From the sequence record NC_028659.1: a DNA stretch of 64,000 nt; one strand, given 5' to 3'. Both the position numbers and the translations under genes were made by a program. The notes beneath the pieces were generated by a model. That model did not search any database and was not told where the DNA came from. It saw nothing but the letters and a program-made list of their open reading frames with translations. Of this stretch, positions 1-64,000 are shown in pieces (the stretch's first letter is position 1; each line of letters begins with the position of its first letter). Source of the DNA: Klebsiella phage vB_KpnM_KB57.

Positions 1-92
1 TTCGCTCCCACACATTCGGGTCAAGACGTGTCCTATAGTCTTTCGACGCTTCCACAGCTCGGAGTAAACCCGTCCCGGCTGTCCTGTGAATT

Positions 93-174
93 TGGCGAAG
101 GCGGCAGGATTCGAACCCGCATACTCCAATTACTCGATTAACGACGGGTTAGAAGCCCGTTGAGATACGCCCTC
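93..174 (-). tRNA. tRNA-like gene with encoded 3' CCA and T-arm GCGGG-TTCGAAT-CCTGC. Candidate anticodon arm ACGGG-CTTCTAA-CCCGT would give anticodon UCU (Arg?). D-arm not resolved.
   Basis: Reverse complement shows acceptor GAGGGCG/CGCCTTC, TTCGAAT T-loop and CCA. No ORF. Fold incomplete by eye. Confidence 0.45.
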
Positions 175-183
175 TTAAACTGA

Positions 184-258
184 TGCGCCCTCCCGGACTC
201 GAACCGGGAACCCTGGGGGCTTAACACCCATGCCTCTGCCAGATTGGACCAAGGACGC
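184..258 (-). tRNA. tRNA gene (anticodon unresolved). T-arm CCCGG-TTCGAGT-CCGGG. CCA not encoded.
   Basis: Acceptor pairing GCGTCCT/AGGGCGC with one GU pair, canonical T-loop, ORF-free region. Confidence 0.5.
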
Positions 259-423
259 AAAGCATTTATGTGCTGCGACTCTCTCAAAACACTTGTCGGG
301 AGAAGGTCAAGAAATATCCGCGAAATACCCCTATCGTCACACCCTATGCAATGTCTGTCGTTTCGGTTTGCAACCCTTGCGACTTCTATTCCAAATGGAG
401 AAAGCCCAGCCATAAATGTTTTG

Positions 424-533
424 TGGAGCAGGGTGGTGGAATCTAACCACCTATGTATTCTCCACCGCACGTATGTAGCGGGGATATTTTCAGGTCTGGA
501 TGGACCTCGCGGTTGACAAACCGCCTACCCTGC
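424..533 (-). ncRNA. tRNA-like element. Encoded CCA and T-arm GGTGG-TTAGATT-CCACC at the 3' end, but the distance to the best 5' acceptor partner is ~110 nt. A tRNA with an insertion, or another structured RNA.
   Basis: Acceptor ACCCTGC-T-CCA at 424-433. Complementary GCAGGGT at 527-533. Internal hairpin AGGTC-CATCCA-GACCT with a 6-nt loop. No ORF. Confidence 0.3.
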
Positions 534-535
534 AT

Positions 536-610
536 TGGCTTCTCGAACAGGAATCGAACCTGTACCGTCCCTATCGTGGGACCGCTCTAACCAAAGTAAG
601 CTATCGAGAA
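536..610 (-). tRNA. tRNA gene. Anticodon loop ACGATAG, candidate GAU (Ile), with an atypical C at position 33.
   Basis: Acceptor TTCTCGA/TCGAGAA, D-arm GCTT..GAGC, anticodon stem GTCCC/GGGAC, T-arm ACAGG-TTCGATT-CCTGT, encoded CCA. Confidence 0.55.
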
Positions 611-616
611 ATTGTT

Positions 617-692
617 TGGTGCTCGCAGTAGGACTTGAACCCACGACCTTCTCCTTACAAGGGAGTTGCTCTACCAACTGAGCTATACGAGC
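617..692 (-). tRNA. tRNA-Thr (anticodon UGU)
   Basis: Clean cloverleaf: acceptor GCTCGTA/TGCGAGC, D-arm GCTC-AGTTGGTA-GAGC, anticodon loop CTTGTAA, T-arm GTGGG-TTCAAGT-CCTAC, disc A, CCA encoded. Confidence 0.7.
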
Positions 693-1093
693 AAGAAATG
701 CTGTTTCCGATTAACAGCCTGGAGGAGTCAGTTAGCCATATCTTGTGAGCTAAGATCCTATATCCAGGATTTAAGTAATCAAAGAAATTTTAGCTTTATG
801 GTTTAGAAGTTTCAAGTTTAAACATTAAGCTTTGAACGATAATCTTTGAATGTTGAATGTTGAAGTCTTTCGAATTCGCGATTCGACAATTTCGATCAAA
901 CCGCATCATTGTGCGGACTGACGGAAACATACGTTTAAGTATCATCCTGTACGATTATGTTCGGAGCAGTTTAACCTCCGGCCCCGGTAGAGGCAAGATG
1001 TTTCTGACTTCGCTAACCAAAAACAGCATTTAAAAACTTTACCAGCTATCCGCAGGAATTACAAGATGTTAATCAAGAATTCCTGCAAATATT

Positions 1094-1741
1094 TTAGATT
1101 GATCCTTCAATCTCTACTTCAGTCCGTGCATTTGACTCGGAAAGAACAAAGTCAACGTTAGACTTAAAGTCTTCAATCTCTGCTTCCAGAGAACGAATGC
1201 GATCTGCCAGACCCAGTGGGTCAACAATGGAAGGAGTTCCCATGCTACGAACTGGCGCTTCTACTACAGCCAACTGTGCAGCGTCTGGCGCTTTATCACG
1301 TTGGACATATGGAGCACGAGCAGCTTCAAGCTTCGCCTCGAATTCCTGTGTATCACGGTTCAGGCGAACCTGAGCATGATTATACTGAGACTTCAGTTTG
1401 CCAAGCAGAAGCTCTTTGAAAACGATGGTGCGTTTACGTTCAATCGCCTGAGCTACGGTCATAGACTCGCCAGCGATCTCAACTTTTGTTACAGCGTTTG
1501 ACTGAACAACTTTCGCCTTCAGGTCGTCGCGAACAGCCAGAAGATCCTGAACACCCTGGAAGTCTGCCTGAGCAGATTTCTCGAAGTCCTCAACGCTCTG
1601 GATAGAGCCTGGGATCTGACGGTTTGCGTCAGTGCCTTTCGCGATGTGAATCGTGTTCAGCGCTTCGATACGCTTCTGAATCTTTTCCTCAACCTTGGTC
1701 AGGGTAGCCAGAGCGCGGGTTACAGACATCTTAGTAGACAT
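1094..1741 (-). CDS. Hypothetical coiled-coil protein (215 aa)
   Basis: Long ORF with strong RBS GAGGAG upstream of the ATG. Charged heptad-like sequence. No recognisable catalytic motif. Confidence 0.6.
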   Translation of the reverse strand: MSTKMSVTRALATLTKVEEKIQKRIEALNTIHIAKGTDANRQIPGSIQSVEDFEKSAQADFQGVQDLLAVRDDLKAKVVQSNAVTKVEIAGESMTVAQAIERKRTIVFKELLLGKLKSQYNHAQVRLNRDTQEFEAKLEAARAPYVQRDKAPDAAQLAVVEAPVRSMGTPSIVDPLGLADRIRSLEAEIEDFKSNVDFVLSESNARTEVEIEGSI

Positions 1742-1815
1742 AGAATTCTCCTCTCATGAAATTTAAAATTTGAGTTACTTCAAATATTTGCCGACATCCG
1801 TGTCGGCACTACGCA

Positions 1816-2427
1816 TTAGTTTTTGCCAGTGTTGACAACAACGCCCTGGCGGTTAGCATCAGCTTTTGCGATTTCCAGACGGGTTTCGCGTTCAGCCTTC
1901 AGATCACCACGCGCTGCTTCAAGCTGTTCTGTCAGCATTGCAATACGGTCATCCTTAGCCTTGCTATTCGCAGTAAGTTCTGCAATTGCAACCTTGTGAG
2001 CAGATTCCAGATTTGCCTTAACCGCATTCAGTTCGATTGCAGCGCTACGTTTAACGTCGGCAACTGCGCTTTCTACAGCTTCAGCATTGTTCTGCTGAGA
2101 GATCGCCAGCTCTGCACGAAGGTCTTCAACAACACCCGGTTCTACAGCTACAAGGCCGCGAGCTTTCAGGATAGAATTCAGAACGGAATCTTCGTTTTCC
2201 AGAACTTTGATCTTCAGCTTGGATTTTTCTTCTGCCAGTTTTTCGTTGAACTGAACTTCAATTTGTCCCAGTTCCTGCTGCTTAAACTGAATTTCCTGAC
2301 TGATCTTTTCAGACCCTTCTGCCAGAGATTGCAGTTCAGCGACTACTTTAGTCAGACCAGTAGCGGCAGTGGTTACTGCTTTAGTGGCACGTTCAGTTAC
2401 GGAAATTACAGTTTTAGAATCAGTCAT
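1816..2427 (-). CDS. Hypothetical coiled-coil protein (203 aa)
   Basis: ORF with RBS AAGGAG. Minus-strand promoter TTGACA-N17-TAGTAT immediately upstream. Confidence 0.6.
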   Translation of the reverse strand: MTDSKTVISVTERATKAVTTAATGLTKVVAELQSLAEGSEKISQEIQFKQQELGQIEVQFNEKLAEEKSKLKIKVLENEDSVLNSILKARGLVAVEPGVVEDLRAELAISQQNNAEAVESAVADVKRSAAIELNAVKANLESAHKVAIAELTANSKAKDDRIAMLTEQLEAARGDLKAERETRLEIAKADANRQGVVVNTGKN

Positions 2428-2458
2428 TAAGTTCTCCTTTGCGTTAAATTAGGTTTAA

Positions 2459-2487
2459 ATACTACACTTACAGATTGTGTTTGTCAA
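2459..2487 (-). promoter_or_regulatory. sigma70-like promoter (TTGACA-N17-TAGTAT) for the 1816-2427 gene
   Basis: Reverse complement reads cTTGACAaacacaatctgtaagtgTAGTAT. RBS and ATG follow ~25 nt downstream. Confidence 0.5.
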
Positions 2488-2605
2488 GCGAATCTTTGAT
2501 TATTTCTTCGGTGGTAGGGTTGTTTTCAAACCATGACCAATAATACCAAAGAACAAGCAGGAAAGAGATCACTGACATGATGATAAAGATAACACCGCCA
2601 CTCAT
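2468..2605 (-). CDS. Possible small membrane protein (45 aa, MSGGVIFIIMSVISFLLVLWYYW...)
   Basis: Short ORF with ATGA start/stop overlap to the 2602-2838 ORF and a hydrophobic helix. Overlaps the promoter above, so uncertain. Confidence 0.3.
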   Translation of the reverse strand: MSGGVIFIIMSVISFLLVLWYYWSWFENNPTTEEIIKDSLDKHNL

Positions 2606-2838
2606 CGTACAACGTCCTTAATGGAGTCACAAACTTCACCAACGACGCCTGCGGTAGGTGATACGATAATCTCATCAGCGGCGTCAAGAACTTCTGCGGC
2701 TACATCTACAAAAGGTTCTGCAACAGTTGCCGTGACAACAACAGCAGTACCAACAATATCGCCAGCCATACGTAACAGGGATCCGAACATTTCGTTCTCC
2801 TTTTGGTTTAGATTTGAAACGAGAGCACTTTCGTCCAT
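2602..2838 (-). CDS. Hypothetical small Gly/Val/Ala-rich protein (78 aa)
   Basis: ORF in the tRNA interval. Composition suggests membrane or structural character. Confidence 0.45.
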   Translation of the reverse strand: MDESALVSNLNQKENEMFGSLLRMAGDIVGTAVVVTATVAEPFVDVAAEVLDAADEIIVSPTAGVVGEVCDSIKDVVR

Positions 2839-2918
2839 TTAAGCTATCGCCCTGTGCCACTACGCGAGCCGGGCCAGCAAGAACGGGAGTCGAACCCGTA
2901 TCTCTCTCATTTCAAACT

Positions 2919-2994
2919 TGGTGGGGCATGAAGGATTCGAACCTTCGACCTTCGGCTTAAGGGGCCGCTACACTAACCGCTGTGTTAATACCCC
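2919..2994 (-). tRNA. tRNA gene. Anticodon loop CCCTTAA (candidate CUU Lys, but position 33 is C). CCA encoded.
   Basis: Acceptor GGGGTAT/ATGCCCC, D-arm ACAC-AGCGGTTA-GTGT, T-arm GAAGG-TTCGAAT-CCTTC. Confidence 0.55.
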
Positions 2995-3055
2995 GAAAAC
3001 ATGCCCGTGTTTTTAAAGACGTTTCACGGAATCGTCATTCCCCATGCCGGAGAAA

Positions 3056-3367
3056 TTACTTTTTCTTCTTACTCTTCGTGGCTACGGTTTCAACAACCTT
3101 AGTTTCCTTTACCTTACCAGCACGTTCACGCTTGGTCTTGCCTGTGCGGATGCGGTAAGAAGCAGAGATAATCTGACCACCTTCAATCCGGGTTTCGGAT
3201 TTATACTCTCCTTTACGGCGATCGAAAACTGATACGGTTTTCTCTACACCACCGAGACGCACATCGTGCGGCGCAGAATGAGTCTGAGTAGACTTCGACT
3301 CAAACTGGAAAGGCTGTTTGATAGCGTCGATGGCGGATACTTTCTTAGCAGTATTTTTCTTAGTCAT
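3056..3367 (-). CDS. Lysine-rich basic protein (103 aa). Possible nucleic-acid-binding or abundant virion/internal protein.
   Basis: ORF with RBS AAGGAG and its own TTGACG-N17-TAGTAT promoter. Very basic C-terminus (KSKKKK). Confidence 0.6.
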   Translation of the reverse strand: MTKKNTAKKVSAIDAIKQPFQFESKSTQTHSAPHDVRLGGVEKTVSVFDRRKGEYKSETRIEGGQIISASYRIRTGKTKRERAGKVKETKVVETVATKSKKKK

Positions 3368-3420
3368 AATTTTCTCCTTTGCATTTTATTTGGGAATTTG
3401 TCCCGTTTATGTTCATGAGG

Positions 3421-3449
3421 ATACTAACTCAATCAGATATCCTCGTCAA
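3421..3449 (-). promoter_or_regulatory. sigma70-like promoter (TTGACG-N17-TAGTAT) for the 3056-3367 gene
   Basis: Reverse complement reads TTGACGaggatatctgattgagtTAGTAT. Confidence 0.5.
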
Positions 3450-3459
3450 CATTTTTAAT

Positions 3460-3537
3460 TGGTGGCCCCCGGAGGATTCGAACCTGCCTACCTCTCGATT
3501 ATGAGTCGATTGCTCATACCTAATGAGCTTGAGGGCT
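3460..3537 (-). tRNA. tRNA with anticodon CAU (Met or lysidine-Ile). CCA encoded.
   Basis: D-arm GCTC-ATTAGGTAT-GAGC, anticodon stem TCGA/TCGA with loop CTCATAA, T-loop TTCGAAT, acceptor GGGGGCC-A-CCA. Confidence 0.55.
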
Positions 3538-3539
3538 TA

Positions 3540-3612
3540 TCGTTCAGAGTGGAATTGAACCACTGACCTTGTCCGTATGAAGAACCTGCTCTACCAACTG
3601 AGCTACTGAACG
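3540..3612 (-). tRNA. tRNA, candidate anticodon CAU (loop TTCATAC). CCA not encoded.
   Basis: Acceptor CGTTCAG/CTGAACG, perfect D-arm GCTC-AGTTGGTA-GAGC, T-arm AGTGG-TTCAATT-CCACT. Confidence 0.5.
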
Positions 3613-3628
3613 CTTGATGTGGTAGATA

Positions 3629-3823
3629 TTATAGATCACCTGTTTCATTGTCAACGTCTTTTTTACTATTACTGCAAATAAAACAGAAAATTTCTCTTTT
3701 AGGACCTATGTACTCCTTCCCGCAGTTAGTACAGGCTGAATGATAATACATACCCCGCAGACTTTCACCAGGCCAGTCTCTTTCAGAGAATGCGATGCAG
3801 TGATTAGAGGTCAGGTCGTTCAT
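3629..3823 (-). CDS. Small Cys-rich zinc-ribbon protein (64 aa)
   Basis: CxxC...CxxC spacing (CTNCGK ... CFICSN). Confidence 0.45.
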   Translation of the reverse strand: MNDLTSNHCIAFSERDWPGESLRGMYYHSACTNCGKEYIGPKREIFCFICSNSKKDVDNETGDL

Positions 3824-3992
3824 CAGTGTATACCTCTGGGAACAATTGTCTTGCCCTAGCCTTCATTTCAACAATGATGTCATTCAGTCTAAGACTGAGG
3901 CTATGCATTCTTTCTAAAGTTTCCATATAATGCCTCTCAGAAGTCTGGGTGCTCGTCAGAAGAAATCCCCTCTCCGAAACCAACGAAAACAT
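3804..3992 (-). CDS. Hypothetical protein (62 aa)
   Basis: ORF in a minus-strand small-gene run. Confidence 0.4.
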   Translation of the reverse strand: MFSLVSERGFLLTSTQTSERHYMETLERMHSLSLRLNDIIVEMKARARQLFPEVYTDERPDL

Positions 3993-4119
3993 CTACGTCT
4001 TCAGACTGACGAATCCCTTCGCCGTAACCAATAAAGCCGTCAAATTCATCTTTCATCGTTTTGCTCCTTTTCGTTTTGAACGAATGATCGCCGCTTCAGC
4101 ACGACGTTGTTTTCGATTC

Positions 4120-4365
4120 TTAAATTGTTCGGAAGATTCGGAGAGCGTATTTGATTGTGAGATCTTCATCATTGGGGTAGAAATAGTATAATCCACCTTC
4201 TTCACCGAAGGAGGCAACGTATTTCCAGGCTTCAATTCCAAAACCAGTTGTAGAAAAAGCGATCTCATCCGCTTCATCAGTAGCTTCATCCAGTTCCCTA
4301 TGATTCGATTCGTGTTCAATATACTCTCCGTTATCAGATTTATAAACGAGTTTTAGTTTAAACAT
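4120..4365 (-). CDS. Hypothetical acidic protein (81 aa)
   Basis: Preferred over the overlapping 4053-4319 ORF on protein-like composition. Confidence 0.45.
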   Translation of the reverse strand: MFKLKLVYKSDNGEYIEHESNHRELDEATDEADEIAFSTTGFGIEAWKYVASFGEEGGLYYFYPNDEDLTIKYALRIFRTI

Positions 4366-4439
4366 AGTGTCCTACCGTGTAAGTTGTTAAGAGTCAAGTT
4401 ATTTTGATAACTCAATCTTACCAGCGGACACCTTTTTTG

Positions 4440-4688
4440 TCAATCCATGATACCGGAGTCGTTGACACCACGACGGTATTCTGCTATGGAAAGTGCTCTG
4501 ATACGTTCTATGAACTCATCATCAGTTTCCCATTCACAGTCATCATCGTAATATTCATCAAGACCATCTTCAATCTCAGGAACCCAAGACTTCTTCTGAT
4601 CTTCATGAACAGATGCCCTATTGAAATCGTGTTTAGCGACTAAATTACGCACTGAAATCAGACCCCTTAATCTGTTTTGCGGTTTCAA
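4440..4688 (-). CDS. Hypothetical acidic protein (82 aa)
   Basis: ORF. Overlaps the next gene by 44 nt, so the true start is uncertain. Confidence 0.4.
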   Translation of the reverse strand: MKPQNRLRGLISVRNLVAKHDFNRASVHEDQKKSWVPEIEDGLDEYYDDDCEWETDDEFIERIRALSIAEYRRGVNDSGIMD

Positions 4689-4956
4689 CGAGATCTACAT
4701 TTCCCGTTTTCGTGTTTACCCAGCGGGTTTCGGTCTTTGTTGCGTGCATTGTATGTCCACAACCAAAGGAAATGATGCAAACACCTGGTCCATGAGCCTC
4801 AAGATCGGCTTCAAACTCCTGTTTACAGACTTTACATTCCATCATTACGGGTCCAAACATTTTAGGCTCCTTAATATAATACGGGTTTGTCGGTGTATTA
4901 TTACATGTCAGGCAATCATGTACCGGGACTTCATGCCACTTGCATGGATTTTCCAT
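4645..4956 (-). CDS. Cys-rich hypothetical protein (103 aa)
   Basis: Several CxxC pairs (CLTC, CKVC, CGH). Confidence 0.45.
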   Translation of the reverse strand: MENPCKWHEVPVHDCLTCNNTPTNPYYIKEPKMFGPVMMECKVCKQEFEADLEAHGPGVCIISFGCGHTMHATKTETRWVNTKTGNVDLVETAKQIKGSDFSA

Positions 4957-4964
4957 AGTGTACC

Positions 4965-4990
4965 TATCAGAAAAGCCCCCGAAGGGCTTA
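4965..4990 (-). terminator. Rho-independent terminator downstream of the NAMPT gene
   Basis: Minus-sense AAGCCCttcggGGGCTT hairpin followed by TTTTCT. Confidence 0.6.
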
Positions 4991-4994
4991 TTGA

Positions 4995-6674
4995 TTACAG
5001 TTGAGCGGCTGCGCGTTCACGAATCGTTGTCAGATCTTCATCGACAATAAGTTTACCGTTGTAGAACACACGACGCAGTTCGTTATCGTCAGACTGTACA
5101 TCTTCAAGCTGACAATTGTCAATCAGTTCTAACTGACCGAACATGTTGCGAACAACTTTGAGGAAACCTTTCGCAGATTTCTTACTGAGGTCGGTCTTAG
5201 GCTCTTTGACAACCATGATTTGCTGACCATCAATAACAGCGCCAGTTGCTTTCACAGCCATACCCAGTGAATCACGGGTTGTGTACTGGGTGGTAAAGGA
5301 ACCAACACCGTACACGATATTGCTGGATGCAAAGCCTTTATCTCTCAGACGTTCAAAGATGTCTTTTGCACGCGCGACAGTGATAGAATCACCGTAGATC
5401 AGACCAATATGACTATCAAGAACCTTATAGCCCTTGGAATTAACTTCACCACCGAAAATATCCCATAAACATTGGACTGCACCTACAGCTTCATGGTAAG
5501 GAACTTCATCTGTTTCATCAATAACATCAAAACCTGAAGACTGCTTGACACGATAGAACTTACCAAGAACCTGAACAAGTTCATATCCGGCTTCCGCATT
5601 GGCATCATAAGCTTCTTCAAAGCTTGCATAATCACCGCCATCTGTGTAGTAACCAGCAATGATATGCTCAGGGACACCGGAGTCCGGGCGGAATACAACA
5701 CGTCCATCGCGAGCCATGATTTCCTGTTTCAGGATCGCTGCTGCTTTGGTGATAATCGCCCAGAAGTCATAACTGTCTGCCACGTAGGAAACAAAACCTT
5801 TAGGGAAAATTTCCGTAATGTAGCGTTTCATGAATTCAACTTCAGCCAAGAAACGTGCTTCGTCCAGAGTCAGTTCCGGGTGTTCACCTTGTAGGCGACC
5901 GACGATAAATCCGATGTTCGTGGTTGCAACAGAGTGTTCAGATGCAGGAATAGAACCAGCAACGAACTTGCCTTTCATGTTGTAATAACGACGAGCATAC
6001 AGAATCGCTGGGATAGTGTCTGTACCCATAGAGTTGATCAGTTGACCGAATTCGCTCTGTGCTGCGTCGTGAGTACCAGCTTCACCGCGATATGCGAAGC
6101 AGTGGTTCTGGAATGCAACATGGTCGTTGTTATCACAGGTCTCAGCAGCCCATTTTTCAGACAGCTTGCGATACTGCCAGAACGTCGTTGCAGTTGTGAT
6201 AGTTTTCCAAGTTTCTGCGGAGATCACACTTTCCAGGAAGTTAGGCAACCAGTAAAAATCCGGGTGCGTATTCTGGATTGTAAACATTGGGACCTGAACC
6301 GGAGAAAGAGTTCCTTCTGGAAGAGCACGGATTTCCAGAGGAAGATAACCGAGATCATGAAGAGCCTCAAAGCCCCAGGTTTCTACCATGCCAATGCCGA
6401 TGCTGGAGTCGCAAACCTCACGATAATCAGCAACCGCTTCTTCTTTCGGGAGGTTGAAGAAGTTATTGTTGAACATGTCGATAAGGAACCACTTAATAAA
6501 TCCCTGAAGGCCAGCAAACATGACACGCTGGTCGTTATCAGCGAAGTGGATGAAGTGCTTCGCATTACGAGGGGTCATGTTATCCTGAACAATTTCAGAA
6601 CGTTTATCATACATGGAGATATGTGAAGGTTTGTAAAAGTCAGCGAACAGGATAGGACTTTCTTGATTAAGCAT
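4995..6674 (-). CDS. nadV: Nicotinamide phosphoribosyltransferase (NAMPT / NadV-like)
   Basis: ~560 aa. N-terminal ILFADFYK...SHISMY resembles NAMPT ILLATDSYK..THY. Internal DSYD motif and GVGSF...RD..G..VKATG C-terminal region. Start set at the internal Met preceded by AAGGAG. Confidence 0.75.
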   Translation of the reverse strand: MLNQESPILFADFYKPSHISMYDKRSEIVQDNMTPRNAKHFIHFADNDQRVMFAGLQGFIKWFLIDMFNNNFFNLPKEEAVADYREVCDSSIGIGMVETWGFEALHDLGYLPLEIRALPEGTLSPVQVPMFTIQNTHPDFYWLPNFLESVISAETWKTITTATTFWQYRKLSEKWAAETCDNNDHVAFQNHCFAYRGEAGTHDAAQSEFGQLINSMGTDTIPAILYARRYYNMKGKFVAGSIPASEHSVATTNIGFIVGRLQGEHPELTLDEARFLAEVEFMKRYITEIFPKGFVSYVADSYDFWAIITKAAAILKQEIMARDGRVVFRPDSGVPEHIIAGYYTDGGDYASFEEAYDANAEAGYELVQVLGKFYRVKQSSGFDVIDETDEVPYHEAVGAVQCLWDIFGGEVNSKGYKVLDSHIGLIYGDSITVARAKDIFERLRDKGFASSNIVYGVGSFTTQYTTRDSLGMAVKATGAVIDGQQIMVVKEPKTDLSKKSAKGFLKVVRNMFGQLELIDNCQLEDVQSDDNELRRVFYNGKLIVDEDLTTIRERAAAQL

Positions 6675-6735
6675 GTTTTGTTTCTCCTTTGTTTGTTTAA
6701 TAGGGCGATTGTACGCCCACTTATTCATTTGTCAA

Positions 6736-7536
6736 TTAAAAGTTTTCGGTCCAGTCGTGGTACGCGTAGATTTCATCAACGCCGCCTTCGTAGATAACTT
6801 CTTTACCGAAGGAAAAGATACCGTGAGTTACGTAAAGAATAACACGTTTTGCTCCTTTTGCCTTCAATGCTTGTGCCAGGGCGATGAATGTGCGACCACC
6901 ATCGCAGATATCATCGACAATAACACACTCGCGGCCTTCAACATCACCGAAAACAGCAGTCCCGGTAATTTCATTTGTCTTCAGATCGCGCACTTTTCCA
7001 GCTTCCACCAGAGGGAGGCGGAGACGATCGGAAACTTTCTGAGCTTTTTTACGTGCTCCGGCGTCAGGTGCCACGATAACAACATCTTTTCCAACCAGGC
7101 CTTCATGGAATTCCGCAATAAGAGCATCCTGACCACGAATTTTAACGTTGTTAAGCAACGCAGCAGAGACATCGCTGTGCGGATCATCGACAATGACCTT
7201 GTCAAACCCAAGAGAGTTGACGATATTTGCGAAAACTTTGATGGATAACGCTTCACCAGGTTGCATTACGCGGTCCTGACGTGCATATGGGATGTACGGC
7301 AAGTGCAAAGTGAACTGTGCAGTATGATGGAGGCCTTCAAGGCGAGAACATGCATCAACCAACATGGCAAGTGCCATAACATCAGTAGAATTTTTAATTT
7401 TCGCAGTGATGTCTACGAAACCAATACCACCTTTCGGGGTATGCGCCATATCGATTCTAACCTGTTCTTCACCACCTTTGAACGTAAAGTGATCGACAGG
7501 AACTACCAGTTTGTTCAGACGAAGTTCTAAACTCAT
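6736..7536 (-). CDS. prs: Ribose-phosphate pyrophosphokinase (PRPP synthetase)
   Basis: 266 aa with the PRPP-binding signature VIVDDICDGGRTF. Sits immediately upstream of NAMPT in the same orientation. Confidence 0.8.
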   Translation of the reverse strand: MSLELRLNKLVVPVDHFTFKGGEEQVRIDMAHTPKGGIGFVDITAKIKNSTDVMALAMLVDACSRLEGLHHTAQFTLHLPYIPYARQDRVMQPGEALSIKVFANIVNSLGFDKVIVDDPHSDVSAALLNNVKIRGQDALIAEFHEGLVGKDVVIVAPDAGARKKAQKVSDRLRLPLVEAGKVRDLKTNEITGTAVFGDVEGRECVIVDDICDGGRTFIALAQALKAKGAKRVILYVTHGIFSFGKEVIYEGGVDEIYAYHDWTENF

Positions 7537-7907
7537 TTCATATATCCTCTATTAACAATTATGTAATGTCTAGGTTTTGCATTCCCATTTGAATCCTGAA
7601 AACCAGAACGTATCCTTCGAATGTATCCAAGAGACTCCATCTTTGTCAAGAACTCTGATACTTTCGGTTGTGACTTTTCGCTCAACCCAAACAGATGACA
7701 CAAAGATTTTTGAGATGGGTAAAAAACTTCATCGCCACCATCTGGGTTTAGACTCTTGAAGTAATCATACCTCCACCAAAGCTTGATTAATCTTTGCAAA
7801 TCTTGGGGTGAGAGACGATCATCAAAAAGCCACTGCGTCGGAATGGTGACATATGCCCCATCTCTGATATTCACAGTGTTGTCACCAATCTTTATCTCCA
7901 CCACCAT
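7533..7907 (-). CDS. Hypothetical protein, possible winged-helix DNA-binding regulator (124 aa)
   Basis: ATGA overlap with prs. RBS AGGAG. First gene of the leftward operon, adjacent to palindromic operators. Confidence 0.45.
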   Translation of the reverse strand: MVVEIKIGDNTVNIRDGAYVTIPTQWLFDDRLSPQDLQRLIKLWWRYDYFKSLNPDGGDEVFYPSQKSLCHLFGLSEKSQPKVSEFLTKMESLGYIRRIRSGFQDSNGNAKPRHYIIVNRGYMK

Positions 7908-7974
7908 CTCCTATTTATTCCGCGATAGGTATAATTAGAGCCTACACCACTAAATCAATACTGTCAACTCTAAT

Positions 7975-8016
7975 TATTCCCGATTAGGAATATCTAATTA
8001 TTCCCGAAAAGGAATA
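7975..8016. promoter_or_regulatory. Two operator-like palindromes TATTCC-N6-GGAATA (7975-7992 and 7999-8016) in a divergent promoter region
   Basis: Perfect 6-bp inverted-repeat arms, tandem, 24 bp centre to centre. A third palindrome ACTCTATatcATAGAGT lies at ~8104-8122. Confidence 0.45.
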
Positions 8017-8176
8017 CAATACTAACTTATCATTTAAACTAACTTATGATCTTTAAAAACAATAAAACATAAGATCTAAAACAAGATCTTTTACTACAGA
8101 GTATAAATACTCTATATCATAGAGTCGGTGACTCGATGAGTTGGATTATCGTATGAAGAAAAGATGATGTCAAGTG

Positions 8177-8204
8177 TTGACATGAAATTTTTAACGTGTA
8201 GAAT
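8177..8204 (+). promoter_or_regulatory. sigma70-like promoter TTGACA-N16-TAGAAT for the rightward operon
   Basis: TTGACA at 8177-8182, TAGAAT at 8199-8204. RBS AAGGAG and ATG at 8230 follow. Confidence 0.6.
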
Positions 8205-8229
8205 CTAGGTAATGTTAAAGGAGATTGTT

Positions 8230-8553
8230 ATGTTTTCAAGTAAAGAAACAAAAGTTATCGGTGAAATGGTCTGTGGTAAGCCACGACGGAAACCGGAGCA
8301 GACCGATGAAGAGAATACCAAGTTGATGATGATACGTGAAGTGTATCATGAATGTGGTGAAGACCACAATGTGTGCGTGGTATTACCAGATGGTATACCT
8401 GTTGACAAGTTCTTCGATAACTTCTATGCTTCAATAAAGTCGAGACTAGCTCGACGTAATGTGTGTGTAACATATTCAAAGGACTTGACTGTGGAACACA
8501 TCGAGAACAACATTGTTGTGGTGGATCTAAGTGAAATCCATGTAACGCTCTAG
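8230..8553 (+). CDS. Hypothetical early protein (107 aa)
   Basis: Start chosen at the ATG preceded by AAGGAG. Confidence 0.5.
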   Translation: MFSSKETKVIGEMVCGKPRRKPEQTDEENTKLMMIREVYHECGEDHNVCVVLPDGIPVDKFFDNFYASIKSRLARRNVCVTYSKDLTVEHIENNIVVVDLSEIHVTL

Positions 8554-8670
8554 AACGTGTTCTAAGGCGTTTTAATGGTGTGGTAGTACACTTGGGTTAC
8601 CAACCCATATTAAATTAAATACAGGGCCTCCCAGAGGCTCTGAGAGGTATTGTGGAGGATTATTTTGGAT

Positions 8671-8940
8671 ATGAAGAGCATTACCCGTGATGACTCCATC
8701 TATAAAGGTGCTTATCTAGCTCTGAGAGACATCATGAAGTCTATGGAGAAAAAGTATGGTGTGAAACTGTACTTAGATAGCCGGGTAGACTGGGGAAAGA
8801 CATGGATGGATGCTTCAGTTTACATTCATGGTGATAGGCATATCGTTAACCTGGTGTGTATGAAACTTATTGTGTGGCAGCATTACCAGAAAATAAGGGA
8901 TGGAATTCTTTTCGCCTACCCCGCTGAGGATATGAAATGA
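8671..8940 (+). CDS. Hypothetical protein (89 aa)
   Basis: ORF with GGAGG upstream. Confidence 0.45.
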   Translation: MKSITRDDSIYKGAYLALRDIMKSMEKKYGVKLYLDSRVDWGKTWMDASVYIHGDRHIVNLVCMKLIVWQHYQKIRDGILFAYPAEDMK

Positions 8941-9221
8941 AGAAAGATATCAAGAAACCTGTCAAGGAAAAGTTTGATACCTCTGCATTTGTGTTCACAA
9001 CCGATGTGGGTGTGATTAAAGATGCTCTACAGCAACTGCATGAACAGGAGGAAGACCGTGAATCGGAACCACTAACAAGGGATCAGATCTATTGGATGGG
9101 TTGGTGGGAGCTTAACATGCCGGAGGTTGATCGTCGCGGGTTAACACATGTATTGACATGTGCTCAGGAAAATGCTGCACTGGGTCTGTATAAGAAAACT
9201 ACGAAGAGGAAGAAAAAATGA
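8937..9221 (+). CDS. Hypothetical protein (94 aa)
   Basis: ATGA overlap coupling. Confidence 0.45.
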   Translation: MKKDIKKPVKEKFDTSAFVFTTDVGVIKDALQQLHEQEEDRESEPLTRDQIYWMGWWELNMPEVDRRGLTHVLTCAQENAALGLYKKTTKRKKK

Positions 9222-9457
9222 GCAGACTTGCAAAACTAAACAGAAGAAAGAAAATGTTGAAAGAGAAGCAGAAAAACATCACGGCTACTTTCCAAGTATG
9301 CCGAGAGGCTATGAAGGCAAATTTGATAACACCTTCGCAGAGACAGTTGATCCGTGATATTCTTCGTCCTGTACTCCACGACCTTGAAGGTGAAGTTCGT
9401 GATGTTACACTTCATATTCAAGAGGAACTTGTAAAAAGATATCAGGAGGATACATGA
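9218..9457 (+). CDS. Hypothetical protein (79 aa)
   Basis: ATGA overlap coupling. Confidence 0.45.
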   Translation: MSRLAKLNRRKKMLKEKQKNITATFQVCREAMKANLITPSQRQLIRDILRPVLHDLEGEVRDVTLHIQEELVKRYQEDT

Positions 9458-10047
9458 TCGACCACGTCACGTCAGACACGCATTGGTGGCATACCAACAT
9501 CCTTGGTTTCCCATCGTGTGATAAATTCCGTAAGAACCTGTACGGTCCAAAAGAAGACCGTGAAAGTCTGTATGCCATGAATGCAGGCATGATTGAAATC
9601 TGGAATAAGCACGTCAAACCAGATGATGTCGTAGCACATCTTGGTGATTTCGTGATTGCTTACGGACGCTATATTGAGCCTCGTGTTCGTGACATCCTTG
9701 AAAAGATCAACGGAAAGATCATTCTCGTTGGTGGAAATCACGATAACCGTGATACGAAACGTATCTTCCGTGAGTTTGGTCATGAAGTTGTTGATTATAA
9801 AGAGATTGACTTTAGCACAGGGAAAGAGAAGGTGCGGGTATGTATGTCTCACTATCCGTTTGCATCGTGGAACAAAGCACACCACGGGTCAGTTATGTTG
9901 CACGGGCATAGCCACGGCTCCTATACGGCCCCTGGTGGACGTATTCTGGATGTTGGCTGGGATGTACATGGTCGTCCTCTTACGATGCGTGAAGCCGTCC
10001 TGATGTGCCTCAAAAAACCAATCTACACTGCTGACCACGGAGAATAA
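9454..10047 (+). CDS. Calcineurin-like metallophosphoesterase (197 aa). Candidate RNA 2',3'-cyclic phosphodiesterase / 3'-phosphatase.
   Basis: Motifs GDFV (GDxxD), GGNHD (GNHD), HGHSHG (GHxH). Confidence 0.65.
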   Translation: MIDHVTSDTHWWHTNILGFPSCDKFRKNLYGPKEDRESLYAMNAGMIEIWNKHVKPDDVVAHLGDFVIAYGRYIEPRVRDILEKINGKIILVGGNHDNRDTKRIFREFGHEVVDYKEIDFSTGKEKVRVCMSHYPFASWNKAHHGSVMLHGHSHGSYTAPGGRILDVGWDVHGRPLTMREAVLMCLKKPIYTADHGE

Positions 10048-10048
10048 G

Positions 10049-10405
10049 ATGCATAACAAAGAACGGAATTTCATAGCACGTAACACGGCGAAGTCTTTCT
10101 TCGCCACTATTCATATCGCCGGGGACTATACTCAGGCAAAGAATCTTTGTCGTCAGTGGGTTATGCAAGGTGCTTGTGTGCAGATTTCCCCATGCACTTA
10201 TATCTACACAGGCGGTGCGGAAGAGGGTATGACTGTTCGGTTAATGCAGTATCCGCGTTTCCAGAGAACTGAGATTGAAATCCTTGAGATGGCTCGGGAG
10301 TTGGGAACTTACCTCGCTCAAGAGCTTTGCCAGATCAGTTTCAGTATTGAAACACCTTACAATACCACTTATTACCAAGCTGAGGGATACGATAAGCGCT
10401 CATGA
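10049..10405 (+). CDS. Hypothetical protein (118 aa)
   Basis: ORF packed between neighbours. Confidence 0.45.
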   Translation: MHNKERNFIARNTAKSFFATIHIAGDYTQAKNLCRQWVMQGACVQISPCTYIYTGGAEEGMTVRLMQYPRFQRTEIEILEMARELGTYLAQELCQISFSIETPYNTTYYQAEGYDKRS

Positions 10406-10605
10406 AAATACACAACATAACCAAAGACAGGATTCATTTCATAATGGATTCAGGAGCTTACGGATCTATCTCCAAGGCAGATGCCATGAAATTTCTGTAT
10501 GCTTCAAATATTCCTCAGGCAAAGCTTGACTCCCGTTCAGGAGAGTGTATTATTGACTCTATCACGAATATACAAGACCTGTGGGAGATATATCATGAAG
10601 TTTAA
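10402..10605 (+). CDS. Hypothetical protein (67 aa)
   Basis: ATGA overlap. Confidence 0.4.
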   Translation: MKIHNITKDRIHFIMDSGAYGSISKADAMKFLYASNIPQAKLDSRSGECIIDSITNIQDLWEIYHEV

Positions 10606-11557
10606 TGTTGACGATCTGGTCGCTAAAAATCTGGTAACCAAAAAGACTTACACCGAAGGCCCGTTCGCGGGTCTGTCTGTGCTGAAGTATAAGAACAATG
10701 TGTTCTGGGATAACCTGTGGCATACTGACCCACGCCTGCTTGAGTGCCGTGGCATGGTTGTTGATTCAGAAGACAACGTGATTATCTGGCCTTTCACTAA
10801 GATTTTCAACCGCTTCGAGAATGGAACTGACCTTCCTCTTGACAAACCGGTTGTTTGTTCCCGCAAGGTCAATGGTTTTATGGCCACAGCGGCAATACAC
10901 AAAGACAAGCTCCTCGTTTCAACAACAGGGACATTGGATTCTGAGTTTTCAGAATTGGCTCGTAAGTACCTCGAAAAAATGAATTTTGATCTGATTTCTT
11001 TCCGTGAAGATTACACTTTCATTTTCGAAATATGCGATAGCAGCGACCCACATATTGTGGAAGAGAAAGAAGGTGCTTATCTGATTGGTGTCCGTGACCT
11101 CGCTTTAAACGGTGTTATGGTTGAAGAGCACAAACTTGATCGCATCGCTGAAGTGATCGGTGCAAAACGTCCTCAATGGGATGTCCGTGCATTTGGCGAT
11201 GTCGTTGCAGCCAGTCATGCTGTTAGCCACGAAGGTTTTGTTGTCCGAAATATCGGGACAGATGACGAAAATAGCGAACTACTTTTGAAAATCAAGTCCC
11301 CACATTACCTGGCGAAGAAATTCCTGATGCGTGGAGGTGATAACAAGTGGGATATGATCTGGGATAACCCGAAAGAGGCCAAGAAGCGTATTGACGAAGA
11401 GTATTACGAGTTGCTAGACCATATTCGTGAGTATTACTCTAAAGATGTTTGGTCCGCGATGGATTCTCAAAAACGACGTCAGGTTGTTGAAGATTACTTC
11501 GCTATCGAAGACATGTTTGATCGTGGTAGTCGTTTTTATGTTGGGGTTCCAAAATGA
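10595..11557 (+). CDS. ATP-dependent RNA ligase (Rnl-type covalent nucleotidyltransferase, ~320 aa)
   Basis: Nucleotidyltransferase motifs: I KVNG, III FIFEIC, IV EGFVVR, V LLLKIKS. Size fits Rnl2. Confidence 0.6.
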   Translation: MKFNVDDLVAKNLVTKKTYTEGPFAGLSVLKYKNNVFWDNLWHTDPRLLECRGMVVDSEDNVIIWPFTKIFNRFENGTDLPLDKPVVCSRKVNGFMATAAIHKDKLLVSTTGTLDSEFSELARKYLEKMNFDLISFREDYTFIFEICDSSDPHIVEEKEGAYLIGVRDLALNGVMVEEHKLDRIAEVIGAKRPQWDVRAFGDVVAASHAVSHEGFVVRNIGTDDENSELLLKIKSPHYLAKKFLMRGGDNKWDMIWDNPKEAKKRIDEEYYELLDHIREYYSKDVWSAMDSQKRRQVVEDYFAIEDMFDRGSRFYVGVPK

Positions 11558-11898
11558 TTATCTGGCTTGATGACCTGAGAGATCCAAAAGACTACGGGTA
11601 TCCTGATGCCTTGTGGTTCAAGACCTCTCAGAAATTTATGGACTTTCTGGACAACAGGTCAAAGTTCTATCGTTATGTCACAGAGTGGCATTTCGATAAT
11701 GACCTTGGGGAAGGGTCAGAAATGGAGGGCTATGACTGCCTGTTGGCCTTGGAAGAGAAGCTTGTGTATGGAAAACTTCCTGTGCATGATGCTAAACTCT
11801 ATGTCCACACGTCTAACCCTTCTGCGGCACAAAAGTTCATGCTTGCAAAAGAGAGCTTCTTGAAGTATCGTATCACGATCTTAAGAAACAATTACTGA
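11554..11898 (+). CDS. Hypothetical protein (114 aa)
   Basis: ATGA overlap. Confidence 0.45.
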   Translation: MIIWLDDLRDPKDYGYPDALWFKTSQKFMDFLDNRSKFYRYVTEWHFDNDLGEGSEMEGYDCLLALEEKLVYGKLPVHDAKLYVHTSNPSAAQKFMLAKESFLKYRITILRNNY

Positions 11899-11907
11899 GG
11901 AGAAGAG

Positions 11908-12312
11908 ATGGAAAAGACTCTGATTATCCTGCGTGGTGTGTCTGGTGCGGGTAAGTCTACAGTTGCTGAGACAATCGCTGGTAAAGCATGGCCTGTGTTT
12001 GAGGCCGATAAATACCATTATCGGGACGGGGTTTACGACTGGAAGCCTGAAAACATGGCTGTTGCTCATAAGTGGTGTCAAGAACAGGTACGTGAGGCTA
12101 TGGTGTGCCGTATTGCAAAAATTATCGTATCCAACACTTCGACAACAGAGAAGGAACTAAAACCCTACATTGCCCTTGCTGATGAGCACGGATACCAAGT
12201 TATTAGCTTGGTGGTCGAGAATAGGCATGGTAATGATTCTATTCACAATGTTCCGCAGGAAACTCGTGATGCTCAAGAGCTTCGTCTGCGTAACTCATTG
12301 AAATTACAGTAA
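11908..12312 (+). CDS. P-loop polynucleotide 5'-kinase-like protein (134 aa)
   Basis: Walker A GVSGAGKST. Downstream IIVSNTSTTEK resembles the T4 Pnk kinase-domain motif. Confidence 0.5.
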   Translation: MEKTLIILRGVSGAGKSTVAETIAGKAWPVFEADKYHYRDGVYDWKPENMAVAHKWCQEQVREAMVCRIAKIIVSNTSTTEKELKPYIALADEHGYQVISLVVENRHGNDSIHNVPQETRDAQELRLRNSLKLQ

Positions 12313-12320
12313 GGAAAGAT

Positions 12321-12545
12321 ATGTATAAAGGAAATAACCTACGGGAATCGTTCGAAAATTGGTGGGACTCTCTTAGCGATCCTTGGTCAACACCAGAAGC
12401 AAAATCTGCTGCATGGGAAGCCTGGAAGTTTTCAAATTTACGAGTTCTTAATAAAATTCGTTATATGAAAGGTATTACCGAGCGGTGCAATGGTTATAAT
12501 GAGGCTATGAATGAGATAAATAATGTTATAGGGGAAAATCCATGA
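12321..12545 (+). CDS. Hypothetical protein (74 aa)
   Basis: ORF. Confidence 0.4.
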   Translation: MYKGNNLRESFENWWDSLSDPWSTPEAKSAAWEAWKFSNLRVLNKIRYMKGITERCNGYNEAMNEINNVIGENP

Positions 12546-13318
12546 GACGTCTTATCGTTATAAGTGGTGCTGGCTTCTCTGCGGAGAGTGGTGTACGTAC
12601 ATTCCGCACAGATACTGAATCTGGTAAAGCCCTGTGGGATGAATACGACCTTGAGGAGGTTTGTAACATACACGCCTTCCGTGGTAACTTCTACCATAAA
12701 ACGCACATGTTTTATAACAAGCGTCGTGCAGAGTTACCAACGGTACATCCGAATGCGGCGCATCTTCGCGTGGCTGAGTGGTACAGACGTTATCCTGGGC
12801 AGGTTGTTAACATGACAACTAACGTTGATGACCTTCTGGAACGTGCGGGTGTCCCTAAAGAAGATACTCTTTACATCCACGGGTATCTGAAAGAAATTCG
12901 ATACAAGCTCCATGAAGATTCTGAAGAGCAGTTGGTTGACATCGGTTACGATGAGGTAGACCCCGACCAATTTCATTGGTGTAAACCAAACGTAGTTTTC
13001 TTTGGTGAGAATGCTCCGGCCTATGGCCCTATGAATGATACCTTGGAGTCATTGACAAATCAGGATCTTGTAATTGTTGTAGGCTGTTCAAATACAGTTA
13101 TTAACTTCAACTGGGAGTTGTTCCCTGCGGTTATGCGGGGGACCAAAGTTGTTGTTGTTAATCCTGCTATTAGGTATGATGAACAAATGATGTATGAGAA
13201 TGCGGGTGTTCTTGTATATCGTACCGGAGCTGTTGATGCCTTTAATAATCCAGGCCTTATCAAGATAGTTGAGAATCACCTTGAAGGTAAGACACCATTG
13301 CAAAGCAAGGAGAAATAA
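12542..13318 (+). CDS. SIR2-family (sirtuin-like) NAD-dependent protein
   Basis: N-terminal GAGFSAESGVRTFR matches Sir2 GAGIS.ESGIP.FR. HPNAAH (PN.AH) and TTNVDDL (TQNIDGL) motifs present. No obvious CxxC..CxxC zinc ribbon. Confidence 0.65.
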   Translation: MRRLIVISGAGFSAESGVRTFRTDTESGKALWDEYDLEEVCNIHAFRGNFYHKTHMFYNKRRAELPTVHPNAAHLRVAEWYRRYPGQVVNMTTNVDDLLERAGVPKEDTLYIHGYLKEIRYKLHEDSEEQLVDIGYDEVDPDQFHWCKPNVVFFGENAPAYGPMNDTLESLTNQDLVIVVGCSNTVINFNWELFPAVMRGTKVVVVNPAIRYDEQMMYENAGVLVYRTGAVDAFNNPGLIKIVENHLEGKTPLQSKEK

Positions 13319-14631
13319 TGCAACAAGTAAACAGTACACTGTACGCCCTTAATAAAGATGGTTCTTTCCAGTGTTGGAAGGTGTTTATTGCTGGTAATCA
13401 GGTAGTTGTAGAGTTTGGCAAGGTTGGTGGTAAGAAGCAACAAAAGGTTACCACCTGTGAACCGAAGAACGTTGGACGTTCTAACGAAACCACCGCAGAA
13501 CAGCAGGCATTGGCTGAGGCGGTTTCCAAATGGGAGAAACAGGTTCGCCTTGGATATCGTGACGATACAAGTAAGCTTGAGCAGGAAGAGAACTTCTCCC
13601 CAATGCTGGCCCATGATGCAACTAAACGTTCAAAATCAATAGTTTATCCTGCATACGTGCAACCTAAGCTCGATGGTGTACGTGCTCTGGTTACTCTTGA
13701 TGCAGATGGCTTCCCACAATTCAATAGCCGTGGTAACAAACTGTATCCTGTACCGCTTGATTCTGAGTTGTCTGAACAGGTTAAATCCCTTTCTGAGCAT
13801 TCAGGGTTTGACAAATTCGATGGGGAGCTGTACATTCATGGTCTGAGTCTGCAAAAGATTGTCGCTCTTGCTAAGAAGTGGCGTACACCAGAGCAGATCG
13901 AGGAAGAGATTGAAAAGGATTATCAGTCTGACCTGAAGCGCCATCAGAAAGCTATTGACAATGGGGAAGACAGTTGGAAAGATTTCGATGGTGATGTTTA
14001 CTCTGTCGCGATCGAACCAGTTAAAGATGTTGATCGTTATGGCGGCTATTCAAGCCTTGACCTAGAGTACCATATCTTTGACATTCCGTGTTCAAATAAA
14101 CCCTGGATGATTAACGATGGGATTTCAGACTATACAGATAAGGAGTGTCGATACAAAGACCTTATGGACACTGACCACTTCACCTCTGTTATTAAAGCAG
14201 ATAAAATAAATGTGGTCCAAGGTAATGTCTTTGACACTGAGGATGAGGTTAAGCAATCAATCGGACATTTTATGCAGCAAGGCTTTGAGGGTGCTATCAT
14301 CCGAAATTTCAAAGGTGTCTATGAATTTGGTCAGCGATCTTCTGATCTCCAGAAATGGAAACTTTTCCAAGACGGCGAGGCTAAAGTCCTTGATTCTGTG
14401 GAAGATAAGAACGGTGAGGGTGTATTACTCTGCGAAGAGAAAGATGGTACACGTTTCAACTGTAAAATGAAGGGAACCCACGCAGAGAGATCTCAGGAAC
14501 GAATGCTCCTGCTGGTGGGTAAGTTTATTAACTTCACGTTCCAAGCTAGAACTGATGATGGTGTTCCTCAGTTCCCTGTGGGCCAAAGCGTTCGTGAACT
14601 CGATACATTAACATGGGAGCCTGTATACTAA
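13318..14631 (+). CDS. ATP-dependent DNA ligase (437 aa)
   Basis: Motif I PKLDGVRAL (KxDG), size and position within a DNA-metabolism operon. Confidence 0.55.
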   Translation: MQQVNSTLYALNKDGSFQCWKVFIAGNQVVVEFGKVGGKKQQKVTTCEPKNVGRSNETTAEQQALAEAVSKWEKQVRLGYRDDTSKLEQEENFSPMLAHDATKRSKSIVYPAYVQPKLDGVRALVTLDADGFPQFNSRGNKLYPVPLDSELSEQVKSLSEHSGFDKFDGELYIHGLSLQKIVALAKKWRTPEQIEEEIEKDYQSDLKRHQKAIDNGEDSWKDFDGDVYSVAIEPVKDVDRYGGYSSLDLEYHIFDIPCSNKPWMINDGISDYTDKECRYKDLMDTDHFTSVIKADKINVVQGNVFDTEDEVKQSIGHFMQQGFEGAIIRNFKGVYEFGQRSSDLQKWKLFQDGEAKVLDSVEDKNGEGVLLCEEKDGTRFNCKMKGTHAERSQERMLLLVGKFINFTFQARTDDGVPQFPVGQSVRELDTLTWEPVY

Positions 14632-15092
14632 TGGGATTTTATCGTAAAAAACCTGTAGAGGTTGAAGCACATAAGTTTGACGGGTCGTCAACCAGCGCAG
14701 GGCAGATCCATAATTGGATGGAAACTGGTGTGTGGAAGGATTCCGAAATCCACACTCGTGATTGTGGTCGTACTGTAGAGATAAAAACCCCAGAGGGTGT
14801 GGTTGTAGCCTCTGCTGGGGATTATGTAATTAAAGGGGTGGCTGGAGAATTCTATCCTTGCAAATCAGAAATTTTCCATGCAACATATGACCCGCTGGAA
14901 GACACTGATCGGGAACCTGGGAACTACCCAGCTAAAGCAATCCGTAAGGGTGATGAGATCATGTTTTGCGGAAAGGTTTATACCGTAACGAATACTGGTG
15001 CGATGGGGGAGGATGTTATCCTGACTCTCGGTGATGGTTCCCAAATCCCTGTGCGCCCTGATACTCAAATTATCGTAACAAAGGCACAGTAA
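14613..15092 (+). CDS. Hypothetical protein (159 aa)
   Basis: ORF. Confidence 0.45.
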   Translation: MGACILMGFYRKKPVEVEAHKFDGSSTSAGQIHNWMETGVWKDSEIHTRDCGRTVEIKTPEGVVVASAGDYVIKGVAGEFYPCKSEIFHATYDPLEDTDREPGNYPAKAIRKGDEIMFCGKVYTVTNTGAMGEDVILTLGDGSQIPVRPDTQIIVTKAQ

Positions 15093-15093
15093 A

Positions 15094-15444
15094 ATGATCT
15101 GGTATTGGCTGGCGCTACTAGGCGCATCATTTGTAACAGGAGGCGGCATTTATGCCGCTTACAGATTCCGAAAAGATAAGTTGGATGATTTCTTTGACTG
15201 GGTTGCTGGAAAGGTTAAACGTCTGCTGATCATCTGGGTATTTGTTATGGGCCTTGTTACGCTGGCCCTTACTGTCCCATTATGGCATACTATGACTTGT
15301 CAGTTCGACGGCTGGGCCGCGAATACAGAGACCAGTTATTCATGGTACAAATCAACCTGCCTGTATAAAAGCAAGACAGGGGCATGGCTACCTTTAGGTA
15401 TCAGTCGTGATCAACCGCAAGGAGATGGTGATGCATCAAATTAA
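15094..15444 (+). CDS. Membrane protein (116 aa, 2 TM)
   Basis: Two hydrophobic helices. Confidence 0.45.
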   Translation: MIWYWLALLGASFVTGGGIYAAYRFRKDKLDDFFDWVAGKVKRLLIIWVFVMGLVTLALTVPLWHTMTCQFDGWAANTETSYSWYKSTCLYKSKTGAWLPLGISRDQPQGDGDASN

Positions 15445-15685
15445 AGAAAATACTGTAGATTTTGAAGCGCATATCTACGATTCTGCGATGAACGACAACT
15501 ACAGATGGTCAATTCGTCCAGATCCTGATCTGCCAGGTTCAGTTAATCTTTCTTACAATGAGTTAGCTCATTATGACAACCGTTCTCGCCAAGGCTATGA
15601 GCAGCGAGGTATGGTAGGTTTCGATAAAGAAACTTGGGAAAAAATTAAATACGCCATCGATGGTGTTTTTGAAAAAACAATTTAG
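15431..15685 (+). CDS. Hypothetical protein (~84 aa)
   Basis: Start at the Met preceded by GGAG. Confidence 0.4.
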   Translation: MHQIKENTVDFEAHIYDSAMNDNYRWSIRPDPDLPGSVNLSYNELAHYDNRSRQGYEQRGMVGFDKETWEKIKYAIDGVFEKTI

Positions 15686-15693
15686 GAGATTTA

Positions 15694-16359
15694 ATGAAAG
15701 AAGCTTACGAAACCCTCAACTCAATGCTGCGCCCAACCTCCCTTGTTAAGTATGCGAAACATGTGGTAGATTGGAATTCTATCGCAGCTTCTGCAAAGGG
15801 TGAATTTACCCCATTGGAAAAGCAGTGGGAGTTTGTCGGAGAGGAGTTAGAAGAAACCGTTAAGGCATTAGCCGAAAATGACCGTAAGGAAGTCATTGAT
15901 GGGGCATGTGACTTGTTTGTTGTAGCGTCGTATGCTTATTGGTTGAGTAATAACCATTCACTATCCTTAAATTATAACCCTGATCTTAAGTTTTCGCTTG
16001 GTAAAGCTTTGGATGCTTTTGCGAATGAAGACTACGAAGAAATGCTTAAATTGAGCACAGCTTTGTTGTTTGGTATTGATATGCAATTGGATAAGAACAT
16101 GAGTAGCGTTCTTGAGTCTAACGATTCTAAATATCCAACACTTAACGAAGTTCAGTCTTTGCATAAAGATCTTGACTTGGTAAAAGCCCTTGAGGCAGAA
16201 TGCGCCTGTATCGAACGGCGTAACGGTGGACGTTATGAAGGTGTTCATTTCTCGATTGTTGATGGGAATATGAAAGAAGAGCCTCGTGTCGTATTCTTCG
16301 ACAAAGGTGGTAAAATCATGAAGCCTGGAACTTTCAAAAAGCCAAACATTATTGTTTGA
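15694..16359 (+). CDS. MazG-like all-alpha nucleotide pyrophosphohydrolase domain protein (221 aa), tentative
   Basis: EELEE...E..D acidic cluster (VGEELEETVKALAENDRKEVIDGACD) resembling the MazG EExxE..E..D motif. Confidence 0.35.
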   Translation: MKEAYETLNSMLRPTSLVKYAKHVVDWNSIAASAKGEFTPLEKQWEFVGEELEETVKALAENDRKEVIDGACDLFVVASYAYWLSNNHSLSLNYNPDLKFSLGKALDAFANEDYEEMLKLSTALLFGIDMQLDKNMSSVLESNDSKYPTLNEVQSLHKDLDLVKALEAECACIERRNGGRYEGVHFSIVDGNMKEEPRVVFFDKGGKIMKPGTFKKPNIIV

Positions 16360-16636
16360 CAATCGCATCGGGGTCTGTATGATGACCCCATCAAGACAAA
16401 AGGAGAACGAAGTGGAAGAAAATATTGATTATTCTGAAATTGTTGCCTTAGCTAATCGCCTTAAAATTACCATCATGAATCGCGGGGCATCTTCCCGTCA
16501 TGTTATCCGCTTCACGATGAAGCGTCGTTGGGGCGGCGTAAAGAAATACGCTTATGAATGCACACTCGGCACACTGGTATCTCATGTCAACCAGATCGAG
16601 AGAATGGGCGGAAAAATTGTCGGCATTGACAATTGA
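16352..16636 (+). CDS. Hypothetical protein (94 aa)
   Basis: ORF. Confidence 0.4.
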   Translation: MFDNRIGVCMMTPSRQKENEVEENIDYSEIVALANRLKITIMNRGASSRHVIRFTMKRRWGGVKKYAYECTLGTLVSHVNQIERMGGKIVGIDN

Positions 16637-16698
16637 AGCTTGACAAATAAAACTGAACGGTTATACTGACCACACTAAACCAAACAAAGGAGCAATAT

Positions 16699-17058
16699 AT
16701 GCCACGTATGCCAAAAATCAAAATCGAACTGATCACCTCTCTGCCGTCTGACCCAGTTCAGCGTAAACGCCTGAAAGATAGCGTAACTGAAGTGGTTGAT
16801 CTCCAGCGTCAAATCGCTGATCTGAAAGACCAGATCAAAGACATTCGCTCTGTGGAGAAAGAGACGCATAATATCTCTCCAAAATTCTTCAATAGTTTGG
16901 TGAAGCGCGAGTATGATGTTCGCTTCGAAGCCGAAAAGAAAACTGCTGCATTAGAGGCTGAAAAAGAAGTCTTCACCGAGGCAGACATTCTGTTTGGTCG
17001 TGGAACCCCAAATGTTGCACAGACTGAAGCCGATGATGGTGCTGAGGACACTGAATAA
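16699..17058 (+). CDS. Hypothetical acidic coiled-coil protein (119 aa)
   Basis: RBS AAGGAG. Confidence 0.5.
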   Translation: MPRMPKIKIELITSLPSDPVQRKRLKDSVTEVVDLQRQIADLKDQIKDIRSVEKETHNISPKFFNSLVKREYDVRFEAEKKTAALEAEKEVFTEADILFGRGTPNVAQTEADDGAEDTE

Positions 17059-17258
17059 TGAAATACTACCTGAATGGTGTTGGCCTGTTTGTCTTCATCT
17101 GTGTCGTATTCGGGTTTGGTGTTCCAACTCTGGTGTCTGCCAAAGATACAATTAGTGTTATTGGCGGGTTTACCTTAGTCTTCACTGCCCCGGTTGTCGT
17201 GTGGTACTGGTTGCGTAAGGTCTTCATTCCGAAGATAAGCGCTGAAGGAGATCGATAA
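17058..17258 (+). CDS. Small membrane protein (66 aa, 2 TM)
   Basis: ATGA overlap. Hydrophobic. Confidence 0.45.
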   Translation: MKYYLNGVGLFVFICVVFGFGVPTLVSAKDTISVIGGFTLVFTAPVVVWYWLRKVFIPKISAEGDR

Positions 17259-17422
17259 TGTTGCTAAATCTGAAGGCTGCAACTTGGGAAAAGTTGCAGC
17301 ACTTGGCAAAGTCCAAAGGTAAGTCTGCGGCATCTTATGTTGCAAAAATCGTAGATGACCACGTTGATGAAAACGTAAAGACTGAGTATAAAATCAAAGA
17401 GGAGAAACAAACTAATGCTTAA
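17258..17422 (+). CDS. Ribbon-helix-helix (CopG/Arc-like) small protein (54 aa)
   Basis: MLLNLKAATWEKLQHLAKSKGKSAASYVAKIV fits the RHH beta-strand/helix pattern. Overlaps the start of the SPFH gene. Confidence 0.4.
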   Translation: MLLNLKAATWEKLQHLAKSKGKSAASYVAKIVDDHVDENVKTEYKIKEEKQTNA

Positions 17423-18305
17423 GAATATCAAACGCGTAGTATTTGCTGGTCTGATCGCCCTGGGTGCAATTGGTCTGACTGGTTGTGAACGTGCAACTGT
17501 TCCGGCGGGTTATGTGGGCGTTAAGGTTGACCTGTATGGTGATGAGAAAGGCGTTCAGCAGCAAGAAGTTGGCGTTGGTAAGTATTGGTTAACCTGGAAC
17601 GAAGAGATCTATCAGTTCCCGACGTTCAACCAGTTGAACAACTACGAACAACCGTTTAACTTCCAGACCAAAGATTCTATGACGGTTACTGCGAAGATCG
17701 GTGTTGAGTATTACGTTGACCGCTCTAAGGTTACCAAGATCTTCCAGACCTACCGTAAAGGCGTCCAGGAGATTACCGATGTCAACATTCGTCAGAATAT
17801 CTCTGATGCGTTGATCAAGGAAGCGGGTACAATGGACATTGGTACACTGGCTGGTGATGGTAAATCTCAGCTTCTGGACCGAGTGACCAAGACCCTGAAG
17901 CAGAAACTTGACCCGGTAGGTATCGTTATTGTGAAACTGTCTTACACTGATGACCTTGGTTATCCTCCTCAGGTAACTGCGTCCATCAACGCTAAGATCG
18001 AAGCGACTCAGAAAGCGCTGCTGCGTGAAAACGAAATCCAGCAGACTAAAGCTGAAGCTCAGAAACAAATTGAAGCAGCTCGCGGTGAAGCAGAATCCCA
18101 GCGACTGCAAGCTCAGGGCCAGGCAGATGCTAAAGTAGCTCTGGCAAAAGGTGAAGCAGAATCCATCCAACTGCGTGGTGATGCTCTCCGTAAGAACCCT
18201 GAAATCATGCAACTGGAAGCGATCAACAAGTGGGACGGTAAAACCCCGACCATTATGGGTGGCAACGGTGCAGTACCTTTCGTAAATCTGCCAGCAGGTA
18301 AGTAA
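17415..18305 (+). CDS. SPFH/Band-7 (prohibitin/HflK-like) domain lipoprotein
   Basis: Lipobox LTGC after a signal peptide. Central SPFH-like region and C-terminal AEAQ/coiled-coil repeat typical of the HflK/stomatin family. Confidence 0.65.
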   Translation: MLKNIKRVVFAGLIALGAIGLTGCERATVPAGYVGVKVDLYGDEKGVQQQEVGVGKYWLTWNEEIYQFPTFNQLNNYEQPFNFQTKDSMTVTAKIGVEYYVDRSKVTKIFQTYRKGVQEITDVNIRQNISDALIKEAGTMDIGTLAGDGKSQLLDRVTKTLKQKLDPVGIVIVKLSYTDDLGYPPQVTASINAKIEATQKALLRENEIQQTKAEAQKQIEAARGEAESQRLQAQGQADAKVALAKGEAESIQLRGDALRKNPEIMQLEAINKWDGKTPTIMGGNGAVPFVNLPAGK

Positions 18306-18307
18306 AG

Positions 18308-18336
18308 GTTGACAAAAGGCCCGGTGATTAGTATCA
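18308..18336 (+). promoter_or_regulatory. sigma70-like promoter TTGACA-N17-TATCAT overlapping a hairpin
   Basis: TTGACA at 18308-13, TATCAT at 18331-36. Inverted repeat CCCGGTGAT/ATCATCGGG. Confidence 0.5.
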
Positions 18337-18367
18337 TCGGGTCTCTACTTACAAAAGGAGATACACA

Positions 18368-18562
18368 ATGATCCGCACAAAAATTCTTATCGCAGCATTG
18401 CTGCTCTCTTCTCCGGTATTCGCAACTGTAAACACTCTCGATTTGGTTGATGAATATACCAACGGCAGCTCTAAGGTCTGCGTTTACAGCGACGGTCATC
18501 GAACAGAGACTGTAACAAAAGATGGCGCTGGTTCTTGTCCAAGTAAGAAAACATTTCATTGA
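18368..18562 (+). CDS. Small secreted protein (64 aa) with signal peptide
   Basis: N-terminal MIRTKILIAALLLSSPVFA signal. RBS AAGGAG. Confidence 0.5.
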   Translation: MIRTKILIAALLLSSPVFATVNTLDLVDEYTNGSSKVCVYSDGHRTETVTKDGAGSCPSKKTFH

Positions 18563-18569
18563 GGGAATA

Positions 18570-19076
18570 ATGCGAGTAACTGATAAATACGTCTTTTTCT
18601 TCACTTACCGGGATATGTTCAGTAATCACTACCGCCAAGTTATTCCTATTCGTTGTGGTGGTTACGAGTTTTTCACTGTAGAACATTACATGATGTTCCA
18701 GAAGGCAATGCTCTTCGATGACAAAGAAATTGCTTCCCGTATCGCTACGGTTGATAACCCTAATGAGGCCAAAGCTCTTGGTCGTCAGGTAAAAGGTTTC
18801 GACAACAGCGTCTGGGAAGAAAATAGAATGGATATAGTGACTTCAGGTCTTGTATTGAAAATGAAGGCCAACAGATCTGTTCTCGAAGCTGCTCTTGGGC
18901 ATCGAGATGCTGGGCGTAAGTTTGTGGAAGCCTCCCCTTATGATGCCATCTGGGGTGTTAAATTAAACGAATATGACACACGTATCGATGACCCAACCAA
19001 CTGGCGTGGTTTGAATCTTCTCGGTAAGTGCTGGGAACGAGCTATTGATATTGTTGTTGCTGCAACGTGGAGGTGA
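18570..19076 (+). CDS. NADAR (YbiA-like, DUF1768) domain protein. Predicted ADP-ribose / N-glycosidic hydrolase.
   Basis: FFFTYRDMFSNHYRQ...GGYEFFTVEHYMMFQKAMLFDD...AKALGRQV...WEENR...ASPYDAIWGV matches NADAR family hallmarks (F.SNF...F.T.EHY.QA.KF...LGR...W.....SP.D.WG). Confidence 0.65.
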   Translation: MRVTDKYVFFFTYRDMFSNHYRQVIPIRCGGYEFFTVEHYMMFQKAMLFDDKEIASRIATVDNPNEAKALGRQVKGFDNSVWEENRMDIVTSGLVLKMKANRSVLEAALGHRDAGRKFVEASPYDAIWGVKLNEYDTRIDDPTNWRGLNLLGKCWERAIDIVVAATWR

Positions 19077-19515
19077 TTTGAAATTAGAGATTGAACTAGT
19101 TCCAAAGACCGCGTGGTTTACTAATCTCCGATCTCGTCTCCCCAAAGCCCAGTGGGATGTTGTCAGAAAGAAGTGTTATGCTAAGGCCAATTATCGATGT
19201 GAAATCTGCGGGGGCAAAGGAACAAAACACCCTGTTGAATGCCATGAGAAGTGGAATTTCGGAGACGGTAAGATAACTCTGATAGGTCTAATCGCGCTAT
19301 GTCCTTCCTGTCATGAAGTCAAGCATATTGGTTTGGCAGGGATCCGTGGGCGTGGTGAAATTGCCCTTCGTCACTTTATGAGAGTGAATGAAGTTAGTCG
19401 CCCTGTGGCAGAGAAATATGTTAAGGAAGCGTTTGATTTGTATCATGAACGAAGCAAGCGCGAAAAGTGGGAATTGGATGTCCGGTATTTGGACGAGTAT
19501 TTGAGTAAAGATTGA
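19045..19515 (+). CDS. HNH endonuclease
   Basis: CEICGG...HPVECHEKWNF...LCPSCHEVKH: CxxC + His + Asn + CxxCH. Start uncertain because of overlap with the upstream gene. Confidence 0.55.
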   Translation: MILLLLQRGGDLKLEIELVPKTAWFTNLRSRLPKAQWDVVRKKCYAKANYRCEICGGKGTKHPVECHEKWNFGDGKITLIGLIALCPSCHEVKHIGLAGIRGRGEIALRHFMRVNEVSRPVAEKYVKEAFDLYHERSKREKWELDVRYLDEYLSKD

Positions 19516-20645
19516 GAGGGCTAGTGGGATATCCGTATGATAAAGATTGGAAAAATAAAGTCACAAAAGACTGCGTATTAGCTTTGGATCTCGACCAGAC
19601 ATGCTTTGTATCAGCCGCTGGTGCTGAAAAGCGTACAATTGAGGTCACTCACATTGAGTCTGGAAGAACAAAGATTTTCAAAAACAGGACTGAGTTTTGG
19701 GGATCGACAAAGAAAGTTGTCGGTGGATGGATCAAAGACCAAAACATGAACATGGAGGCGAAGGCAAAGGCCGAAGGCCGAGTGTTTGTACCGTGGGGTA
19801 GGGATGACTTCACGATTAAAGACATTCAGGAACCGGAACCTGTAGAAAACTGCCTTCATATCCTGAAGACAAAGATCAATGCTATCTTTGAACACCTTGA
19901 GATGGAAAGCAATACAGGGATGGGTGTACTTGGTGGTGAGGGTAACTTCCGCCTTATGCTCCCAGCTCCAGAGCGTTACAAGGGTAATCGTGAGGATACA
20001 TTACGCCCACTCCTTCTTCAGGAAACAAGGGATTATGTTACCCGGAAGTATAACGCTAAGGTGATCAATGGTGTTGAAGCAGATGACTATCTGTCTGTTC
20101 TTGCTTATATGGGGTGGGAGAATTACCAGAAGACCGGGAAGTTCAACTACATCGTGGCATCGTTTGATAAAGACCAGAAAGGAAACCCTGGGCTTATCTT
20201 CGATACTATGCGCGATTCAGAAGAGAAGACATGGAAGCACCCGATCCCTATGTTGATCGACGATTCGATGGGAGAGATCTGGATGGAAGGTAGTAAGGTC
20301 AAGGGATGGGGACGTAAGTTCTTCGGTTACCAGATGCTTTGCGGTGACAGCTCAGATAACATCAAGCCTTACCAGTGTTTCGATATCGCTGGACGTTTCG
20401 GTGATACGGCGGCATTCAATCTGATCGGACACCTTCAGGATGAGAAATCCATGTGGCAAGCGATCATTAACCAGTATAAAACCTGGTTCCCGAACGGTGT
20501 TGAGTTTACTTCGTGGGACGGCACACAACGGAAAATGAGTGCAGGCCAGTGGGCATCTATCATCTTCCAGATGGTCTACATGAAACGTTCTGCAAATGAT
20601 AAGACAACCCTTTCAAGCGAGTTACGCCGTGTGGGGGTTATATGA
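19512..20645 (+). CDS. FEN-family 5'-3' exonuclease / flap endonuclease (T4 RNase H / T5 D15-like)
   Basis: N-terminal VLALDLDQT and GVEADDYLSVLA (G.EADD motif of 5'-3' exonucleases). Confidence 0.6.
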   Translation: MRGLVGYPYDKDWKNKVTKDCVLALDLDQTCFVSAAGAEKRTIEVTHIESGRTKIFKNRTEFWGSTKKVVGGWIKDQNMNMEAKAKAEGRVFVPWGRDDFTIKDIQEPEPVENCLHILKTKINAIFEHLEMESNTGMGVLGGEGNFRLMLPAPERYKGNREDTLRPLLLQETRDYVTRKYNAKVINGVEADDYLSVLAYMGWENYQKTGKFNYIVASFDKDQKGNPGLIFDTMRDSEEKTWKHPIPMLIDDSMGEIWMEGSKVKGWGRKFFGYQMLCGDSSDNIKPYQCFDIAGRFGDTAAFNLIGHLQDEKSMWQAIINQYKTWFPNGVEFTSWDGTQRKMSAGQWASIIFQMVYMKRSANDKTTLSSELRRVGVI

Positions 20646-20962
20646 TTGATAACTTAATCATGCAGGCAGTTATGAGGGATGCTGAGGCGCTGGCTGTTCC
20701 CAGCGTCAAGGGTAAATTCTTAGTCGCCACAGGATTGTGGCGCATGGTTGAGTCTGGTGATGATTGCTATGTGATTTTCACTGATGACTATACTGATCCG
20801 AATGTTGCATTCACCGTATTGCTTCTGGATAATTGCGAGCTGGTAGAAGGTGAGAAGCTGTTGATGTTAACAAGCGTTTTGCTAGACACTCAAGAATTCT
20901 CGCTTGTTGTCTTCAAGGACCAAAATGACTCGGAGGTAACCGATGAAGCTGATGTCGGTTGA
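20642..20962 (+). CDS. Hypothetical protein (106 aa)
   Basis: ATGA overlap. Confidence 0.45.
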   Translation: MIDNLIMQAVMRDAEALAVPSVKGKFLVATGLWRMVESGDDCYVIFTDDYTDPNVAFTVLLLDNCELVEGEKLLMLTSVLLDTQEFSLVVFKDQNDSEVTDEADVG

Positions 20963-21557
20963 TCAGAGTCTTAGCCATTGTGCTGTTGTCATATTCGATG
21001 ATGGAGTGCCTGTTTACCGGGAAATGATCAGAACAGGCTCAAACAATAGCAAGAGCAAGAAAAACAAGGATGTTATTTATTTTGACAATGTTCATGAACA
21101 GATTAGGTTCATTGTTGGCAGAATCCTTACTTTGGCTGAAGAACATCGGATTGACAAATATGTTATGGAGGCCCTTAGCCTTAGTTCTATCGGCAGCGCC
21201 ACTCGGGATTTGGCTGGTCTGTTCTACTGTATTGTGTACGGGTTGTATCAGTCAGCAATTTTGGGGTATCAAGCGATCCATACTGTAGCCCCTACCTCTG
21301 TGAAGGCTTATGCCAGAGCACTTTTGCCTGAATCAGAACGCACAGTTGTTAAAGAAAAGGTTGACAAAAAGACCGGGAAAAAGGTATACTCAACAGGTCA
21401 GGTTAAAATGGAAAAATCGCACATGGTGAGAGCAGTAGATTGTGATTTTCCAGGTTGGCTTGATGGAATGACTCTTGCCGCCGGAAAGGCTGACTACGCA
21501 GATGCATATTTGATAGGGAAGAAGTTCTTGGAGGATATATCCGTAGGAAAAGAATAA
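20943..21557 (+). CDS. RuvC-like Holliday junction resolvase (tentative)
   Basis: N-terminal Asp (SVDQS), MEAL Glu, and C-terminal ADYADAYLIG resembling the RuvC D.ADA..IA motif. Confidence 0.45.
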   Translation: MKLMSVDQSLSHCAVVIFDDGVPVYREMIRTGSNNSKSKKNKDVIYFDNVHEQIRFIVGRILTLAEEHRIDKYVMEALSLSSIGSATRDLAGLFYCIVYGLYQSAILGYQAIHTVAPTSVKAYARALLPESERTVVKEKVDKKTGKKVYSTGQVKMEKSHMVRAVDCDFPGWLDGMTLAAGKADYADAYLIGKKFLEDISVGKE

Positions 21558-21625
21558 AGAGTCGAGCATCCAAACCAAAAGCAAGGAAGAAGCCAGTAGT
21601 TGTACCATTAACACCGGAACTTTGG

Positions 21626-22096
21626 GTGAAAGATGCAAAGCAGATTGCTGCTTTCAGAAACAAATTGATTCTGGAGCAGCAAGGGTTAGATCCTATACTC
21701 GGCGAGCCACTTCGCAAACCGTGCTTGGATCATGACCACTTCGAAGGTAAATGCAGAGGTGTCCTTAGTCAGTGCGTGAATACTTTTGAGGGATATGTCC
21801 TGAAGGCTTGGATGAAGTACGTTTCAGAGAATACTCAGACGTCGTTATCCACCGCTCTTAGAAATTTGGCAGATTACTTAGAGCAAGACTTCAGTGGCTA
21901 TCCGCTTCACGGCGGGTTTAAGAACGATATGTTGAAGTTTTTGAGAAGATGCACCAACGAGAAGATAATTGAAAGAGCTAAGGCAGACCTTGGCATAATT
22001 ATCCCCGAAGGTACTCAGAAACAAGACAGCCTCTTGCTATACCTTACAGAGTTCGTCAAGCAGACGGAGGAAAAACATGCCAAAGAAACCACTTAA
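21626..22096 (+). CDS. Endonuclease VII-family recombination endonuclease
   Basis: CLDHDHFEGKCRGVLSQCVN matches the Endonuclease_7 signature LDHDH..G..RG.LC..CN. Confidence 0.65.
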   Translation: MKDAKQIAAFRNKLILEQQGLDPILGEPLRKPCLDHDHFEGKCRGVLSQCVNTFEGYVLKAWMKYVSENTQTSLSTALRNLADYLEQDFSGYPLHGGFKNDMLKFLRRCTNEKIIERAKADLGIIIPEGTQKQDSLLLYLTEFVKQTEEKHAKETT

Positions 22097-22280
22097 GTTC
22101 TTTTACAGAAATTGGCGAGGTAAGTGCGGATATCGTACTGTAGAAGAACCCGTCATGTGGTATGGGTCTACCCAGTATCACAAGAACTCTCAATGGTTTA
22201 TTAGAGGTTATGATCTCGATAAACAAGACTTTAGAGATTTCGCTGTGAATGATATCATTGAATTCGTCCGAGAGGTGTAA
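22077..22280 (+). CDS. Hypothetical protein (67 aa)
   Basis: ORF. Confidence 0.4.
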   Translation: MPKKPLKFFYRNWRGKCGYRTVEEPVMWYGSTQYHKNSQWFIRGYDLDKQDFRDFAVNDIIEFVREV

Positions 22281-23221
22281 TGCTACCTGTAGATAAAAAG
22301 ATTATAGAACTTCATGAAAGCGGAATGAGTAACCGTGAAATTGCTCGCACATTCCTTGGAAAAGAGTCGAGAGAGTCATACATCCGTTTGGTTCTTAAGC
22401 GTCATAGCGCAGAGTCTACGCCTTTGACAAAGTCCTTAGTATCTGATTATAAGAAAGCTAAAATCCTGTTCTTAGACATCGAGACCGCGCCGCTGAAGGG
22501 ACATCTCTGGAGTCTTTGGCAGAACGGGATTGGATTGAACCAGCTGGTTTCTGACTGGTACATGCTATCTTTCGTAGCCAAATGGGCTGATCAGGACGAG
22601 GTCATTTATCGCGATATCCGTGATAACTACGATAAGGAAAGTGATGCATCTATCCTTCAAGACCTGTGGGATTTGCTTGATGAAGCGGATTTTGTTGTTG
22701 GGCATAATGTCCGTAAGTTCGACATTAAGAAGGTCAATGCTCGTTTCCTGTTGAATGGAATGGATAAGCCGTCAACTTTCCGTATTATCGATACCATGCT
22801 TATTGCCAAAGCCCTGTTTGGATTCACCTCCAACAAGCTGGAATACTTGACAGATCGCCTGTGTACGAAATACAAGAAGTCTAAGCATACCAAGTTCCCA
22901 GGACATCTCCTGTGGGATGAGTGCCTGAAAGGCAACCCTGAAGCTTGGGATGAGATGGAAGAGTATAACAAGTTCGACGTTTTATCGAACCAAGAGTTGT
23001 ACGAAATCTTCATGCCTTGGGATTCTCGTCTGCCTAACTTCGATCTGTATGTTGATGGTGTTCTGGATATGAGTGAGTGGATCGAGGATGGCTTCCATTA
23101 CACCAACCTTGGCAAGTACCAACGTTACCGTCACAAGGTCACCGGGCAACAGCGCCGTGGGAGAACAAACCTTCTCTCGAAAGAGAAACGAGCGCAACTG
23201 CTATCAAATATTTTGGTTTAA
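22280..23221 (+). CDS. DnaQ-like DEDDh 3'-5' exonuclease with N-terminal HTH
   Basis: Exo I FLDIETAP, Exo II VVGHNVRKFD, Exo III Y...D region. N-terminal LHESGMSNREIARTF is sigma70 region 4-like. Confidence 0.6.
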   Translation: MLPVDKKIIELHESGMSNREIARTFLGKESRESYIRLVLKRHSAESTPLTKSLVSDYKKAKILFLDIETAPLKGHLWSLWQNGIGLNQLVSDWYMLSFVAKWADQDEVIYRDIRDNYDKESDASILQDLWDLLDEADFVVGHNVRKFDIKKVNARFLLNGMDKPSTFRIIDTMLIAKALFGFTSNKLEYLTDRLCTKYKKSKHTKFPGHLLWDECLKGNPEAWDEMEEYNKFDVLSNQELYEIFMPWDSRLPNFDLYVDGVLDMSEWIEDGFHYTNLGKYQRYRHKVTGQQRRGRTNLLSKEKRAQLLSNILV

Positions 23222-23225
23222 CTTT

Positions 23226-23246
23226 AAGGGCTTCGGCCCTTTGCAA
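23226..23246 (+). terminator. Rho-independent terminator (GGGCttcgGCCC + TTT)
   Basis: TTCG tetraloop hairpin followed by a T run. Confidence 0.55.
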
Positions 23247-23256
23247 AGGAGATTCT

Positions 23257-23442
23257 ATGGGAAGAGAAATTGTTGTTAAAGTTCCTGATGCCGCAGATGA
23301 TGATTGGCTGCGAGAGCAGATCGAATCCTTACGTGTAAGGATCGAGGCTGTTGTAGAGGTTGAGGATAACGAAGAAAGCTTTAATAAGTTAGGGGCTTGC
23401 CTTGACATCATTGATGCACTTCAACAGTATACGGGGTACTAA
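23257..23442 (+). CDS. Hypothetical acidic protein (61 aa)
   Basis: RBS AGGAG after the terminator. Confidence 0.45.
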   Translation: MGREIVVKVPDAADDDWLREQIESLRVRIEAVVEVEDNEESFNKLGACLDIIDALQQYTGY

Positions 23443-24047
23443 TGGATATTATTGTTCTGAATGCTCCCCCACAGAGCGGTAAAGATGAGATTTCTGCGTA
23501 CCTTTGTAAAGGTAACCCAAACATCAACCACGAAGAGGTAAAGGAACTCCTTTTTGAGGTTGCTATTCGTTCAGCGGGAATTTCCCGTGAGTTGTGGGAT
23601 GCAATGTATACCCGTCGGTATAAAGAGATCCCAAGCCCATACCTGATGATTGATGGTGTGAATGTGTCGCCACGTCAGTGGATGATCCATTGCTCCGAAA
23701 AGGTAATCAAGCCATTGTTCGGCAAGTCAGCATTCGGTAAAGCTGCTGTGGAAAAGTTGAAGCAGACCTATGCAAATGACGAGGTGATTGTATTCTCAGA
23801 TGGTGGCTTTGCTGAGGAAATCAAAGAGTTGTCCGATTATGCATACTCGACTGGTGGTGAATTCTTCCTTGCGCGTATCCACCGAAAAGGTTATGATTGG
23901 GGGAATGACAGTCGTAACTGGTTATACCTTGACGGCATCCGAGGTCATGAACGTGACTTCGATAACAAAGAGGGCGGTATGAACGACTGTGCAGAAGAGA
24001 TCCTTGAGTGGGCAAGAACAATTAGCTATGGAGAAGACGATGCGTAA
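23442..24047 (+). CDS. P-loop dNMP-kinase-like protein (201 aa), tentative
   Basis: NAPPQSGKDEISAYL resembles T4 gp1 GVKRSGKDT. Confidence 0.4.
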   Translation: MDIIVLNAPPQSGKDEISAYLCKGNPNINHEEVKELLFEVAIRSAGISRELWDAMYTRRYKEIPSPYLMIDGVNVSPRQWMIHCSEKVIKPLFGKSAFGKAAVEKLKQTYANDEVIVFSDGGFAEEIKELSDYAYSTGGEFFLARIHRKGYDWGNDSRNWLYLDGIRGHERDFDNKEGGMNDCAEEILEWARTISYGEDDA

Positions 24048-24642
24048 ACCGATGAATATAGGTATTGATGTCGACCTAACTTTTGTAGATTCTGGTACTC
24101 CTTGGCTTCATTGGTTGGAACTGATGTATGGCGTTAAGGCCGACTGTAGTTTGCCACCCCCGAACCCACAGGGGAAGACTTACTATAATCTTTCTAAATA
24201 TTTTCCACCCGCGAAGGTGAATCAATTACCTCCGTATGAGTTCTGGGAAGACCCTTATTTGTACGATAGGCTGAAACCACGCCCTGGCGCTGTTGAAGCA
24301 GTGGCCGCATTTGCTGAAGCTGGCCACTTCAACCAATTTGTATCATACTGCAAAAAGGGACACTTCTCGTCTAAGGTACGCTTCTTGAAACGTGAGACAG
24401 AAGAGTTCTTCAGCCTTGAGCCGGGTTCTGGTCATGGTTTTTATGCGACGAAGAACAAAGCCGGTCTTAAGCTTGAAGTCATTATTGATGATCGCAATGA
24501 ATTCCTGAATCAGTTCGGAGATGACGTACTTAAGATTAAGTTCTGGACGCCGTATGACCAATCTGAGGAGTTGAAAGTCTCGATTGACCTTGAGACATCC
24601 GACTGGAGTCATATTCAGGACTTTATTCTGGACCTCTCCTGA
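24040..24642 (+). CDS. HAD-superfamily hydrolase-like (possible 5'(3')-deoxyribonucleotidase)
   Basis: N-terminal IGIDVDLTFVDSG approximates the HAD motif I DxDxT. Confidence 0.35.
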   Translation: MRKPMNIGIDVDLTFVDSGTPWLHWLELMYGVKADCSLPPPNPQGKTYYNLSKYFPPAKVNQLPPYEFWEDPYLYDRLKPRPGAVEAVAAFAEAGHFNQFVSYCKKGHFSSKVRFLKRETEEFFSLEPGSGHGFYATKNKAGLKLEVIIDDRNEFLNQFGDDVLKIKFWTPYDQSEELKVSIDLETSDWSHIQDFILDLS

Positions 24643-24842
24643 TGAAAAGGAATAGATGCGAGGGCGGTGATTTCATCGTCCGTCAGGGTAAGTGGTACGA
24701 AGTGTTCGATGAGAAGGATAATTTCGTGTACTCATTCAAAGCGACAAGCGACATGTGTAAGAATGTGCTTAACCGCTACTTGGTGTTCAAGGCAGACCTT
24801 GATCCAAATGTTAACTACAAAATTAAGAGGGTTGGAAAATGA
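24642..24842 (+). CDS. Hypothetical protein (66 aa)
   Basis: ORF. Confidence 0.4.
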   Translation: MKRNRCEGGDFIVRQGKWYEVFDEKDNFVYSFKATSDMCKNVLNRYLVFKADLDPNVNYKIKRVGK

Positions 24843-25156
24843 CAAAGGATGAAATGGCGGAACACATCCGTACACAAGCAACGGCTCGTGTGAATCGTGT
24901 TATTGAAGGGATGTTCCCAGGTACAGGACTGACTGCGGATATCATGGGAATTGATGCAGATTTTAATAAAGGTCTTTTTGATGACGTCTATCTGAACTTA
25001 TTCTCTCTCAGCGAACTGGAAGAGATTATTACCCCCCAGATCAAATACAAAGGCCGTCTTGCTGAACTTGACCTGCTAGTTGAAACTGCCGTCGCCGCCC
25101 GTATGGCTGAAAACCAAGACAAGATTATTGAGAAATTAGGAGCAATGAGTGAGTAA
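24839..25156 (+). CDS. Hypothetical protein (105 aa)
   Basis: ORF. Confidence 0.4.
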   Translation: MTKDEMAEHIRTQATARVNRVIEGMFPGTGLTADIMGIDADFNKGLFDDVYLNLFSLSELEEIITPQIKYKGRLAELDLLVETAVAARMAENQDKIIEKLGAMSE

Positions 25157-26168
25157 TTTGATTTCCGTAAAAATTGTAGCTGACAGCATTTCACCTTCTG
25201 GTTCTCGGATCACAACTTTCGAGCTTGAATATCCACGAATTATTCACAGTGAGTTGATGACTCACCGACTGTTAAGTAGGAATGCGATGAGCAGTCGTGC
25301 TATTCCGATCAATAAGATGATCGACCAAGTACGTAATGACCCCGCAATGCCAGTTAAGTTCGGAAAGAATCAGCCGGGTATGCAGGATGCTGGTGAACAT
25401 GGGGCCTATGTAATGTACGAATGGGATGGCCTCACTTATGTGAATACCGCAGAAATGGCGTGGCGAGCTGCTGGACAATCTGCCTGTATCTTTGCTGAGG
25501 CTTTCTCAAATGCGGGTTACCACAAACAGATTGCAAACCGCCTCCTAGAACCATACCAAAGGATGAAGACAGTTGTCACCGCTACAGACTGGAATAACTT
25601 CTTCTGGTTGCGTGTTGATAAGGATGCTGATCCTACGATCTATGAACTAGCTAAGGCAATGAAAGAGGCTAGCGATAACTCTATCCCAGACCCTCTTGAA
25701 CCGGGACAGTGGCATACACCATACGTTGACCACGTTTATGGCTTTGAAGATATCGACGACAAAGAGTGTGCAGTATTTGAAGGCTATTGCGTTCTTGACG
25801 AAGAGAACAAGCCTGTAATGCTGACCCTAGAAGAGGCTTTGGCTGTTTCCGCATCTTGTTGTGCTCAGGTGTCTTATCGTGTTCTGAATACGAGCAAAGA
25901 AAAGGCTCTGGATATCTATGAGAAGTTGGTGAGTGGTAACAAGGTTCATGCCTCTCCATTCGAACATCAGGCTACACCTATGGCAGAATACAGGGAAATT
26001 GAGAACTCTGATTATTTAACTATCGGGCATATTAACTTTCCCCGTGATCCAAGCTCTTGGGAAGAAGGTATCACACACGCAGATCGTCAAGGGCAACTCT
26101 GGTCCGGTAACCTGCGTGGGTGGCGACAACATCGCCAGTTAGTGCCTGACAATGCAATTTCAGGTTGA
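25149..26168 (+). CDS. thyX: Flavin-dependent thymidylate synthase ThyX-like
   Basis: ELMTHRLLSRNAMSSRAIP approximates the ThyX RHRxxSxxxxSxRY signature. Sits next to nrd genes. Confidence 0.6.
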   Translation: MSNLISVKIVADSISPSGSRITTFELEYPRIIHSELMTHRLLSRNAMSSRAIPINKMIDQVRNDPAMPVKFGKNQPGMQDAGEHGAYVMYEWDGLTYVNTAEMAWRAAGQSACIFAEAFSNAGYHKQIANRLLEPYQRMKTVVTATDWNNFFWLRVDKDADPTIYELAKAMKEASDNSIPDPLEPGQWHTPYVDHVYGFEDIDDKECAVFEGYCVLDEENKPVMLTLEEALAVSASCCAQVSYRVLNTSKEKALDIYEKLVSGNKVHASPFEHQATPMAEYREIENSDYLTIGHINFPRDPSSWEEGITHADRQGQLWSGNLRGWRQHRQLVPDNAISG

Positions 26169-26193
26169 CAAAGATATAGTTAATTCGTATCTT
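26165..26193 (+). promoter_or_regulatory. Candidate sigma70 promoter TTGACA-N17-TATCTT
   Basis: TTGACA at 26165-70. Confidence 0.4.
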
Positions 26194-26248
26194 AGAAGCA
26201 TATTAATTAGGGGCGATTTTGCCCCTTGTCAGGCAGAATGGAGATTAC

Positions 26249-26728
26249 ATGAGTAAAGAAAAACGCAAGCCACCCCAACACATTTCGGTCACCATTGACT
26301 TCCTGAGAACGGTCCCAGGGTTTGATGTCCAGAAAGATAATGACCTCCGCGCTGCCTTATACGCACTCGGTTTTCAGGTTACCGATAAAGATGGGAATCC
26401 TAAACACGTAACTGTGTTCCAAAACAAAAATGTAAGATGTGCCAACATGCCATCGACGTATCGTAAGACAATGATTTTTGTAGGAGAAATGCGACCTGAT
26501 TATAAATACGCGAAGATATACAACGGTGTTGAAATCCTTGATGTAGGGGTTTATTCAGGCAGTGATATGGAATTTGTTTTAGATCTTCCTTACGACATCC
26601 CTGTAATTGAAAAAGTTAACACCCGCAAGTATACCAAGCGAGGTGATCGACCAGAGACATTTGAAATCACTTTCGATATTGAAGACGAAGCTCGTCTGGG
26701 CGATGTATTTGGCCTGGAGGACGAATGA
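26249..26728 (+). CDS. Hypothetical protein (~159 aa)
   Basis: Start at the Met preceded by GGAG. Confidence 0.45.
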   Translation: MSKEKRKPPQHISVTIDFLRTVPGFDVQKDNDLRAALYALGFQVTDKDGNPKHVTVFQNKNVRCANMPSTYRKTMIFVGEMRPDYKYAKIYNGVEILDVGVYSGSDMEFVLDLPYDIPVIEKVNTRKYTKRGDRPETFEITFDIEDEARLGDVFGLEDE

Positions 26729-26955
26729 GTAAAGAAAAAACGAAATGGAAAGACCGTGGCTTCGATGATAAGCATCATTATGCCGGGTGGCTCTACTTCA
26801 ACGATTTAACCGATGACAGTAAAATGTACGACGATGTTTACTATGATGAGTTTTCTGGTAAAATAGTTAACATCGTTGCGCCAGATCAAAACGAGAAAGA
26901 CGATCAGGATGTTGACGAGGCAGATAAGTTTTTGTCTCAATTTGAAGAAGAATAA
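26725..26955 (+). CDS. Hypothetical acidic protein (76 aa)
   Basis: ATGA overlap. Confidence 0.45.
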   Translation: MSKEKTKWKDRGFDDKHHYAGWLYFNDLTDDSKMYDDVYYDEFSGKIVNIVAPDQNEKDDQDVDEADKFLSQFEEE

Positions 26956-26964
26956 GGGGAAAGT

Positions 26965-29274
26965 TTGATCAATACAGTTGTGAAGAGTGATGGCAGTGTG
27001 GTTCCATTTGAACCAGAACGTCTAAACAAGGCCGCTATCTTTGGTGATGACGGTAATGGTAACTGGTCGTATATCTCAATGGATGCATATAAGCGACTGT
27101 ATGACGGCTGCACCACTCGTGAAGTTAACCAGGCATTGATCGACGCCTGTGTGAGTCGTAAAGACGAAGCCCATTCACGGATGGCTGGGCGCGTCCTGAT
27201 TGGACAAATCTACAAGGAAGCTTTTGGCGGATTTAAGAAAATCCCAAGCCTTACCGAGTTTTACCAGGACATGGTGATGCGTGGGTACTGGGAAGAAATG
27301 GGCTATACTGGACCTGAGCTGTTAAACTTTGACCAAGTCATTGACCACAGTAAGGACCTGAGTTATGGGTATGCGGTTCTGAAACAGTTCCGGGATAAGT
27401 ATGGCATCAAAGATAACATCAATGATATCCTGTTCGAATCCCCACAGATGATGTTCATGGGTATTGCTATGGCTGTTATGAAGAATATGCCATTATCCCG
27501 TAGGAAGAATGACGTCATCAGACTGTATACGTATCTCTCTGATCTTAAGATCAATGCACCAACGCCGTACCTGAATGGGTTGCGTACTGGTAAAACTGGA
27601 TATGCATCCTGTTGCATTATCAAAGCAGACGATACAGCTAAAAGTATTGGTGTTGCTCGTGAGGTGGCATACACTATGACGGTAGCACAAGCGGGGATTG
27701 GATATTATCTGTCTTCTCGTTCTATCGGCGATGGTGTTCGTGACAATACGATCAAGCATATGGGTAAACTCCCTTATTACCGTGGAATTGATGTCGGTGT
27801 TAAGGAAAATCGCCAACAATCCCGTGGTGGTTCTGCAACGGTATCTTTCCTTGCGCTAGACCCGCAAGTTGAAGAACTGATGCGCCTTCGTAACCCGATG
27901 ACGGTTACCTCAAAGCGTATAAATACGATGGACTATTCGATCGGTGTCAACCACTCGTTCATGAATCGAGTGGCTAAGAATCTGGACTGGATGTTGGTGT
28001 CGTATAAGGATGCCCCTCAGCTGCATGAGGGTATGTTCCGAATGACAATGCAGGAGTTTGATGCTGAGGTTGCCCGTGTAGCAGCAGATACGAAGATTCC
28101 AAAAACTTGGGTGAAGGCGCGTGATCTGGCAATGGAGCTGATCACTCAACGTGCAGAAACTGGTCGTCTTTATGTTTACTGGCCTGACGAAATGAACCGT
28201 CATACGCCATTTCTTGAGACAATCTATTCATCTAACCTGTGTCAAGAAATCTGTCTACCAACAAAAGGGTATACAGATATGCGGAACATTTTCAACCCGA
28301 CTGTCGATGATGGTGAAGTTGCATTGTGCTTTATCGCCTCTCTTGTTGCTGGTCGTATTTCCGAAGAAGAGTACGAGGATGTTGCTTACTACACCGTCCT
28401 GATGATCGACAACGTTATGGATATCATGGATTATCCATATGAGAACATGAAGTACACAGCCGAATCTCGTCGTTCGATTGGTGTTGGCCTGACCAACCTT
28501 GCACACTACATCGCGAAACACAAAGTCGCGTATGGTTCTCCTGAGAGCAAACAGTTGGTTCACGATCTGGCAGAACTGCATAGCTTCAGCCTGCATAAGG
28601 CAAGTCTGCGACTGGCTAAAGAGCGTGGTGTTGCTCCGTGGATGAATAAGACTAAGTACCGCAGTTGGTTGCCTATCGATACCTATAATAAGGCAGTTGA
28701 TAGTGTTGTGAAGAATCCGAGCCTGAAGCAGGACTGGGAAACTTTGCGCCAGGAAATCATCGAAAATGGTGGTATCCGTAACAGTGTTCTGGAAGCTTAT
28801 ATGCCGAACGAAAGTTCATCATTGGCTACCAACACAACAAATGGCCTGTATCCGGTACGTGACCATGTGATCTTCAAGAAATCTCCTCAAGGCTCTGTGC
28901 TGTTTATCGTGCCCGAGTATGAAGAGCTGAAGGAATATTACACGTCGGCTTGGGATATCGATACGAATGACTTGATTGATATCTATGCAATCATTCAGAA
29001 GTTCGCAGGGCAAGCAATTAGTGCGGATCTTTACATCGACTATACCCAGTTACCTGATGGTAAGATTTCCATGAAACAACAACTGGGATATCTGATCCGC
29101 GCCACGAAGATGGGGATGAAGACATGGTATTACCTGAACTCCAAGGTTGGGGCGGGAGACTCCCTCACTGAGGAACTTCATGCTAAAGCAAAAGCTGAGG
29201 AAGAGACAAGGGCTGTTGCACCACTTATCGCCGGGGATACTGAAGATCCTTATTGCGAAAGTTGTTCTTTATAA
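26965..29274 (+). CDS. nrdA: Ribonucleoside-diphosphate reductase alpha subunit (class Ia NrdA)
   Basis: 769 aa. N-terminal ATP-cone (VVKSDGSVVPFEPERLNKA), active-site SNLCQEI, C-terminal CESCSL CxxC tail. Probable TTG start. Confidence 0.9.
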   Translation: MINTVVKSDGSVVPFEPERLNKAAIFGDDGNGNWSYISMDAYKRLYDGCTTREVNQALIDACVSRKDEAHSRMAGRVLIGQIYKEAFGGFKKIPSLTEFYQDMVMRGYWEEMGYTGPELLNFDQVIDHSKDLSYGYAVLKQFRDKYGIKDNINDILFESPQMMFMGIAMAVMKNMPLSRRKNDVIRLYTYLSDLKINAPTPYLNGLRTGKTGYASCCIIKADDTAKSIGVAREVAYTMTVAQAGIGYYLSSRSIGDGVRDNTIKHMGKLPYYRGIDVGVKENRQQSRGGSATVSFLALDPQVEELMRLRNPMTVTSKRINTMDYSIGVNHSFMNRVAKNLDWMLVSYKDAPQLHEGMFRMTMQEFDAEVARVAADTKIPKTWVKARDLAMELITQRAETGRLYVYWPDEMNRHTPFLETIYSSNLCQEICLPTKGYTDMRNIFNPTVDDGEVALCFIASLVAGRISEEEYEDVAYYTVLMIDNVMDIMDYPYENMKYTAESRRSIGVGLTNLAHYIAKHKVAYGSPESKQLVHDLAELHSFSLHKASLRLAKERGVAPWMNKTKYRSWLPIDTYNKAVDSVVKNPSLKQDWETLRQEIIENGGIRNSVLEAYMPNESSSLATNTTNGLYPVRDHVIFKKSPQGSVLFIVPEYEELKEYYTSAWDIDTNDLIDIYAIIQKFAGQAISADLYIDYTQLPDGKISMKQQLGYLIRATKMGMKTWYYLNSKVGAGDSLTEELHAKAKAEEETRAVAPLIAGDTEDPYCESCSL

Positions 29275-29280
29275 GTTGTA

Positions 29281-29300
29281 GGGGCTTCGGCCCCGTTTTT
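29281..29300 (+). terminator. Terminator/attenuator hairpin GGGGCttcgGCCCC + GTTTTT between nrdA and nrdB
   Basis: Perfect TTCG tetraloop hairpin with a T run. Confidence 0.6.
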
Positions 29301-29311
29301 GAGGAGAGAAA

Positions 29312-30400
29312 ATGGCAGTTTTTAACGTAGAAAACACCGCACATAAGACCGGGGACTACCCACTGTTCCTTGGTCAACAGATGGGGATGTATGACTCCAT
29401 CAATAAAAAGTATCCGCAACTGTTTGACCTGTATAAAAAGCAGAAAGAACAGGACTGGTCAGAAGATGAAGTTGAACTGAGCCAGTCTATCACTGACTTT
29501 GCTACTTGCAGCAAATCGACTTACGACGTCATGGTGCAGACCCTGATGTGGCAATGGGAAGCTGATAGTGTTGCAGCACAGTCTATCATCTGTCTGTTTG
29601 CACCGTTCATCACGAATAGTGAACTGTTCGCCATGATGATGAAGCAATCAGAGATTGAAGTCCTACATGCTCTGACGTATTCTGATATTGTTCGTCAATG
29701 TCTGCCTAATTCTCGCCAGATCATTGAAGATATTCAGAACAACCAGGCAGTCCTTGAACGCTCTGGCGTCATTGTCAAATTCATGCGTGAATTAGAGATC
29801 CTCGGTGCTCGATACCGTATTGACCCGGACTCTGTTGACAAAGAGGAAATCCGTCGAGGAATCCTGAGAGCGATGTTCTCCCTGTTGGGGCTGGAAGGTA
29901 TTGAATTCATCTCTAGCTTTGCCTGTACGTTCGCTCTTGCAGAACAGGGTGTTTTTGTCCAGGTGGGGCAGCTGGTGCAGAAAATTATGTTGGATGAGAT
30001 GCTGCATACCAAGATGGATTTCGGAGTTATCGATATCCTTCTGAAAGACCCGGTATGGAAGGCCAGTTTTATCGCAATCAAGCACGAGCTGAAAGCAATT
30101 CTGGATGAAGTTCGTACCAATGAATATGGTTGGGGCGATTATCTCTTCAGTGAAGGCCGTGCGATCATCGGGTTGAACGCTCCATTGCTGAAAGATTGGA
30201 CTGACTGGAACTGTGCTCCGATCTACGATTACTACGGCATTGAAAAAGATTTCGTAGCACCAAAACGTGATCCTCTCCCGTTCATGGATGTTTGGATGAA
30301 CCCTTCCAAGCAACAGAATGCGAATCAGGAACAAACAAACACTGATTATCGTCTTAATGCGACAGTCAATGACGCTGAAGATGAAGTCTGGGATTTTTAA
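29312..30400 (+). CDS. nrdB: Ribonucleoside-diphosphate reductase beta subunit (NrdB)
   Basis: 362 aa immediately after nrdA. Conserved Glu/His-containing helices (EMLHTKMDF). RBS GAGGAG. Confidence 0.8.
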   Translation: MAVFNVENTAHKTGDYPLFLGQQMGMYDSINKKYPQLFDLYKKQKEQDWSEDEVELSQSITDFATCSKSTYDVMVQTLMWQWEADSVAAQSIICLFAPFITNSELFAMMMKQSEIEVLHALTYSDIVRQCLPNSRQIIEDIQNNQAVLERSGVIVKFMRELEILGARYRIDPDSVDKEEIRRGILRAMFSLLGLEGIEFISSFACTFALAEQGVFVQVGQLVQKIMLDEMLHTKMDFGVIDILLKDPVWKASFIAIKHELKAILDEVRTNEYGWGDYLFSEGRAIIGLNAPLLKDWTDWNCAPIYDYYGIEKDFVAPKRDPLPFMDVWMNPSKQQNANQEQTNTDYRLNATVNDAEDEVWDF

Positions 30401-30409
30401 GGAGTAATA

Positions 30410-30757
30410 ATGGATAGCGCCAATTTTGAATCTGTAGTATACGACCCGTCCAAGCTGGTAGTTACTTTTGGAGGCGAGCGTGTGGTAGGCTTCTCAAGTG
30501 ATATGAAAATTTCCATTTCCCGTCGATTGCACGGAGTAGCTAAGGCTAAAATCTATTTACAGGCTACCAGCCCTTGGGTATTAAAGCTTAAACAGGCGCT
30601 AGGCCATCCTGCAAGGGTTGAGGCAGCGTATCCCGTTTTTGGCAGTCTATCAGAGTCCATGCGTTTCGTTGGGGACTTGGTAGTTAAAGGGTATGATGTT
30701 GACTACACATCAGAAATCCCAGTATTCACATTCCTTCTTGAATCGGAGAAACAATGA
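30410..30757 (+). CDS. Hypothetical protein (115 aa)
   Basis: RBS AAGGAG. Confidence 0.45.
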   Translation: MDSANFESVVYDPSKLVVTFGGERVVGFSSDMKISISRRLHGVAKAKIYLQATSPWVLKLKQALGHPARVEAAYPVFGSLSESMRFVGDLVVKGYDVDYTSEIPVFTFLLESEKQ

Positions 30758-31026
30758 ATCTGAAGAATTCAACCTTCACCATTTATGGTAAGGATAACTG
30801 CTTACACTGCGTCCGTGCGAAGGAGTTTGCCATTGCAAATGGGATCGAGTATATCTATCTGACACTCGGGAAGAATTACACCAAGGAAGAGCTGGTGGAG
30901 CAGTGCGCCCCGGTTATCCCTCGCACCGTCCCGCAGATTTTCCGTGAGACGGACTCCTCAACGGAGTACATTGGTGGCGCGGATGACTTCATTGCTTTTG
31001 TGCAAAAACATATGAAATCCTGTTGA
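30754..31026 (+). CDS. Glutaredoxin/NrdH-like redoxin (90 aa)
   Basis: IYGKDNCLHCVRAKEF: CxxC in a Grx-like context. Downstream of nrdAB. Confidence 0.55.
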   Translation: MNLKNSTFTIYGKDNCLHCVRAKEFAIANGIEYIYLTLGKNYTKEELVEQCAPVIPRTVPQIFRETDSSTEYIGGADDFIAFVQKHMKSC

Positions 31027-31051
31027 CATAGCAACCTTCTGTCTGTATGAT
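31023..31051 (+). promoter_or_regulatory. sigma70-like promoter TTGACA-N17-TATGAT
   Basis: TTGACA at 31023-28, TATGAT at 31046-51. Confidence 0.55.
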
Positions 31052-31105
31052 TTATGTAATCCTGCCGAGAAATCTGTCCGGCGGGAAATTTAGAGGAGAA
31101 TTCGA

Positions 31106-31249
31106 ATGAGTAAAAAAGCACTGCGTAAGGCATATACCAAGGAACTGGCTCTGGAACTGCGTGGCAAAAAGCCGAAGAATAAACGCTCTTCTGATGAAGA
31201 ACTTCAGCAACTTGCAGCAGACGCTGCCGCTCGCGGGGGTTACTAATGT
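31106..31249 (+). CDS. Small basic protein (47 aa)
   Basis: RBS AGAGGAG. ATGA-type overlap with the next gene. Not in the supplied track (<60 aa). Confidence 0.4.
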
Positions 31250-31626
31250 CAAAAAAGGCCGAAGTTGTAACCACTGACTTACGACCTTCTCTGGCAAAGG
31301 AGTTTGTTTCTCTGGTGTGGGACCGACTGATCGGGGATTTTGCTACTGGATTGCAGGTGCAGGTTGAAAGTCTCCAGAACATGGTGAAGGGAGAGAAAGA
31401 CGTATATTTTGCCAAGGAAATAAAGGAGAAAAAAGAACGCCTTCGTAAAACTCTCTCTACAGGGGTTCAACAGAAAGTGTTTGATAAATTGGTCTGCCAG
31501 TTGGCAGAGGCTTTGACAGAAGAAGAGCTGAGATACGCGATCTTCCAAGAGAAGATTACGATCAAGATTCATGGGGTAGCCTCCCAGCTCGAAGCGGCTT
31601 TTGAAGAGGCAGTGGGAGAGGCCTAA
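31246..31626 (+). CDS. Hypothetical protein (126 aa)
   Basis: ORF. Confidence 0.5.
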   Translation: MSKKAEVVTTDLRPSLAKEFVSLVWDRLIGDFATGLQVQVESLQNMVKGEKDVYFAKEIKEKKERLRKTLSTGVQQKVFDKLVCQLAEALTEEELRYAIFQEKITIKIHGVASQLEAAFEEAVGEA

Positions 31627-31644
31627 CCTGAAAAAGGAGGTCTT

Positions 31645-32199
31645 TTGAAACTTACGCTGGAACAACTCAACAAAATATTTCCGAATGGCGCGAAGGCTGG
31701 CAGAAATGCCAAGTTTATTGGTCCTTTGAATGATTTGTTTGAGAAGGGTGGTATTAATACTGTCAACCGCATTGCCGGATTCCTTTCCCAAATCGGTGTG
31801 GAGTCCGCAGAGTTCCTGTATACCAGAGAGCTTGGAAACAATGCCTACTTTAATAAGTATGATACCGGACCAATTGCAAAGCGACTTGGCAATACACCAG
31901 AAAAGGATGGTGACGGAGCTAAGTACAAGGGACGTGGTCTGATCCAAGTCACCGGGCTTGCAAACTACAAAGCTTGTGGTAAAGCCTTAGGGTTGGATCT
32001 CGTCAATCACCCTGAATTACTTGAACAGCCGAAATATGCAGTTGACAGCGCTGGTTGGTACTGGAACATGAGAAACATCAACGCCGCTTGCGATGCTGAT
32101 GATATCACCAAAATCACCAAGCTGGTAAATGGCGGGACTAACCACCTCGCAGAAAGAACCGCATACTACAAAAAGGCAAAATCTGTTCTAACCTCTTAA
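31645..32199 (+). CDS. Endolysin, glycoside hydrolase family 19 (chitinase-like lysozyme)
   Basis: RIAGFLSQIGVESAEF...KYKGRGLIQVTGLANYKACGKALGLDLVNHPELL matches the GH19 catalytic core. RBS AAGGAGG with TTG start. Confidence 0.65.
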   Translation: MKLTLEQLNKIFPNGAKAGRNAKFIGPLNDLFEKGGINTVNRIAGFLSQIGVESAEFLYTRELGNNAYFNKYDTGPIAKRLGNTPEKDGDGAKYKGRGLIQVTGLANYKACGKALGLDLVNHPELLEQPKYAVDSAGWYWNMRNINAACDADDITKITKLVNGGTNHLAERTAYYKKAKSVLTS

Positions 32200-32209
32200 G
32201 GAGAACCAC

Positions 32210-32998
32210 ATGGGAAGAAGCAAAGAGGCTCGTGCAACCAAACTCAGCGTTCGCCAGCAACAACGTGCTGAGAGACAAGCCAAGCACCACCCTAAATTCG
32301 ATGAGGAAAGGAATAGCGCTCCACCGCTGACTCCTCTGAATGACAAGCAGCAAGATTACCTTCACAAGTTGCAAACTTGCAATATTGTTATCGCAAAAGG
32401 TATCTTCGGTACAGGTAAAACTTACCTGGCATCGGCCTACGCTGCTGATCTGCTCCGTAAGAATGAACTCGACAAGATCATTGTCGCTCGCCCTTATGTG
32501 CAGACGGGTAAAACCTCCGGCTTCAAACCGGGAACATCGTTGGAAAAACTCTTCCCGTATGTTCGTAACATGTTAGACACCATCCGTAAACGTATGGGCG
32601 ACGGTGCCTATTACAATGCGCTTAAAGATGGTCTGAATGGGCGTATTGAAGTTCAGGAATTGGAAAGCATCCGTGGTCGTTCATTCGATGAAAGAAGCTA
32701 TCTCCTGATCGACGAAGCCCAGCAGAGTACCCCAGAGGAAATGTTGAGTATCATCACACGTATCTCTGACAACTGTACACTCGTGGTCATGGGGGATGCC
32801 TCTCAGAAAGATATCCACGGAATCTCCGGTCTGGAGTGGGTGGAAGATTTCCTGAGCCGGAACGGGATCGCGGGTGTGGGTATTGTAAACTTCGACAACC
32901 CAGATGATGACATCGTCCGTGGTGGTATGGTTCGTGACATTGCCAAGGCGTTAATCGCCGACCGTGCAGAAGGACGCTATACCCCACTGGCTTCGTAA
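32210..32998 (+). CDS. phoH: PhoH-like ATPase
   Basis: Walker A GIFGTGKTYLA and PhoH-family layout (262 aa). Confidence 0.8.
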   Translation: MGRSKEARATKLSVRQQQRAERQAKHHPKFDEERNSAPPLTPLNDKQQDYLHKLQTCNIVIAKGIFGTGKTYLASAYAADLLRKNELDKIIVARPYVQTGKTSGFKPGTSLEKLFPYVRNMLDTIRKRMGDGAYYNALKDGLNGRIEVQELESIRGRSFDERSYLLIDEAQQSTPEEMLSIITRISDNCTLVVMGDASQKDIHGISGLEWVEDFLSRNGIAGVGIVNFDNPDDDIVRGGMVRDIAKALIADRAEGRYTPLAS

Positions 32999-33007
32999 CG
33001 GAGGATT

Positions 33008-33646
33008 ATGGCTTATTATACAGGCGTGGGGTCGAGGGAGACCCCTCCTGAGGTTATCAGCATCATGGAAGATGCTGGTTTCCGCCTTGCAAGGTGCGGA
33101 TTCACCTTGAGAAGTGGAAAAGCAGGTGGCGCAGATGAAGCATTCCAGGTCGGAATGCAAAAATATTACGAATCTCTTGACAATGGGAAGCAAGAAGAGT
33201 ATCGTACACATTTGGCGGAGATCTATATCCCCTGGGATGGATTTGCATCTGACAATGACAATCTCTGGGATTTCTGGGATTATCCTTTAGATTATCTTGA
33301 TTATCTGATTCCCGACCAAAAGGTTGTACGTGAGGAACTGGTTGAGGAGATTCATCCTAATTTTGAAGCTCTTAAAAGAAAAAGAGGAGCTTTTGCGCTC
33401 CATTCTCGTAATGTGCATCAAGTCTTGGGGGCCAATATCCTCGATCCACGTCCCTCTGCATTTTGTTTGTACTATGCCAAAGAAGATAGGAACGGAAATC
33501 CTAAGGGAGGTACTGCAACCGCAGTTAATTTAGCCAGAAAGTACGGAGTTCGGGTTCTTAACCTGAACACACCTGATAAACTAGCCTTGTTGGAGAGGTT
33601 CTTAAGATCCTTGGAGGAAAAACGTGGCATCCAGATTTCGCGATAA
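33008..33646 (+). CDS. DprA/Smf-like Rossmann (SLOG-superfamily) protein, tentative
   Basis: YYTGVGSRETPPEV...GFTLRSGKAGGADEAFQVG resembles the DprA/SLOG GSR...SG.A.G.D.A..G nucleotide-binding core. Confidence 0.35.
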   Translation: MAYYTGVGSRETPPEVISIMEDAGFRLARCGFTLRSGKAGGADEAFQVGMQKYYESLDNGKQEEYRTHLAEIYIPWDGFASDNDNLWDFWDYPLDYLDYLIPDQKVVREELVEEIHPNFEALKRKRGAFALHSRNVHQVLGANILDPRPSAFCLYYAKEDRNGNPKGGTATAVNLARKYGVRVLNLNTPDKLALLERFLRSLEEKRGIQISR

Positions 33647-33935
33647 GCTTAATAATTCTTATTGTCTCGTTAAAGTTGATGGGCTGGGGTGGTCAGTTGG
33701 TAAAATCGGTAACAAAGTGATTTTCATTACTTACAAGGATGGCGGGATGAAAAACATCTGTAACACAGACGATACTGATTTATTCAGATACTTCCTGGAA
33801 TCCATTGAGTATCAAAGTAAGAGAGAGTTATTCGTTGGTGACAAGGTCAACGTTGATAAGTTCGGACCGTACTATGTGGTAGATATCGGTCACCGTGAGA
33901 AAGACGGGAGTATTAAGTACCTTATAGCTCGATAG
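33624..33935 (+). CDS. Hypothetical protein (103 aa)
   Basis: ORF. Confidence 0.4.
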   Translation: MASRFRDKLNNSYCLVKVDGLGWSVGKIGNKVIFITYKDGGMKNICNTDDTDLFRYFLESIEYQSKRELFVGDKVNVDKFGPYYVVDIGHREKDGSIKYLIAR

Positions 33936-33942
33936 GAGGAGT

Positions 33943-34437
33943 ATGACAGTTAGTATTCATGGGATTCTTTCCCATCGGAGACTGATGGAACTGAAGAATT
34001 GTGGAGTCGTCGAGCCTGAATTTTTCGAGTCCGAGGTGACAAAGTATTACAATCTCTATCTAAAGGTTGTGGCTGAATCACTTTATAGAATGAATGACGG
34101 GTTCTTTACCCGGATGATTTATAGTCGTTCCGCTGCCGAGCGGGATGCCTCTTGGATGTTCCCGGATCGTCGTGACCTGTTGGAACATTTGATTTACCTA
34201 GATGGAAAATCTCAGTACGTGAGTTTGACCAAAGAAGAGCTTAACCACTTTACGCTGTTGCATCAAGCGGCAGTAGCCTCAGAACGCGCCAAGAGGGTAC
34301 TCCTGTGCTTTAAGTACAGCGACCAAGTCCTTGTGGATGATGATTCAGGGTTCAATATAGACTGGTTGTTACGGAATGCATATACATTACGACAACTGAT
34401 TGTAGACGCGAATGGGGAGACACAAGATGCAGAATAA
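33943..34437 (+). CDS. Hypothetical protein (164 aa)
   Basis: RBS GGAGGAG. Confidence 0.45.
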   Translation: MTVSIHGILSHRRLMELKNCGVVEPEFFESEVTKYYNLYLKVVAESLYRMNDGFFTRMIYSRSAAERDASWMFPDRRDLLEHLIYLDGKSQYVSLTKEELNHFTLLHQAAVASERAKRVLLCFKYSDQVLVDDDSGFNIDWLLRNAYTLRQLIVDANGETQDAE

Positions 34438-35338
34438 CGACAAAAAGAATTACTTTGGCTTTGGCGGTGGTTTTGGTGGGGAAGGTTCTTTCTGCTATCC
34501 AATGCCCTCTCATGAGCATGTGATCTATATTCATGATTTGGATTATATGGAAGATCATTTCAATAAATTGCAACAAATACGCCAAGCCAACCCAGACGAT
34601 ATGGTGCGTGTTATCATCAACACTTACGGTGGACGTGTAGATATCGCAATGGCTTATGTTAGTGCGATGCGCGAGAGTCAAGCAACTGTAGTTACCCATG
34701 CAGAGGGGCAGGTGTGTTCTGCTGGAACAATCTTATGGCTGGCTTCTAAAGAGCGAACTGTCGCCCCAATGACGGAATTTATGTTCCATAACTATCAGGG
34801 CGGGGCATTTGGTGATGGGGCTAATATTTATACCCAGGTGCTGTTCTATAAACAACACTTCGATCGCTTAATCGATTATTTCTACAAAGGTGTATTGACC
34901 GACGGGGAGATCAACACAATCAAAGGTGGTGGGCAGGTGTGGCTGGATGAAGTTGAGATCACGAAACGAACCCGCGCAGTGATTTTGGATGATAAAAATA
35001 TCGAAAGGATGAAATCCGGTAAAAATCCGATCGTAACCCCTGTTGGTGTGAAAGATACCCAGAAAGAGGACACTGTTACTGGAGATCCTGACCGCAGTGT
35101 TGTCCTGAAGGTACATGTCGATGGTGAGACTTTCTCGTTGGATGTGAGAAACCTGAAGGCCTCTGATTTCGATATCTTCAACATCGATGAGCTGCAAAGC
35201 ATTCTGTCACAGGTTGGGGCTATTGCACAAGGAGAAGAAAAGGCACTGGAGATTACCTCTCGTGATCGCCAAGCACTAATCGAAGCTCTCCTGACCGCAG
35301 GTGAAGTTATCATCGATACCTTTGGGAATGCCGAGTAA
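34412..35338 (+). CDS. ClpP-family (S14) serine peptidase-like protein
   Basis: INTYGGRVDIAMAYV...VCSAGTILWLASKERTV...MFHNYQGG matches ClpP/prohead-protease core elements including the catalytic Ser context. Confidence 0.55.
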   Translation: MGRHKMQNNDKKNYFGFGGGFGGEGSFCYPMPSHEHVIYIHDLDYMEDHFNKLQQIRQANPDDMVRVIINTYGGRVDIAMAYVSAMRESQATVVTHAEGQVCSAGTILWLASKERTVAPMTEFMFHNYQGGAFGDGANIYTQVLFYKQHFDRLIDYFYKGVLTDGEINTIKGGGQVWLDEVEITKRTRAVILDDKNIERMKSGKNPIVTPVGVKDTQKEDTVTGDPDRSVVLKVHVDGETFSLDVRNLKASDFDIFNIDELQSILSQVGAIAQGEEKALEITSRDRQALIEALLTAGEVIIDTFGNAE

Positions 35339-36021
35339 TGAGTGCCCCCCTGAAGAAAAAGGGGGAACGTAGGGATTATGACGTCTATGAGACTCCTGAA
35401 TGGGCCGTACAGGCCCTTTTGGATGTTATCCCTATCAATCCCTCATGGACATACCTAGAGCCTTGTAGAGCGTCTGGGAGGTTCTATAATCATATGCCTC
35501 TCGGTTCGGCTTGGGGTGAAATTCGTGAAGGTGTAGATTATCTCAATACCTATTATCCAAATCATGTTGATTGCATCATCACCAACCCGCCATATTCGTT
35601 GGCCCAAGAGTTTGTGACAAAAGCACTTGACGATGCAGATGTCGTGATTATGCTTTTGCGGTTAGGGTTCCTTGAGAGCATGAAGCGATGGGAATGGTGG
35701 CAAGAGAATCCTATTACCAGTCTGATGGTGTTGTCTCAAAGACCATCGTTTACTGAAGATGGTAAAACAGACGGAAGTGGTTACGCTTACTTTATTTGGG
35801 ACCGTAAGAACAGGCTGAATCTTAAGCCATTTTATTTTTTGGAGGGACAAGACGATGAGTGCCGCAAGCAAGATGCGAGGGATCGCAGAAATCGCAAACG
35901 CAGCAATCCCGCCCGAGATGAACCAGTTGTACGACAACATGGTGGAGGGGATTCACCAATGTGCCAAGAAGGGACTTTTGGGGATGGGGATGGTGATAGA
36001 CCTGCCGGATCACCTGCTTGA
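35338..36021 (+). CDS. N6-adenine (or N4-cytosine) DNA methyltransferase
   Basis: Motif IV IITNPPYS. Upstream EPCRASGRF approximates motif I. The low-complexity Arg/Gly-rich tail after ~residue 165 overlaps another ORF. Confidence 0.65.
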   Translation: MSAPLKKKGERRDYDVYETPEWAVQALLDVIPINPSWTYLEPCRASGRFYNHMPLGSAWGEIREGVDYLNTYYPNHVDCIITNPPYSLAQEFVTKALDDADVVIMLLRLGFLESMKRWEWWQENPITSLMVLSQRPSFTEDGKTDGSGYAYFIWDRKNRLNLKPFYFLEGQDDECRKQDARDRRNRKRSNPARDEPVVRQHGGGDSPMCQEGTFGDGDGDRPAGSPA

Positions 36022-36133
36022 TTATTTGCCTCATATTATTGCTGATCTTCGTGGTGGAGGTTTCGAGGTTGATGTCGTAGAAGTTGAACCCTCTATGCAA
36101 GGTATTAGAGCACGATTGTATATTACATGGTAA
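35855..36133 (+). CDS. Hypothetical protein (92 aa), overlapping the MTase 3' end in another frame
   Basis: Globular-looking sequence ending exactly at a strong terminator. Confidence 0.45.
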   Translation: MSAASKMRGIAEIANAAIPPEMNQLYDNMVEGIHQCAKKGLLGMGMVIDLPDHLLDYLPHIIADLRGGGFEVDVVEVEPSMQGIRARLYITW

Positions 36134-36153
36134 ACCCGCTTCGGCGGGTTTTT
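36131..36153 (+). terminator. Rho-independent terminator AACCCGCttcgGCGGGTTTTTT
   Basis: Perfect stem, TTCG loop, T6. Confidence 0.7.
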
Positions 36154-36164
36154 TCGTTTTTGTA

Positions 36165-36193
36165 CTTGACTCCCTGCACAGCTTCAATTATGC
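36165..36193 (+). promoter_or_regulatory. sigma70-like promoter TTGACT-N17-TATGCT
   Basis: Immediately after the terminator. RBS GAGGAG and ATG at 36217. Confidence 0.5.
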
Positions 36194-36216
36194 TTCTTGT
36201 ATTAGAGGAGATTGCT

Positions 36217-36498
36217 ATGAAATTCTACATTTATCACCGCCCTATGCATACCATCAAATTCAAAGAGTACATGGGTGACCTGATCCATGTTTCTTGTGAA
36301 GAGAAGGATTTTAGCCCGGATGGGGAACAATGGAAAATTAAACGTTGCAATCGTCCTGAGGCTGTGTATAATCGATTGAACAAAATGCTAGCTTCTGGCG
36401 GCGTCCCTTCAGATGGTATTTACCCATTGTCTGACAAACGCTCGCTTAAGGATCTACTTTCTTATATGAACTCTTGGGAGAAATACAATGACCAATAA
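36217..36498 (+). CDS. Hypothetical protein (93 aa)
   Basis: Start at the Met preceded by GAGGAG. Confidence 0.5.
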   Translation: MKFYIYHRPMHTIKFKEYMGDLIHVSCEEKDFSPDGEQWKIKRCNRPEAVYNRLNKMLASGGVPSDGIYPLSDKRSLKDLLSYMNSWEKYNDQ

Positions 36499-36796
36499 AA
36501 CTTATACCGTTATTAAAGACCTGTGTAATGAAACTGTGGGAACACCATCTACTGTTGGACAAAGGGTAACAACAGTCGTAGCAATCCCTGCCGGGACAGA
36601 AGTGGCTGTGTATTCCGATGATACGTTGTGCGGGACCTCACGCACTCTTCGGGATGTTTACTTAACCACGGGAGGAGGATCAAGAACTTCAAGATTCGGT
36701 CAGATTGTTGATCGTACCTTTGTTGTCCGTATTGGCAATGACATGTACGAAGGTAATGATGTATATTCAGCAGAAGAGCTGGGGATTACTGAATGA
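36488..36796 (+). CDS. Hypothetical protein (102 aa)
   Basis: ORF. Confidence 0.45.
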   Translation: MTNKTYTVIKDLCNETVGTPSTVGQRVTTVVAIPAGTEVAVYSDDTLCGTSRTLRDVYLTTGGGSRTSRFGQIVDRTFVVRIGNDMYEGNDVYSAEELGITE

Positions 36797-37077
36797 ATCT
36801 TTACGCAAAGCTTACTAACCCGAATGCGGGTTGGCCTTATGATGAGAAACGAGCAAAAGAGTTTTTGAAAACTCATGATGAGGAAGAAATTCTCTCGGTG
36901 CTTGAAGTCGCTATTGGTCGTAGCAGCACAGCCATAACTCTTAATGAGCATGGAAACGGCTGGAACAGTGTTCAGTTTACATTTTTCGTTGAGGGTGAAA
37001 ATGGTCTTGAAGAGTACGATATCTTCATGAATAGAAACAATCTTCCCCAAATTTATAAAACTTACGTGATGTGGTGA
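36793..37077 (+). CDS. Hypothetical protein (94 aa)
   Basis: ATGA overlap. Confidence 0.45.
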   Translation: MNLYAKLTNPNAGWPYDEKRAKEFLKTHDEEEILSVLEVAIGRSSTAITLNEHGNGWNSVQFTFFVEGENGLEEYDIFMNRNNLPQIYKTYVMW

Positions 37078-37081
37078 GACT

Positions 37082-37348
37082 ATGAAAGTAACTGCATTTG
37101 TGAAATATGATCTGTATCCGTATTACACTGTTGTTTTGGGTGATCTGCAAGAGAATTTTGATGTGAAAACGGCATCTGGCACATACAGTCACGAAAAGGT
37201 CCTCCATGTGAGGCCGTCACATGAGATAGATGGTCATAGGAATACCCTTATTTCCATTAAAAAAGACCACGATCTTCTTTTACGGAAATTAAAGGTTGAC
37301 TTGTTGAAGAAGAACGGTATACACTTCATCAACACAGACAATTTCTAA
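37082..37348 (+). CDS. Hypothetical protein (88 aa)
   Basis: ORF. Confidence 0.45.
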   Translation: MKVTAFVKYDLYPYYTVVLGDLQENFDVKTASGTYSHEKVLHVRPSHEIDGHRNTLISIKKDHDLLLRKLKVDLLKKNGIHFINTDNF

Positions 37349-37357
37349 GGAGAAAAG

Positions 37358-38605
37358 ATGAAAGTATATCTGGTAGGTGGCGCTGTTCGTGATGGTCTGC
37401 TGGGTCGTCCAGTTCATGACCGTGATTACGTGGTTGTGGGTGCAACACACGAAGAGATGATTGAAAAAGGTTTCACCCAGGTTGGCGCTGCTTTCCCGGT
37501 GTACTTGCATCCTGAAACCAAAGAAGAATACGCACTGGCCCGTACTGAGCGTAAAACTGGTGAAGGCCATACTGGCTTTGAGACCTTCTTCAGCCCGGAT
37601 GTAACTCTGGAAGAGGATTTATCGCGTCGTGACCTGACGATCAATGCGATGGCTAAAGACATGGAGACAGGATTTATCATTGACCCGTTCAATGGTATGC
37701 ATGACCTGTCGAATATGATTCTTCGTCATACTACGTCGGCGTTCATGGATGACCCTCTGCGTATTCTGCGTCTTTTCCGTCTTAAGTCGCAGTTGGGTGA
37801 GAGTTGGTCTGTTGACCATAAAACATACACACTTATGTTTAATAATCGTCACCGTCTTGCGGAGATTAGCCCTGAGCGGAAATGGAAAGAAATGGAAAAG
37901 GCCTTAAATTCCAAAAACTTCCATAATTACGCCTACCACATGTCGATTATGGGCGAACTTCCAGAACTGGATGCCCTACGTGGAGTAGAGCAGCCACCAG
38001 AACATCACCCTGAGGGAGACGCTTTCATTCATACGTTGATGTGTCTGCAACAGGCCGATAAAACCTTTTGCTCTCCTCAGGTGAAATTTGCGGTGCTGTG
38101 TCATGACTTTGGAAAGGCGATCACTTTCCGTAAGTACGGTAATCTTCTCGGTCATGAAGAGGCGGGTCTTGACCCTGTGCGGACGCTGTGCAGTCGAATT
38201 CGAGTTCCTAACGAATTCAGGGATATTGCACTGTACGTGACAGAGCACCATACTCGTGTGCATTGCATTTTGGGCCGTGGGAATAATAAAGGAATCAAGC
38301 CCCGTTCCATGATGAAGCTTTTCGAGGCCGCAGGTAACGTGGCTAGTCAGAAGACACAGGATAAGGTGTTTTCCTTAGCAGACGCCTGTTTCTGCGATGC
38401 CCGTGGTCGTGGTGCCGCCCACGCAGACAAGGAATACCCTCAAGGAAAAATTCTCCTTGATGCTTTCGAGGCAGTTGTAAATATGGACAGCAAGGCGGTA
38501 TCTTCCGCAATGCTGGAGAAAGGCAAAAGCGGTAAGGAGATCGGTGAGGCGATCCGTGTTGCACGTATCGATGCAATCCGTAATGTTCTTAAGGAGAGAT
38601 CATGA
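37358..38605 (+). CDS. cca: tRNA nucleotidyltransferase (CCA-adding enzyme, class II with HD domain)
   Basis: N-terminal MKVYLVGGAVRDGLLGRPVHDRDYVVVGAT is the canonical class II CCA head motif. HD-domain HHPEGD further on. 415 aa. Confidence 0.85.
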   Translation: MKVYLVGGAVRDGLLGRPVHDRDYVVVGATHEEMIEKGFTQVGAAFPVYLHPETKEEYALARTERKTGEGHTGFETFFSPDVTLEEDLSRRDLTINAMAKDMETGFIIDPFNGMHDLSNMILRHTTSAFMDDPLRILRLFRLKSQLGESWSVDHKTYTLMFNNRHRLAEISPERKWKEMEKALNSKNFHNYAYHMSIMGELPELDALRGVEQPPEHHPEGDAFIHTLMCLQQADKTFCSPQVKFAVLCHDFGKAITFRKYGNLLGHEEAGLDPVRTLCSRIRVPNEFRDIALYVTEHHTRVHCILGRGNNKGIKPRSMMKLFEAAGNVASQKTQDKVFSLADACFCDARGRGAAHADKEYPQGKILLDAFEAVVNMDSKAVSSAMLEKGKSGKEIGEAIRVARIDAIRNVLKERS

Positions 38606-39060
38606 AACTTGTAAGTCACGAAGACTTTAACCTGTGGTGGATAAGACGCTCTCCAAAGAATACTATAGACGCGAAGGCAGAGTATGCTCGACTTGTGGCG
38701 AGATGTGATTACCCGGCTTGGGAATTCCTTAAGTTCTTGGAAAAAGAGGCGAGCAACTTTAGGACCAGAAATGAAGGGAAAAGGAAATTTCTTGTGTGGA
38801 AAAATGGAGAGCTTCCTTTCCGCATAGAGAAGGTGGAAATCTTCGATATAACTGAGTATGGGACTGATCACGCAATCAGCTTCAAAGGAATTTCTTGGGC
38901 TACTCTGTTTGAGAGAACGCTGCTCAACCATGCGTTAGCAAGACTTTTCAACCTGGCAGACAGGCTCACGGAAAAAGATGAAAAACTGCTTGAACTTGAG
39001 TCTTTCAAACAGACCAGGAATGAACTTGGGAATTGGCTGGAGGAGCAGAATAATGCCTAA
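38602..39060 (+). CDS. Hypothetical protein (152 aa)
   Basis: ATGA overlap with cca. Confidence 0.45.
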   Translation: MKLVSHEDFNLWWIRRSPKNTIDAKAEYARLVARCDYPAWEFLKFLEKEASNFRTRNEGKRKFLVWKNGELPFRIEKVEIFDITEYGTDHAISFKGISWATLFERTLLNHALARLFNLADRLTEKDEKLLELESFKQTRNELGNWLEEQNNA

Positions 39061-39262
39061 GGACAAAGAAGAGTACACCTACGAGAAACATCATTTCTTT
39101 CTGGACAAACATGCAGGGAAGCAAGTTTGTGCATGGTGCGGTTTAGTAGTCCTGCGTAACAAGGCCACAGACTGGTGTATCGAAAAAGGTTGTAATTATC
39201 GCTTGCATCCAAGCTACAAGGGTGCTATGTTTAAATACACAGAGTTCTTCAAAAAAGGATAG
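39053..39262 (+). CDS. Small Cys-containing protein (69 aa)
   Basis: Start at the Met preceded by GGAGG. CAWCG...C..KGC. Confidence 0.4.
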   Translation: MPKDKEEYTYEKHHFFLDKHAGKQVCAWCGLVVLRNKATDWCIEKGCNYRLHPSYKGAMFKYTEFFKKG

Positions 39263-39266
39263 AAAA

Positions 39267-39578
39267 ATGAATTATATCGACGATGTTGTACTTCCTGTAT
39301 GGAGATTTATCTTTAATAACGCATTCTTGCTTATGTTCGTGTTCAGCCTCCTGGCTGGGCTGGGGATTGGTATCAGTTACCGGGCAGAAGATGATACTAT
39401 CTGGTACAAGTATGGCCTGCCAGCTTGCCTTGCGGTTATGTGTGGATTATTCCTTCCAGTAATTATTGCAATAGGTGTGCTACTGCTCCCTATTCTTGTG
39501 CTTGCTGCGGGGGTTGCTATCTTGGCATTAGGGGCATTCCTTCTTGGTAAGTTTTTGAAAGAAAGGAAAGAAAAATGA
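39267..39578 (+). CDS. Membrane protein (103 aa, 3 TM)
   Basis: Hydrophobic helices. Confidence 0.45.
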   Translation: MNYIDDVVLPVWRFIFNNAFLLMFVFSLLAGLGIGISYRAEDDTIWYKYGLPACLAVMCGLFLPVIIAIGVLLLPILVLAAGVAILALGAFLLGKFLKERKEK

Positions 39579-39790
39579 TTTTTGCCATTATTTATATTGT
39601 TCTCGGTATCATCACAGCAGTGGCGATAATTTATCACATCCTTCGTGAACAAGATTTACTGAGGGTCGAAGATATTTTAATTTCCCTGATCTGTGGTGTT
39701 TTTTGGTGGTTAGCTATTTTATGCGCTATTTGTGGTTGGGTAGGGAAGCATCTGAATAGCAGGACAGTTGTGTATAGGAGAAAGAAATAA
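39575..39790 (+). CDS. Membrane protein (71 aa, 2 TM)
   Basis: ATGA overlap. Hydrophobic. Confidence 0.45.
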   Translation: MIFAIIYIVLGIITAVAIIYHILREQDLLRVEDILISLICGVFWWLAILCAICGWVGKHLNSRTVVYRRKK

Positions 39791-40281
39791 TGAAGACACG
39801 CATGTATTGCGTAGTAAATCAGTATATTGCAGGTATCCATGCCGGAATTCAGTCTGCTCATGCCATGACAGAAGTGTTCTTAGACTACCCACAGCGTAGG
39901 AACAAGGCCAGCAACCTTCTGTGGGACTGGGCGGATAGCGATAAGACGATGATCGTCCTTAATGGTGGTTACCAGTCAAACTTACAGGACCTTTGCTCAA
40001 AATTGAGTATTCTCAGCGGCACTTACCCGTGGGCCTTTTTCTGTGAAGAACACGATGCTCTCAACGGAGCAATGACAGCAGTTGCTGTTGTGCTGCCGGA
40101 GTATATGTACAACCCACAATACATGGAAGTTACGGATCTCGTATACCGACCAGGCCAACTCGTGGGGCCGCAGATTGCTAACCAGTACCGTGACGAGCTG
40201 GGTAATGTGATCCACAACTACACCCAGACAGAGAAAGACCTGATCACCATGATCAAATCTTTCCGCCTGAAAGGAGAATAG
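39790..40281 (+). CDS. Hypothetical protein (163 aa)
   Basis: ORF. Confidence 0.45.
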   Translation: MKTRMYCVVNQYIAGIHAGIQSAHAMTEVFLDYPQRRNKASNLLWDWADSDKTMIVLNGGYQSNLQDLCSKLSILSGTYPWAFFCEEHDALNGAMTAVAVVLPEYMYNPQYMEVTDLVYRPGQLVGPQIANQYRDELGNVIHNYTQTEKDLITMIKSFRLKGE

Positions 40282-40282
40282 C

Positions 40283-40657
40283 ATGAACGATGTCCGTGGC
40301 GACACACTTAAGGTAGGTGACTCTGTTTACATCTATTTCGGGTACAATGAGCTGAAGCCTGGCATTGTAAAAGAGATCCGTGGTAAGATGGCTAAGGTAT
40401 TGGTTGATGCATACCCAAACCGGGAAGATGATGAAGACCGATATTCTTTGTCTAAGTGGAAACCTGGTATCTGCATGATCAAGGCGGAAGAGCCTACTGG
40501 TTATTATCCAGATGAGGTGATCCTTCTGCTTGAAGAGATCCGCCGTCTGCGTGACGAAGCTCCGATGAATAAAGATGGTCTGCCCACAAAGCAACTGTGT
40601 CAGGGCCTCCTGAACTTTTGGGATATGAAACGCCCGATGAAACTGGTAACCTCCTAA
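40283..40657 (+). CDS. Hypothetical protein (124 aa)
   Basis: ORF. Confidence 0.45.
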   Translation: MNDVRGDTLKVGDSVYIYFGYNELKPGIVKEIRGKMAKVLVDAYPNREDDEDRYSLSKWKPGICMIKAEEPTGYYPDEVILLLEEIRRLRDEAPMNKDGLPTKQLCQGLLNFWDMKRPMKLVTS

Positions 40658-40663
40658 GGAGAG

Positions 40664-41737
40664 ATGATGGAAAATTTCGAAGTGATGCGATGCCACTCAG
40701 GAAGTTTGGCTTATGGCACAAATCTGCCAACTAGTGATGTGGATATCCGGGGTCTGTTCTGCGCCCCTCCTAAATTCATTCGCACACCGTTCTTTAACAT
40801 TAAAGAGCAAACACTGGAAGACGAAGAGGATGGAAAGATTTATGAGCTGACAAACTTCATGAAGTTGTTTGCTGAGATGAATCCTAACATTATCGAGCTG
40901 ATGTTTGTCGATGATGTGGATATCCTGCAAACCTCCGAAGTTTATGAATACCTACGCACAATGGCTCCGGCGCTGCTGACAAGTAAGGTCGCATTTTCCT
41001 TCTCTGGCTATGCGATGGCACAGCTTAAGCGTATTCGCGGTCATGATAAGTGGATCAGCAATCCTCAGCCAGAGGCAAAGCCTACGCAAAAGGAGTTCTT
41101 CCGCTTAGTTCACAACTATAGTGAGAACGAGTTCCTTGCTGGGGCAATTAAACATGATCGTTTCATGGAAGCAATGAACAATCTCAACGATATGTGTATC
41201 CTTGTGCCTTATGGGAATGATATCTACGGGGTGATGGAAAACTTCAGCAGCTCAGGGATGTTCAATGCTGACGGTTCAATTCGCCATGTTGACTATCAGC
41301 AACTTTCTGACTCCGACAAGCGGAGAAAACCTGTCTTTATTGTCAAATATTTGGCAGAGGAACACAAACAGGCCAAAGAGAAGCATCGTAACTATTGGAC
41401 ATGGAAACAGAACCGAAATGAAGTTCGTCACCAACTCGAAGTTGATTTTGGTTATGACACGAAACATGCGATGCACCTTGTACGCCTGATGCGTATGGCA
41501 GAAGAGATTCTTTCTGATGGGAAGGTCCTCGTGAAGCGTCCTGATGCTCAGGAACTTCTCGATATCCGGGCGGGTAAGTGGACGCTTGATGAGCTACTCT
41601 CATGGGCTGATGAGAAGGATCGCTATATCCGTGAGGATTTGTACAAAAAGACACAGCTTCCTAAAATGGCGGATCTCGACCTGTTTGCTAGGGTTCTCAT
41701 GACGGCTCAGGATATGTGTTGGAGTAAACTGGTATGA
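40664..41737 (+). CDS. Pol-beta-superfamily nucleotidyltransferase-fold protein (357 aa) of unknown specificity
   Basis: N-terminal GSLAYGTNLPTSDVDI = minimal NTase signature [GS]-x9-13-DxD. Long helical C-terminal domain. Confidence 0.5.
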   Translation: MMENFEVMRCHSGSLAYGTNLPTSDVDIRGLFCAPPKFIRTPFFNIKEQTLEDEEDGKIYELTNFMKLFAEMNPNIIELMFVDDVDILQTSEVYEYLRTMAPALLTSKVAFSFSGYAMAQLKRIRGHDKWISNPQPEAKPTQKEFFRLVHNYSENEFLAGAIKHDRFMEAMNNLNDMCILVPYGNDIYGVMENFSSSGMFNADGSIRHVDYQQLSDSDKRRKPVFIVKYLAEEHKQAKEKHRNYWTWKQNRNEVRHQLEVDFGYDTKHAMHLVRLMRMAEEILSDGKVLVKRPDAQELLDIRAGKWTLDELLSWADEKDRYIREDLYKKTQLPKMADLDLFARVLMTAQDMCWSKLV

Positions 41738-41946
41738 TTGAAGCGCTGGTAGGAATATTTGGTGTTGCATATTCAATCATAGCCGTGGTATACTCAATCA
41801 GTATGGAAAAGGACACAGTCCTGAAGCAAATCTATAAGGCCAAGACGGATCGGGATTGGTCTGAAATTTGTTTTGCCATCGGTTTTGCATGGCCCTTCGG
41901 GGCCTTAATCCACTATGTTATGAGGAGAAGAAATGCGACAGCTTGA
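41734..41946 (+). CDS. Small membrane protein (70 aa)
   Basis: ATGA overlap. Confidence 0.4.
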   Translation: MIEALVGIFGVAYSIIAVVYSISMEKDTVLKQIYKAKTDRDWSEICFAIGFAWPFGALIHYVMRRRNATA

Positions 41947-42108
41947 GTTTATGGGTAGAATGGTAGAACTGATTTCCGAATGGCAATCAGAATATAAAAT
42001 GCACAGGAATCTCTCCGAAGAGCCTGAGAACTGGCCCGACACCAGAGATCAGGAAGATTGGTTGGAGGATTTCTTTGTTTGGCTACAATGTAAGGGGTAT
42101 ACAGTATG
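41932..42108 (+). CDS. Small hypothetical protein (~58 aa)
   Basis: Overlapping coupling. Not in the supplied track. Confidence 0.3.
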
Positions 42109-42336
42109 AGTTATGGTCTTCTCACTCCAGAACAGGCAAAGATTATGAGAGAAAGATACTATGCCCAGCAAGGCATCGAGAAAGTTGTATGGCCTTCTTC
42201 CGGTGATACCGGAACTGTGAAGTGCTTGCATGACTCTTGTCCGAGTTGTGGTGGCACTGGTGTTAGAAAAGATGGCACGGGTTTATGCTTCCACGGCATC
42301 TCTTGTCCTTGTCCAAAGTGCAGTTTTAAGTGCTGA
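42106..42336 (+). CDS. Cys-rich zinc-finger protein (76 aa, DnaJ-type CxxCxGxG repeats)
   Basis: CPSCGGTG ... CPCPKC. Confidence 0.45.
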   Translation: MSYGLLTPEQAKIMRERYYAQQGIEKVVWPSSGDTGTVKCLHDSCPSCGGTGVRKDGTGLCFHGISCPCPKCSFKC

Positions 42337-42408
42337 ATCGTCCCTATCTTATATGATAACCCTGTTTTTCATGATAAAATGGATCTATCATTAAGATAGG
42401 AGGTTAGT

Positions 42409-42888
42409 ATGTTTCAAAAGATTGTACGTGAACACCCTATCCTTCGAGAGCACTGGCATACTCTGCTGGAAAAGGGTTTTATAGAAAACTCAAAAGGTTG
42501 CATCGCTCTCGTAAGGGAGCCTGTGACAGAAGAACGAGTTCTCGTCATAAGGGATGCCAAAAACGGCATCCTTTTTTCTATCAAAGTTGGTAGTCTGGAC
42601 GTCACTAGGGGTTCAAATACCATAAGACCAACAACTTACACTTTTCGTGTTGGAGACATGGGGAAGCTAGATCCAGAACATCTGGAAGAGGCCTTTGATA
42701 GTTATGAAGGGTTCGAAGCCTCTATTCGTGATCTCTATAGATCGTTGGATAGGATTATCAGTGAACACAAGAAAACGCTAGGTGTAAAATACCGAGTAAA
42801 AGACTGGTTCAGAAATTCCAATAACCGCTGGTTTCTTCTGGCGGCAGTTCTCTACGGCCTGTTAACGGTATTTCTGACCTTGCATTAA
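42409..42888 (+). CDS. Hypothetical protein with C-terminal TM helix (159 aa)
   Basis: RBS AGGAGG. Confidence 0.45.
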   Translation: MFQKIVREHPILREHWHTLLEKGFIENSKGCIALVREPVTEERVLVIRDAKNGILFSIKVGSLDVTRGSNTIRPTTYTFRVGDMGKLDPEHLEEAFDSYEGFEASIRDLYRSLDRIISEHKKTLGVKYRVKDWFRNSNNRWFLLAAVLYGLLTVFLTLH

Positions 42889-42900
42889 GAGGAGATTCTT

Positions 42901-43275
42901 ATGAGAGATCGTCAGGAGTATTATCGTCAGTATGCCGCCCGTCGTCGTGAGATTGACCGTCAACGTCGTTCCACACCGGAAGGTAAAGCAGAACAACTTC
43001 GTATCCGTCTTGCTCGTATTGAAGCAGAGAAACGTGCCACCCTTCATAGTGAGTGGGATGAGTTTGTTAGGGATGAGGCTGATCACTTGTGCTCTGTTCG
43101 TTGTGAAGATACCGGTATTAAGTGGGAACCAGACCATATGTTTCCGCTAAGGGCAACCAAAGTATCCGGCCTTAACTGTGGTGATAATATCCAGGTGATA
43201 CCTGCGACTCTCAACAGGAAGAAGAAAAACCGTATGATTTATACCGAAAGGAATGAATGGTTGAAAGATGTATAG
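42901..43275 (+). CDS. HNH endonuclease-like protein (124 aa)
   Basis: EPDHMFPLRATKVSGLNCGDNIQVIPATLNRKK approximates the HNH DH..P...GG.N...N.Q..C..CN.K pattern. Confidence 0.45.
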   Translation: MRDRQEYYRQYAARRREIDRQRRSTPEGKAEQLRIRLARIEAEKRATLHSEWDEFVRDEADHLCSVRCEDTGIKWEPDHMFPLRATKVSGLNCGDNIQVIPATLNRKKKNRMIYTERNEWLKDV

Positions 43276-43278
43276 AAG

Positions 43279-43305
43279 AAACCCGGCGATTGCCGGGTTT
43301 TTTAT
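43279..43305. terminator. Bidirectional rho-independent terminator AACCCGGCgattGCCGGGTT + T run, at a convergent gene junction
   Basis: 8-bp perfect stem. The plus-strand operon ends and minus-strand genes converge here. Confidence 0.7.
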
Positions 43306-43598
43306 TGACCTTTTGATAGCCTTTCTATCACGAGATGATCTGAATCATCGAGGTGCATCAGGTGATCAACCCGGATATCATGCAGATATGGAAGTCCATC
43401 AACGTGGCAAAGAAACCAAGATTCGTTACGAGGGTAATACCCATTTACGCCAAGGACGGTCTTCTCCAGCACAAGACAACGTTTTCCGTTAAGGATATTA
43501 TCCTCAGAGAATCCATACAACAGGCAGATTGAATCAACACAAACCTTATGGTCTGGCTCATTACGATCAGGCATACCACTATCTTCTAATTTCAGCAT
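43302..43598 (-). CDS. Hypothetical protein (98 aa)
   Basis: ORF. Confidence 0.45.
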   Translation of the reverse strand: MLKLEDSGMPDRNEPDHKVCVDSICLLYGFSEDNILNGKRCLVLEKTVLGVNGYYPRNESWFLCHVDGLPYLHDIRVDHLMHLDDSDHLVIERLSKGQ

Positions 43599-43831
43599 TT
43601 TTTATCTCCAAAGTTAAGTTCACCATTTAGCTTTTGTACACGGTGCGGGAGAATCTCCTCGTACCACCAATCCTTCTCGTGAAGACGATAAGACACATAG
43701 ACCTCTACGGTATCCTCGTCCTTGCGGACAGTCCGGGTAAAGATATCCCGAATGGTTGCTTCGAATTGACCGTCAACAAGGACGACTTCGTAAATTTTGT
43801 ACTTATCTTGTTCAAGAACTTGTTCTGACAT
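43592..43831 (-). CDS. Hypothetical protein (79 aa)
   Basis: Overlap coupling with the upstream gene. Confidence 0.45.
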   Translation of the reverse strand: MSEQVLEQDKYKIYEVVLVDGQFEATIRDIFTRTVRKDEDTVEVYVSYRLHEKDWWYEEILPHRVQKLNGELNFGDKKC

Positions 43832-43839
43832 TTTATCCC

Positions 43840-45486
43840 CTATTTGATTCTTTTTCCACCATGTTTTTCATAAATGGCGATGACTTTTTCTAAGTCTAGC
43901 ACAGAAACGGTCTCTGTCCAACCATCTTTCATCTCACGAGCAGAAAGAACACCTGTTTTCAGAGTTTGTTTACACTCTTCTTCTGCCAGCCTACATATAT
44001 GTACAGAGGAAAACTCCCAAACACCTAAATTCTCACAATGGAATATACTTTTTAAATTCTGCTGCTTTATTCGCACCCTGTAGTCTTTGGCTATACCGAT
44101 CTTTAATGCTACAGCCGAATCTGAATCAAAAACAATATTCACATAGGCTTGAGTTTGAATTTGTCCAGCGCACATTTTACAGCCTCGGCCTCTAATATGG
44201 CTCTCAGCCAACTGTTCAAAAACACCATGAGTCTTGCAAATTATTTTAACCTTCTTTCTTGCGGTTTTGTAATCCACAAGGCTGTAGTCGTATGTCTCTC
44301 CGTGAACAGTCTTAGCCTCTTGGATAAATTTAATGACCCCCTTATTTGTGTTCCGTACCCCACATCTAGGGCAACCAGCCCCCTGGCGGACTGAAGAATA
44401 CTTGGTTGTGAAAACACCATGAATACTGCAACGCTGCATCACGACTGCATCCACCCAAGATTTGGTGTCTTTAGACACTGATATAAAATCCAGATGGTGT
44501 TTCAGTGCATTGGCACGACACCTGTCTTCTACTTGGCTTTGCTTAAACCTTAAAAATCCAGATGTGTGAGAATCAGCACATTTAGGACAACCGTGTTTTG
44601 CCTTTTTAATTTGTTGGATCTGTGTCTCAAAGAACCCATGCAACTTACATTCCAAAGTGACTGGCGTTTTTGCACCATTAAAATCCCCCGTCGCAACCAG
44701 TCTGAACGCCAAACCCTTCTTTTTTAGAATGTTTTTTACAACGAACGCCACATCTTCGGTTTTTTTGTATTTTTTGGTAACACATCTGCAAGGCATCTTA
44801 CCAGCCTTTAAATTATCCCTTGAGGATGTGAAAATCCCAGAGCATAAACCACTTGAGACAAACTCATCTTCACTGCATACCGGGCATCTATAAGACCACA
44901 TATCCTTTTTCCCTAGAGATCTCCCAAATATGGTTCCCTCTTTAAACATCCCTGTATTGTAAAAATCCGAAATGTGGTCTTCATCTTTCTGGAATTTACT
45001 CCTAGATATATTTAATCCTTTACATGACGGGCACTTATAGCCTTTTTTTAGAAATTTAAACTCCTGTGTGAAAGATCCATGCAATGCACAACCCCTTTTG
45101 ACAAGCGTGTTCTGACCTAAAAATTCACCTTGAAGACCCTCGAAAGGATGCTCCGAATCTTTGCATAACCTTAAGGAGAGTGTTTTAACTCCTTGCTCTG
45201 TATAACGTGGGTTTTTTGAGCAATAGCAGGGGAGATAACCAAGTTGAAGAGATCTTTTTTCAGAGTAAAAAACACCATCCCCATGTAACTCAGGGTCCAT
45301 AGAACATGTGCTACAAGAAAGTATATAGCGCTGCCTATTCCTACCTTTAGAGCTAACCCAGATCAACCCTACAACCTTCAACACCCCACCCTTCGGTGTC
45401 TCGAATGTTGGTCTTGTCAAACTCCATTCATCCTGTTCAAGGTCTTCTGCACAAGTAACACCAAAATCACTGTAGTTCAAAATCAA
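43840..45486 (-). CDS. Multi-zinc-ribbon repeat protein with C-terminal T5orf172 (GIY-YIG-like) domain. Putative homing-endonuclease-like or defence-related nuclease.
   Basis: At least five repeats of C-x2-HG-x-F-x12-15-G-C-(P)-x-C (e.g. CKLHGFFETQIQQIKKAKHGCPKC, CSIHGVFTTKYSSVRQGAGCPRCG). C-terminal AYVNIVFDSDSAVALKIGIAKDYRVRIKQ matches the T5orf172 KIGxT...R motif. Confidence 0.55.
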   Translation of the reverse strand: MILNYSDFGVTCAEDLEQDEWSLTRPTFETPKGGVLKVVGLIWVSSKGRNRQRYILSCSTCSMDPELHGDGVFYSEKRSLQLGYLPCYCSKNPRYTEQGVKTLSLRLCKDSEHPFEGLQGEFLGQNTLVKRGCALHGSFTQEFKFLKKGYKCPSCKGLNISRSKFQKDEDHISDFYNTGMFKEGTIFGRSLGKKDMWSYRCPVCSEDEFVSSGLCSGIFTSSRDNLKAGKMPCRCVTKKYKKTEDVAFVVKNILKKKGLAFRLVATGDFNGAKTPVTLECKLHGFFETQIQQIKKAKHGCPKCADSHTSGFLRFKQSQVEDRCRANALKHHLDFISVSKDTKSWVDAVVMQRCSIHGVFTTKYSSVRQGAGCPRCGVRNTNKGVIKFIQEAKTVHGETYDYSLVDYKTARKKVKIICKTHGVFEQLAESHIRGRGCKMCAGQIQTQAYVNIVFDSDSAVALKIGIAKDYRVRIKQQNLKSIFHCENLGVWEFSSVHICRLAEEECKQTLKTGVLSAREMKDGWTETVSVLDLEKVIAIYEKHGGKRIK

Positions 45487-45541
45487 TCTCCTCTAAAATC
45501 TATACGGAGAGTATAACAGTAAATTTAGTTGCGATCAACAG

Positions 45542-45571
45542 TTGACAGCGGCTATCTTCATGTCATAATGC
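45542..45571 (+). promoter_or_regulatory. sigma70-like promoter TTGACA-N16/17-CATAAT
   Basis: Precedes the RBS GGAGAA and the ATG at 45600. Confidence 0.45.
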
Positions 45572-45599
45572 CAGGATAAACAATTTCAGAGGAGAAATC

Positions 45600-45803
45600 A
45601 TGGGTAGATATGAGAAAGATCTGATTGAGATGGGTAGGCTACAAGAAAGAGGAGAAATCCTTGAGCATATTGTCAAAGCTGTCACCAACAACCAGAGAAA
45701 GAGAGATCAGTTTGAAAGAGGATCATTAAATCGGGCAGCGCTGACAGTGGCTATCGATGAGCTTTTGTATGTTGGCGATTTTATAATGAAGAGGGGCGCA
45801 TGA
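45600..45803 (+). CDS. Hypothetical protein (67 aa)
   Basis: ORF. Confidence 0.45.
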   Translation: MGRYEKDLIEMGRLQERGEILEHIVKAVTNNQRKRDQFERGSLNRAALTVAIDELLYVGDFIMKRGA

Positions 45804-45949
45804 AAAAATTCTGCATCTATGGTCGGGTGAGCGTTGACAACGGCTGGTATTTGTGCAAATCTGGTATCAGTGAAGAAGAACTTGCCAAGTGGCTGGCCTA
45901 TTACCGGGAAACTTGGCGTTATGTTAAGGGGATTTCTTACGATGAATAA
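45800..45949 (+). CDS. Small hypothetical protein (49 aa)
   Basis: ATGA overlaps at both ends. Not in the supplied track. Confidence 0.35.
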   Translation: MKKFCIYGRVSVDNGWYLCKSGISEEELAKWLAYYRETWRYVKGISYDE

Positions 45950-46217
45950 ATTTAGGCTAAAATGTCAAGGTGGGCGTTGGTGGGTGCAGGAAAAATTCTT
46001 TGGGTTCCTGTGGCTAACCATTTGGAATTCCTCTTTGACGAAAGAAAGTGCAATGGCAAAGATTGCAGAGCACGTCCAGGAAAAAGAGGATGAGTGCATT
46101 TACTATCCACACGGGAAGAGATTATCGCCGCAGTCTCTGCTAAAATGTTGCGACCAGGTCCACCACCAGCCCCTCCTTCCAAGCCTTGATGAGGATAAAA
46201 AATATGATTTACGATGA
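45942..46217 (+). CDS. Hypothetical protein (91 aa)
   Basis: Start at the Met with ATGA overlap. Confidence 0.4.
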   Translation: MNKFRLKCQGGRWWVQEKFFGFLWLTIWNSSLTKESAMAKIAEHVQEKEDECIYYPHGKRLSPQSLLKCCDQVHHQPLLPSLDEDKKYDLR

Positions 46218-46449
46218 TTTGGTTTTGATAAAGTCTGCTCTGAAGAAATCTCGAAGCAATGGAATTTACTTCAGGGACCCGAAGTGGTTGCAGGGCATTT
46301 ACATCTACCTTTCTCAAAAAGGTAGTCTGTACATAGTCTACAGCTTGGGAACCATGTTTGGAGGAGAGGGCTATCGATGCACTCAGATTAATGAGCACGT
46401 CCTCCCCAGTCTCGGCCACAAATTTGAGATTTGGGATGGTGCTTTATGA
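46204..46449 (+). CDS. Hypothetical protein (81 aa)
   Basis: RBS GAGGA. Confidence 0.4.
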   Translation: MIYDDLVLIKSALKKSRSNGIYFRDPKWLQGIYIYLSQKGSLYIVYSLGTMFGGEGYRCTQINEHVLPSLGHKFEIWDGAL

Positions 46450-46619
46450 TTGAAATCTGGAAAACCCTAGGATGTGTTTTCATGTCCTTTGTGATGGGAA
46501 CCGGGCTGGCGCAAACTGCCGAGTCCCATGATTTTGTCGGGATGTTGCTGTTTGGAATGGCCTTTGCTTCTGGACTAACCTCTCCCTTCTACGTATTTTT
46601 GGCGATCATTAGGAGTTAA
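46446..46619 (+). CDS. Small membrane protein (57 aa)
   Basis: ATGA overlap. Hydrophobic. Confidence 0.35.
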   Translation: MIEIWKTLGCVFMSFVMGTGLAQTAESHDFVGMLLFGMAFASGLTSPFYVFLAIIRS

Positions 46620-46620
46620 T

Positions 46621-46779
46621 ATGGGAAGCACTTTTACTGTACAATACTGGACAAACGCCTACGAAGGTGAGTATAAATATTATGTATTCTGGCAGGGCGA
46701 AAGCTTTGACGAGGCCATTCGGCAGATGGTAAAATGTAAGGACAAAGGCTACGGTTGCGTAAAGATGGAGTGGCGGTGA
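46621..46779 (+). CDS. Small hypothetical protein (52 aa)
   Basis: Stop overlaps the next start (GTGAATG). Confidence 0.35.
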   Translation: MGSTFTVQYWTNAYEGEYKYYVFWQGESFDEAIRQMVKCKDKGYGCVKMEWR

Positions 46780-47328
46780 ATGAAGATAGAAAGCAAAAAT
46801 ATGGCTATGGGAACGCAGTCTTTACAGCAGATGGCAAGAGATTACCAATGGTGGGACCCGAGTGGGACCCCCAATGGGAGATCGCTCTCAAACGAGGAGG
46901 TTATCTTTCTGAAAGCCATCAAGAAGTACACCAAATGGCCTTTGACGAAAGTAGCCGAAATGATGGGAATCTCATACCACAAGGTTATAAAGGCCGTCAG
47001 ATTAAGAGATCCTGTGCTGGTTCCTTCAAGAATCCCGGAATACTTTTATGAGGCCACGGGGATGGTGAAGGGTAAAAATGGTCCCGAAGGTACTGCTAAG
47101 AACATCAAGGCTGGAAATCAAGCACTCAGTGACGAGGATGTCGCGGTCATAAGGGAACTGCACAAGAGAGGATATGCTGTGGAAGACATCGCCACAGCCT
47201 TTAATAAAAGTATCGGCTACACCGGAACACTTATCAGAGGTGATAGTCGGCACTTCTTGGCCGCAGACCCTGAACGGGTGAAAGAAAGAATGGTCACCTT
47301 TGAAAAACTGCTGGGTGATCGCGTATAG
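46780..47328 (+). CDS. Putative DNA-binding protein with two HTH-like repeats (182 aa)
   Basis: Two similar segments LTKVAEMMGISYHKVIKAV and VEDIATAFNKSIGYTGTLIRG. Confidence 0.35.
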   Translation: MKIESKNMAMGTQSLQQMARDYQWWDPSGTPNGRSLSNEEVIFLKAIKKYTKWPLTKVAEMMGISYHKVIKAVRLRDPVLVPSRIPEYFYEATGMVKGKNGPEGTAKNIKAGNQALSDEDVAVIRELHKRGYAVEDIATAFNKSIGYTGTLIRGDSRHFLAADPERVKERMVTFEKLLGDRV

Positions 47329-47416
47329 GCGCGAAGCGCCGCGCCGTCCAAATCCAGTACCCCCCGCTACGCCGGGGCCTGGATTTTGCCGTCGATCTTT
47401 TTGTGAAGGAGTTCTT

Positions 47417-47731
47417 GTGAAAAATTATTATGTCCTCGATGAGACATGCACGGGCCACCGCCAGCGTATCTTCCAGTTAGTGATGAGAAGTTTCAGCATC
47501 GATGCAAATACCAGAGACACCTGGTGTAGCCTGTTCAAAACTAAAGGTTATAAACGTGCAGTGGAGACCCGTAGAAAAATAAACGAACATCTTCAGGGTG
47601 TGGTAAAAAAGGAATTTCCTGAAGTAAAATCATGGAAGATTGCAAATCTTCTCGGCAGTACAGGTATGCATGATGTAAGGGTGCGGCGGAGACAAAAATA
47701 TCTCCTGGAGGTTGATGATGGAAAATGTTAA
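47417..47731 (+). CDS. Hypothetical protein (104 aa, GTG start)
   Basis: AAGGAG 6 nt before the in-frame GTG. Upstream part of the long ORF overlaps a structured terminator-like region. Confidence 0.4.
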   Translation: MKNYYVLDETCTGHRQRIFQLVMRSFSIDANTRDTWCSLFKTKGYKRAVETRRKINEHLQGVVKKEFPEVKSWKIANLLGSTGMHDVRVRRRQKYLLEVDDGKC

Positions 47732-47957
47732 GAAGGCATTAGAACATCTGGAGGCAAAAAGGGGTGGTATCCGGTGGGCGGAAGGTGTTTCTCGTGGGTA
47801 TCAGGGCGCACTTGAGTATGTAAAAAATATTCGTGCAGCGGCGTCGGCTTGTTGGTACATTCAGGACATGGCTGACTGGACAAAGCGGTTCGCTCTGAAG
47901 GAAAAGACGAAGGCTATTGTTGGTCATGATCGTATTCTTTTTGGAAAAGAGCCTTGA
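47718..47957 (+). CDS. Hypothetical protein (79 aa)
   Basis: RBS GGAGG. Confidence 0.4.
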   Translation: MENVKKALEHLEAKRGGIRWAEGVSRGYQGALEYVKNIRAAASACWYIQDMADWTKRFALKEKTKAIVGHDRILFGKEP

Positions 47958-48009
47958 CACCTCATGGATAGTAATATATCCTCAGGGTATCTAATCAAGA
48001 GGAGGAGCT

Positions 48010-48165
48010 ATGAATTTCTGGATAATGAGAGCGATCGTCCGCGATCACTTCAATGCGGAAAGAAGCGGTGTTTATGAGAACCTCGGATGTCTGCCTTTTA
48101 TCCTGAAAGTCGTAGCCATTGTTCTCATCATCGCGGTACTTAATCACTTTGGTCTTTGGGAGTAA
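48010..48165 (+). CDS. Small membrane protein (51 aa)
   Basis: RBS AAGAGGAGG. Hydrophobic helix. Confidence 0.4.
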   Translation: MNFWIMRAIVRDHFNAERSGVYENLGCLPFILKVVAIVLIIAVLNHFGLWE

Positions 48166-48169
48166 TGAT

Positions 48170-48352
48170 ATGTTTGTCTTAGTATTTACGTTTTTCTTGT
48201 TCATTTTGAACACGGTTTGCTGTGGGTTGCAGGGATTAACACTCCTGCTTCGTAAAAAAGAAGATCCGTTTGTTTTCCCTGGTCTCATGATGATTGCCCA
48301 TGCATTTCTTTCAGCATGGATGTTCAATGTTTGGTGGGAGATGACAGCATGA
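48170..48352 (+). CDS. Small membrane protein (60 aa)
   Basis: RBS GGGAG. Hydrophobic. Confidence 0.4.
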   Translation: MFVLVFTFFLFILNTVCCGLQGLTLLLRKKEDPFVFPGLMMIAHAFLSAWMFNVWWEMTA

Positions 48353-48594
48353 ATATCTTTACGGATGCACGGATGGGAACCCCAATAACACCTGAAGAGC
48401 GTGAATGGATAAAGCAAGAAATTGCTACCACAGAGACGCTGTTAACAGATGAAGTTTGGATCGAAAACTATGTAAAGAGTTGCCATGAAGACGGCATGAC
48501 ATCTTTCGATCGTGAGTTGGTCATCATGTGTATTCAGGCCGACCTTTATGGTATGAAGAGATGCTTGAAGTACAATTACGTTCTTCTTTGGTGA
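48349..48594 (+). CDS. Hypothetical protein (81 aa)
   Basis: ATGA overlap. Confidence 0.4.
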   Translation: MNIFTDARMGTPITPEEREWIKQEIATTETLLTDEVWIENYVKSCHEDGMTSFDRELVIMCIQADLYGMKRCLKYNYVLLW

Positions 48595-48603
48595 GGAAAA
48601 CCA

Positions 48604-48837
48604 ATGAAAGATATTGATAAGGTGGGGACACCGCACAGTGCGGGCATGGTTGGGGATATAACCATCTGTGCTACAGGCGCAAAATACCCTCGTCTTCGCG
48701 GAATAACTCTGACTCAACCATTACACGCAAACGGTGATGATGACGATACCATCATGATCGAACTTGATGATCTTGATGAGTTCATCGCGAAGCTACAGGA
48801 AGTCAGAAAATTTTACACCGAGAACCCGAGGCTATGA
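48604..48837 (+). CDS. Hypothetical protein (77 aa)
   Basis: RBS GAGGAAAA. Confidence 0.45.
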   Translation: MKDIDKVGTPHSAGMVGDITICATGAKYPRLRGITLTQPLHANGDDDDTIMIELDDLDEFIAKLQEVRKFYTENPRL

Positions 48838-48838
48838 A

Positions 48839-49081
48839 ATGAATACCCTCAACACCTACACAAAAGTATTCCACTTCTGGTGGCAAAATCTTAACCGTTC
48901 TGTTTACGGCACAAAAGATGAGGCACTTAAAGGTTGGACAGACTGTATGCTTAAGAAGCACGAAATCAATGACAAGGGGAGTATCCTCCGGGGAACAGAT
49001 GCTTATTGCCTGGGATGGAATGCCGCTGTCGAGTTTATTCTTGGGGAGAATTACGATGACAAATTATCATGTTTTGAATAA
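48839..49081 (+). CDS. Hypothetical protein (80 aa)
   Basis: Start right after the upstream stop. Confidence 0.4.
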   Translation: MNTLNTYTKVFHFWWQNLNRSVYGTKDEALKGWTDCMLKKHEINDKGSILRGTDAYCLGWNAAVEFILGENYDDKLSCFE

Positions 49082-49478
49082 GTGGGTTCTTGCAAATAGA
49101 GATGGGCCTTTGTTGGTTATTTACAAAAAGGGTTCAAAAAGCATTAAAGAATGCCTTGAGCTTACCCCGCTGGAAAGTCTACACTTCCATCACGACGGAG
49201 AGGACCTCAGGAACAGGATCTGCGGCTACCAGGTTGGTGGCATCGTTGTTGAACCGGGTGCAAATTTTGGCAAACACAACCTTCGTTATGCCATCTCCCG
49301 TCTTCGGTCTGAAGATAATGTCTACCTTTTCCTGATGGATGAGGAACATGAGGACATATTGGAAGATATTTTTGAAGAATACTACGAGAGTGCTACAAAC
49401 AAAGAGATGGTTGAGAGCCTCCGTAGCCAGATCGTAATCTATGACCCGGAGTGCTTCTATGGCCTACAGAACATTTGA
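49056..49478 (+). CDS. Hypothetical protein (140 aa)
   Basis: RBS GGGGAG. Confidence 0.4.
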   Translation: MTNYHVLNKWVLANRDGPLLVIYKKGSKSIKECLELTPLESLHFHHDGEDLRNRICGYQVGGIVVEPGANFGKHNLRYAISRLRSEDNVYLFLMDEEHEDILEDIFEEYYESATNKEMVESLRSQIVIYDPECFYGLQNI

Positions 49479-49662
49479 AGAATGGAACGCCCGTGGAAGG
49501 ATCGTCAAAAAGGGCGAGAAAGCTATGGGCCACCTTCTTGACGGGACTGCTCTTTTTGGAAAGGAACAGACCAAAGGGAAAAAGAGTAGAGACTGGGGAG
49601 AGGCTGATCTAGGGGATGCACCAGACTCCTGGTACATGGGTGGGCCTGAGGATTATTATTAA
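49459..49662 (+). CDS. Hypothetical protein (67 aa)
   Basis: ORF. Confidence 0.35.
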   Translation: MAYRTFEEWNARGRIVKKGEKAMGHLLDGTALFGKEQTKGKKSRDWGEADLGDAPDSWYMGGPEDYY

Positions 49663-49946
49663 TGAAACATATCCCTCTGAAGAAGTGCAAACCTATAACC
49701 TACTGCAAATTCTGCAAAGCCATTGGCATCCGCAGGCGATGCACAGTCATGACGAAATACCAACCGCCGTGGGGACTGCGTGACTGGTACAAGCACTACG
49801 CCTGTGATGAACACAAAGGCCTGATTGAAGACCCAGACCCACGGGGCATCATGGAAGCTGCTGCAAAGAACCCTGCTCCACCCCAAGAGGTTGCAAGGGA
49901 AGACCACTACACAGAAGCTGACTATCAAACCTGGATGAGGCTATAA
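49662..49946 (+). CDS. Cys-rich hypothetical protein (94 aa)
   Basis: ATGA overlap. CKFC, RRC and C..HKG motifs. Confidence 0.45.
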   Translation: MKHIPLKKCKPITYCKFCKAIGIRRRCTVMTKYQPPWGLRDWYKHYACDEHKGLIEDPDPRGIMEAAAKNPAPPQEVAREDHYTEADYQTWMRL

Positions 49947-50375
49947 ATGATAAAACATTGCCATAATTGCAGTGCCTGTTGTGAAGTTATCGCTATAGAT
50001 AACATCACGCACGAAGAATTTCACGAAAAGGTCAGGACCGGAAGAGTATCGGCTATCCACGGGGAGATGATGAAACCAATCTCCAGGGACGAGGCCTACA
50101 AACGGAATCCTCTTGTTGTTACAGGTCGTGAAGAGGTTGGTAAAGGAACAAAACACTTCACCAGCTACTTTACCTGCACAAAGCTGAAAGACAACAAGTG
50201 CTCAATATACGAGGATCGCCCGTACATGTGCAGCGGATATCCGTTCTATGACCGAGGGCCTGTGGACACACAATCACATGCTTCTCTGTGCAAGACACAG
50301 CTTCGCAGGAAGGACACCCCGTACTCCTCAACATGTACGTATGTCCCAAACCTGATCGCAGTCAAGAATATCTGA
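49947..50375 (+). CDS. YkgJ-like CxxCxxCC (putative Fe-S / zinc-chelating domain) protein
   Basis: CHNCSACCEV ... CSIYEDRPYMCSGYPF fits the UPF0153 CxxCxxCC...C..RP..C..YP pattern. Confidence 0.4.
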   Translation: MIKHCHNCSACCEVIAIDNITHEEFHEKVRTGRVSAIHGEMMKPISRDEAYKRNPLVVTGREEVGKGTKHFTSYFTCTKLKDNKCSIYEDRPYMCSGYPFYDRGPVDTQSHASLCKTQLRRKDTPYSSTCTYVPNLIAVKNI

Positions 50376-50439
50376 CCCACACAACAAGGGGCCTGAAGAG
50401 GCTCCTTTTCTTTTATCTAAAGTGGCACATCAATTTCTC

Positions 50440-50468
50440 TTGACCTGAAGTGTACAGTCGATTATACT
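50440..50468 (+). promoter_or_regulatory. Strong sigma70-like promoter TTGACC-N17-TATACT
   Basis: Followed by RBS GAGGAG and a 39-aa ORF. Confidence 0.55.
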
Positions 50469-50497
50469 CCTCTCATACAAAACACGAGGAGAATTCT

Positions 50498-50617
50498 ATG
50501 GACGACACGGGTTTCTTATTACTGGGGATGCTGATTACAGCGTTCCTGATCCTTATCCCTTACGGGATGATGTTGTACGTATCTATTGGGCCAGTGGCTA
50601 AGAAGGACGATTGTTGA
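50498..50617 (+). CDS. Small hydrophobic peptide (39 aa, MDDTGFLLLGMLITAFLILIPYGMMLYVSIG...)
   Basis: Good promoter and RBS. Single TM helix. Confidence 0.35.
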   Translation: MDDTGFLLLGMLITAFLILIPYGMMLYVSIGPVAKKDDC

Positions 50618-50645
50618 GACTGCTATGCGGCTGACCACACAAAAG

Positions 50646-50674
50646 GGTTGACGTAAACTGTCAGCCCTGTTATG
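50646..50674 (+). promoter_or_regulatory. Orphan sigma70-like promoter TTGACG-N17-TATGCT with no ORF downstream
   Basis: Consensus-like hexamers. Next >1.7 kb is non-coding. Confidence 0.45.
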
Positions 50675-50902
50675 CTTTATGTAAGCCACATCTCCTGAAG
50701 CTGGAGGATACAATCACCACTCCTGCGTGAAAGGTTGTACATCCTGTTAACACACAATCTGAAGTGACTTACCGATATGTCGATAAAGCACCCTTTCATA
50801 AACACATTGCCGTAACGTGTCGATGCCATAAGCATGTCTGAAGTGGCCTCCGTTTTCTCCACATAACCACCCCCGCCCCCGTGGGGAAATCAAAACATGC
50901 CC

Positions 50903-50932
50903 CTGCCGAAAATATCACTTGCCGAAAATATC
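50903..50932. repeat. Tandem direct repeat CTGCCGAAAATATC x2 (third partial copy CTTGCCGAAAC at 51081-51091)
   Basis: Seen directly in the sequence. Confidence 0.6.
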
Positions 50933-51796
50933 TGTCTGGGTGTTTTGGAGCATTCGTACTGTCTGAGGTGCTAGACGGACAGCTCCGGGCGTCAACTATC
51001 TTTACGGATCTTTACAAAATATCATGGGCAAGGTCGATCCGGTCCCCGGTTCCTCGGGGCCTCTTCAGGAATGAAAGTTACTTGCCGAAACTAATAATAA
51101 TCAAATGTGACAGATAGCAAGCATATGGTTTGCCAGCTTAGAGCACGATTTGCTATTGACTTGTTTATATTTGTGTGAATTACGCCATTTAACATAAAAC
51201 ACGTTATACGCACTAGCTAACAACACATAGCAAGCTAATAATGCCCCAGTGTTACCAGTGTGACGCATAGGCCAGTCGCTTCAGGTCATTACATGGTGTG
51301 ACTGTTACTGTGGTGATAGTTTCATGTGTGATTATTCATGTTTTAGGGTTGTTTTGTGAATGAGACGACGAATGAGAATCATTACTATTTCGATTTCGAA
51401 TTCAATTTCGAAATGAGAATCATTCCGCAAATATAAATATTTTGTAAATTTATAAATAAAAGCTTGACAAGAGAAGAGAATCGTGTTTAGCAATACATAC
51501 TCTTTGAGCATCATTATCATTTGCGACTAATTCCCATCAACCCCGTTACGGACCGGATACCCGGCAATGCTAAAGCATTGAAATAGTTACAATAAGTAAC
51601 TATTTTCTTTATTGCTACGCAAGGGATTGATAGATATTTTCGATAATAAAAACACTTGACAGTTTACACTTCTTCCATGCTCAAAATCAGGCCTTTCCAT
51701 AGGCCATAGGCCCACATTAGCAAGTGATTTATTGCTATTTGTCAATCATTAAATTTCATTTAATCACATAATAATAACGGGTTGTTACCATCACCA

Positions 51797-52000
51797 GCGA
51801 CACAATAACACGGGAGCGATCACGCAGGGCGTGATCGGTGTTATCGTGGCGATGTGATAAAATAAGTTTGCTAATCATTACGGATGTAATGATCTTAATG
51901 ATAACAATTTTCATTCGCTCTTAGGCGTCTACGAGCCACGATAACGCGAACGAAAATGATAAGTATTATCATTTGAGTTACTCCCGTGTTATTGTGTCGC
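51797..52000. repeat. Perfect 20-bp inverted repeat (GCGACACAATAACACGGGAG / CTCCCGTGTTATTGTGTCGC) flanking 164 bp that contains two perfect hairpins (CGATCACGCaggGCGTGATCG, ATCATTACggaGTAATGAT)
   Basis: Seen directly. Flanked by direct repeats CACGAT(A/T)ACGCGAACGA (51937, 52023) and TGATAA(A/G)(A)GT(A)TTATCATTTGAG (51957, 52101). Confidence 0.65.
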
Positions 52001-52373
52001 TCGCTACGCTCGCGCCACTCCCCACGATTACGCGAACGATTTTTATTTGACAAGATTTTATTTTTATGCTCAATAAAACCAGTTCACACAATAGGTTAGA
52101 TGATAAAAGTTATCATTTGAGAGTGATTCTCACAGTATGCATACATAATGCTTAAAAATGCATGTTTTATTCAGTTAATAACATGCGTTATTAATTGTTG
52201 GGGTTGTTAGGTAGGGCCATACCCTTTTAAGCGCAATATGCGCCATTCTGAGAGGCTTTATCTCTTACCCTGGCTAGTGGGTTACCGCCTGGAGATCTCG
52301 ATTATGCAGGTTTTAGTCACCTATCACTTTTTGATTATTGATTGATAAAACCTAAAGTATAAAAACACAAAAG

Positions 52374-52400
52374 CCGGGAGTTACCCGGCATTATTTTTGG
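52374..52400. terminator. Bidirectional terminator hairpin GCCGGGAGTTACCCGGC with flanking T/A runs
   Basis: Sits at the boundary between the non-coding region and the minus-strand small-gene block. Confidence 0.5.
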
Positions 52401-52414
52401 GGAGTGGTGGAACC

Positions 52415-52678
52415 TTACAGCGCGATTGCCAGCAGGCCAGCGACCACGAAAGGGAGATCATAACGATCTAAACGCTTAAAGCGATTAAGTTTAATCAGGG
52501 TGTAAAACGTTAATTGTAAAACATCGATCATGGTGTTAAACCCTTGCGCCGTTGTTTCCGTCGTTACCAGGCCGACAAGGCAGTTAAAACACGTATTAGA
52601 CACTAAAGCAATAAGGCAAGCCAGCAGGGTAGCGCGTAAAATGCTTGTTTTGCTTACAGTGTAAATCATGTTTGTCAT
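52415..52678 (-). CDS. Small membrane protein (87 aa, 2-3 TM)
   Basis: Hydrophobic segments. Last gene of the leftward block. Confidence 0.5.
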   Translation of the reverse strand: MTNMIYTVSKTSILRATLLACLIALVSNTCFNCLVGLVTTETTAQGFNTMIDVLQLTFYTLIKLNRFKRLDRYDLPFVVAGLLAIAL

Positions 52679-52831
52679 TTGGTGTTACTCGTTTAATGAA
52701 GGAGATAGAAGAATAACAGACGAAAAAGGGCGCTGCAATAGCGCCCCGATGTTATTTTGCTAATTAAGCTAATTCAATCTCAAATAAAACGCCCATATAG
52801 CGATCATCACCTGAAAGCGTAGTAACAATTT

Positions 52832-53044
52832 TCATACATTCTTCAAAGGTCCAAGCCATTGTAGACCCCTGGCGAACATAAGACACATAACCGGTTTTTG
52901 AAGTGCTTTTGATATTGTAGCGGATATTTGACATTTATTTACCTTCGGTTTTGCGGGTTGGTTATCTTCCCGCTCTGAAATAAATAATAGTCGAAAACAT
53001 CTGGCGAGGCAAGCGTTTTGCCTTTTCTTTACAACCTCATTCAC
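52832..53044 (-). CDS. Hypothetical protein (70 aa)
   Basis: ORF in the cassette array. Confidence 0.45.
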   Translation of the reverse strand: MNEVVKKRQNACLARCFRLLFISEREDNQPAKPKVNKCQISATISKALQKPVMCLMFARGLQWLGPLKNV

Positions 53045-53249
53045 TGATTAGTTTAAATTCCGCCTCAGGGTGATAAAGATCAGCCATATAGCGAGTTTTG
53101 TAATAGAAAGATACTTCCACAATGTGAGGCGCTTCGATTTCTATTTGTGTGATGAGGACGCTACCCGGCTTAAAGCCTGGTGCAATGTCCGGTAACTCAA
53201 TGACCATTCCGCCTTTTAATTCCTTCGCTTTTACAGTTCTCATGATCAT
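53037..53249 (-). CDS. Hypothetical protein (70 aa)
   Basis: Overlap coupling. Confidence 0.45.
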   Translation of the reverse strand: MIMRTVKAKELKGGMVIELPDIAPGFKPGSVLITQIEIEAPHIVEVSFYYKTRYMADLYHPEAEFKLISE

Positions 53250-53479
53250 TAACCTTTTTTGCGTTTAATTACTTTTATTACTTTAAGGCCCTTTTGTTCT
53301 AAAAACTCCGGGCGGCGCAATTGTGCGGCGCTGCTACGGCTTTTCACCTTGTTAGACAACACGCCATAATAGCTACCGTCCTCATACTGCCCGATGAAAT
53401 AAAAATCATTTACGCCATATTTCTCATCTCCTGCCTTCTGGATGATTTCGGCTAACTTGTCAACACTAATATTAATCAT
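53249..53479 (-). CDS. Hypothetical protein (76 aa)
   Basis: Preceded by hairpin GGGGCGCTAGCGCCCC and GAGGTAAAG RBS. Confidence 0.5.
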   Translation of the reverse strand: MINISVDKLAEIIQKAGDEKYGVNDFYFIGQYEDGSYYGVLSNKVKSRSSAAQLRRPEFLEQKGLKVIKVIKRKKG

Positions 53480-53526
53480 AATTGCTTTACCTCAAAGGAT
53501 AACGGGGCGCTAGCGCCCCGGTTTGA

Positions 53527-53856
53527 TTATTTGTTAAGCTCTTTATATTCAGCGATCCAGCGGGTAAAAATCTTATGTTGCTTTTCTGCCGCCGCTTTTG
53601 TTCTATGTGAGATAGCGGTGATATACCAACAATCCGCAAGGCACCAACCGGAAGAATGAAAAATCCAAGGATAATTTGAATCCGCCGCTTTAAGTTTCAC
53701 GATCTTCTCTTCTGGCTCGCTATGTGTGAAGGCCTCGATCTCGTTTGCTGTATACTGGCGATCCTGTCGCTTGATTCGATTTCCAATATGATCGAAAGTG
53801 TAGTTGTGTGATTCTAGATGATTATCCAGCATTTTAAAGAATTCTGATTTAGTCAT
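53527..53856 (-). CDS. Hypothetical protein (109 aa)
   Basis: RBS AGAGGTAAAAAAC before the ATG. Confidence 0.5.
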   Translation of the reverse strand: MTKSEFFKMLDNHLESHNYTFDHIGNRIKRQDRQYTANEIEAFTHSEPEEKIVKLKAADSNYPWIFHSSGWCLADCWYITAISHRTKAAAEKQHKIFTRWIAEYKELNK

Positions 53857-53931
53857 TGTTTTTTACCTCTTTTGATTGTTGGTGATAACTTATCAAAAGG
53901 CGCTCATCTAAACGCCTTTTAATCTGTTAAC

Positions 53932-54291
53932 TTAGTTGCTTTCTGTAACGTCTACCCAAAGAGCTAAATCAATAACGCCTTTTTCTTTAATCTTTTGCAG
54001 GAGGCGATCAGCGCGATCAGAGCTATTGATATAATAATCAAAATCTTGTCCGGTCTCTTCGTCTGTCAGTGATTCAATTCTACCGATAATCACACGATCA
54101 AGAGCATAAGTTTTGTTAGTGTACCAGTTAGTGAGACGAATTTCACATTTGTAATCGTCGCTCGGGCCGTCCAGGGTAACGACGTCGATTAAATCGCCTT
54201 TGAAAACTGACAGTGACCACATCGGATCATGATCTACTACGCCGCCAAAATCTTTACCTTTAACAGTAGAATTCAGATTGATGATAGTCAT
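53932..54291 (-). CDS. Hypothetical protein (119 aa)
   Basis: RBS GAGGTAAAC. Own promoter upstream. Confidence 0.5.
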   Translation of the reverse strand: MTIINLNSTVKGKDFGGVVDHDPMWSLSVFKGDLIDVVTLDGPSDDYKCEIRLTNWYTNKTYALDRVIIGRIESLTDEETGQDFDYYINSSDRADRLLQKIKEKGVIDLALWVDVTESN

Positions 54292-54340
54292 TTTCGTTTA
54301 CCTCGTTAAGTTGTTTTCGTTTGTTTGCCCTACGAGATAA

Positions 54341-54369
54341 ATAATAATATAAGCGGGGATCGCTGTCAA
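54341..54369 (-). promoter_or_regulatory. sigma70-like promoter TTGACA-N17-TATTAT for the 53932-54291 gene
   Basis: Reverse complement reads TTGACAgcgatccccgcttatatTATTAT. Confidence 0.55.
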
Positions 54370-54737
54370 TAGCTCTTTACGTATCTTTACATTATTCACT
54401 TTTTGCATCTTTATGCATCGCTATGCAATTGATTTCATGGTGAAATTACTTTTTAGCTGTTTTCCCGTGTCAAGTTGTTTTTATATGGCCTTTAAACGTC
54501 CTGTAACGAGTTTTAAGCGGTTTTTCGTCCAGGCTGTACCCTAGTCCATTTTATCGGAGATCTCGCCATATTCACTATTTTGCATAAGATTTTAGGCGTT
54601 GTTGAGAGTAATTCTCATTACCGGAATAGCGGGCACCTCCGGTGACTTTCCTCCGGTGTCCATCGTTGCCGCTTCAAACAAAGAATAGCAAAAACCAGGA
54701 CCGAAAGCAAGCCCTGGAATTGTAAAGATTTTACCTA

Positions 54738-55205
54738 TCATGCCAGGCCGGATCTCTTCGCCTTTGCAATGTCGGAATATAATTTTCTAAAGTATGCCGG
54801 GCCTCGCTCGTTTACTCTTACATATTCATCACGCGCCGCCACCTGGAGATCGTCGGGTAATAATCCATGATAACCACTGTTAACAATAGCGATCCGTTTT
54901 TTGTTGCAATCATAGTAGACATATGATCCATCGGCTAGATAAATTGTGCAATTCTGCCGGATGTAGGGGATCAAATAAGCCTCGCCCTGGTGCCGGATTT
55001 TGTAAAGCGCCATTTGTCCATTGTAGATCCGGCGGACGTGATAGGGGTCATTAATTGCCCGGTGAATGTTTTCCTTCCAGGCGTTGCGAGCGTTGCCAAC
55101 ATTACGGATCAGCGCTTCCACCTCGGGGATCACCACGTTAGCGCGGGCGGCGGCTTTTGCCTGGTCTGATAATTCATCGTAATAAAACATTCGTACACTA
55201 ATCAT
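54738..55205 (-). CDS. Hypothetical protein (155 aa)
   Basis: ORF. A 31-nt repeated element lies in its upstream region. Confidence 0.5.
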   Translation of the reverse strand: MISVRMFYYDELSDQAKAAARANVVIPEVEALIRNVGNARNAWKENIHRAINDPYHVRRIYNGQMALYKIRHQGEAYLIPYIRQNCTIYLADGSYVYYDCNKKRIAIVNSGYHGLLPDDLQVAARDEYVRVNERGPAYFRKLYSDIAKAKRSGLA

Positions 55206-55346
55206 TTTTGATTCCTATAAACGGAAAATGTGGGAGGTCGGCGGGGCGAAGGTGCTGACTTCGAACCCACTCGCCAGACATGAGGACCAGGACACGGGAA
55301 CCCCGCCAGCGGTATCGATTCCCGTTTAAAACGTTGACGTAAATGA

Positions 55347-55574
55347 TCATGCGCCGTAAAGGCCATCACCATCAAAATCATCCTGAAAAAATGACAGATA
55401 TTCGAAAAACTCGAATTCCATCGCTACCGTATGTTTTACCAGATCGGTGTTTGCATATTCAGCGGGTGATAACCGGATCGGCGCGTCACTATATAGGTCA
55501 GTAAGTTCGATGTATTCACCGACTTTTTGAGCGGTCACCGTGTTTTTCTTGTTGTTAAAAATTACTGTTTTCAT
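55347..55574 (-). CDS. Hypothetical protein (75 aa)
   Basis: Preceded by the conserved hairpin + AAGGTAAACC. Confidence 0.5.
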   Translation of the reverse strand: MKTVIFNNKKNTVTAQKVGEYIELTDLYSDAPIRLSPAEYANTDLVKHTVAMEFEFFEYLSFFQDDFDGDGLYGA

Positions 55575-55627
55575 GGTTTACCTTCCAGGTTATGCCGGGG
55601 ACGTTCCCCGGCTTGTCGGCGAGTGTA

Positions 55628-55888
55628 TTAGAGCGCTTTTTCGATATCACTTAAAATCTTTTTGGCCAGGTCATAGCCTACATTCAGATCCCGCGTGATA
55701 TCCTCGGCTAACAGTTTACGGCCTACGTTGCCGAAACTTAGCATTCTTTTAACTTCCGGTAAACACTTACCCCAATAATTATAACAGGAGTTACCGATAT
55801 ATTTTGAATAAAACGCGTTATCGTTGCGAACTCCACCCAAAACAGCGACATTAACAGAGATAACGTGTTTAAAATTGTGCTTTTCCAT
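55628..55888 (-). CDS. Hypothetical protein (86 aa)
   Basis: Preceded by GGCCGGGGAATACCTCCCCGGC hairpin + AAAAGGTAAACC. Confidence 0.5.
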   Translation of the reverse strand: MEKHNFKHVISVNVAVLGGVRNDNAFYSKYIGNSCYNYWGKCLPEVKRMLSFGNVGRKLLAEDITRDLNVGYDLAKKILSDIEKAL

Positions 55889-55985
55889 TTTGGTTTACCT
55901 TTTCGGCTTGCCGGGGAGGTATTCCCCGGCCTCAAAAAGATATTAACCGATCCGCGACTGGCTTGCAAGCGTTTTTATTTAATAA

Positions 55986-56218
55986 TTACGCCCACGTTTT
56001 AGCATAAGAAAACAGGTCAGAGACATAGCCGCGATAGCCGCCGGGGCGTTTTGCCTTTGCGTTGCGATACCATGCGACAATTACAGATCCGCCGCTTGTC
56101 ACGCCACCAAAAAACCTTTCATCTCCGCTTCGCCAGCTTCCACCCATTGCCCACGCTGTAAAGTTTTAGGATCTACGTTGTCGGCCAAAATGTTAACAGT
56201 TTTTTGATATTTAGCCAT
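55986..56218 (-). pseudogene. Possible frameshifted small gene. A 39-aa ORF (MAKYQKTVNILADNVDPKTLQRGQWVEAGEAEMKGFLVA) continues in another frame after a T6/A6 run.
   Basis: Two consecutive protein-like frames joined at GAAAGGTTTTTTGGTGG. Neither is in the supplied >=60-aa track. Confidence 0.3.
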
Positions 56219-56234
56219 CTTTTATTTACCCCAA

Positions 56235-56558
56235 TTAGTTAGCACGGAAAACATCGTTAACAATAGCCGTTGTAAACATCCAGACTAGATCCGGGGTAGT
56301 TATAGGCAGGCTGTCAGCCTGTTTTATTGTTACTCCGCTTCTTTCAAGCGTGTAGGCGATAAAATGACGGTTTTCAAGTTTCCCGCTATGGGATTGAATG
56401 GATTTTTCAGTGCGGATCAGGACAGTTAAACGGTCAGTTTGTTCGCTGTCATTCTCATGACAAAATACTAACATGGTTTTTTCACCCTGGCGATTAAAGT
56501 CGCAATTAACATTATCGTTAACATTTTCCAGAAAGAAAAATTTGTTTGCCTTTTCCAT
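56235..56558 (-). CDS. Hypothetical protein (107 aa)
   Basis: RBS AAAAAGGTAAAATAG before the ATG. Confidence 0.5.
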   Translation of the reverse strand: MEKANKFFFLENVNDNVNCDFNRQGEKTMLVFCHENDSEQTDRLTVLIRTEKSIQSHSGKLENRHFIAYTLERSGVTIKQADSLPITTPDLVWMFTTAIVNDVFRAN

Positions 56559-56629
56559 ACTATTTTACCTTTTTGTTAGTGGGCCAATCTTGCCCGGTCC
56601 AAGTAATATAACCTAACCGGGCCGGGGGA

Positions 56630-56833
56630 TCAATGATTATTTTCGCTTTCCGGCATCGGTTCGACTTCCGGCGATGGTATGCAGGCCGGATTAATCCAGC
56701 GCCCCTGGCGCTGATAGTCGACGGCGACGATCTCGCAAGTCAATTGATCATCATAGCTTTCTACTACATAATCATCACACTGTTTTAAAGCCAGCGCACC
56801 ATAAAAGCACATACCCGCGAATACTTCAAACAT
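56630..56833 (-). CDS. Hypothetical protein (67 aa)
   Basis: ORF. Confidence 0.45.
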   Translation of the reverse strand: MFEVFAGMCFYGALALKQCDDYVVESYDDQLTCEIVAVDYQRQGRWINPACIPSPEVEPMPESENNH

Positions 56834-56843
56834 GATCGTTACC

Positions 56844-57086
56844 TTACTTTTTGAGGGTGAGAATAGGGCGCTTATCGCCTTCTTTAACGCCGGGGTCTAA
56901 CTCATCGCAGATCCCGATCTGCTCGCCTTTGCCTAACGTGTATTCGTTTTCGTACACGTTGCAAGCCTGTTCCGTGGGGAATGTTTTTTTAACATTCCAA
57001 TCACATTGTAATGCCATCGAACTAACAGAAATATGACAAGCCAATATAATAAATCCAAACATGGTAGCCGCCTTAATGGGGCGCAA
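56844..57086 (-). CDS. Small secreted Cys-containing protein (80 aa) with signal peptide
   Basis: MRPIKAATMFGFIILACHISVSSMA signal-like N-terminus. Preceded by hairpin GGGGCCTTGCGCCCC. Confidence 0.5.
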   Translation of the reverse strand: MRPIKAATMFGFIILACHISVSSMALQCDWNVKKTFPTEQACNVYENEYTLGKGEQIGICDELDPGVKEGDKRPILTLKK

Positions 57087-57100
57087 GGCCCCGCTATTGA

Positions 57101-57460
57101 TTATTTGTTGATCTGGTTTGTCTGATTATAGATCCCATATTGAACACGGGACACGGTAACAGATTGAGGGAGTAAGCAACGAACACGATCCGCGCGGTTG
57201 TCATATTTTTTGATATGCGCCGGAGTATTGTTGCGGGTAAACTTCACGCGTAAACGTAATTTATTGGGATCGCGATCATCGATTCCGGTTACCACGCCAA
57301 AAGCGATTTGACCATAGTTATGATACACCATTTTACCCAGGAATTTTGATTCAAGATCGGCGATGTTAGATTTTACGTTTTGCATGTTATTTACCTTTTG
57401 GTTATTTGTTTCACTTGTCAATGTCTGGGAATTGTAAGCCCAGACATTAACCAGTGTCAA
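57101..57460 (-). CDS. Hypothetical protein (119 aa)
   Basis: Preceded by a 10-bp perfect hairpin AATGTCTGGG/CCCAGACATT and AAAAGGTAAATAAC. Confidence 0.5.
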   Translation of the reverse strand: MTLVNVWAYNSQTLTSETNNQKVNNMQNVKSNIADLESKFLGKMVYHNYGQIAFGVVTGIDDRDPNKLRLRVKFTRNNTPAHIKKYDNRADRVRCLLPQSVTVSRVQYGIYNQTNQINK

Positions 57461-57463
57461 CTG

Positions 57464-57715
57464 TTATTTTACGCGTTTAACCAATTCCCAGACACTGGCC
57501 GCCTCTTTACTGTTAAAGTATTGATCCCACCAAGAAAAATCATTAACAGCAAGAGCATATTTTTCGGCGCTTTCTGCCGTGTTAAAAACTTCGGGTGAGT
57601 ACCTGCAATTACCTTTTTCATCCGTGATCAACACGTCATAAGTTCCGTCCCCAAAATCCGAGGAGATATCACGAATAACGATACCAGGTTTTTTGATTTC
57701 ATTTACAATTGTCAT
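57464..57715 (-). CDS. Hypothetical protein (83 aa)
   Basis: Preceded by GGCGGGAATAGGTCCCGCC hairpin and GGAAGGTAAAG. Confidence 0.5.
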   Translation of the reverse strand: MTIVNEIKKPGIVIRDISSDFGDGTYDVLITDEKGNCRYSPEVFNTAESAEKYALAVNDFSWWDQYFNSKEAASVWELVKRVK

Positions 57716-57803
57716 ATCTTTACCTTCCAGCTAGTGGCGGGACCTATTCCCGCCTTATTGAGAATAATAGGCCTTTTTGTCAACAATTAAAGACAAAATT
57801 TTT

Positions 57804-57962
57804 CTAGTTCTGACTCACGAAAAAGGAAATTATCCAGCCCTTTGCCACATTTGAGCACTCAAAAATCCATTTACCATTTGAATCTTTCCAAGCGCGATTA
57901 ATCCCAACATAACAACAAAATTCAGAACTATAGGCCGTTTTATACATGTTTTGCTTTTCCAT
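57804..57962 (-). CDS. Hypothetical protein (~52 aa from the internal Met; 65 aa if from 58001)
   Basis: Hairpin GTGGCGGAATTCACCGCCAC + AAAAAGGTAAAC precedes the internal ATG. Confidence 0.4.
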   Translation of the reverse strand: MEKQNMYKTAYSSEFCCYVGINRAWKDSNGKWIFECSNVAKGWIISFFVSQN

Positions 57963-58264
57963 AGTGTTTACCTTTTTCAGTGTGGCGGTGAATTCCGCCA
58001 CTGATTAAAGGATAGCATAACGCCGCCAGGATGCAACAAATATTTTTAAGAATTGTTGAGAACTGTTCTCATATGCAGTGATGTGCATAGAAAATCGCTG
58101 TTATGCAATTAGTTTCAACCGGTAACTAAATTTGTGGCGTTTTTAGCGGGGCGCGGTTATCGGATACCATCTAAAACGCCCTCAAATCGATTCTAAGCGC
58201 TTCAATGTGTAACCCTGGTAAGTGCATTGCTGCGCTGAGATCTCGCCATATTCACTATTTTGCA

Positions 58265-58294
58265 TAAAAAAGCCGGGGAATTATCCCCGGCCTG
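58265..58294 (-). terminator. Rho-independent terminator GCCGGGGATAATTCCCCGGC + TTTTTT (minus sense)
   Basis: Perfect stem and T6 immediately after the stop of the 58296-58511 gene. Confidence 0.65.
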
Positions 58295-58295
58295 G

Positions 58296-58511
58296 TTATT
58301 CACCTGCTACGGCGTATCGCTGCAAATTACGTTTACGATCCGCAAGGCGTTTATTCAACTTCGGATCATACTGGTCCGGCGACCATTGAACCGCGATCCG
58401 TTCCGGCTTATGCCGTTTGTTGTTACGCTCGCGCCGTTCATTAGTCTCACCAAAAGCAAGGCGATCGCGCTGGCTTGTCATCTTCTCAAAGTTGCGGCTT
58501 TTTGCTGTCAT
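58296..58511 (-). CDS. Small highly basic protein (71 aa)
   Basis: Arg/Lys-rich (ERRERNNKRHKPER). Confidence 0.45.
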   Translation of the reverse strand: MTAKSRNFEKMTSQRDRLAFGETNERRERNNKRHKPERIAVQWSPDQYDPKLNKRLADRKRNLQRYAVAGE

Positions 58512-58848
58512 ATCTTGATCCCCTGTGGTTGTATGTTTCCGCTCGCCATTCCGCGATCTGTTTTTTGCGATATTCGATCAGCTCTTCGATGTAGTCGAAG
58601 GATCCCTCTTTATGTACCAGGACCACGCCGCCCCGGTGTTTAATCTCACAAATCAGGCCGCTACCCTCCAAATCATTTAACGGCCCGGATCGCCTGGTGT
58701 GGTACTCCTCCCCCTGGAAGCGATATTCTATATAGTGGAACATTGTTTTAACCCTGTACCAGTAGTAAAACCATTTTACAACACGCCAGATCCTGGCGTG
58801 AATTTTTGCATAATAACAAAATATGAGTAGAATCAAAAATTCTTTCAT
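58486..58848 (-). CDS. Hypothetical protein with N-terminal hydrophobic segment (120 aa)
   Basis: ORF. Confidence 0.45.
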   Translation of the reverse strand: MKEFLILLIFCYYAKIHARIWRVVKWFYYWYRVKTMFHYIEYRFQGEEYHTRRSGPLNDLEGSGLICEIKHRGGVVLVHKEGSFDYIEELIEYRKKQIAEWRAETYNHRGSRYDSKKPQL

Positions 58849-58849
58849 A

Positions 58850-59245
58850 TTACGCGGCGCTGTTTTTAAATGGCTTATCCCACGATCCGAACTGTAGATC
58901 GATATAGTGACCTACATTAAAATAGTCTGTCATGATGTCGCTTCTATCATAATTATCAGTGTTTAGCGCGTTGATGATTTTTTCAAGCGTTGCGGTGAAC
59001 TCTTTATCACTCGAATAAGTATGAGCATGATAATGGTTAATATTGATATATGTAAAGCCGTCCGGGTATCCTTCTTTAACTGATTTATGATCCATTTTAG
59101 ACACAAGATCAAACGGCCCGGATCGGATAGTGCAAACAATAGTTGAATAGTGACGGATCGCAAATGTTGCTTTCCAACCTTTTGGCAATACAGCTTTTAC
59201 CGCTTCGACAATTTTCGCTTTCTTCTCTTTATTCATGTAGGCCAT
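58850..59245 (-). CDS. Hypothetical protein (131 aa)
   Basis: Preceded by AAGCCGGGGAATTGTCCCCGGC hairpin + AAAAGGTAAACAAA. Confidence 0.5.
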   Translation of the reverse strand: MAYMNKEKKAKIVEAVKAVLPKGWKATFAIRHYSTIVCTIRSGPFDLVSKMDHKSVKEGYPDGFTYININHYHAHTYSSDKEFTATLEKIINALNTDNYDRSDIMTDYFNVGHYIDLQFGSWDKPFKNSAA

Positions 59246-59304
59246 TTTGTTTACCTTTTAGGTTATGCCGGGGACAATTCCCCGGCTTTAATCAGTATAG
59301 CGGT

Positions 59305-59817
59305 TTAAAGAATCTTTGCAACGTCTTTATAAGACCATGCAAAAAGAGAATTTTGTTTACCTGGTGCAACTTCCGCCAGACGTCCAGCAAATCGGGCGCG
59401 GTTATGCGGGAACTCAAAGACTACCACGCGCCCGGATATCATTTCCACGCGATCACCATTTTTCAGGATCTTGATCCGATCAATCAATGCTTTTTGCTCT
59501 TTTTTGTATTTAGCATGTTGACGGCAAGCGGCGCGCCAATTAACGGAAAATTCATCTTTTTGCATGGATCGCTTAAGGAATTTTTCAGGACAGTTGTAAT
59601 AACACGGGCCGCAAGATTCATCCATGTCTTTATAAAAAACCATACCATCTTTACGGGAAAGAATTGTAACACGAATGTAAAGACTTTCATCTTTCGCCCT
59701 TGCAAGCTGATAAACTTCATTGCCTACAATAGAAGTTTCGATCACGCGGTTATCAGTCAGATAATTTTCAACAAATTTTTTGTTATTAAGATTAGAATAA
59801 ATGCCAGTCCAGCCCAT
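59305..59817 (-). CDS. Hypothetical protein (170 aa) with CGPCYYNC motif
   Basis: ORF. Confidence 0.5.
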   Translation of the reverse strand: MGWTGIYSNLNNKKFVENYLTDNRVIETSIVGNEVYQLARAKDESLYIRVTILSRKDGMVFYKDMDESCGPCYYNCPEKFLKRSMQKDEFSVNWRAACRQHAKYKKEQKALIDRIKILKNGDRVEMISGRVVVFEFPHNRARFAGRLAEVAPGKQNSLFAWSYKDVAKIL

Positions 59818-59886
59818 GATATTTTACCTCGTTTAGTGTTTAGTTTGTTGGTGCCTGGTAATTATAGGCCCTTTCCGGGCCTGGTG

Positions 59887-60672
59887 TCAAATGATACGTT
59901 CGAATTTATCGAATCTTTTTGCGGATCTGCCGTGAACGTCGATCACGACGTTGGCGCGTTTACCATCGCATAAGCCGCAATCTAAGCAGCTAATATTGTG
60001 AGTGGTATTAACGCAAGTGATCTCCCCTTCCAGGCGTCGCATGTTGGGAGTTTTCACGCGAAAAGTTTTATAACCCTTGCGCCATGCTGTGATCGCTTGC
60101 TTTTCCGTATCAGCGGAGATCTGGCAAATGGTAGCGATCCGATGGTCAAAATTTTTATGGTGGATCTGGTGAGTGTACCCCGTGTTACCTTGCGTATGGT
60201 TGATCATGTTTTGCCATACCTCAAAAGGGACCGCCGCCGGATCACCGTAGGAACCTAAACGGATATAACGCCCCGCAAAATGTACCAGATCGCGAGAATC
60301 AAGATCTTTATAGTTGCCTTTTTTGTAAGACTTCCAGACTGACAGTGGGGCCTGGTGTAACGTCACATAACAAGCGCCGTTTAAGCTGGTACGATGGGGA
60401 CACATACCGCAAACGGATGAATCAAGTTTTTTCGCGCTTGCTTCCAGTGGGCTAACATCTTCTCGCATGATCCAGGTTTGAACCATGTCGCCTGTTTTAT
60501 CGTTAGCGGTTGACATTGTAGCAATGACCACGATCGGGGCCTTATCCAGAACTGACGGGCCTTTATATAATACATAACCCTTTTTTGCTGTGGATTTTTT
60601 ACCCGGTACACTATGCACGATCTCGGATTCTGAGTTGACAACCAGACCATTATTAAGTTTAAACGTAGACAT
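59887..60672 (-). CDS. Hypothetical Cys-rich protein (261 aa). CGMCPHR ... CLDCGLCDG motifs.
   Basis: Largest ORF of the block. Two Cys clusters suggest metal binding. Confidence 0.5.
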   Translation of the reverse strand: MSTFKLNNGLVVNSESEIVHSVPGKKSTAKKGYVLYKGPSVLDKAPIVVIATMSTANDKTGDMVQTWIMREDVSPLEASAKKLDSSVCGMCPHRTSLNGACYVTLHQAPLSVWKSYKKGNYKDLDSRDLVHFAGRYIRLGSYGDPAAVPFEVWQNMINHTQGNTGYTHQIHHKNFDHRIATICQISADTEKQAITAWRKGYKTFRVKTPNMRRLEGEITCVNTTHNISCLDCGLCDGKRANVVIDVHGRSAKRFDKFERII

Positions 60673-60765
60673 TGCTTTTTACCTCGATTTATCGCGGCCC
60701 TTGCCGCCTGAGAAAACACTTTATCAAAGGCGCTAACTGAAAGCAAGCGCCCAGGATAAAATATT

Positions 60766-60933
60766 TTATTTAGCCAGGGATAAGGTTTTGCCGTGGTTGA
60801 TCCCAGGGATAACCCATTGCCCGGCGCCATCTTTAACAGGTTGACGTAAACGCGCCGCCGTGGTTACCTTGCTGTTAACATTACGGGCAAAAGCGCGGGC
60901 CTGGTCACGGGTAGTAAAAGAAATGTTTTTCAT
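60766..60933 (-). CDS. Small hypothetical protein (55 aa)
   Basis: RBS GAAGAGG. Not in the supplied track. Replaces the spurious overlapping 60381-60830 ORF. Confidence 0.35.
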   Translation of the reverse strand: MKNISFTTRDQARAFARNVNSKVTTAARLRQPVKDGAGQWVIPGINHGKTLSLAK

Positions 60934-61219
60934 GTTGTAGCCTCTTCAGTAGTGTAATTTTGTTTTGCCCTGGATTTTGGAGATCCTCACCTTTCCGGGC
61001 CAGATTGAATCCTCATCACTTGCGCTTTACTCCACGCCCCACTATTTCAACCGGGGGCCTTGGATTCACCCCGCCCCGGTGAGATGAATATTAAGTGATA
61101 GCGATCCCCGCGTCAATCCCCTGGATGAAAATAAATTAAAAATATTTTGTTCGTGTGGGCTTGCGCCCCGGCCTGGTTAGTATACTATATAAGAACGCCC
61201 ACAAATAAAGGTAAACGAA

Positions 61220-61405
61220 ATGGAAAACGGAAAAGTGATAACGAGTGAAACAATGGTTACCCTTTCCACCTGGGAAACGGAAAGCGCAGCGCCCCAGGTT
61301 AGGATCGTGCCTTTACCCTTCGCGTTGAAAATGTATAATGCAGGATTTACCAGGGGGAGAATTGTTGCGGAAAATGGAGAAGTGATCGCGGACTCCTGGG
61401 AGTAA
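61220..61405 (+). CDS. Hypothetical protein (61 aa), plus strand, with the same AAAGGTAAAC RBS as the minus-strand block
   Basis: ATAAAGGTAAACGAAATGG precedes the start. Upstream TATACTAT -10-like element. Confidence 0.45.
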   Translation: MENGKVITSETMVTLSTWETESAAPQVRIVPLPFALKMYNAGFTRGRIVAENGEVIADSWE

Positions 61406-61802
61406 AAAATATTTTATCGCGGGGCTTGCAAACGGCCCCGGCCTGGATTATATTTATCAGACAGAAGAGGAAACGCCACCCCACGGCGAAAAGGCGGGGC
61501 TAACATACCAGGCGCGGAGACCTGGTTGGAAGGTGGATCGCTGGTAGCTCGCCTTGAATAGTTTTGTAAAGAATTGTAAAGACGCTTGCAACCTGGGGCC
61601 GTGTATCCTATATTATACACATAGCGGGAACATTGAAACCGGAGTACAAAACACCGGGGGTACCTGTCATTCAGCAAATGAGAATGATTATCATTCAAAT
61701 AACTAAATAAGAATGCTTATCATTCAACAAAAAATTTAAATATTGACTTCTGATTTTTCATGTGAGATACTGAACGATACCCATAAAAAATTTTTTCGCG
61801 TA

Positions 61803-62010
61803 AGAAAACAAATACGATCTGGAAATTGAGATCTCGATCGAGAACCGGGCCGAAAAATTTTTCTAGAGAAAAAACAATTACGATCTCGATTTTGAAAAAC
61901 CGATCGAGAACCCGGTTGATATAGAGAAAAATTTTTTGATAGTGAGAGCAAATACGTTTTTGAAAACGAAAAGTCGATCGAGAACCCAGAGTTTTCTACC
62001 TGAAAATTTG
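61803..62010. repeat. Three ~70-bp degenerate tandem repeats (iteron-like), each ending in (C/T)CGATCGAGAACC(C/G)
   Basis: Core motifs TACGATCT-GA..TT and CGATCGAGAACC recur at 61834, 61900 and 61973. AT-rich flanks. Confidence 0.6.
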
Positions 62011-62261
62011 AGATATCTTTTTCGCCTATTTGAGATAAATGTCCAATCTTGATGCCAAGATACCTATAGCAATCATACACTTGTGCATCATTTTTCGACA
62101 TAGCTTCCACAAAGGTTTGAGATAATCTACTCCCAAAACTCTTGATTTAAAATTTGCAGGGAAGATGAAATCCGTTTCAAAAACGATTTTGAAAACCATT
62201 TCGAATTTTAAAATATCTTTGGGATATTAAATATCGTACAAATATCCCACAGTTTTGAATC

Positions 62262-63098
62262 TTATCTTGGATTGAAAATATCCTTCCATTTAATAATATC
62301 ATAGGTTGTGCCTGTAGAAATTTCATACATTTGAACCTCATCTGGAGTCGGATTACAAATGTCAATGAAAAATGTGCTCAATACAGAAATCAGGAACCGT
62401 TCTGTCTTTCCTGGGACTGTGTAAACAATACGCATATCCCCGGGAATAGGAGAAAGGACCAAGGAAGTAGGGCCATTCATAAGTGTAACGGTATTATCAG
62501 AAATCTTGATACGACCATCGACACCATACACCAAATCATGAGCAGAAGAATAATGTGCAAGCACCTCTACTACCGGGTTACCGACAAGGTTCACGAGGTA
62601 ATCAAGATACAGGTCTCGCCATCCTCGATTCTGCATCATGTACCGTATATGGGAGCCTCCATCAAACATCTCACCCAGTTGCTCTGCGATCCAGGCAACA
62701 CCATTTGCAATGTCTTCTCTGTTCCAGGTATTGTCGATATCTAAGATATCCTTGCTGAACTTGTTCATGCGCCGCATGGCATTGAGTACATACTCACCTC
62801 TTTCAACAAAGGCACGTTCAGTGTCCTTGGCATAATCGAGAAGCCCTTCAACCTCTGAACCTGTAGCGTATTGCTTAAGGTCATCAAGCACACTTTCCAC
62901 GCTGGCCTTGGCCTGATTGAAAGTCCTCTCATCAGTCTCGTCAGTAGAGAATTCTACACCACCAAGGGCATATACTGCATCAAGGTAAAGCCTTTCAAGG
63001 TCGCCGCGCACGTTAGGAAAATCATAACTAACCTTGTTATGGGGGATAAGTTCGAGAGTGTTTAAAATAGTAGTCATCGTGTAACGTCCTGTAATCAA
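62262..63098 (-). CDS. Hypothetical protein (278 aa)
   Basis: Long ORF. No recognised motif. Confidence 0.55.
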   Translation of the reverse strand: MITGRYTMTTILNTLELIPHNKVSYDFPNVRGDLERLYLDAVYALGGVEFSTDETDERTFNQAKASVESVLDDLKQYATGSEVEGLLDYAKDTERAFVERGEYVLNAMRRMNKFSKDILDIDNTWNREDIANGVAWIAEQLGEMFDGGSHIRYMMQNRGWRDLYLDYLVNLVGNPVVEVLAHYSSAHDLVYGVDGRIKISDNTVTLMNGPTSLVLSPIPGDMRIVYTVPGKTERFLISVLSTFFIDICNPTPDEVQMYEISTGTTYDIIKWKDIFNPR

Positions 63099-63203
63099 TC
63101 CTGAGGAGTTTTATGAAAAGGCAGTACGTTTGCCTACCTTATGTGCTAAAAACCCCGCCTCAGCGTTTCTACGCATCATACGGGGCATCATAGCATATGT
63201 TTT

Positions 63204-63362
63204 TCAGTCACGTTTCATTTGGTAGCGCATATACGCCATATTCATCTTATGTTTGACATCGTAAGTTACCGGGAGGTTTCCAAACACCAGGTAGCAGACA
63301 TCATACATGATCTCCCAGAACTTAAAAACCAAATATTTAGATCGTTTTTCCAAGCTCATCAT
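63204..63362 (-). CDS. Small hypothetical protein (52 aa)
   Basis: RBS GGAGGTAAG. ATGATGA start/stop overlap with the upstream gene. Confidence 0.35.
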   Translation of the reverse strand: MMSLEKRSKYLVFKFWEIMYDVCYLVFGNLPVTYDVKHKMNMAYMRYQMKRD

Positions 63363-63769
63363 CTTACCTCCACAGGTTCAATAAAATAGTTCTGGCCTTG
63401 TTTTGTTTGACAAAATGAACCAATGTACCAGACACCGCCGCCGCCATGCTGGGTGCTGCGGAGAATATCATACCCACCAAGATTTTCCGCTTTTTGGACA
63501 TTTTCTGGTGCATCGACTATCTTCATCAGCAAATCAAAACCAGACATCGACATCAGGAACTTGTTCCCACCTTGATCGACCATTTCGATATTAGCAGCAG
63601 AACGACCACGACTGAATCCAGTGTACTGGAGTTTCAGCTCGCGAATTTCATGACGATCGGAAACATCCACCTTATCTTCCATCTTCCAGTCATGGGCATA
63701 CCCGGTATACCAAGCATTACTGCCTTTGAGGTATAGTGCGGGATATCCACGCTTTCCTAACTTAGCCAT
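63359..63769 (-). CDS. Hypothetical protein (136 aa from the internal Met)
   Basis: RBS GGAGG before the internal ATG. Confidence 0.5.
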   Translation of the reverse strand: MAKLGKRGYPALYLKGSNAWYTGYAHDWKMEDKVDVSDRHEIRELKLQYTGFSRGRSAANIEMVDQGGNKFLMSMSGFDLLMKIVDAPENVQKAENLGGYDILRSTQHGGGGVWYIGSFCQTKQGQNYFIEPVEVR

Positions 63770-63965
63770 ATCTAACCTCCTGCGGGACGGCTGCGAGCAT
63801 GGCGGCGCGGCAGGATTCATACTTCGCCATCACGACCAAAACGCCATGATTCCATGCATGCTCATCAATTGAGTCGCACGTTTTACATTCTTCAATTGCC
63901 GCTTCGAATATCGACACATCATCCGGCACTACCGGAGAGTTGCCAGCCTCATAAGCTACGCGCAT
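63762..63965 (-). CDS. Hypothetical protein (67 aa)
   Basis: Overlap coupling. Another ORF continues beyond the window end. Confidence 0.4.
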   Translation of the reverse strand: MRVAYEAGNSPVVPDDVSIFEAAIEECKTCDSIDEHAWNHGVLVVMAKYESCRAAMLAAVPQEVRYG

Positions 63966-64000
63966 CCAGTGATAAAAAGCTTCTGCGGTAACACAGCCGC

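Follow-up and report, generated by a model that had tools for sequence, protein, structure and literature searches.

A locus in the Klebsiella phage vB_KpnM_KB57 (sequence record NC_028659.1), of the genus Mydovirus (Vequintavirinae), very probably constitutes a minimal two-gene NARP1 operon, with adps followed by namat. It occupies positions 4995-7536 of the window, the term used here for the whole 64,000-nucleotide stretch that was analysed, and consists of two minus-strand ORFs, adjacent and co-oriented as an earlier note on this DNA had reported, with adps upstream of namat. Established here are the presence and arrangement of the genes, their families, their clade-specific signatures and their near-identity to catalogued NARP1 proteins. 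NARP1 at this locus is already known and ordinary; it is a copy of a published pathway, and the locus itself brings no new biology.

Osterman et al. (bioRxiv 10.1101/2024.02.11.579819) use NARP1 for the operon of a Prs-like and a Nampt-like gene (Adps and Namat) and NARP2 for the combination of Nampt with Nmnat (KVP40 type). The earlier note had read the pair as a NAMPT and a PRPP synthetase, forming a NARP2-type module that rebuilds NAD+ from nicotinamide with ribose-5-P and ATP. The families and folds of that reading stand, but the clades and signatures are those of Namat and Adps. The NARP2 label falls, a Prs-like and Nampt-like pair being NARP1 in the published scheme. The proposed chemistry also gives way: the characterised enzymes of the clade convert ADPR and ATP to ADPR-PP, and ADPR-PP and nicotinamide to NAD+. 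The general function proposed, a two-gene NAD+ reconstitution module countering NAD+-depleting immunity, appears right by homology to tested modules.

The first gene, adps (6736..7536, minus strand, 266 aa), encodes a predicted ADP-ribose pyrophosphate synthetase that is PRPP-synthetase-like. The second, namat (4995..6674, minus strand, 559 aa from the ATG at 6674), encodes a predicted nicotinamide ADP-ribose transferase that is NAMPT-like. The namat ORF reaches a first ATG at 6728, which would give 577 aa (4995..6728). The start at 6674 is the most likely one because AGGAG (6688-6684) lies 9 nt upstream of it and 6728 has no Shine-Dalgarno sequence; the same start (MLNQESP) is also used for the namat orthologue by RefSeq for KpS8 and in the published table. 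With this start the spacer between the adps stop and the namat ATG (6675..6735, minus strand) measures 61 nt; a start at the first ATG would leave 7 nt. Reading and consensus scanning of the spacer gave three elements on the minus strand as consensus matches only: this candidate Shine-Dalgarno sequence, a promoter-like TTGACA-16-TACAAT (6735-6708) and a hairpin GGGCG-TACAAT-CGCCC (6718-6703).

Upstream of adps lies a 124-aa gene (7533..7907, minus strand; PHROG 8453, with a weak wHTH/DnaD-like match); its stop codon and the start codon of adps overlap in ATGA. It probably shares a transcription unit with adps and is no NARP1 component; tblastn gave no homologue of it beside NARP1 in either Bas63 or ICP1 (E > 0.3). 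The small genes on the flanks were also considered as a conserved third part of NARP1, but this was rejected because they show no similarity to the neighbourhoods in Bas63 or ICP1. Promoter and terminator scans found plausible sites around the locus. One promoter-like site (TTGACA-17-GATAAT, 11/12; 8145..8173, minus strand) heads the leftward unit of the 124-aa gene, adps and namat, and is divergent to a plus-strand promoter-like site at 8177-8204. Promoter-like sites in the region are not above the number in shuffled sequences (13 versus 9.4 +/- 3.2), so the site at 8145..8173 is only suggestive, and we infer the operon boundaries.

Both window proteins match families at E 1e-49 to 1e-194. 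Profile matches of the 559-aa protein are to PF04095 (E 3e-27), NF006629 (480 bits, cut-off 405) and PHROG 448, 'nicotinamide phosphoribosyl transferase' (E 1e-194). The 266-aa protein matches PF13793, PF00156, PF14572, TIGR01251 (168 bits, cut-off 113) and PHROG 619 (E 7e-95). The profile check that the earlier note had proposed (PF04095, PF13793, PF14572) therefore recovers its families, but it passes without separating the pathways, because Pfam and PHROG names are blind to the Prs/Adps and Nampt/Namat splits. Both motifs cited in the earlier note were located: DSYD lies at aa 300 in the numbering of the 559-aa form, and VIVDDICDGGRTF, attributed to a ribose-phosphate pyrophosphokinase, spans aa 205-217 in the 266-aa protein. 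Nor are catalytic residues missing; they are intact in both proteins.

The 559-aa protein can be assigned to the Namat clade and not to the Nampt clade. Its closest PDB relatives are 9W5X and 9W5W (SPbetaL1 Namat, E 4e-123), with canonical NAMPTs at ~1e-48 to 1e-51. It is 41.7% identical to Bas63 Namat (383 bits) and 40.2% identical to SPbetaL1 Namat (392 bits), versus 27.1% (146 bits) for the KVP40-type Nampt of Vibrio phage nt-1. The NAMPT-like catalytic core is intact (D12, Y14, F193, R196, D219, A244, H247, R329, D331, G428 and D429); H247 is the catalytic His, and R329 corresponds to R306 of SPbetaL1.

Two motifs carry the assignment further. Namats have a specific selectivity-clamp helix (SCH) with the consensus GSX-Phi-X-Phi-X-Phi-TRD and, at positions 3 and 7, aromatic residues that stack on adenine (PMC12774641). 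Motif comparison places the SCH of the window protein, GSFTTQYTTRD, at aa 458-468 (5271..5303, minus strand). It fits the consensus with F460 at position 3, Y464 at position 7 and TRD kept; position 5 is Thr and not aromatic. The corresponding helices are GSFTYQYNTRD in SPbetaL1, GSYTYQYMTRD in Bas63 and GSYTYQYVTRD in ICP1, and GGGLLQQLDRD in the NARP2-type Nampt of nt-1. The selectivity-clamp loop (SCL), located in the same way, is NAKHFIHFADNDQ at aa 37-49 (6528..6566, minus strand). It is long, like that of Bas63 (SDKWFNSPLAIDG), and the loop of nt-1 Nampt is short (GGKFDK). The third SCL residue is described as R, K or Y, the fourth residue stacking on adenine if the third is K or Y, and a 'Lys-type' SCL has been reported (PMC12774641). 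The window SCL starts N-A-K-H, with K39 third and H40 fourth as the candidate stacking residue; Bas63 has K-W there (W43). The window protein keeps nearly all of the NAD+ contacts of SPbetaL1 Namat; identical are D13, Y15, F189, R192, D215, A242, R306, D308, G360, D361, G390, S391, F392, Y396, T398, R399 and D400 (SPbetaL1 numbering). The ligand contacts that differ from the solved enzymes are S190 to A194, A362 to S430 and Y394 to T462, along with the candidate SCL stacker, which is His and not Arg or Trp.

The 266-aa protein likewise can be placed, by comparison with validated and solved homologues, in the Adps clade and not in the Prs clade. TIGR01251, a broad subfamily model, is the sole NCBIfam Prs model whose cut-off the protein exceeds; on the PRK-named models (equivalog or subfamily) it reaches 25-47% of the cut-offs, for example 137 versus 297. 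It is 41.6% identical to the validated Bas63 Adps (158 bits) and 38.9% identical to the structurally solved ICP1 Adps (146 bits), and 31.3% identical to E. coli Prs (97 bits). A sequence search of the PDB found no Adps structures, the best matches being canonical PRPS at ~1e-26; the ICP1 sequence was accordingly taken from GenBank, and 19 residues that the paper mentions by name served to verify its numbering. The window protein covers positions 20-267 of the 309 in TIGR01251, and aligns to residues 36-257 of the 316 in E. coli Prs before ending ~20 residues on. By alignment its end falls ~40-45 residues short of the PRPS C-terminus, and the C-terminal alpha11-alpha12 module of PRPS is absent.

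Alignment also locates the PP-loop region, DDICDGGRTF, at aa 208-217 (6886..6915, minus strand). Bas63 Adps has the identical sequence, ICP1 has DDICDGAASF and E. coli Prs has DDMIDTGGTL. D208, D209 and D212 are the counterparts of ICP1 D212, D213 and D216, which bind ADPR's distal ribose and the phosphates of ATP, as mutagenesis or structure indicates (PMC13586617). The catalytic beta-hairpin, KVRDLKTNEI, lies at aa 181-190 (6967..6996, minus strand), aligned with KVRNLKTGEI in Bas63 and KIRDVKTGDI in ICP1; E. coli Prs has DKRRPRANVS at that place. Its K181 is the aligned counterpart of ICP1 K185; when that lysine is substituted, formation of ADPR-PP is abolished (PMC13586617). ICP1 residues R87, H121, D161, K185, D212, D213 and D216 are all conserved, and the acceptor and catalytic residues kept in the window protein are R86, H120, D158, K181, D208, D209, I210, C211 and D212. 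Ligand contacts that differ from ICP1 are F92 (M91 in the window), A218/A219 (G214/R215) and F223 (A219); Bas63 is the same or similar at these positions.

Near-identical orthologues of both proteins have already been placed in published trees. The Adps of KpS8/BIS47 is identical to the window protein at 265 of 266 positions and is flagged 'Namat within 10 genes: Yes' in Table S1 of Osterman et al. (bioRxiv 10.1101/2024.02.11.579819). Table S2 of that work gives the label 'Adps-associated' to the Namats of KpS8, BIS47, Mydo and 4MG. Against that proximity limit of 10 genes, the window adps and namat are directly adjacent. The Bas63 accession is MZ501086 (Table S3 of the same work).

The pathway that we propose by homology would begin with a host NADase effector of the SIR2, TIR or SEFIR type cleaving NAD+ to ADP-ribose and nicotinamide during infection. 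Adps would take the beta-gamma pyrophosphate from ATP and attach it to ADPR at the 1'' hydroxyl of the distal ribose, so that ADPR-pyrophosphate and AMP are formed. Namat would then swap the pyrophosphate for nicotinamide and so yield NAD+ directly, with neither NMN as an intermediate nor an adenylyltransferase. With its NAD+ pool restored, the phage could escape NAD+-depletion immunity. Both reactions and the anti-defence phenotype are predicted for the window pair from about 39-42% identity to enzymes that have been tested. Conversion of ADPR and ATP to ADPR-PP, and then of ADPR-PP and nicotinamide to NAD+, has been shown with homologues, namely those of SPbetaL1, Bas63 (through in vivo metabolites), ICP1 and DyoEdafos. 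NARP1 of Bas63, Fado and SPbetaL1 protects phage against NAD+-depleting defence (Osterman et al., bioRxiv 10.1101/2024.02.11.579819); the defences countered by such modules are SIR2-HerA, DSR1/2, type I Thoeris and SEFIR. Namat enzymes moreover keep PRPP-dependent NMN synthesis in vitro, so some NMN output is possible.

That last activity is one point in favour of taking the pair as a true PRPP synthetase and a true Nampt, with ribose-5-P and ATP giving PRPP, PRPP and nicotinamide giving NMN, and an NMN adenylyltransferase giving NAD+. The Prs and NAMPT/NAPRT names from Pfam, NCBIfam and PHROG point the same way, as does a NadR-like NMNAT encoded elsewhere in Mydovirus relatives (KpS8 and others; intact in KpS8). 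We nonetheless consider this reading very unlikely. By definition NARP2 comprises a KVP40-clade Nampt, not Adps-associated, and an Nmnat, whereas the window pair has Adps immediately upstream, and no phages carrying both NARP1 and NARP2 were found (Osterman et al., bioRxiv 10.1101/2024.02.11.579819). The 27% identity to KVP40-type Nampt against 40-42% to Namats, the Namat clamp motif in place of GGGLLQQLDRD, and a small protein with the Adps hairpin and PP loop but no PRPS C-terminal module all tell against it. SPbetaL1 Adps moreover gave no product in a canonical Prs assay (substrates 'PRPP and ATP' in the text of the paper, 'ribose-5-phosphate' in the Fig. 2D legend).

Prs and Nampt alone would in any case get no further than NMN; rebuilding NAD+ also takes an NMN adenylyltransferase. 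No CTP_transf_like NMNAT was found in the 64-kb window of the ~137-145 kb genome, where tblastn with the NadR-like N-terminus was also empty; NDO71, the closest relative, has a deletion of the NMNAT domain. A route that stopped at NMN would thus need host enzymes for its completion. Bas63 NARP1 is functional when the host is without its genes for NMN salvage, pncC and nadR (Osterman et al., bioRxiv 10.1101/2024.02.11.579819). Two window genes, 40664..41737 and 39790..40281 ('nucleotidyltransferase' and 'hydrolase' in KpS8), were considered as a NatV-like Nmnat/Nudix and rejected: the first encodes an RlaP-family protein and the second an unassigned protein. The candidate 'nucleotidyltransferases' of the window are the RlaP protein and a CCA-adding enzyme.

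Slighter still is the chance that the pair mainly recycles ADPR and nicotinamide from the phage's own NAD+ consumers, or boosts metabolic NAD+, and does not counter defence: a Sir2-family gene (12542..13318; PF02146, E 1e-23) lies ~5 kb off on the divergent arm as a candidate NAD+ consumer, NadR-like and PnuC genes in relatives suggest a wider investment in NAD+ supply, and NARP1 occurs outside mobile elements in some bacteria, possibly for housekeeping, but in tested phages ADPR-PP was seen only with a defence system present, NARP1 phages showed no NAD+ rise in defence-free cells, and sirtuin deacylases yield O-acyl-ADPR rather than free ADPR.

The NARP1 operon may stand within a larger set of NAD+ genes. 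Neither of the NARP3 genes (a NadR-like bifunctional enzyme and a PnuC-like transporter) was found in the 64-kb window. In KpS8-type genomes the NadR-like and PnuC genes are non-adjacent, with six small ORFs between them, and NDO71 keeps PnuC, its NMNAT domain being lost. It is conceivable, if rather improbable, that Mydovirus phages run a layered NAD+ economy, undescribed as such, made up of minimal NARP1, a split NARP3-like NadR/PnuC that is being lost in some lineages, and a Sir2-family enzyme. In such an economy residual PRPP-to-NMN activity of Namat could feed the NadR-like NMNAT of KpS8-type genomes as a hybrid NARP2-like branch, or what the phage's own Sir2 produces could be recycled by NARP1. 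What was seen is co-occurrence of the NARP1, NadR/PnuC and Sir2 genes, which says nothing on interaction.

The value of the NARP1 locus is mostly that of a correction and an annotation point. The database names 'ribose-phosphate pyrophosphokinase' and 'nicotinamide phosphoribosyltransferase' mislead towards PRPP/NMN chemistry or towards the wrong NARP label; the features that tell NARP1 from the PRPP route are short sequence motifs, a C-terminal truncation and gene partnership. Carriage of NARP1 predicts resistance of this Klebsiella phage to NAD+-depletion defences of the SIR2, TIR and SEFIR types; without a Macro-domain Adpp the phage should stay sensitive to aRES-type defence. Both predictions are relevant to the choice of therapeutic Klebsiella phages.

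Among known systems, E. coli Prs, a canonical class I PRPP synthetase, has the fold and core catalytic residues of the window Adps, but it also has alpha11-alpha12 and the flexible loop DKRRPRAN, both missing in the window protein. Canonical NAMPT (human, Xanthomonas) similarly matches the window Namat in fold and catalytic core but lacks the clamp motif. NARP2 (Nampt NadV and Nmnat NatV; Vibrio phage KVP40 and its relative nt-1) has the same end product, NAD+, the same anti-defence logic and the NAMPT fold and core. It differs in using the PRPP to NMN route, in needing an adenylyltransferase and in having no Adps, and nt-1 Nampt lacks the adenine clamp of the window protein.

NARP1-AP (Adps, the Macro-domain phosphatase Adpp and Namat) and RyDEP-associated NARP1 have the core Adps and Namat in common with the window. 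No Macro (PF14519, PF01661, PF20016) or RyR (PF02026) protein was found by hmmscan within two genes or in the ~1-18 kb scanned; the published Macro search relied on HHpred, a method of greater sensitivity. The neighbours of adps and namat (124, 113, 103 and 82 aa) have no Macro-domain Pfam match, and the immediate neighbours are too short for a Macro domain. Since aRES-type defence makes ADPR-1''-phosphate and no Macro-domain Adpp lies near NARP1, the window copy would be expected to fail against it.

SPbetaL1 Namat (9W5X, 9W5W), from a Bacillus phage, is ~490 aa long, is without both insertions of the window protein, and has an SCL that uses Arg40 directly. ICP1 NARP1 (gp228 and its neighbour), from a Vibrio phage, has the same Adps-first order, adjacent and co-oriented; its Adps (UniProt F1D1Q1) has a donor site of A218-A219-S220 and F223 where the window has G-R-T and A, and its F92 is Met in the window.

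Bas63 (JohannRWettstein), an Escherichia phage whose NARP1 comprises genes 79-80 (Osterman et al. 2024), has the same order of adps and namat with a short spacer. Its Adps has the identical PP loop, a matching hairpin (K-V-R-x-L-K-T-x-E-I) and a likewise truncated PRPS C-terminal module, but at 293 aa it differs from the 266-aa window Adps, which is without a C-terminal tail. Its Namat is of the 'long form', as in the window, with insertions at two places, one behind the catalytic His region and the other behind RPDSG..I..GY, a consensus SCH and a Lys-type SCL; the differences are a Trp in the stacking position of the SCL where the window has His, Tyr at SCH position 5 where the window has Thr, and a second insertion that is shorter in the window. 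The two systems are only ~42% identical in both proteins, and they come from different phage groups, Mydovirus/Vequintavirinae for the window and Felixounavirus for Bas63.

On the minus strand, two adjacent open reading frames lie exactly where the earlier note had placed them, encoding a small Prs-like protein (adps, 6736..7536, 266 aa) and a large Nampt-like protein (namat, 4995..6728, 577 aa counted from the first ATG). The note's assignment to the NAMPT and Prs families is borne out, far beyond chance, by profile searches. The large protein matches NAPRTase in Pfam (PF04095, E 3e-27), NF006629 in NCBIfam (480 bits against a cut-off of 405) and PHROG 448 'nicotinamide phosphoribosyl transferase' (E 1e-194). 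For the small protein, the families recovered in Pfam are Pribosyltran_N, Pribosyltran and Pribosyl_synth, together with TIGR01251 in NCBIfam (168 bits against a cut-off of 113) and PHROG 619 (E 7e-95). Both strings that had been quoted, DSYD and VIVDDICDGGRTF, are found in the pair's proteins, and the catalytic residues looked for in each indicate intact active sites.

The true start of namat is almost certainly the ATG at 6674, giving 559 aa, because AGGAG stands 9 nt before it and a Shine-Dalgarno sequence is lacking at the ATG at 6728; RefSeq and the tables in print begin the protein there too (MLNQESP). Ahead of adps-namat lies a leftward promoter-like site (8173-8145, consensus match only), from which the two genes are likely co-transcribed. 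The 61 nt spacer between them (6675..6735, minus strand) contains, by consensus matches only, a near-consensus sigma-70-like promoter (TTGACA-16-TACAAT) and a hairpin. The hairpin (GGGCG/CGCCC), just upstream of the namat AGGAG ribosome-binding site, has the -10 hexamer of the promoter-like site as its loop. This element may serve as a promoter inside the operon, or else influence how the RNA is processed or how stable it is.

The pair is a real and already known system, NARP1, and near-identical orthologues stand in the tables of the original paper. That work started from a Bas63 operon of a gene annotated Prs followed by one annotated Nampt, and these annotations mislead: Adps pyrophosphorylates ADP-ribose to ADPR-PP, and Namat joins ADPR-PP with nicotinamide to form NAD+, together making up NARP1, while NARP2 is the other pair, KVP40-type Nampt with Nmnat, whose route begins at PRPP and passes through NMN (Osterman et al., bioRxiv 10.1101/2024.02.11.579819). 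The label 'NARP2-type' in the earlier note therefore fails, since a Prs-like with a Nampt-like protein is NARP1, and its chemistry, from nicotinamide and ribose-5-P/ATP, does not fit such a pair, whose characterised enzymes go via ADPR-PP; a genuine Prs and Nampt pair would end at NMN. NARP2 moreover requires an Nmnat, and the window has none: the annotated 'nucleotidyltransferase' is of the RlaP family, another candidate proves to be a CCA-adding enzyme, and searching the window by tblastn with a NadR-like NMNAT domain gave no match.

Namat is closest to its characterised NARP1 counterparts, those of Bas63 (41.7% identity, 383 bits), SPbetaL1 (40.2%, 392 bits) and ICP1 (40.8%, 325 bits), as against 27.1% and 146 bits for the KVP40-type Nampt of phage nt-1. 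Among the matches listed in a tblastn search of 50,697 phage records, phages with an adjacent Prs-like gene gave 35-48% identity, and KVP40-type and T4-like Nampts 24-28%. The top PDB relatives (E 4e-123) are 9W5X and 9W5W, SPbetaL1 Namat with nicotinamide and with NAD+ bound according to the depositors' paper, as against about 1e-48 to 1e-51 for human, rodent and Xanthomonas NAMPTs. The selectivity-clamp helix, with consensus GSX-Phi-X-Phi-X-Phi-TRD (PMC12774641), reads GSFTTQYTTRD and keeps both adenine-stacking aromatics (F460, Y464) as well as T466, R467 and D468; it is like those of SPbetaL1 (GSFTYQYNTRD), Bas63 (GSYTYQYMTRD) and ICP1 (GSYTYQYVTRD) and unlike GGGLLQQLDRD, found at this position in NARP2-type Nampt. 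The selectivity-clamp loop is a long one of Lys type, with N-A-K-H where Bas63 has S-D-K-W. All catalytic-core residues are kept, including H247 and R329, the latter equivalent to SPbetaL1 R306, whose mutation kills NARP1 (PMC12774641). Two insertions make the protein ~70 residues longer than SPbetaL1 Namat, and the validated Bas63 Namat has both.

Adps is 41.6% identical to Bas63 Adps (158 bits), 38.9% to that of ICP1 (146 bits) and 31.3% to E. coli Prs (97 bits), and it scores far under the cut-offs of all PRK-named NCBIfam Prs models. UniProt F1D1Q1 carries the numbering of ICP1 Adps, 19/19 residues named in the paper being in agreement (PMC13586617). Aligned with it, the window's Adps keeps, in its own numbering, R86, H120, D158, K181, D208, D209 and D212; K181 corresponds to the essential ICP1 K185 (PMC13586617). 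Its PP loop, DDICDGGRTF, is the one seen in Bas63 (DDMIDTGGTL in E. coli Prs), and its hairpin, KVRDLKTNEI, is likewise that of an Adps, with DKRRPRAN as the E. coli Prs counterpart. It is without the C-terminal alpha11-alpha12 module, an absence described as a defining signature (PMC13586617).

The closest relative of the window is Klebsiella phage vB_KpnM_NDO71 (98.9% identity to the region), followed by KpS8, BIS47, Seu621, Mydo and others (93-98%), all Mydovirus, Vequintavirinae. A single difference, V148A, separates this Adps from that of KpS8/BIS47, and Table S2 enters the Nampt-like partners of these catalogued Adps as 'Adps-associated' (Osterman et al., bioRxiv 10.1101/2024.02.11.579819).

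Extended NARP1 forms add a Macro-domain phosphatase, Adpp, or a RyR-domain glycosidase, RyDEP. Neither domain was found among the neighbours of the pair, and the small flanking genes are not kept beside NARP1 in Bas63 or ICP1; the locus is therefore the minimal two-gene form. One flanking gene (4645..4956, minus) encodes 103 aa, Cys-rich (CxxC ... CxxC ... C..C.H; PHROG 12146), with a weak RING-like match; the other (7533..7907, minus) encodes a wHTH/DnaD-like protein of 124 aa (PHROG 8453) and is translationally coupled to adps, whose ATG, preceded by GAGGA, overlaps its stop (ATGA). The function that had been proposed, countering NAD+ depletion, is probably right, judging from characterised homologues at 39-42% identity: Adps would use ATP to convert ADPR freed by host NADases to ADPR-PP, Namat would combine this with nicotinamide to restore NAD+, and the phage would thereby escape SIR2-HerA, DSR1/2, type I Thoeris and SEFIR-type defence. 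This copy should not overcome aRES defence, because Adpp is missing.

Elsewhere the plus strand encodes a T4 Rnl1-type RNA ligase (10499..11557, PF09511), the CCA-adding tRNA nucleotidyltransferase with an HD domain (37358..38605, PF01743 and PF01966) and the RlaP-family nucleotidyltransferase (40664..41737, PF10127). A run of phage tRNA genes occupies 182-3612, including one ARAGORN call at 536-610 with an odd 2-base anticodon. The RNA-repair-like set and the tRNA genes together suggest a counter to tRNA-targeting defences. The early rightward arm encodes a MazG/PRA-PH-like nucleotide pyrophosphohydrolase (15694..16359, plus, PF01503) and an SPFH/Band-7 domain protein (17415..18305, plus, PF01145, E 1.5e-21).

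A Sir2-family protein of 258 aa (12542..13318, plus; PF02146, E 1.3e-23) has as its best NCBIfam match 'NAD-dependent protein deacylase', at 114 bits under a 243-bit cut-off. Its gene belongs to the rightward arm, divergent from the NARP1 pair and ~5 kb away from it, and directly precedes a gene for an ATP-dependent DNA ligase (13318..14631), so that a putative NAD+-consuming enzyme is encoded near the NAD+-rebuilding module. The full annotation of KpS8 (NC_048873) contains a NadR-like protein (CTP_transf_like and AAA_28) and a PnuC transporter (PF04973), at 10511-11599 and 13320-14048 with six small ORFs between them, ~50 kb from the pair and beyond the part covered by the window. In NDO71 (2447-2839 and 4841-5545) a deletion removed the NMNAT domain of the NadR-like protein, leaving residues 229-359, and PnuC is intact. 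The paper on NARP3 makes no mention of its co-occurrence with NARP1 (PMC13464706). Only mildly new, and contextual, is the point that this lineage joins NARP1, a Sir2-family gene and a NadR/PnuC pair that is split and, in some members, in decay; as found in KpS8, the NadR/PnuC pair resembles NARP3 and not NARP2 (PMC13464706).

Follow-up and report, generated by a model that had tools for sequence, protein, structure and literature searches.

We suggest that the five genes for NAD+- and ADP-ribose-related proteins in a Klebsiella phage are probably best seen as a toolkit whose four modules, already described and serving repair and anti-defence, were inherited independently, have NAD+/ADP-ribose chemistry in common and act on different substrates. 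The window, i.e. the whole stretch of 64,000 nucleotides analysed here, comes from a Klebsiella Mydovirus (Vequintavirinae) with ~96-97% identity to phage KpS8. The original prediction that this one phage carries NAMPT-, Prs-, SIR2-, NADAR- and SLOG-like genes is correct as an observation: all five were found at or near where it had placed them, all five homologies hold, and none was reassigned to an unrelated fold. Its reading of the five as a unit is partly supported, and little in it is new. The genes are distributed over 29 kb and both strands in at least four transcription contexts, and dozens of unrelated genes lie between them; in Mydovirus and Seunavirus (KpS8, 4MG, SSE121, PVP-SE1), all five keep their place in the gene order. 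We delineated the modules directly from sequence homology, motifs and fold, and from the gene contexts and phyletic distribution.

The first module comprises three genes:

4995..6728, minus strand: Namat, NAMPT-like nicotinamide ADP-ribose transferase, NARP1 enzyme 2 (Pfam NAPRTase, 3e-27)
6736..7536, minus strand: Adps, Prs-like ADP-ribose pyrophosphokinase, NARP1 enzyme 1 (Pfam Pribosyltran, Pribosyl_synth, Pribosyltran_N)
7533..7907, minus strand: small HTH protein (124 aa) encoded at the head of the NARP1 operon (from the ORF list)

On sequence grounds, the Prs-like gene and its NAMPT-like neighbour constitute an Adps-Namat operon for NARP1, the published pathway in which ADP-ribose and nicotinamide are turned back into NAD+ (Osterman et al. 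2024, 10.1101/2024.02.11.579819; solved structures: PMC12774641, PMC13586617); the 2024 study reports an adjoining Namat gene for 97% of Adps-clade genes. The two genes lie 7 bp apart, and the stop of the HTH gene and the start of Adps share 4 bp; the 124-aa protein gives a weak HTH_36 match (0.0055), and copies with 96% identity also precede Adps in SSE121 and PVP-SE1. In NCBIfam, Adps matches Prs at the subfamily level only and stays under every equivalog cut-off. Its VDDICDGG motif corresponds to the D212-D213-I214-C215-D216 PP-loop of the solved Adps, the A-G-K hairpin lysine is also present, and tblastn matches extend to the validated NARP1 phage FADO and to Felixounaviruses. The best solved relative of Namat is phage SpbetaL1 Namat (9W5X/9W5W, 4e-123), with true NAMPTs at ~1e-48 to 6e-51; the clamp and core residues F392, Y396, T398, R399, D400, R306, D308 and G360-D361 are kept, R40 is replaced by Lys as in Bas63, and translation probably starts at 6674, giving 559 aa. 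No Macro (Adpp) gene accompanies the operon here, and it is therefore not the NARP1-AP variant. Between this minus-strand operon and the plus-strand cluster lie back-to-back near-consensus sigma-70-like promoter candidates (8145..8204), each with 11/12 hexamer matches, as judged by consensus matching alone. By analogy with characterised homologues, a host NADase (Thoeris type I, DSR, SIR2-HerA or SEFIR) would cleave NAD+, Adps would pyrophosphorylate the resulting ADP-ribose, and Namat would couple ADPR-PP with nicotinamide to give NAD+ back. The claim that the phage can make NAD+ stands as a predicted capacity for rebuilding it via ADPR-PP, not via the PRPP/NMN route.

The SIR2-like gene belongs to the second module:

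9454..10047, plus strand: calcineurin-like phosphoesterase (Pfam Metallophos, 1.5e-6)
10499..11557, plus strand: T4 Rnl1-type RNA ligase (Pfam RNA_lig_T4_1, 3e-13)
11554..11898, plus strand: cREC, cyclic-phosphate-processing receiver domain protein (Pfam cREC_REC PF20274, 4e-17)
11908..12312, plus strand: P-loop nucleotide/polynucleotide kinase-like protein (Pfam AAA_33, 2e-10)
12542..13318, plus strand: CobB-like sirtuin with degenerate zinc module (Pfam SIR2 PF02146, 1e-23)
15694..16359, plus strand: MazG-superfamily pyrophosphatase (Pfam PRA-PH, 1.5e-5)

The Metallophos, Rnl1, cREC, AAA_33 kinase, SIR2 and MazG genes follow one another in a row; the phosphoesterase and the cassette are conserved together in FFH2, 4MG, SSE121 and PVP-SE1, and MazG is conserved beside Sir2 in FFH2. 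Iyer et al. 2022 (PMC9503650, section 3.7.3) described this sirtuin neighbourhood, MazG included, for V5 and Mydo and predicted that it serves RNA repair. The sirtuin matches E. coli CobB (1S5P, 6e-21) and retains the GAGxS, TTNVDD and IHG motifs, keeps only one of the zinc cysteines, scores under all CobB equivalog cut-offs of NCBIfam, and matches no PADLOC model for defence-type SIR2. Following the published predictions, the cassette would heal tRNAs cleaved by host anticodon nucleases, and the sirtuin is predicted to be the NAD+-dependent step of RNA-end repair, removing 2'-phosphates as KptA/Tpt1 do.

The third module is a single gene:

18570..19076 (listed ORF 18522-19076), plus strand: orphan NADAR ADP-ribosyl glycohydrolase (Pfam NADAR, 6e-35)

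The NADAR scores 121 bits in Pfam (cut-off 35), translation probably begins at the ATG at 18570, in agreement with the KpS8 annotation, and there is a promoter-like site at 18309-18337. It matches PnNADAR (8BAU, 2e-15), conserves the Glu and Lys of VEHYMMFQK as well as the FVEASPYD motif, is ~40% identical to the Justusliebigvirus protein that the NADAR-Bas60 primers match, and also passes the NCBIfam cut-off for riboflavin biosynthesis intermediates N-glycosidase (TIGR02464). NADARs of the Bas60 type neutralise the DarT1 toxin (PMC11257639 / PMC11825919), and every NADAR subtype assayed to date hydrolyses guanine-ADP-ribose (PMC11125620). By analogy with these characterised homologues, the orphan NADAR most likely strips ADP-ribose from phage-DNA guanines modified by a DarT1-type toxin, with soluble ADPr derivatives as alternative candidate substrates, and the claim that the phage can remove ADP-ribose is upheld in that the NADAR is a plausible remover from DNA.

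The fourth module is the SLOG gene, listed here with its most constant neighbour:

32210..32998, plus strand: PhoH-like ATPase, most constant SLOG neighbour (Pfam PhoH, 2e-47)
33008..33646, plus strand: stand-alone SLOG (DprA-like Rossmannoid) protein of 212 aa

The 212-aa protein has a true SLOG fold with DprA nearest, and as a bare Rossmannoid domain it scores 14.5 bits against the DprA model (cut-off 29.6). In 40 of 80 IMG/VR loci, a PhoH gene occurs no more than 10 kb away from SLOG; NADAR does so in none of the 80. Among 70 distant IMG/VR loci, SLOG adjoins Adps-Namat-Macro in 11, as it does in Pseudomonas phages, and has Sir2 within 4-6 kb in eight; in phAPEC8-like phages the distance between Sir2 and SLOG is 4 kb, and a NADAR-SLOG fusion exists in P0108. 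Iyer et al. 2022 (PMC9503650, section 3.4.4) reported that SLOG in other viruses is fused to, or found near, NADAR, Macro and NAD-salvage genes. The genomic links of the SLOG family to NAD+/ADP-ribose genes are real, and in line with published predictions a soluble nucleotide derived from ADP-ribose is probably what the protein binds or cleaves; this is the least certain step in our model. Because SLOG adjoins Adps-Namat-Macro in several lineages and lies near Sir2 in others, some functional coupling between modules is possible.

Such coupling could take the form of a closed NAD+ loop. The sirtuin would remove RNA 2'-phosphates and spend NAD+, giving nicotinamide and ADP-ribose 1''-2'' cyclic phosphate; cREC and the phosphoesterase would turn the latter into ADP-ribose; NARP1, divergently transcribed from the same intergenic region, would regenerate NAD+; and SLOG would supply a further ADP-ribose derivative to the same pool. 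Just 300 bp with divergent promoter-like sites separate NARP1 from the cassette, and Pseudomonas Pakpunavirus-like phages have phosphoesterase, RNA ligase, kinase, Adps, Namat, Macro and SLOG genes in this order on one strand. Adpp, the Macro protein that accompanies NARP1, is a homologue of the ADPR-1''-phosphate phosphatase Poa1p, which takes part in tRNA splicing, and enzymes feeding NARP1 have a precedent in RyDEP. We nevertheless consider a closed loop unlikely: RNA-ligase genes are not among the neighbours of NARP1 in Felixounavirus, Kayvirus or ICP1, the cassette occurs without NARP1 in FFH2 and NARP1 without the cassette in CR8, and the activity of the sirtuin is a prediction only.

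Against a background of 50,697 records, we counted four loci (NARP1, Sir2, NADAR and SLOG), with observed frequencies of 1567, 989, 717 and 1201 records for the four. If these were independent, ~0.01 records would be expected to hold all four, and a whole clade does; because this clade is a single large-myovirus lineage, the excess stems from common ancestry and genome size, not from many independent events. The 3,436 phage records with any of the four loci account for 4,609 places, with a mean of 1.34 of four loci per record; in a sample of 60 records, 47 (78%) hold a single family only. FFH2 has the Sir2 cassette, and NARP1, NADAR and SLOG were not found in the 97% of its genome examined; reciprocally, the whole genome of Certrevirus CR8 has NARP1, NADAR and SLOG, and the Sir2 cassette was not found in it. 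Over the four Vequintavirinae genera examined, NARP1, NADAR and SLOG co-vary (present in three, absent in one), which may reflect one gain or loss event among related genera. Co-occurrence is seen in part: these three loci co-vary and partial links recur, but Sir2 segregates independently and the mean remains at 1.34 of four loci.

A coordinated unit of five co-selected products that make, spend, remove and sequester NAD-derived molecules would fit the synteny of all five in KpS8, 4MG, SSE121 and PVP-SE1, the joint presence of NARP1, NADAR and SLOG in CR8 and their joint absence in FFH2, the known NADAR-SLOG fusion and the clustering of SLOG with Adps-Namat-Macro in Pseudomonas phages. However, we regard it as highly unlikely given the spread over 29 kb and two strands with dozens of unrelated genes between, the segregation of Sir2 from the other three loci, the 0/80 IMG/VR loci with NADAR within 10 kb of SLOG, the predominance of phages with one of the four loci and the single gain or loss that may underlie the pattern in four related genera. 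The five genes do not hold as a unit: Sir2 travels with the RNA-ligase cassette, the contexts are separate, and most records hold one locus.

It is very improbable that the database annotations are right and that NAMPT and Prs make NMN and more NAD+ for replication beside a protein deacylase (Sir2), a YbiA-type riboflavin-intermediate N-glycosidase (NADAR) and a DprA recombination mediator (SLOG), since, although NCBIfam places Namat over the nicotinate phosphoribosyltransferase cut-off and NADAR over that of TIGR02464, Namat keeps NAM + PRPP chemistry in vitro (PMC12774641), and the NadR-like NMNAT and PnuC of relatives could use NMN or NR, the ADPR-PP-specific clamp residues of Namat are conserved, the Prs scores of Adps are at subfamily level only, Pfam-based NMN prediction is wrong for such operons (Osterman et al. 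2024), Sir2 has lost all but one zinc cysteine and lies under the CobB cut-offs among RNA-end-healing genes, SLOG is a bare domain below the DprA cut-off, and all assayed NADAR subtypes hydrolyse guanine-ADP-ribose (PMC11125620).

The toolkit that we favour is made of known parts. The co-occurrence of NAD+/ADP-ribose domains in large myoviruses was reported earlier, and the combination, which the original prediction did not know to have been described as a unit, is covered by a survey of the network, its co-occurrences and the sirtuin neighbourhood (Iyer et al. 2022, PMC9503650); NARP1 and phage NADARs have since been characterised by experiment (10.1101/2024.02.11.579819; PMC11257639 / PMC11825919). 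The operon described here resembles known NARP1 in that Prs-like and NAMPT-like genes adjoin each other in a phage, the Namat belongs to the Namat clade and keeps the adenine clamp as well as the catalytic core, and the PP-loop is of the Adps type. Unlike known NARP1, it is headed by a small HTH gene; its Namat, a long form of 559-577 aa, has two insertions compared with the SpbetaL1 enzyme and the Bas63-like Lys for Arg40. The Sir2 cassette has the same gene set as sirtuin-centred neighbourhood type 2 (V5 / Proteus phage Mydo; PMC9503650), shares the Mydovirus lineage, differs in nothing substantive and is a member of it. NARP3 (PnuC and NadR-like; PMC13464706) has counterparts in close relatives: a NadR-like NMNAT is found in PVP-SE1 and in Klebsiella phages KPP-1 and BIS47 (95% identity), and PVP-SE1 also has a PnuC gene. 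These NARP3-type genes, which are absent from the 64,000-nt window, are ~34% identical to the T5-like versions, and because several small genes intervene, those of PVP-SE1 are not a tight two-gene operon. The NADAR stands alone without a DarT partner, as do AdfN of T4, NADAR-Bas32 and NADAR-Bas60 (PMC11257639 / PMC11825919), and shares with phage orphan NADARs the catalytic Glu/Lys, the last-strand acidic motif and the Bas60-type sequence family; unlike the Bas60-type protein, to which it is only ~40% identical, it also matches a YbiA-like N-glycosidase domain. Finally, the SLOG protein has the Rossmannoid fold and the GxGSR, SGxAxGxD and GGT motifs in common with viral stand-alone SLOG proteins (PMC9503650, section 3.4.4), the ThsA sensor and DprA.

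The original prediction was that five genes of the phage, encoding NAMPT-, Prs- and SIR2-like proteins, a NADAR ADP-ribosyl glycohydrolase and a DprA-like SLOG protein, form one combination around NAD+ and ADP-ribose. All five genes are present, and Pfam agrees on the NAMPT-like, Prs-like, SIR2 and NADAR genes at the positions listed here. We suggest a revised reading, in which the chemistry is common to the genes while the genes themselves fall into four modules, each probably serving counter-defence or repair. Megablast assigns the window to the genus Mydovirus (Vequintavirinae), with KpS8, vB_KpnM_NDO71, Seu621 and other Klebsiella phages at 96-97% identity over 95-98% of a 19-kb query, and the RefSeq gene map of KpS8 is collinear with it. 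Base composition is even throughout the window, and the sign of the GC skew flips where the coding strand switches. The relevant features are:

4995-6728, minus strand: Namat, NAPRTase family (Pfam)
6736-7536, minus strand: Adps, Prs-like (Pfam)
7533-7907, minus strand: small HTH gene (124 aa, weak HTH), overlapping the start of Adps, first gene of the operon
9454-10047, plus strand: calcineurin-like phosphoesterase
10499-11557, plus strand: T4 Rnl1-type RNA ligase
11554-11898, plus strand: cREC domain protein (PF20274, 4e-17)
11908-12312, plus strand: AAA_33 P-loop kinase
12542-13318, plus strand: single-domain sirtuin, 258 aa (Pfam SIR2 PF02146, 1e-23)
15694-16359, plus strand: MazG-like pyrophosphatase
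18522-19076, plus strand: NADAR (Pfam, 121 bits, cut-off 35)
32210-32998, plus strand: PhoH
33008-33646, plus strand: SLOG protein
37358-38605, plus strand: CCA-adding enzyme (PolyA_pol and HD), RNA repair/translation rescue
39790-40281, plus strand: weak PTH2-like protein, RNA repair/translation rescue
40664-41737, plus strand: RlaP "RNA repair pathway" nucleotidyltransferase, RNA repair/translation rescue

Judged from its sequence, the NAMPT-like and Prs-like pair is NARP1 (NAD+ reconstitution pathway 1, Adps and Namat), and it is predicted to make ADPR-PP out of ADPR and ATP, to combine this with nicotinamide into NAD+ and to rescue the phage from NAD+-depleting defences. Namat matches the SpbetaL1 Namat crystal sequences 9W5X/9W5W, which we verified to be the PDB codes deposited for Namat, at 4e-123 (415 bits) and true NAMPTs at about 1e-48 to 6e-51 (best 6e-51, 176 bits). 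This places it in the Namat clade, nearer to characterised Namat than to NAMPT. In a residue-by-residue alignment with SpbetaL1, Arg306, Asp308, Gly360-Asp361, Gly390-Ser391-Phe392, Tyr396 and Thr398-Arg399-Asp400 are kept, and these are the NAD+-contacting residues named in the SpbetaL1 Namat structure paper (PMC12774641). The adenine selectivity clamp, made up of SCH Phe392/Tyr396 with Thr398-Arg399-Asp400 and the SCL stacking residue, and the catalytic core of Arg306, Asp308 and the catalytic His are both represented, with "GSFTTQYTTRD" and "FRPDSG" lining up with SpbetaL1 residues. In the variable clamp loop, Arg40 is replaced by Lys, the variant reported for Bas63-type Namat (PMC12774641). 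Adps precedes Namat on one strand, and 7 bp separate the two genes. Osterman et al. (10.1101/2024.02.11.579819) rely on such adjacency as a criterion and report a Namat neighbour beside 97% of Adps-clade genes, conversion of ADPR and nicotinamide to NAD+ via ADPR-PP by the two-gene operon, and that the Pfam-based prediction of NMN as product is wrong for this operon. NCBIfam Prs models score Adps at subfamily level only, and its "VDDICDGGRT" and "AGK" hairpin match, by motif rather than by alignment to the Adps structure sequence, the residues named in PMC13586617, where the solved donor site comprises the PP-loop Asp212-Asp213-Ile214-Cys215-Asp216 and the hairpin Lys185.

The operon is not the NARP1-AP variant because the Macro (Adpp) gene is absent: Adps and Namat have none between them or at their flanks, and two NARP1-linked Macro proteins used as tblastn queries gave 0 matches in the window. 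A RyR/RyDEP or Macro/Adpp accessory gene was likewise ruled out within the operon, where the weak HTH gene is the sole extra gene. This gene is 96% identical to its SSE121 and PVP-SE1 versions, and tblastn finds no counterpart of it in KpS8 or 4MG, although KpS8 shares the neighbouring Adps at 100% identity. The pattern points to local mosaicism at the 5' end of the NARP1 operon. Accessory genes of NARP1 differ in relatives: phage 4MG carries a 177-aa gene of unknown family between Adps and Namat (locus L005, 7782-8315), and Seunaviruses carry an additional 186-aa HTH/T5orf172-like gene upstream of Adps (PVP-SE1, locus L012, 14690-15250). Neither was found in the window. Just upstream of the operon, as in KpS8, 4MG and PVP-SE1, lies a cluster of six tRNA genes (182-3612, minus strand), including Leu-TAA, Thr-TGT, Lys-CTT and two Met-CAT (ARAGORN); ARAGORN could not assign the one at 536-610, whose anticodon loop is irregular.

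The NADAR gene likely starts at the ATG at 18570, as annotated in KpS8. Its product matches the Phytophthora NADAR 8BAU at 2e-15, and the E and K of "VEHYMMFQK" together with "FVEASPYD" in the last strand are conserved among relatives, the roles of these catalytic residues being taken from published NADAR studies. It is 40% identical over 165 aa to gp144 of phage "outra", which starts with MRITDKYV, ends with YLKAQSDIS and fits the NADAR-Bas60 cloning primers save one residue; through gp144, the window protein has a homologue among the phage NADARs validated by experiment. The LeRoux laboratory (PMC11257639 / PMC11825919) showed for NADAR-Bas60 and one more NADAR from a phage other than T4 that they neutralise DarT1 and protect phages against DarTG1, not against DarTG2. 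For the window NADAR, hydrolysis of guanine-ADP-ribose on DNA and protection from DarTG1 are predicted. A YbiA-like role is a minor alternative, because its score is also above the cut-off for TIGR02464, the riboflavin-intermediate N-glycosidase domain. A DarT-NADAR toxin-antitoxin pair is ruled out, as no DarT ADP-ribosyltransferase gene is adjacent, the neighbours being an SPFH protein and an HNH endonuclease. Thus, like phage AdfN, the window NADAR is an orphan gene. The SPFH/Band 7 protein directly upstream (17415-18305, plus strand; Pfam 1.5e-21) is encoded in Mydovirus and Seunavirus, not in CR8 and FFH2. A lack of NADAR in Seunaviruses, first inferred from genus-level counts with NADAR in 14 Salmonella records only, is overturned by its syntenic position in 4MG, SSE121 and PVP-SE1 at 59-88% identity.

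All six genes of the type 2 sirtuin neighbourhood of Iyer et al. 2022 occur within 9454-16359, downstream of two divergent, near-consensus promoter-like sites at 8145-8204; an ATP-dependent DNA ligase gene, also on the plus strand, stands between the sirtuin and the MazG-like gene in the listed order. This Sir2 cassette is kept in FFH2, 4MG, SSE121 and PVP-SE1. The neighbourhood has been predicted to be an NAD+-utilising RNA-repair system, with the sirtuin acting in a KptA/Tpt1-like manner to remove RNA 2'-phosphates with NAD+ (Iyer et al. 2022, PMC9503650), and this published prediction is the reading that we adopt. The catalytic domain is that of a CobB-like sirtuin, as the protein resembles CobB (1S5P at 6e-21) and its NAD+-binding motifs and catalytic His, in GAGFSAESG, TTNVDD and IHG, align to it. 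Two features nevertheless speak against a CobB-type protein deacylase: where CobB has its zinc-binding Cys4 module, the aligned stretch keeps a single Cys, and the protein scores below every equivalog cut-off (best NCBIfam score 114.5 bits against 243). A defence-type SIR2 NADase (ThsA, DSR1/2, SIR2-HerA) is dismissed, since this is a single-domain protein with no PADLOC match at E <= 0.01. Our literature searches returned no experimental work on a phage sirtuin, nor on a stand-alone phage SLOG protein.

For the SLOG protein, structure prediction supports a Rossmannoid SLOG fold. A PDB search with the single sequence gave no match, and one with a profile gave a marginal match to DprA (E 0.23). 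A DprA/Smf recombination mediator is ruled out by the sub-threshold Pfam DNA_processg_A score (14.5 bits, cut-off 29.6) and by an alignment of this 212-aa protein to DprA that covers the Rossmann core only (147 residues), flanking SAM and winged-helix domains being required. The idea that the protein handles NAD-derived signals is itself a published hypothesis, because Iyer et al. 2022 (PMC9503650) put forward the degradation or sensing of cADPR-like signals as a role of viral SLOG domains. PhoH, with which SLOG forms a pair at 32210-33646, is the most constant SLOG neighbour, lying within 10 kb in 40 of 80 IMG/VR loci and often directly upstream in many unrelated phage lineages. Further along, a minus-strand gene at 43840-45486, opposite in orientation to its neighbours, encodes a protein of 548 aa that combines three CapR homology domains with a DUF723 and a zinc-ribbon-like stretch.

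To follow the modules in relatives, syntenic regions or whole genomes of six phages were searched with 21 proteins.

Occurrence of the four loci in relatives
KpS8 (Mydovirus): NARP1, Sir2 cassette, NADAR and SLOG present
4MG, SSE121 and PVP-SE1 (Seunavirus): NARP1, Sir2 cassette, NADAR and SLOG present
CR8 (Certrevirus, whole genome): NARP1, NADAR and SLOG present; Sir2 cassette absent
FFH2 (Vequintavirus, 135 of 139 kb): Sir2 cassette present; NARP1, NADAR and SLOG absent

The expected co-conservation holds for KpS8, 4MG, SSE121 and PVP-SE1, which have all four loci with all modules in the same order as in the window, and breaks down in CR8 and FFH2. The cassette genes missing from CR8 are those for the phosphoesterase, Rnl1, cREC, kinase and Sir2. 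From the patterns in CR8 and FFH2 it follows that the sirtuin occurs together with the RNA-repair genes, independently of the other loci, while the shared presence or absence of NARP1, NADAR and SLOG may represent a single gain or loss. The CCA-adding enzyme and RlaP are found in 4MG, SSE121 and CR8 and are missing from FFH2; present in CR8 yet not in FFH2, they therefore do not track the Sir2 cassette. The deposited annotation of OY757067.1 (Klebsiella phage vB_Kpn_K23PH08C2) was left out of the analysis. It does not line up with the sequence that it describes: tblastn finds no NMNAT homologue where a "nicotinamide-nucleotide adenylyltransferase" is annotated, and NARP1 and Sir2 stand under unrelated names.

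Across a database of 50,697 phage records, Adps occurs in 1,567, SLOG in 1,201, Sir2 in 989 (including T5-like, rV5-like, phAPEC8-like and KVP40-like phages) and NADAR in 717 (chiefly myoviruses of Staphylococcus, Listeria, Enterococcus and Bacillus). In place of a record-level co-occurrence matrix, we used a search with the five proteins concatenated as one tblastn query and two whole-genome reference checks. The query hit 3,436 records in 4,609 distinct places; out of at most 4, each record had 1.34 on average. When loci were read from an evenly spaced sample of these records (n=60), 47 held a single family, 6 two loci, 5 two families joined in one place and 2 all four loci. Thus, the common NAD+/ADP-ribose chemistry stands, and the idea of one system does not: the split in CR8 and FFH2 and the 47 single-family records out of 60 argue for four modules.

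Partial links between the modules do recur. In the Pseudomonas phages PsCh and Pyxpy01, one strand carries genes for a phosphohydrolase, phosphoesterase, RNA ligase, kinase, Adps, Namat, Macro and SLOG. Among the 80 IMG/VR loci centred on SLOG homologues, 70 have a homologue with <60% identity to the window protein; in these, NARP1 lies within 10 kb of SLOG in 11 (at several spacings), Macro in 10, Sir2 in 8, PhoH in 30 and NADAR in none. A phAPEC8-like contig has the phosphoesterase directly before SLOG and Sir2 4 kb downstream, past a DNA methylase, and in one homologue, P0108, NADAR and SLOG are fused. RNA-ligase cassettes are not a general neighbour of NARP1: in Felixounavirus (heid), Kayvirus (Sa83) and ICP1 it stands beside no RNA-ligase gene. 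The affinity of SLOG for NAD+/ADPR genes is real but loose, and the patterns fit a guild of functionally related, independently shuffled genes.

A tighter, metabolic coupling strikes us as rather unlikely. Here, SLOG and, in this lineage, the sirtuin/cREC/phosphoesterase cassette would turn ADP-ribose derivatives into ADP-ribose, from which NARP1 would then rebuild NAD+; the derivatives would be immune signals of the cADPR-isomer type or the ADPR cyclic phosphate from NAD+-dependent removal of RNA 2'-phosphates. If so, tRNA repair would be NAD+-neutral, and NARP1 would have interchangeable "feeder" enzymes, SLOG being added to Macro/Adpp and RyDEP.

Under the reading as four modules, counter-defence against NAD+-based and ADP-ribosylation-based immunity has several layers in this therapeutic-type Klebsiella myovirus, namely NARP1 and the orphan NADAR, joined in close relatives by a NARP3-like pair. 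This may be of use in forecasting the host defences that such phages escape. The pair, a NadR-like NMNAT and a PnuC-like transporter, lies near the DNA polymerase of PVP-SE1 (locus L011, 17275-18348 and 20067-20795); the NMNAT is 95% identical between PVP-SE1 and the Klebsiella phages KPP-1 and BIS47, PnuC having been inspected in PVP-SE1. Thus, the lineage probably pairs NARP1 with a second route of NAD+ rebuilding. Neither gene is in the window, and their assignment to it, suggested by the annotation of a related record, is ruled out.

The combination had been taken to be undescribed; however, Iyer et al. 2022 (PMC9503650) had already surveyed the network in 21,191 viral proteomes, where 27% of the myoviruses encode NADAR and 22% of the medium-sized phages NadV. 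The NAD+-rebuilding layers have likewise been described, as NARP1 (10.1101/2024.02.11.579819), NARP1-AP, RyDEP and NARP3 (PMC13464706). Because this general picture is published, the systems in the window are all of kinds already known. The recurrent placement of two abundant components, the sirtuin and SLOG, by RNA-repair genes, NARP1/Macro and PhoH leads to concrete hypotheses.

Follow-up and report, generated by a model that had tools for sequence, protein, structure and literature searches.

The window, i.e., the whole stretch of 64,000 nucleotides analysed here, belongs to a Mydovirus-type Klebsiella phage (vB_KpnM_KB57, NC_028659.1). It carries a predicted sirtuin gene embedded in a series of genes on the same strand, together with further genes related to NAD+ metabolism:

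4995..7536, - strand: NARP1-type pair identified by Pfam, a NAMPT-like gene (4995-6728) and a Prs-like gene (6736-7536), divergent from the operon
9454..10047, + strand: calcineurin-like phosphoesterase (Metallophos; PF00149, E=1.5e-6)
10580..11557, + strand: T4 Rnl1-type RNA ligase (PF09511, E=3.1e-13), annotated as "RNA ligase" in relatives
11554..11898, + strand: cREC (cyclic-phosphate processing receiver domain) protein (PF20274, E=4.2e-17)
11908..12312, + strand: P-loop kinase (AAA_33; PF13671, E=1.8e-10), candidate polynucleotide 5'-kinase by its inferred role
12321..12545, + strand: 74-aa protein of unknown function (phrog_343; no Pfam match)
12542..13318, + strand: Sir2/CobB-like class III sirtuin, 258 aa (Pfam, PHROG, AlphaFold2, Foldseek)
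13318..14631, + strand: ATP-dependent DNA ligase (PF01068, PF14743), its start overlapping the sirtuin stop codon
15694..16359, + strand: MazG-like nucleotide pyrophosphohydrolase (PF01503, E=1.5e-5), apparent end of the operon
18522..19076, + strand: NADAR-domain protein (PF08719, E=5.7e-35)

The sirtuin ORF starts with an ATG preceded by a Shine-Dalgarno-like AGGGG stretch. It overlaps the ORF of the upstream 74-aa protein by 4 nt (ATGA), and its stop codon shares 1 nt with the start of the DNA ligase ORF that follows (TAATG). Genes for the phosphoesterase, Rnl1 RNA ligase, cREC protein, P-loop kinase, Sir2, DNA ligase and MazG protein follow one another in this order, and the RNA ligase, cREC, kinase, MazG and phosphoesterase genes recognized by Pfam all lie on the same strand, from ~3.1 kb upstream to ~3.0 kb downstream of the sirtuin gene. 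Judging from its predicted domains, this is an RNA-end healing and sealing operon, a context that the initial annotation did not mention. Across loci and lineages of the Vequintavirinae type, this arrangement is conserved, and the 74-aa protein was restricted to Mydovirus-type loci among the loci compared. A promoter-like site (11/12 match) is located at 16356-16383, after the MazG-like gene; since the scan for promoters and terminators returned 30 sites against 23.1 +/- 4.7 in shuffled sequences, i.e., no enrichment, the operon boundaries are suggestive only. The NAMPT/Prs module and the NADAR protein, which the initial annotation had placed in the same genome, were both recovered by Pfam. 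The former pair resembles NARP1 (Adps and Namat) of Bas63 in its adjacent Prs-like and NAMPT-like genes, a likeness of architecture alone; in phage Bas63, two genes so arranged have been shown to regenerate NAD+ (10.1101/2024.02.11.579819). RlaP and a CCA-adding enzyme are also encoded in the window.

The proposed SIR2-family identity of the protein holds: the ORF spans exactly 12542..13318, the motifs first quoted for it are present, and it matches the SIR2 profile PF02146 over its full length (positions 1-178 of 180, E=1.3e-23, 84.4 bits for a gathering score of 24). PHROG 2162 (E=1.8e-109) and E. coli CobB (1s5p; phmmer E=5.6e-21, 34% identity over 192 aa) are matched as well, and all three matches are, as sequence comparisons, far above chance level. 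Deposited "Sir2 NAD-dependent deacetylase" entries are 100% identical to the sirtuin of the window. PF02146 is its sole Pfam match, with no match to Tpt1/KptA (PF01885), and its fold is that of a sirtuin. We do not file it as a CobB orthologue because it scores under the cut-off of all seven NCBIfam CobB equivalog models (NF040867, NF001753 and others), with for instance 114.5 bits for a cut-off of 243 and 95 bits for a cut-off of 320.

The active-site motifs are distributed along the protein as follows, invariance referring to an alignment of 27 clade members of at least 54% identity:

12566..12607, + strand: NAD-binding motif GAGFSAESGVRTFR (aa 9-22); G9, A10, G11, S13, S16, G17, F21 and R22 invariant
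12710..12727, + strand: FYNKRR (aa 57-62) with the class III YxxR pair Y58/R61; Y58, R61 and R62 invariant
12746..12763, + strand: HPNAAH (aa 69-74); P70, N71 and H74 invariant
12815..12835, + strand: TTNVDDL (aa 92-98) with the catalytic-site residues N94 and D96; T93, N94, V95 and D96 invariant
12878..12880, + strand: His113 (IHG), predicted catalytic and invariant; its counterpart in the CobB alignment is the catalytic His of HMHG
12884..12997, + strand: equivalent of the zinc module (aa 115-152), Cys4 ligands missing, with a conserved D-[IV]-G-Y core
12998..13009, + strand: FFGE substrate/NAD loop (aa 153-156); F153, F154 and E156 invariant
13082..13108, + strand: GCSNTVINF (aa 181-189), G-x-S followed by a clade-specific VI(N/D)F that replaces the canonical VYPA

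G181, S183 and N207 are invariant too. Together with G9, G11, S13, F21, R22, Y58, R61, R62, N71, H74, N94, D96, H113, F154 and E156, these three are likewise kept across 25 tabulated Cys-less viral sequences, all 25 of which have both Y58 and R61. The FYNKRR segment aligns with FYNARR of E. coli CobB; in CobB and SIRT5, the YxxR pair binds acidic acyl groups (the acyl carboxylate in SIRT5). VINF or VIDF follows G-x-S in 23 of these 25 sequences, the exceptions being VIAF (L065) and VVPV (L067); VYPA is the form that E. coli CobB shares with most of the cellular relatives.

The AlphaFold2 model (pLDDT 88.9, pTM 0.87) superposes on CobB, Af1-Sir2 and SIRT5, which supports a sirtuin fold with an NAD pocket. 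Foldseek ranks CobB first (target-normalised TM 0.83-0.84), followed by Af1-Sir2 and SIRT5, and the best 50 structural matches in the PDB are CobB, archaeal/Thermotoga Sir2 or SIRT5 chains, with no other kind among them. By fold, the protein is closest to housekeeping class III sirtuins (CobB, Af1-Sir2, SIRT5) and not to SIR2 of the ThsA or DSR type. The pocket and the catalytic His and Asn, on which the initial annotation had made its assignment depend, are thus in place, N94, D96 and H113 being invariant in the clade. That the catalytic and NAD-binding residues are invariant across Demerecviridae, Vequintavirinae and Stephanstirmvirinae indicates selection for catalysis. Taken from motifs and model, the protein is very probably a catalytically competent, NAD+-consuming class III (CobB/SIRT5-like) enzyme.

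The zinc module has indeed lost its CxxC...CxxC ligands, as had been suspected from the sequence. The protein has three cysteines in total (C41, C147 and C182) and no CxxC, and the 38-residue stretch that separates the catalytic HG from the FGE loop contains one Cys vs four in E. coli CobB. This Cys is variable (position 147 is C, V or A), so that none is conserved there in the 27 clade members, and no replacement set of His, Cys or Asp ligands is conserved in the module across the clade. The segment is of normal length, and AlphaFold2 models it as three strands (114-122, 130-133 and 146-151) with block-mean pLDDT of ~93-96. The loss is predicted to be limited to the zinc ligands, the small beta-module being kept as a metal-free scaffold across the clade. 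Chromosomal CobB-like sirtuins of Bacteroidota have lost the same cysteines; the loss is therefore not phage-specific, and by itself gives no sign of a new function. In an unbootstrapped NJ tree, these Bacteroidota sirtuins form a branch separate from the phage clade, and zinc-ligand loss probably occurred independently in the two. Their zinc-free small domains offer a natural experiment on the need of sirtuins for structural zinc. The loss is not mentioned in the searched text of PMC9503650. The bacterial sirtuin Sir2La, a possible further case without a zinc site, is not used for comparison, bioRxiv 10.1101/252379 being silent on zinc.

Sirtuin homologues occur in about 989 phage records, where they are routinely annotated, "cobB" of T5 among them. 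Their carriers include T5, rV5-like and phi92-like phages, as well as therapeutic phages of Klebsiella, Salmonella and E. coli. The gene is common among large virulent phages and is carried by hundreds of sequenced virulent phages, including a model phage. In phi92-like phages, the conserved upstream neighbours of the sirtuin have no Pfam match, belong to PHROGs of unknown function and gave nothing above 20% probability when compared by local hhalign with Metallophos, MazG, Rnl1, kinase, cREC and HAD_SAK_2. The clade was found in viral contigs, and a survey of about 185,000 species genomes revealed no cellular homologue above 42% identity. In 2022, Iyer, Burroughs, Anantharaman and Aravind described a 'distinct clade of viral sirtuins' (Viruses 14:1977, PMC9503650). 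The searched text of their article names phage V5 and Proteus phage Mydo, in which the sirtuin accompanies a T4-like tRNA ligase, cREC, a nucleotide kinase and MazG (plus a calcineurin-like phosphoesterase), and proposes, on a computational basis alone, that viral sirtuins remove RNA 2'-phosphates in the manner of Tpt1. The sirtuin of the window belongs to this clade, and the neighbourhood re-derived from the window matches the published one exactly. The clade, its gene context and the RNA-repair hypothesis have therefore been known since 2022; the observation is not new, and its value lies in biochemistry. A literature search for experimental work on phage-encoded CobB-like sirtuins yielded only this computational study and unrelated papers on NARP or defence.

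As to the main reaction of the enzyme, we tentatively favour protein-lysine deacylation, at a probability a little below even. Like CobB, the sirtuin would bind an acylated lysine together with NAD+; attack of the acyl oxygen on C1' of the nicotinamide ribose would release nicotinamide, and His113 would then activate the ribose 2'-OH, leading to O-acyl-ADP-ribose and the deacylated lysine. Its YxxR pair points to acidic acyl groups (succinyl, malonyl) as preferred substrates besides acetyl. The likely purpose would be to strip inhibitory acylations off host or phage proteins early in infection. Speculative targets are the adenylatable active-site lysines of the flanking RNA and DNA ligases, by analogy with the reactivation of acetyl-CoA synthetase by CobB. 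The phosphoesterase, cREC and MazG proteins, together with the NARP1-type pair, could then recycle the ADP-ribose product and nicotinamide to NAD+. If this is true, phages actively change the lysine acylation of host proteins or of their own in the course of infection.

Several observations point to a deacylase. CobB is the best match in both sequence and structure, the catalytic, lysine-tunnel and FGE-loop residues are kept in the clade, and the protein is acidic (pI 5.4; clade range 4.7-5.8, median 5.0), resembling cellular CobBs. Among cellular sequences, its nearest relatives are CobB-like genes that stand alone, with no RNA-repair genes beside them; apart from Prs, found twice, none of the operon proteins lies beside the sirtuin in the cellular loci examined. 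The missing zinc ligands call for no new function, given the same loss in the chromosomal CobB-like sirtuins of Bacteroidota. On the other side stand the scores far under the NCBIfam CobB thresholds, the change of the peptide-contacting strand from VYPA to VI(N/D)F and the altered zinc module, which shapes the cleft. Moreover, a generic deacylase leaves unexplained why, in separate lineages, the gene repeatedly adjoins enzymes that process RNA ends or ADP-ribose.

This adjacency speaks for the published proposal of Iyer et al. (2022), according to which the sirtuin would be a Tpt1/KptA-like RNA-repair enzyme that transfers ADP-ribosyl to an RNA 2'-phosphate, and which we consider possible but unlikely. 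After a cut by a host anticodon nuclease or toxin RNase, cREC would open the 2',3'-cyclic phosphate, the kinase would phosphorylate the 5' end and Rnl1 would seal the break, the remaining 2'-phosphate being the substrate of the sirtuin. Its oxygen, instead of an acyl oxygen, would attack C1' of NAD+; the ribose 2''-OH, activated by His113, would then attack the phosphate, giving 2'-OH RNA, ADP-ribose-1'',2''-cyclic phosphate and nicotinamide. A cREC, HAD or Metallophos enzyme would turn the cyclic product into ADP-ribose, from which the NARP1-type pair could make NAD+ again. Since sirtuins and Tpt1 follow formally parallel reaction paths, all conserved catalytic residues fit RNA repair; for the same reason, their retention cannot tell deacylation apart from a reaction of the Tpt1 type.

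Several points of context favour RNA repair. First, overlapping frames embed the sirtuin gene in the Metallophos-Rnl1-cREC-kinase-Sir2-DNA ligase-MazG series, which is conserved across Vequintavirinae-type lineages. Second, T5-like phages have, independently of this operon, a HAD_SAK_2 gene (PF18143, E=4.9e-20) beside the sirtuin; it follows the sirtuin in T5-type loci and precedes it in L164. This HAD domain is named for 'Swiss Army Knife RNA repair'. Third, Metallophos is the most recurrent neighbour of the sirtuin across phage lineages and adjoins it in four further lineages. Among the 25 Pfam families listed for 102 neighbours in 11 distant viral loci, it alone was recurrent (3 loci), RlaP and NAMPT appearing once each; the 2H/Nudix/PIN context reported for jumbo-phage sirtuins in PMC9503650 was not reproduced among them. 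Finally, phi92-like genomes hold sirtuin, Rnl1 and cREC together, the RlaP and CCA-adding enzyme of the window would suit RNA repair, and an altered VYPA strand and zinc module would fit an altered substrate.

Other observations argue against the sirtuin acting on RNA. Metallophos, kinase and Rnl1 make up a complete T4-type heal-and-seal pathway, which would leave no 2'-phosphate. The RNA-repair operon of phi92-like phages is intact without the sirtuin, which is located elsewhere in the genome, and in T5-like phages the sirtuin is retained while Rnl1 and cREC are essentially missing; both situations fit a more general role. Rnl1 is encoded by many phages of Pseudomonas and Streptomyces, yet these are not among the main sirtuin carriers. 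Longer relatives of the sirtuin contain no fusions to RNA-repair or Macro/Nudix modules, only WG repeats, RHS repeats or tandem SIR2. Because phage early regions cluster nucleic-acid enzymes generally, adjacency is weak evidence. As for the protein itself, it is acidic, shows no clade-specific basic patch in its sequence and retains the lysine-tunnel and FGE residues, and we know of no sirtuin that acts on nucleic-acid phosphates.

A little less probable is the wider claim that the clade represents the first nucleic-acid-directed class III sirtuin, an NAD+-using analogue of Tpt1 that would remove 2'-phosphates or ADP-ribosylate phosphorylated ends in RNA cut by host anticodon nucleases or toxin RNases, its product being recycled via cREC/Metallophos/HAD enzymes and the NARP1-type pair. 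If so, tRNA would be repaired at no net NAD+ cost, and zinc-ligand loss and the VYPA-to-VINF change would be adaptations of the cleft from peptide to RNA. RNA 2'-phosphate removal, if true, would carry sirtuin chemistry over to nucleic acids. It would also give phage tRNA repair an NAD+-dependent step, with a link to the NAD+ arms race (NARP1, NADAR).

It is improbable that the protein is an NAD+-consuming ADP-ribosyltransferase directed against host proteins, as the initial annotation had suggested, acting in a SirTM-like manner, or that it simply hydrolyses NAD+ as a NADase, with NARP1 compensating for the phage. Its NAD pocket is intact, the same genome encodes NAD-rebuilding genes and NADAR, and weak ADP-ribosyltransferase activity occurs in some class III/IV sirtuins, but nothing specific supports the transferase role. 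Macro domains, the partners in SirTM systems, are absent from the Pfam-scanned ORFs of the operon and flanks (~8.2-17.1 kb). Fold and active site are nearest to true deacylases and not to the ThsA, DSR or SIR2-HerA NADases. A constitutive NADase would counter the NAD-restoring genes of the phage itself, and the T5-like loci examined contain no NARP1-type genes. The defence-type SIR2 models of PADLOC gave no match at E<=1, on which ground both defence-like and decoy readings were rejected. An inactive decoy or sponge that would titrate activators or partners of host SIR2-based defences, also suggested at first and prompted by nothing more specific than a phage-encoded SIR2 homologue and the existence of such defences, is highly improbable for a protein that is nearest to the housekeeping CobB/SIRT5 type in structure, resembles no defence SIR2 model and keeps its catalytic and NAD-binding residues invariant over widely different phage families.

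In comparison with known systems, the defence SIR2 NADases (ThsA, DSR1/2, SIR2-HerA) and SirTM have the SIR2 superfamily and NAD+ use in common with the phage sirtuin, and a zinc ribbon is likewise missing from many of them. They differ in their sensor or partner domains (SLOG, HerA, pAgo etc.), none of which was found among the neighbours of the single-domain phage sirtuin, and in the operonic Macro partner of SirTM; judged by this partner alone, the phage protein falls outside SirTM. Tpt1/KptA is alike by analogy only, in its use of NAD+, release of nicotinamide, transfer of ADP-ribose to an oxyanion followed by the ribose 2''-OH step and RNA-repair context; its ART-like fold is unrelated to the Rossmann/sirtuin fold, with no similarity of sequence or structure. 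The Cys-less sirtuins of Bacteroidota (e.g., of Hymenobacter and Bacteroidales MAGs) share all catalytic motifs with the phage clade and, in most cases, the D-I-G-Y core, but keep the canonical VYPA, are 33-41% identical and stand alone without RNA-repair neighbours. Human SIRT5, a class III desuccinylase/demalonylase, is a structural match (TM about 0.7) with the YxxR pair in common; it differs by its own Cys4 zinc site and larger insertions, and its phmmer match covers the N-terminal half only (query residues 2-119). Closest of all is CobB of E. coli and Salmonella (1s5p, 6rxj), a class III sirtuin and NAD+-dependent protein deacylase of the same fold, similar size and acidic pI, whose GAGxS, FR, FYNxRR (YxxR), PNxxH, TxNxD, HG, FGE and GxS motifs are identical in the phage sirtuin. 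CobB keeps the zinc cysteines and VYPA, whereas the phage sirtuin has a single variable Cys in the module and VINF after GxS, lies in an RNA-repair operon and is carried by virulent phages.

Inside an RNA-end-processing operon, vB_KpnM_KB57 encodes a class III sirtuin whose active site is intact and strongly conserved, on a CobB-like fold with a small domain lacking metal ligands; its substrate we infer. The gene belongs to a tightly packed same-strand run (9454-16359):

9454-10047, +, calcineurin-like phosphoesterase
10049-10405, +, uncharacterised 118-aa protein
10580-11557, +, T4 Rnl1-type RNA ligase
11554-11898, +, cyclic-phosphate processing receiver domain (cREC) protein
11908-12312, +, AAA_33 P-loop kinase
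12321-12545, +, uncharacterised 74-aa ORF (phrog_343), sharing 4 nt with the Sir2 start
12542..13318, +, Sir2 ORF, 258 aa (exact ORF match)
13318-14631, +, ATP-dependent DNA ligase
between the DNA ligase and the MazG-like gene, +, three small uncharacterised ORFs
15694-16359, +, MazG-like pyrophosphohydrolase

The Sir2 ORF starts at an ATG preceded by an AGGGG stretch, and its stop codon shares its final base with the start of the DNA ligase ORF. Promoter-like sites at 8177-8204 and 16356-16383 match the consensus in 11/12 positions, and no convincing + strand terminator was seen between them; since the promoter/terminator scan overall showed no enrichment over shuffles, the operon limits set by these sites are at most suggestive. 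The phrog_343 ORF is confined to the closest (Mydovirus-type) loci and is absent from rV5-like loci.

The SIR2-family call of the initial annotation holds far beyond chance: the three motifs it quoted are all found in the ORF, whose product covers the whole Pfam SIR2 profile (PF02146, E=1.3e-23) and matches PHROG 2162, "Sir2 (NAD-dependent deacetylase)" (E=1.8e-109). E. coli CobB (1s5p) is its best solved relative (E=5.6e-21; 34% identity over 192 aa). Across an alignment of 27 members of its clade of viral Cys-less CobB-like sirtuins, 54-90% identical to the KB57 protein, the residues invariant in 27/27 are G9, A10, G11, S13, S16, G17, F21, R22, Y58, R61, R62, P70, N71, H74, N94, D96, H113, G114, K148, P149, N150, F153, F154, E156, G181, S183 and N207; the same residues are kept in 25 tabulated Cys-less viral sequences. 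They span the NAD-binding loop, the catalytic Asn/Asp/His, the FGE loop, the GxS motif and the class III YxxR pair, which in CobB and SIRT5 binds the succinyl or malonyl carboxylate. The AlphaFold2 model is confident (pLDDT 88.9, pTM 0.87), with uncertainty in the flexible cofactor-binding loop alone (residues 23-30), and the 50 best Foldseek hits in the PDB are without exception CobB, SIRT5 or a Sir2 from archaea or Thermotoga (CobB at a target-normalised TM of 0.83-0.84). Because the NAD-binding and catalytic residues are invariant, the model confident and its structural matches CobB, Sir2 and SIRT5, the NAD pocket and catalytic His/Asn on which the sirtuin call hinges are present in alignment and model alike, and the phage protein looks, from its residues, like an active enzyme. 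No PADLOC model matched it. A variable insertion of ~21-27 residues, which the KB57 protein lacks, sits directly before the FYNxRR helix of the helical module (alignment columns 52-78, between residues 50 and 51) in about 40% of the clade, in phi92-like and some T5-like members. No informative domain fusions were found among long sirtuin relatives; longer metagenomic ones, P0149 (521 aa), P0223 (528 aa) and P0258 (485 aa), include a tandem double SIR2 and WG-repeat or RHS-repeat fusions.

The canonical zinc ribbon is, as first noted, missing: among the three cysteines of the protein (C41, C147, C182) there is no CxxC. Between the HG and FGE motifs, CobB has 40 residues with four cysteines, whereas the phage protein has 38 with one, and no cysteine of this segment is conserved across the 27-member clade, position 147 being C, V or A. 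It is the ligands that are lost and not the module, since three beta-strands are still predicted there with high confidence (AlphaFold2) and the D-[IV]-G-Y core common to relatives with canonical CxxC...CxxC is retained. A search of 1.84 billion representatives gave 3341 matches at E<=1e-3; among the best 150, the zinc segment has no cysteine in 42, one in 11 and exactly four in 69, and the closest ~25 are nearly all Cys-less there. The loss is not phage-specific, because among the best 80 cellular loci (L084-L163) many chromosomal CobB-like genes of Bacteroidota also have 0-1 cysteines in this segment, most of them around a DIGY core and all with every catalytic motif kept. Hymenobacter, Bacteroidales and Odoribacteraceae are among the taxa concerned, and loci L113, L121, L124 and L127 are examples. 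In a rough neighbour-joining tree, built without bootstrap, the Cys-less forms of Bacteroidota branch apart from the phage Cys-less clade, whose neighbours are four-Cys forms from jumbo phages and Campylobacterales; this separation suggests at least two independent losses of the ligands.

Sirtuin deacylation and Tpt1 dephosphorylation run parallel: each begins with attack of an oxyanion on C1' of NAD+ and loss of nicotinamide, followed by attack from the ribose 2'-OH. That the catalytic residues are conserved thus cannot tell one reaction from the other. We tentatively favour a CobB-like lysine deacylase, at somewhat under an even chance, on the homology to CobB, the fact that FGE and lysine-tunnel residues are kept, the acidity of the clade (median pI 5.0, range 4.7-5.8, as in cellular CobBs), and cellular relatives that are stand-alone genes and, on chromosomes, equally Cys-less. 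Neighbourhoods point the same way in part. From 78 viral loci, sirtuins were clustered at 80% identity into 30 clusters; phmmer, Pfam and de novo clustering were applied to the neighbouring genes. In the phi92-like group (7 clusters) all sirtuin neighbours are uncharacterised, and the cREC-phosphoesterase-Rnl1-kinase-DNA ligase-MazG operon stands beside NAMPT/Prs with the sirtuin elsewhere in the genome (Escherichia phage muut, NC_052657.1, 11063-20144, locus L169). The T5-like phages carry a sirtuin and essentially no phage RNA ligase; they hardly figure in the match lists for Rnl1 or cREC, and Salmonella phage records number 289 for the sirtuin vs 15 each for Rnl1 and cREC. The sirtuin of phi92-like PHB05 (L005) adjoins uncharacterised phrog_8514 and phrog_9509, with DprA-like and methyltransferase genes nearby, and 7-11-like contigs have unannotated sirtuin neighbours.

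RNA-directed ADP-ribosyl transfer in RNA repair, which we consider rather unlikely, draws on RNA-end or ADP-ribose-processing enzymes recurring next to the sirtuin, in part independently. The RNA-repair set adjoins the sirtuin in the Vequintavirinae-type group (7 clusters); in the T5-like group (5 clusters) NrdD lies upstream and the 'Swiss Army Knife RNA repair' HAD phosphatase HAD_SAK_2 (PF18143, E=4.9e-20) downstream; Metallophos adjoins in four further lineages (L039, L044, L082, L083). In T5-like phages HAD_SAK_2 always adjoins the sirtuin, on either side:

7142-7648, T5 (L003), HAD_SAK_2
9279-9818, locus L017, HAD_SAK_2
5203-5694, locus L164, HAD_SAK_2

In a divergent T5-like contig it lies upstream instead, so that the adjacency outlasts rearrangement. 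The T5 gene carries no annotation beyond 'Aeh1ORF302c-like'. The same reading gains from a changed substrate cleft: the strand after GxS is V-I-(N/D)-F, specific to the clade, vs the canonical V-Y-P-A, which in solved sirtuins touches the substrate peptide. Further NAD and RNA-maintenance genes, including the NAMPT/Prs and NADAR genes whose co-occurrence with the sirtuin had been pointed out correctly, lie elsewhere in the window:

4995-6728, -, NAMPT-like gene, 576 aa, divergent, upstream of the Sir2 operon
6736-7536, -, Prs-like gene, 265 aa, divergent, upstream of the Sir2 operon
18522-19076, +, NADAR-domain protein (PF08719, E=5.7e-35), ~5 kb downstream of the sirtuin
37358-38605, +, CCA-adding tRNA nucleotidyltransferase with HD domain
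39790-40281, +, 163-aa protein, weak PTH2-like match (E=0.008)
40283-40657, +, DUF7205
40664-41737, +, RlaP 'RNA repair pathway' nucleotidyltransferase

The last four form a second RNA-maintenance cluster (37358-41737, +), and NADAR is placed equivalently in other Mydovirus/Seunavirus-type loci (L006-L011, L040, L167). The adjacent phosphoesterases, cREC, MazG, NADAR and the NARP1-type pair may just as well serve to recycle O-acyl-ADP-ribose and nicotinamide, the products expected of a deacylase. A protein ADP-ribosyltransferase or NADase, also proposed initially, is quite improbable; a decoy is scarcely credible, and something else takes what remains.

At the DNA level the region shares 94-98% identity with Mydovirus-type phages of the Vequintavirinae (Proteus phage Mydo and Klebsiella phages KpS8, Seu621, BIS47 and Iguana), and its sirtuin matches both the "Sir2 NAD-dependent deacetylase" of vB_Kpn_K54_rec4 and the KpS8 entry at 100% identity. 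With tblastn homologues in 989 phage records, among them rV5-like, phi92-like, 7-11-like, T5-like Salmonella, KVP40-like Vibrio and several jumbo phages, and existing annotations (in T5, "cobb: putative transferase"), the gene is common and routinely annotated. The tight clade appears virus-restricted, since no homologue above 42% identity was found in ~185,000 cellular species-representative genomes. Five 'Campylobacter phage' records of 135-151 kb, some unannotated (MG065645, MG065650, MG065666, MG065674, MG065682; matches H48, H54, H90, H101, H135), hold sirtuin, Rnl1 and cREC as identical to ours as those of E. coli rV5-like and phi92-like phages, and may be mislabelled.

The object is thus already known, its clade, neighbourhood (this phage genus named) and mechanistic hypothesis having been published in 2022. 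In the text searched, Iyer, Burroughs, Anantharaman and Aravind (Viruses 2022, PMC9503650) place most viral sirtuins in a distinct clade, name phage V5 and Proteus phage Mydo for the neighbourhood of T4-like tRNA ligase, cREC, nucleotide kinase and MazG, with or without a calcineurin-like phosphoesterase, add two further types, one having a Swiss-army-knife HAD phosphatase (phage SP15) and one from jumbo phages, and propose RNA 2'-phosphate removal, like KptA/Tpt1; that text makes no mention of zinc-ligand loss. The clade-wide loss with the module kept is real and modest, shared by bacterial CobB-like enzymes; the papers searched gave no account of it, in Bacteroidota CobB-like sirtuins either, and no experimental study of a clade member was found. 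The sirtuin occurs in T5 and in hundreds of further phages; its substrate can be tested directly, and would be of note were the RNA reading correct. As for its NAD+ setting, the NAMPT-like and Prs-like pair of phage Bas63, named NARP1, was found experimentally to restore NAD+, with ADP-ribose and nicotinamide as starting material (10.1101/2024.02.11.579819), and the pair in the window has the same two-gene architecture (Namat and Adps).
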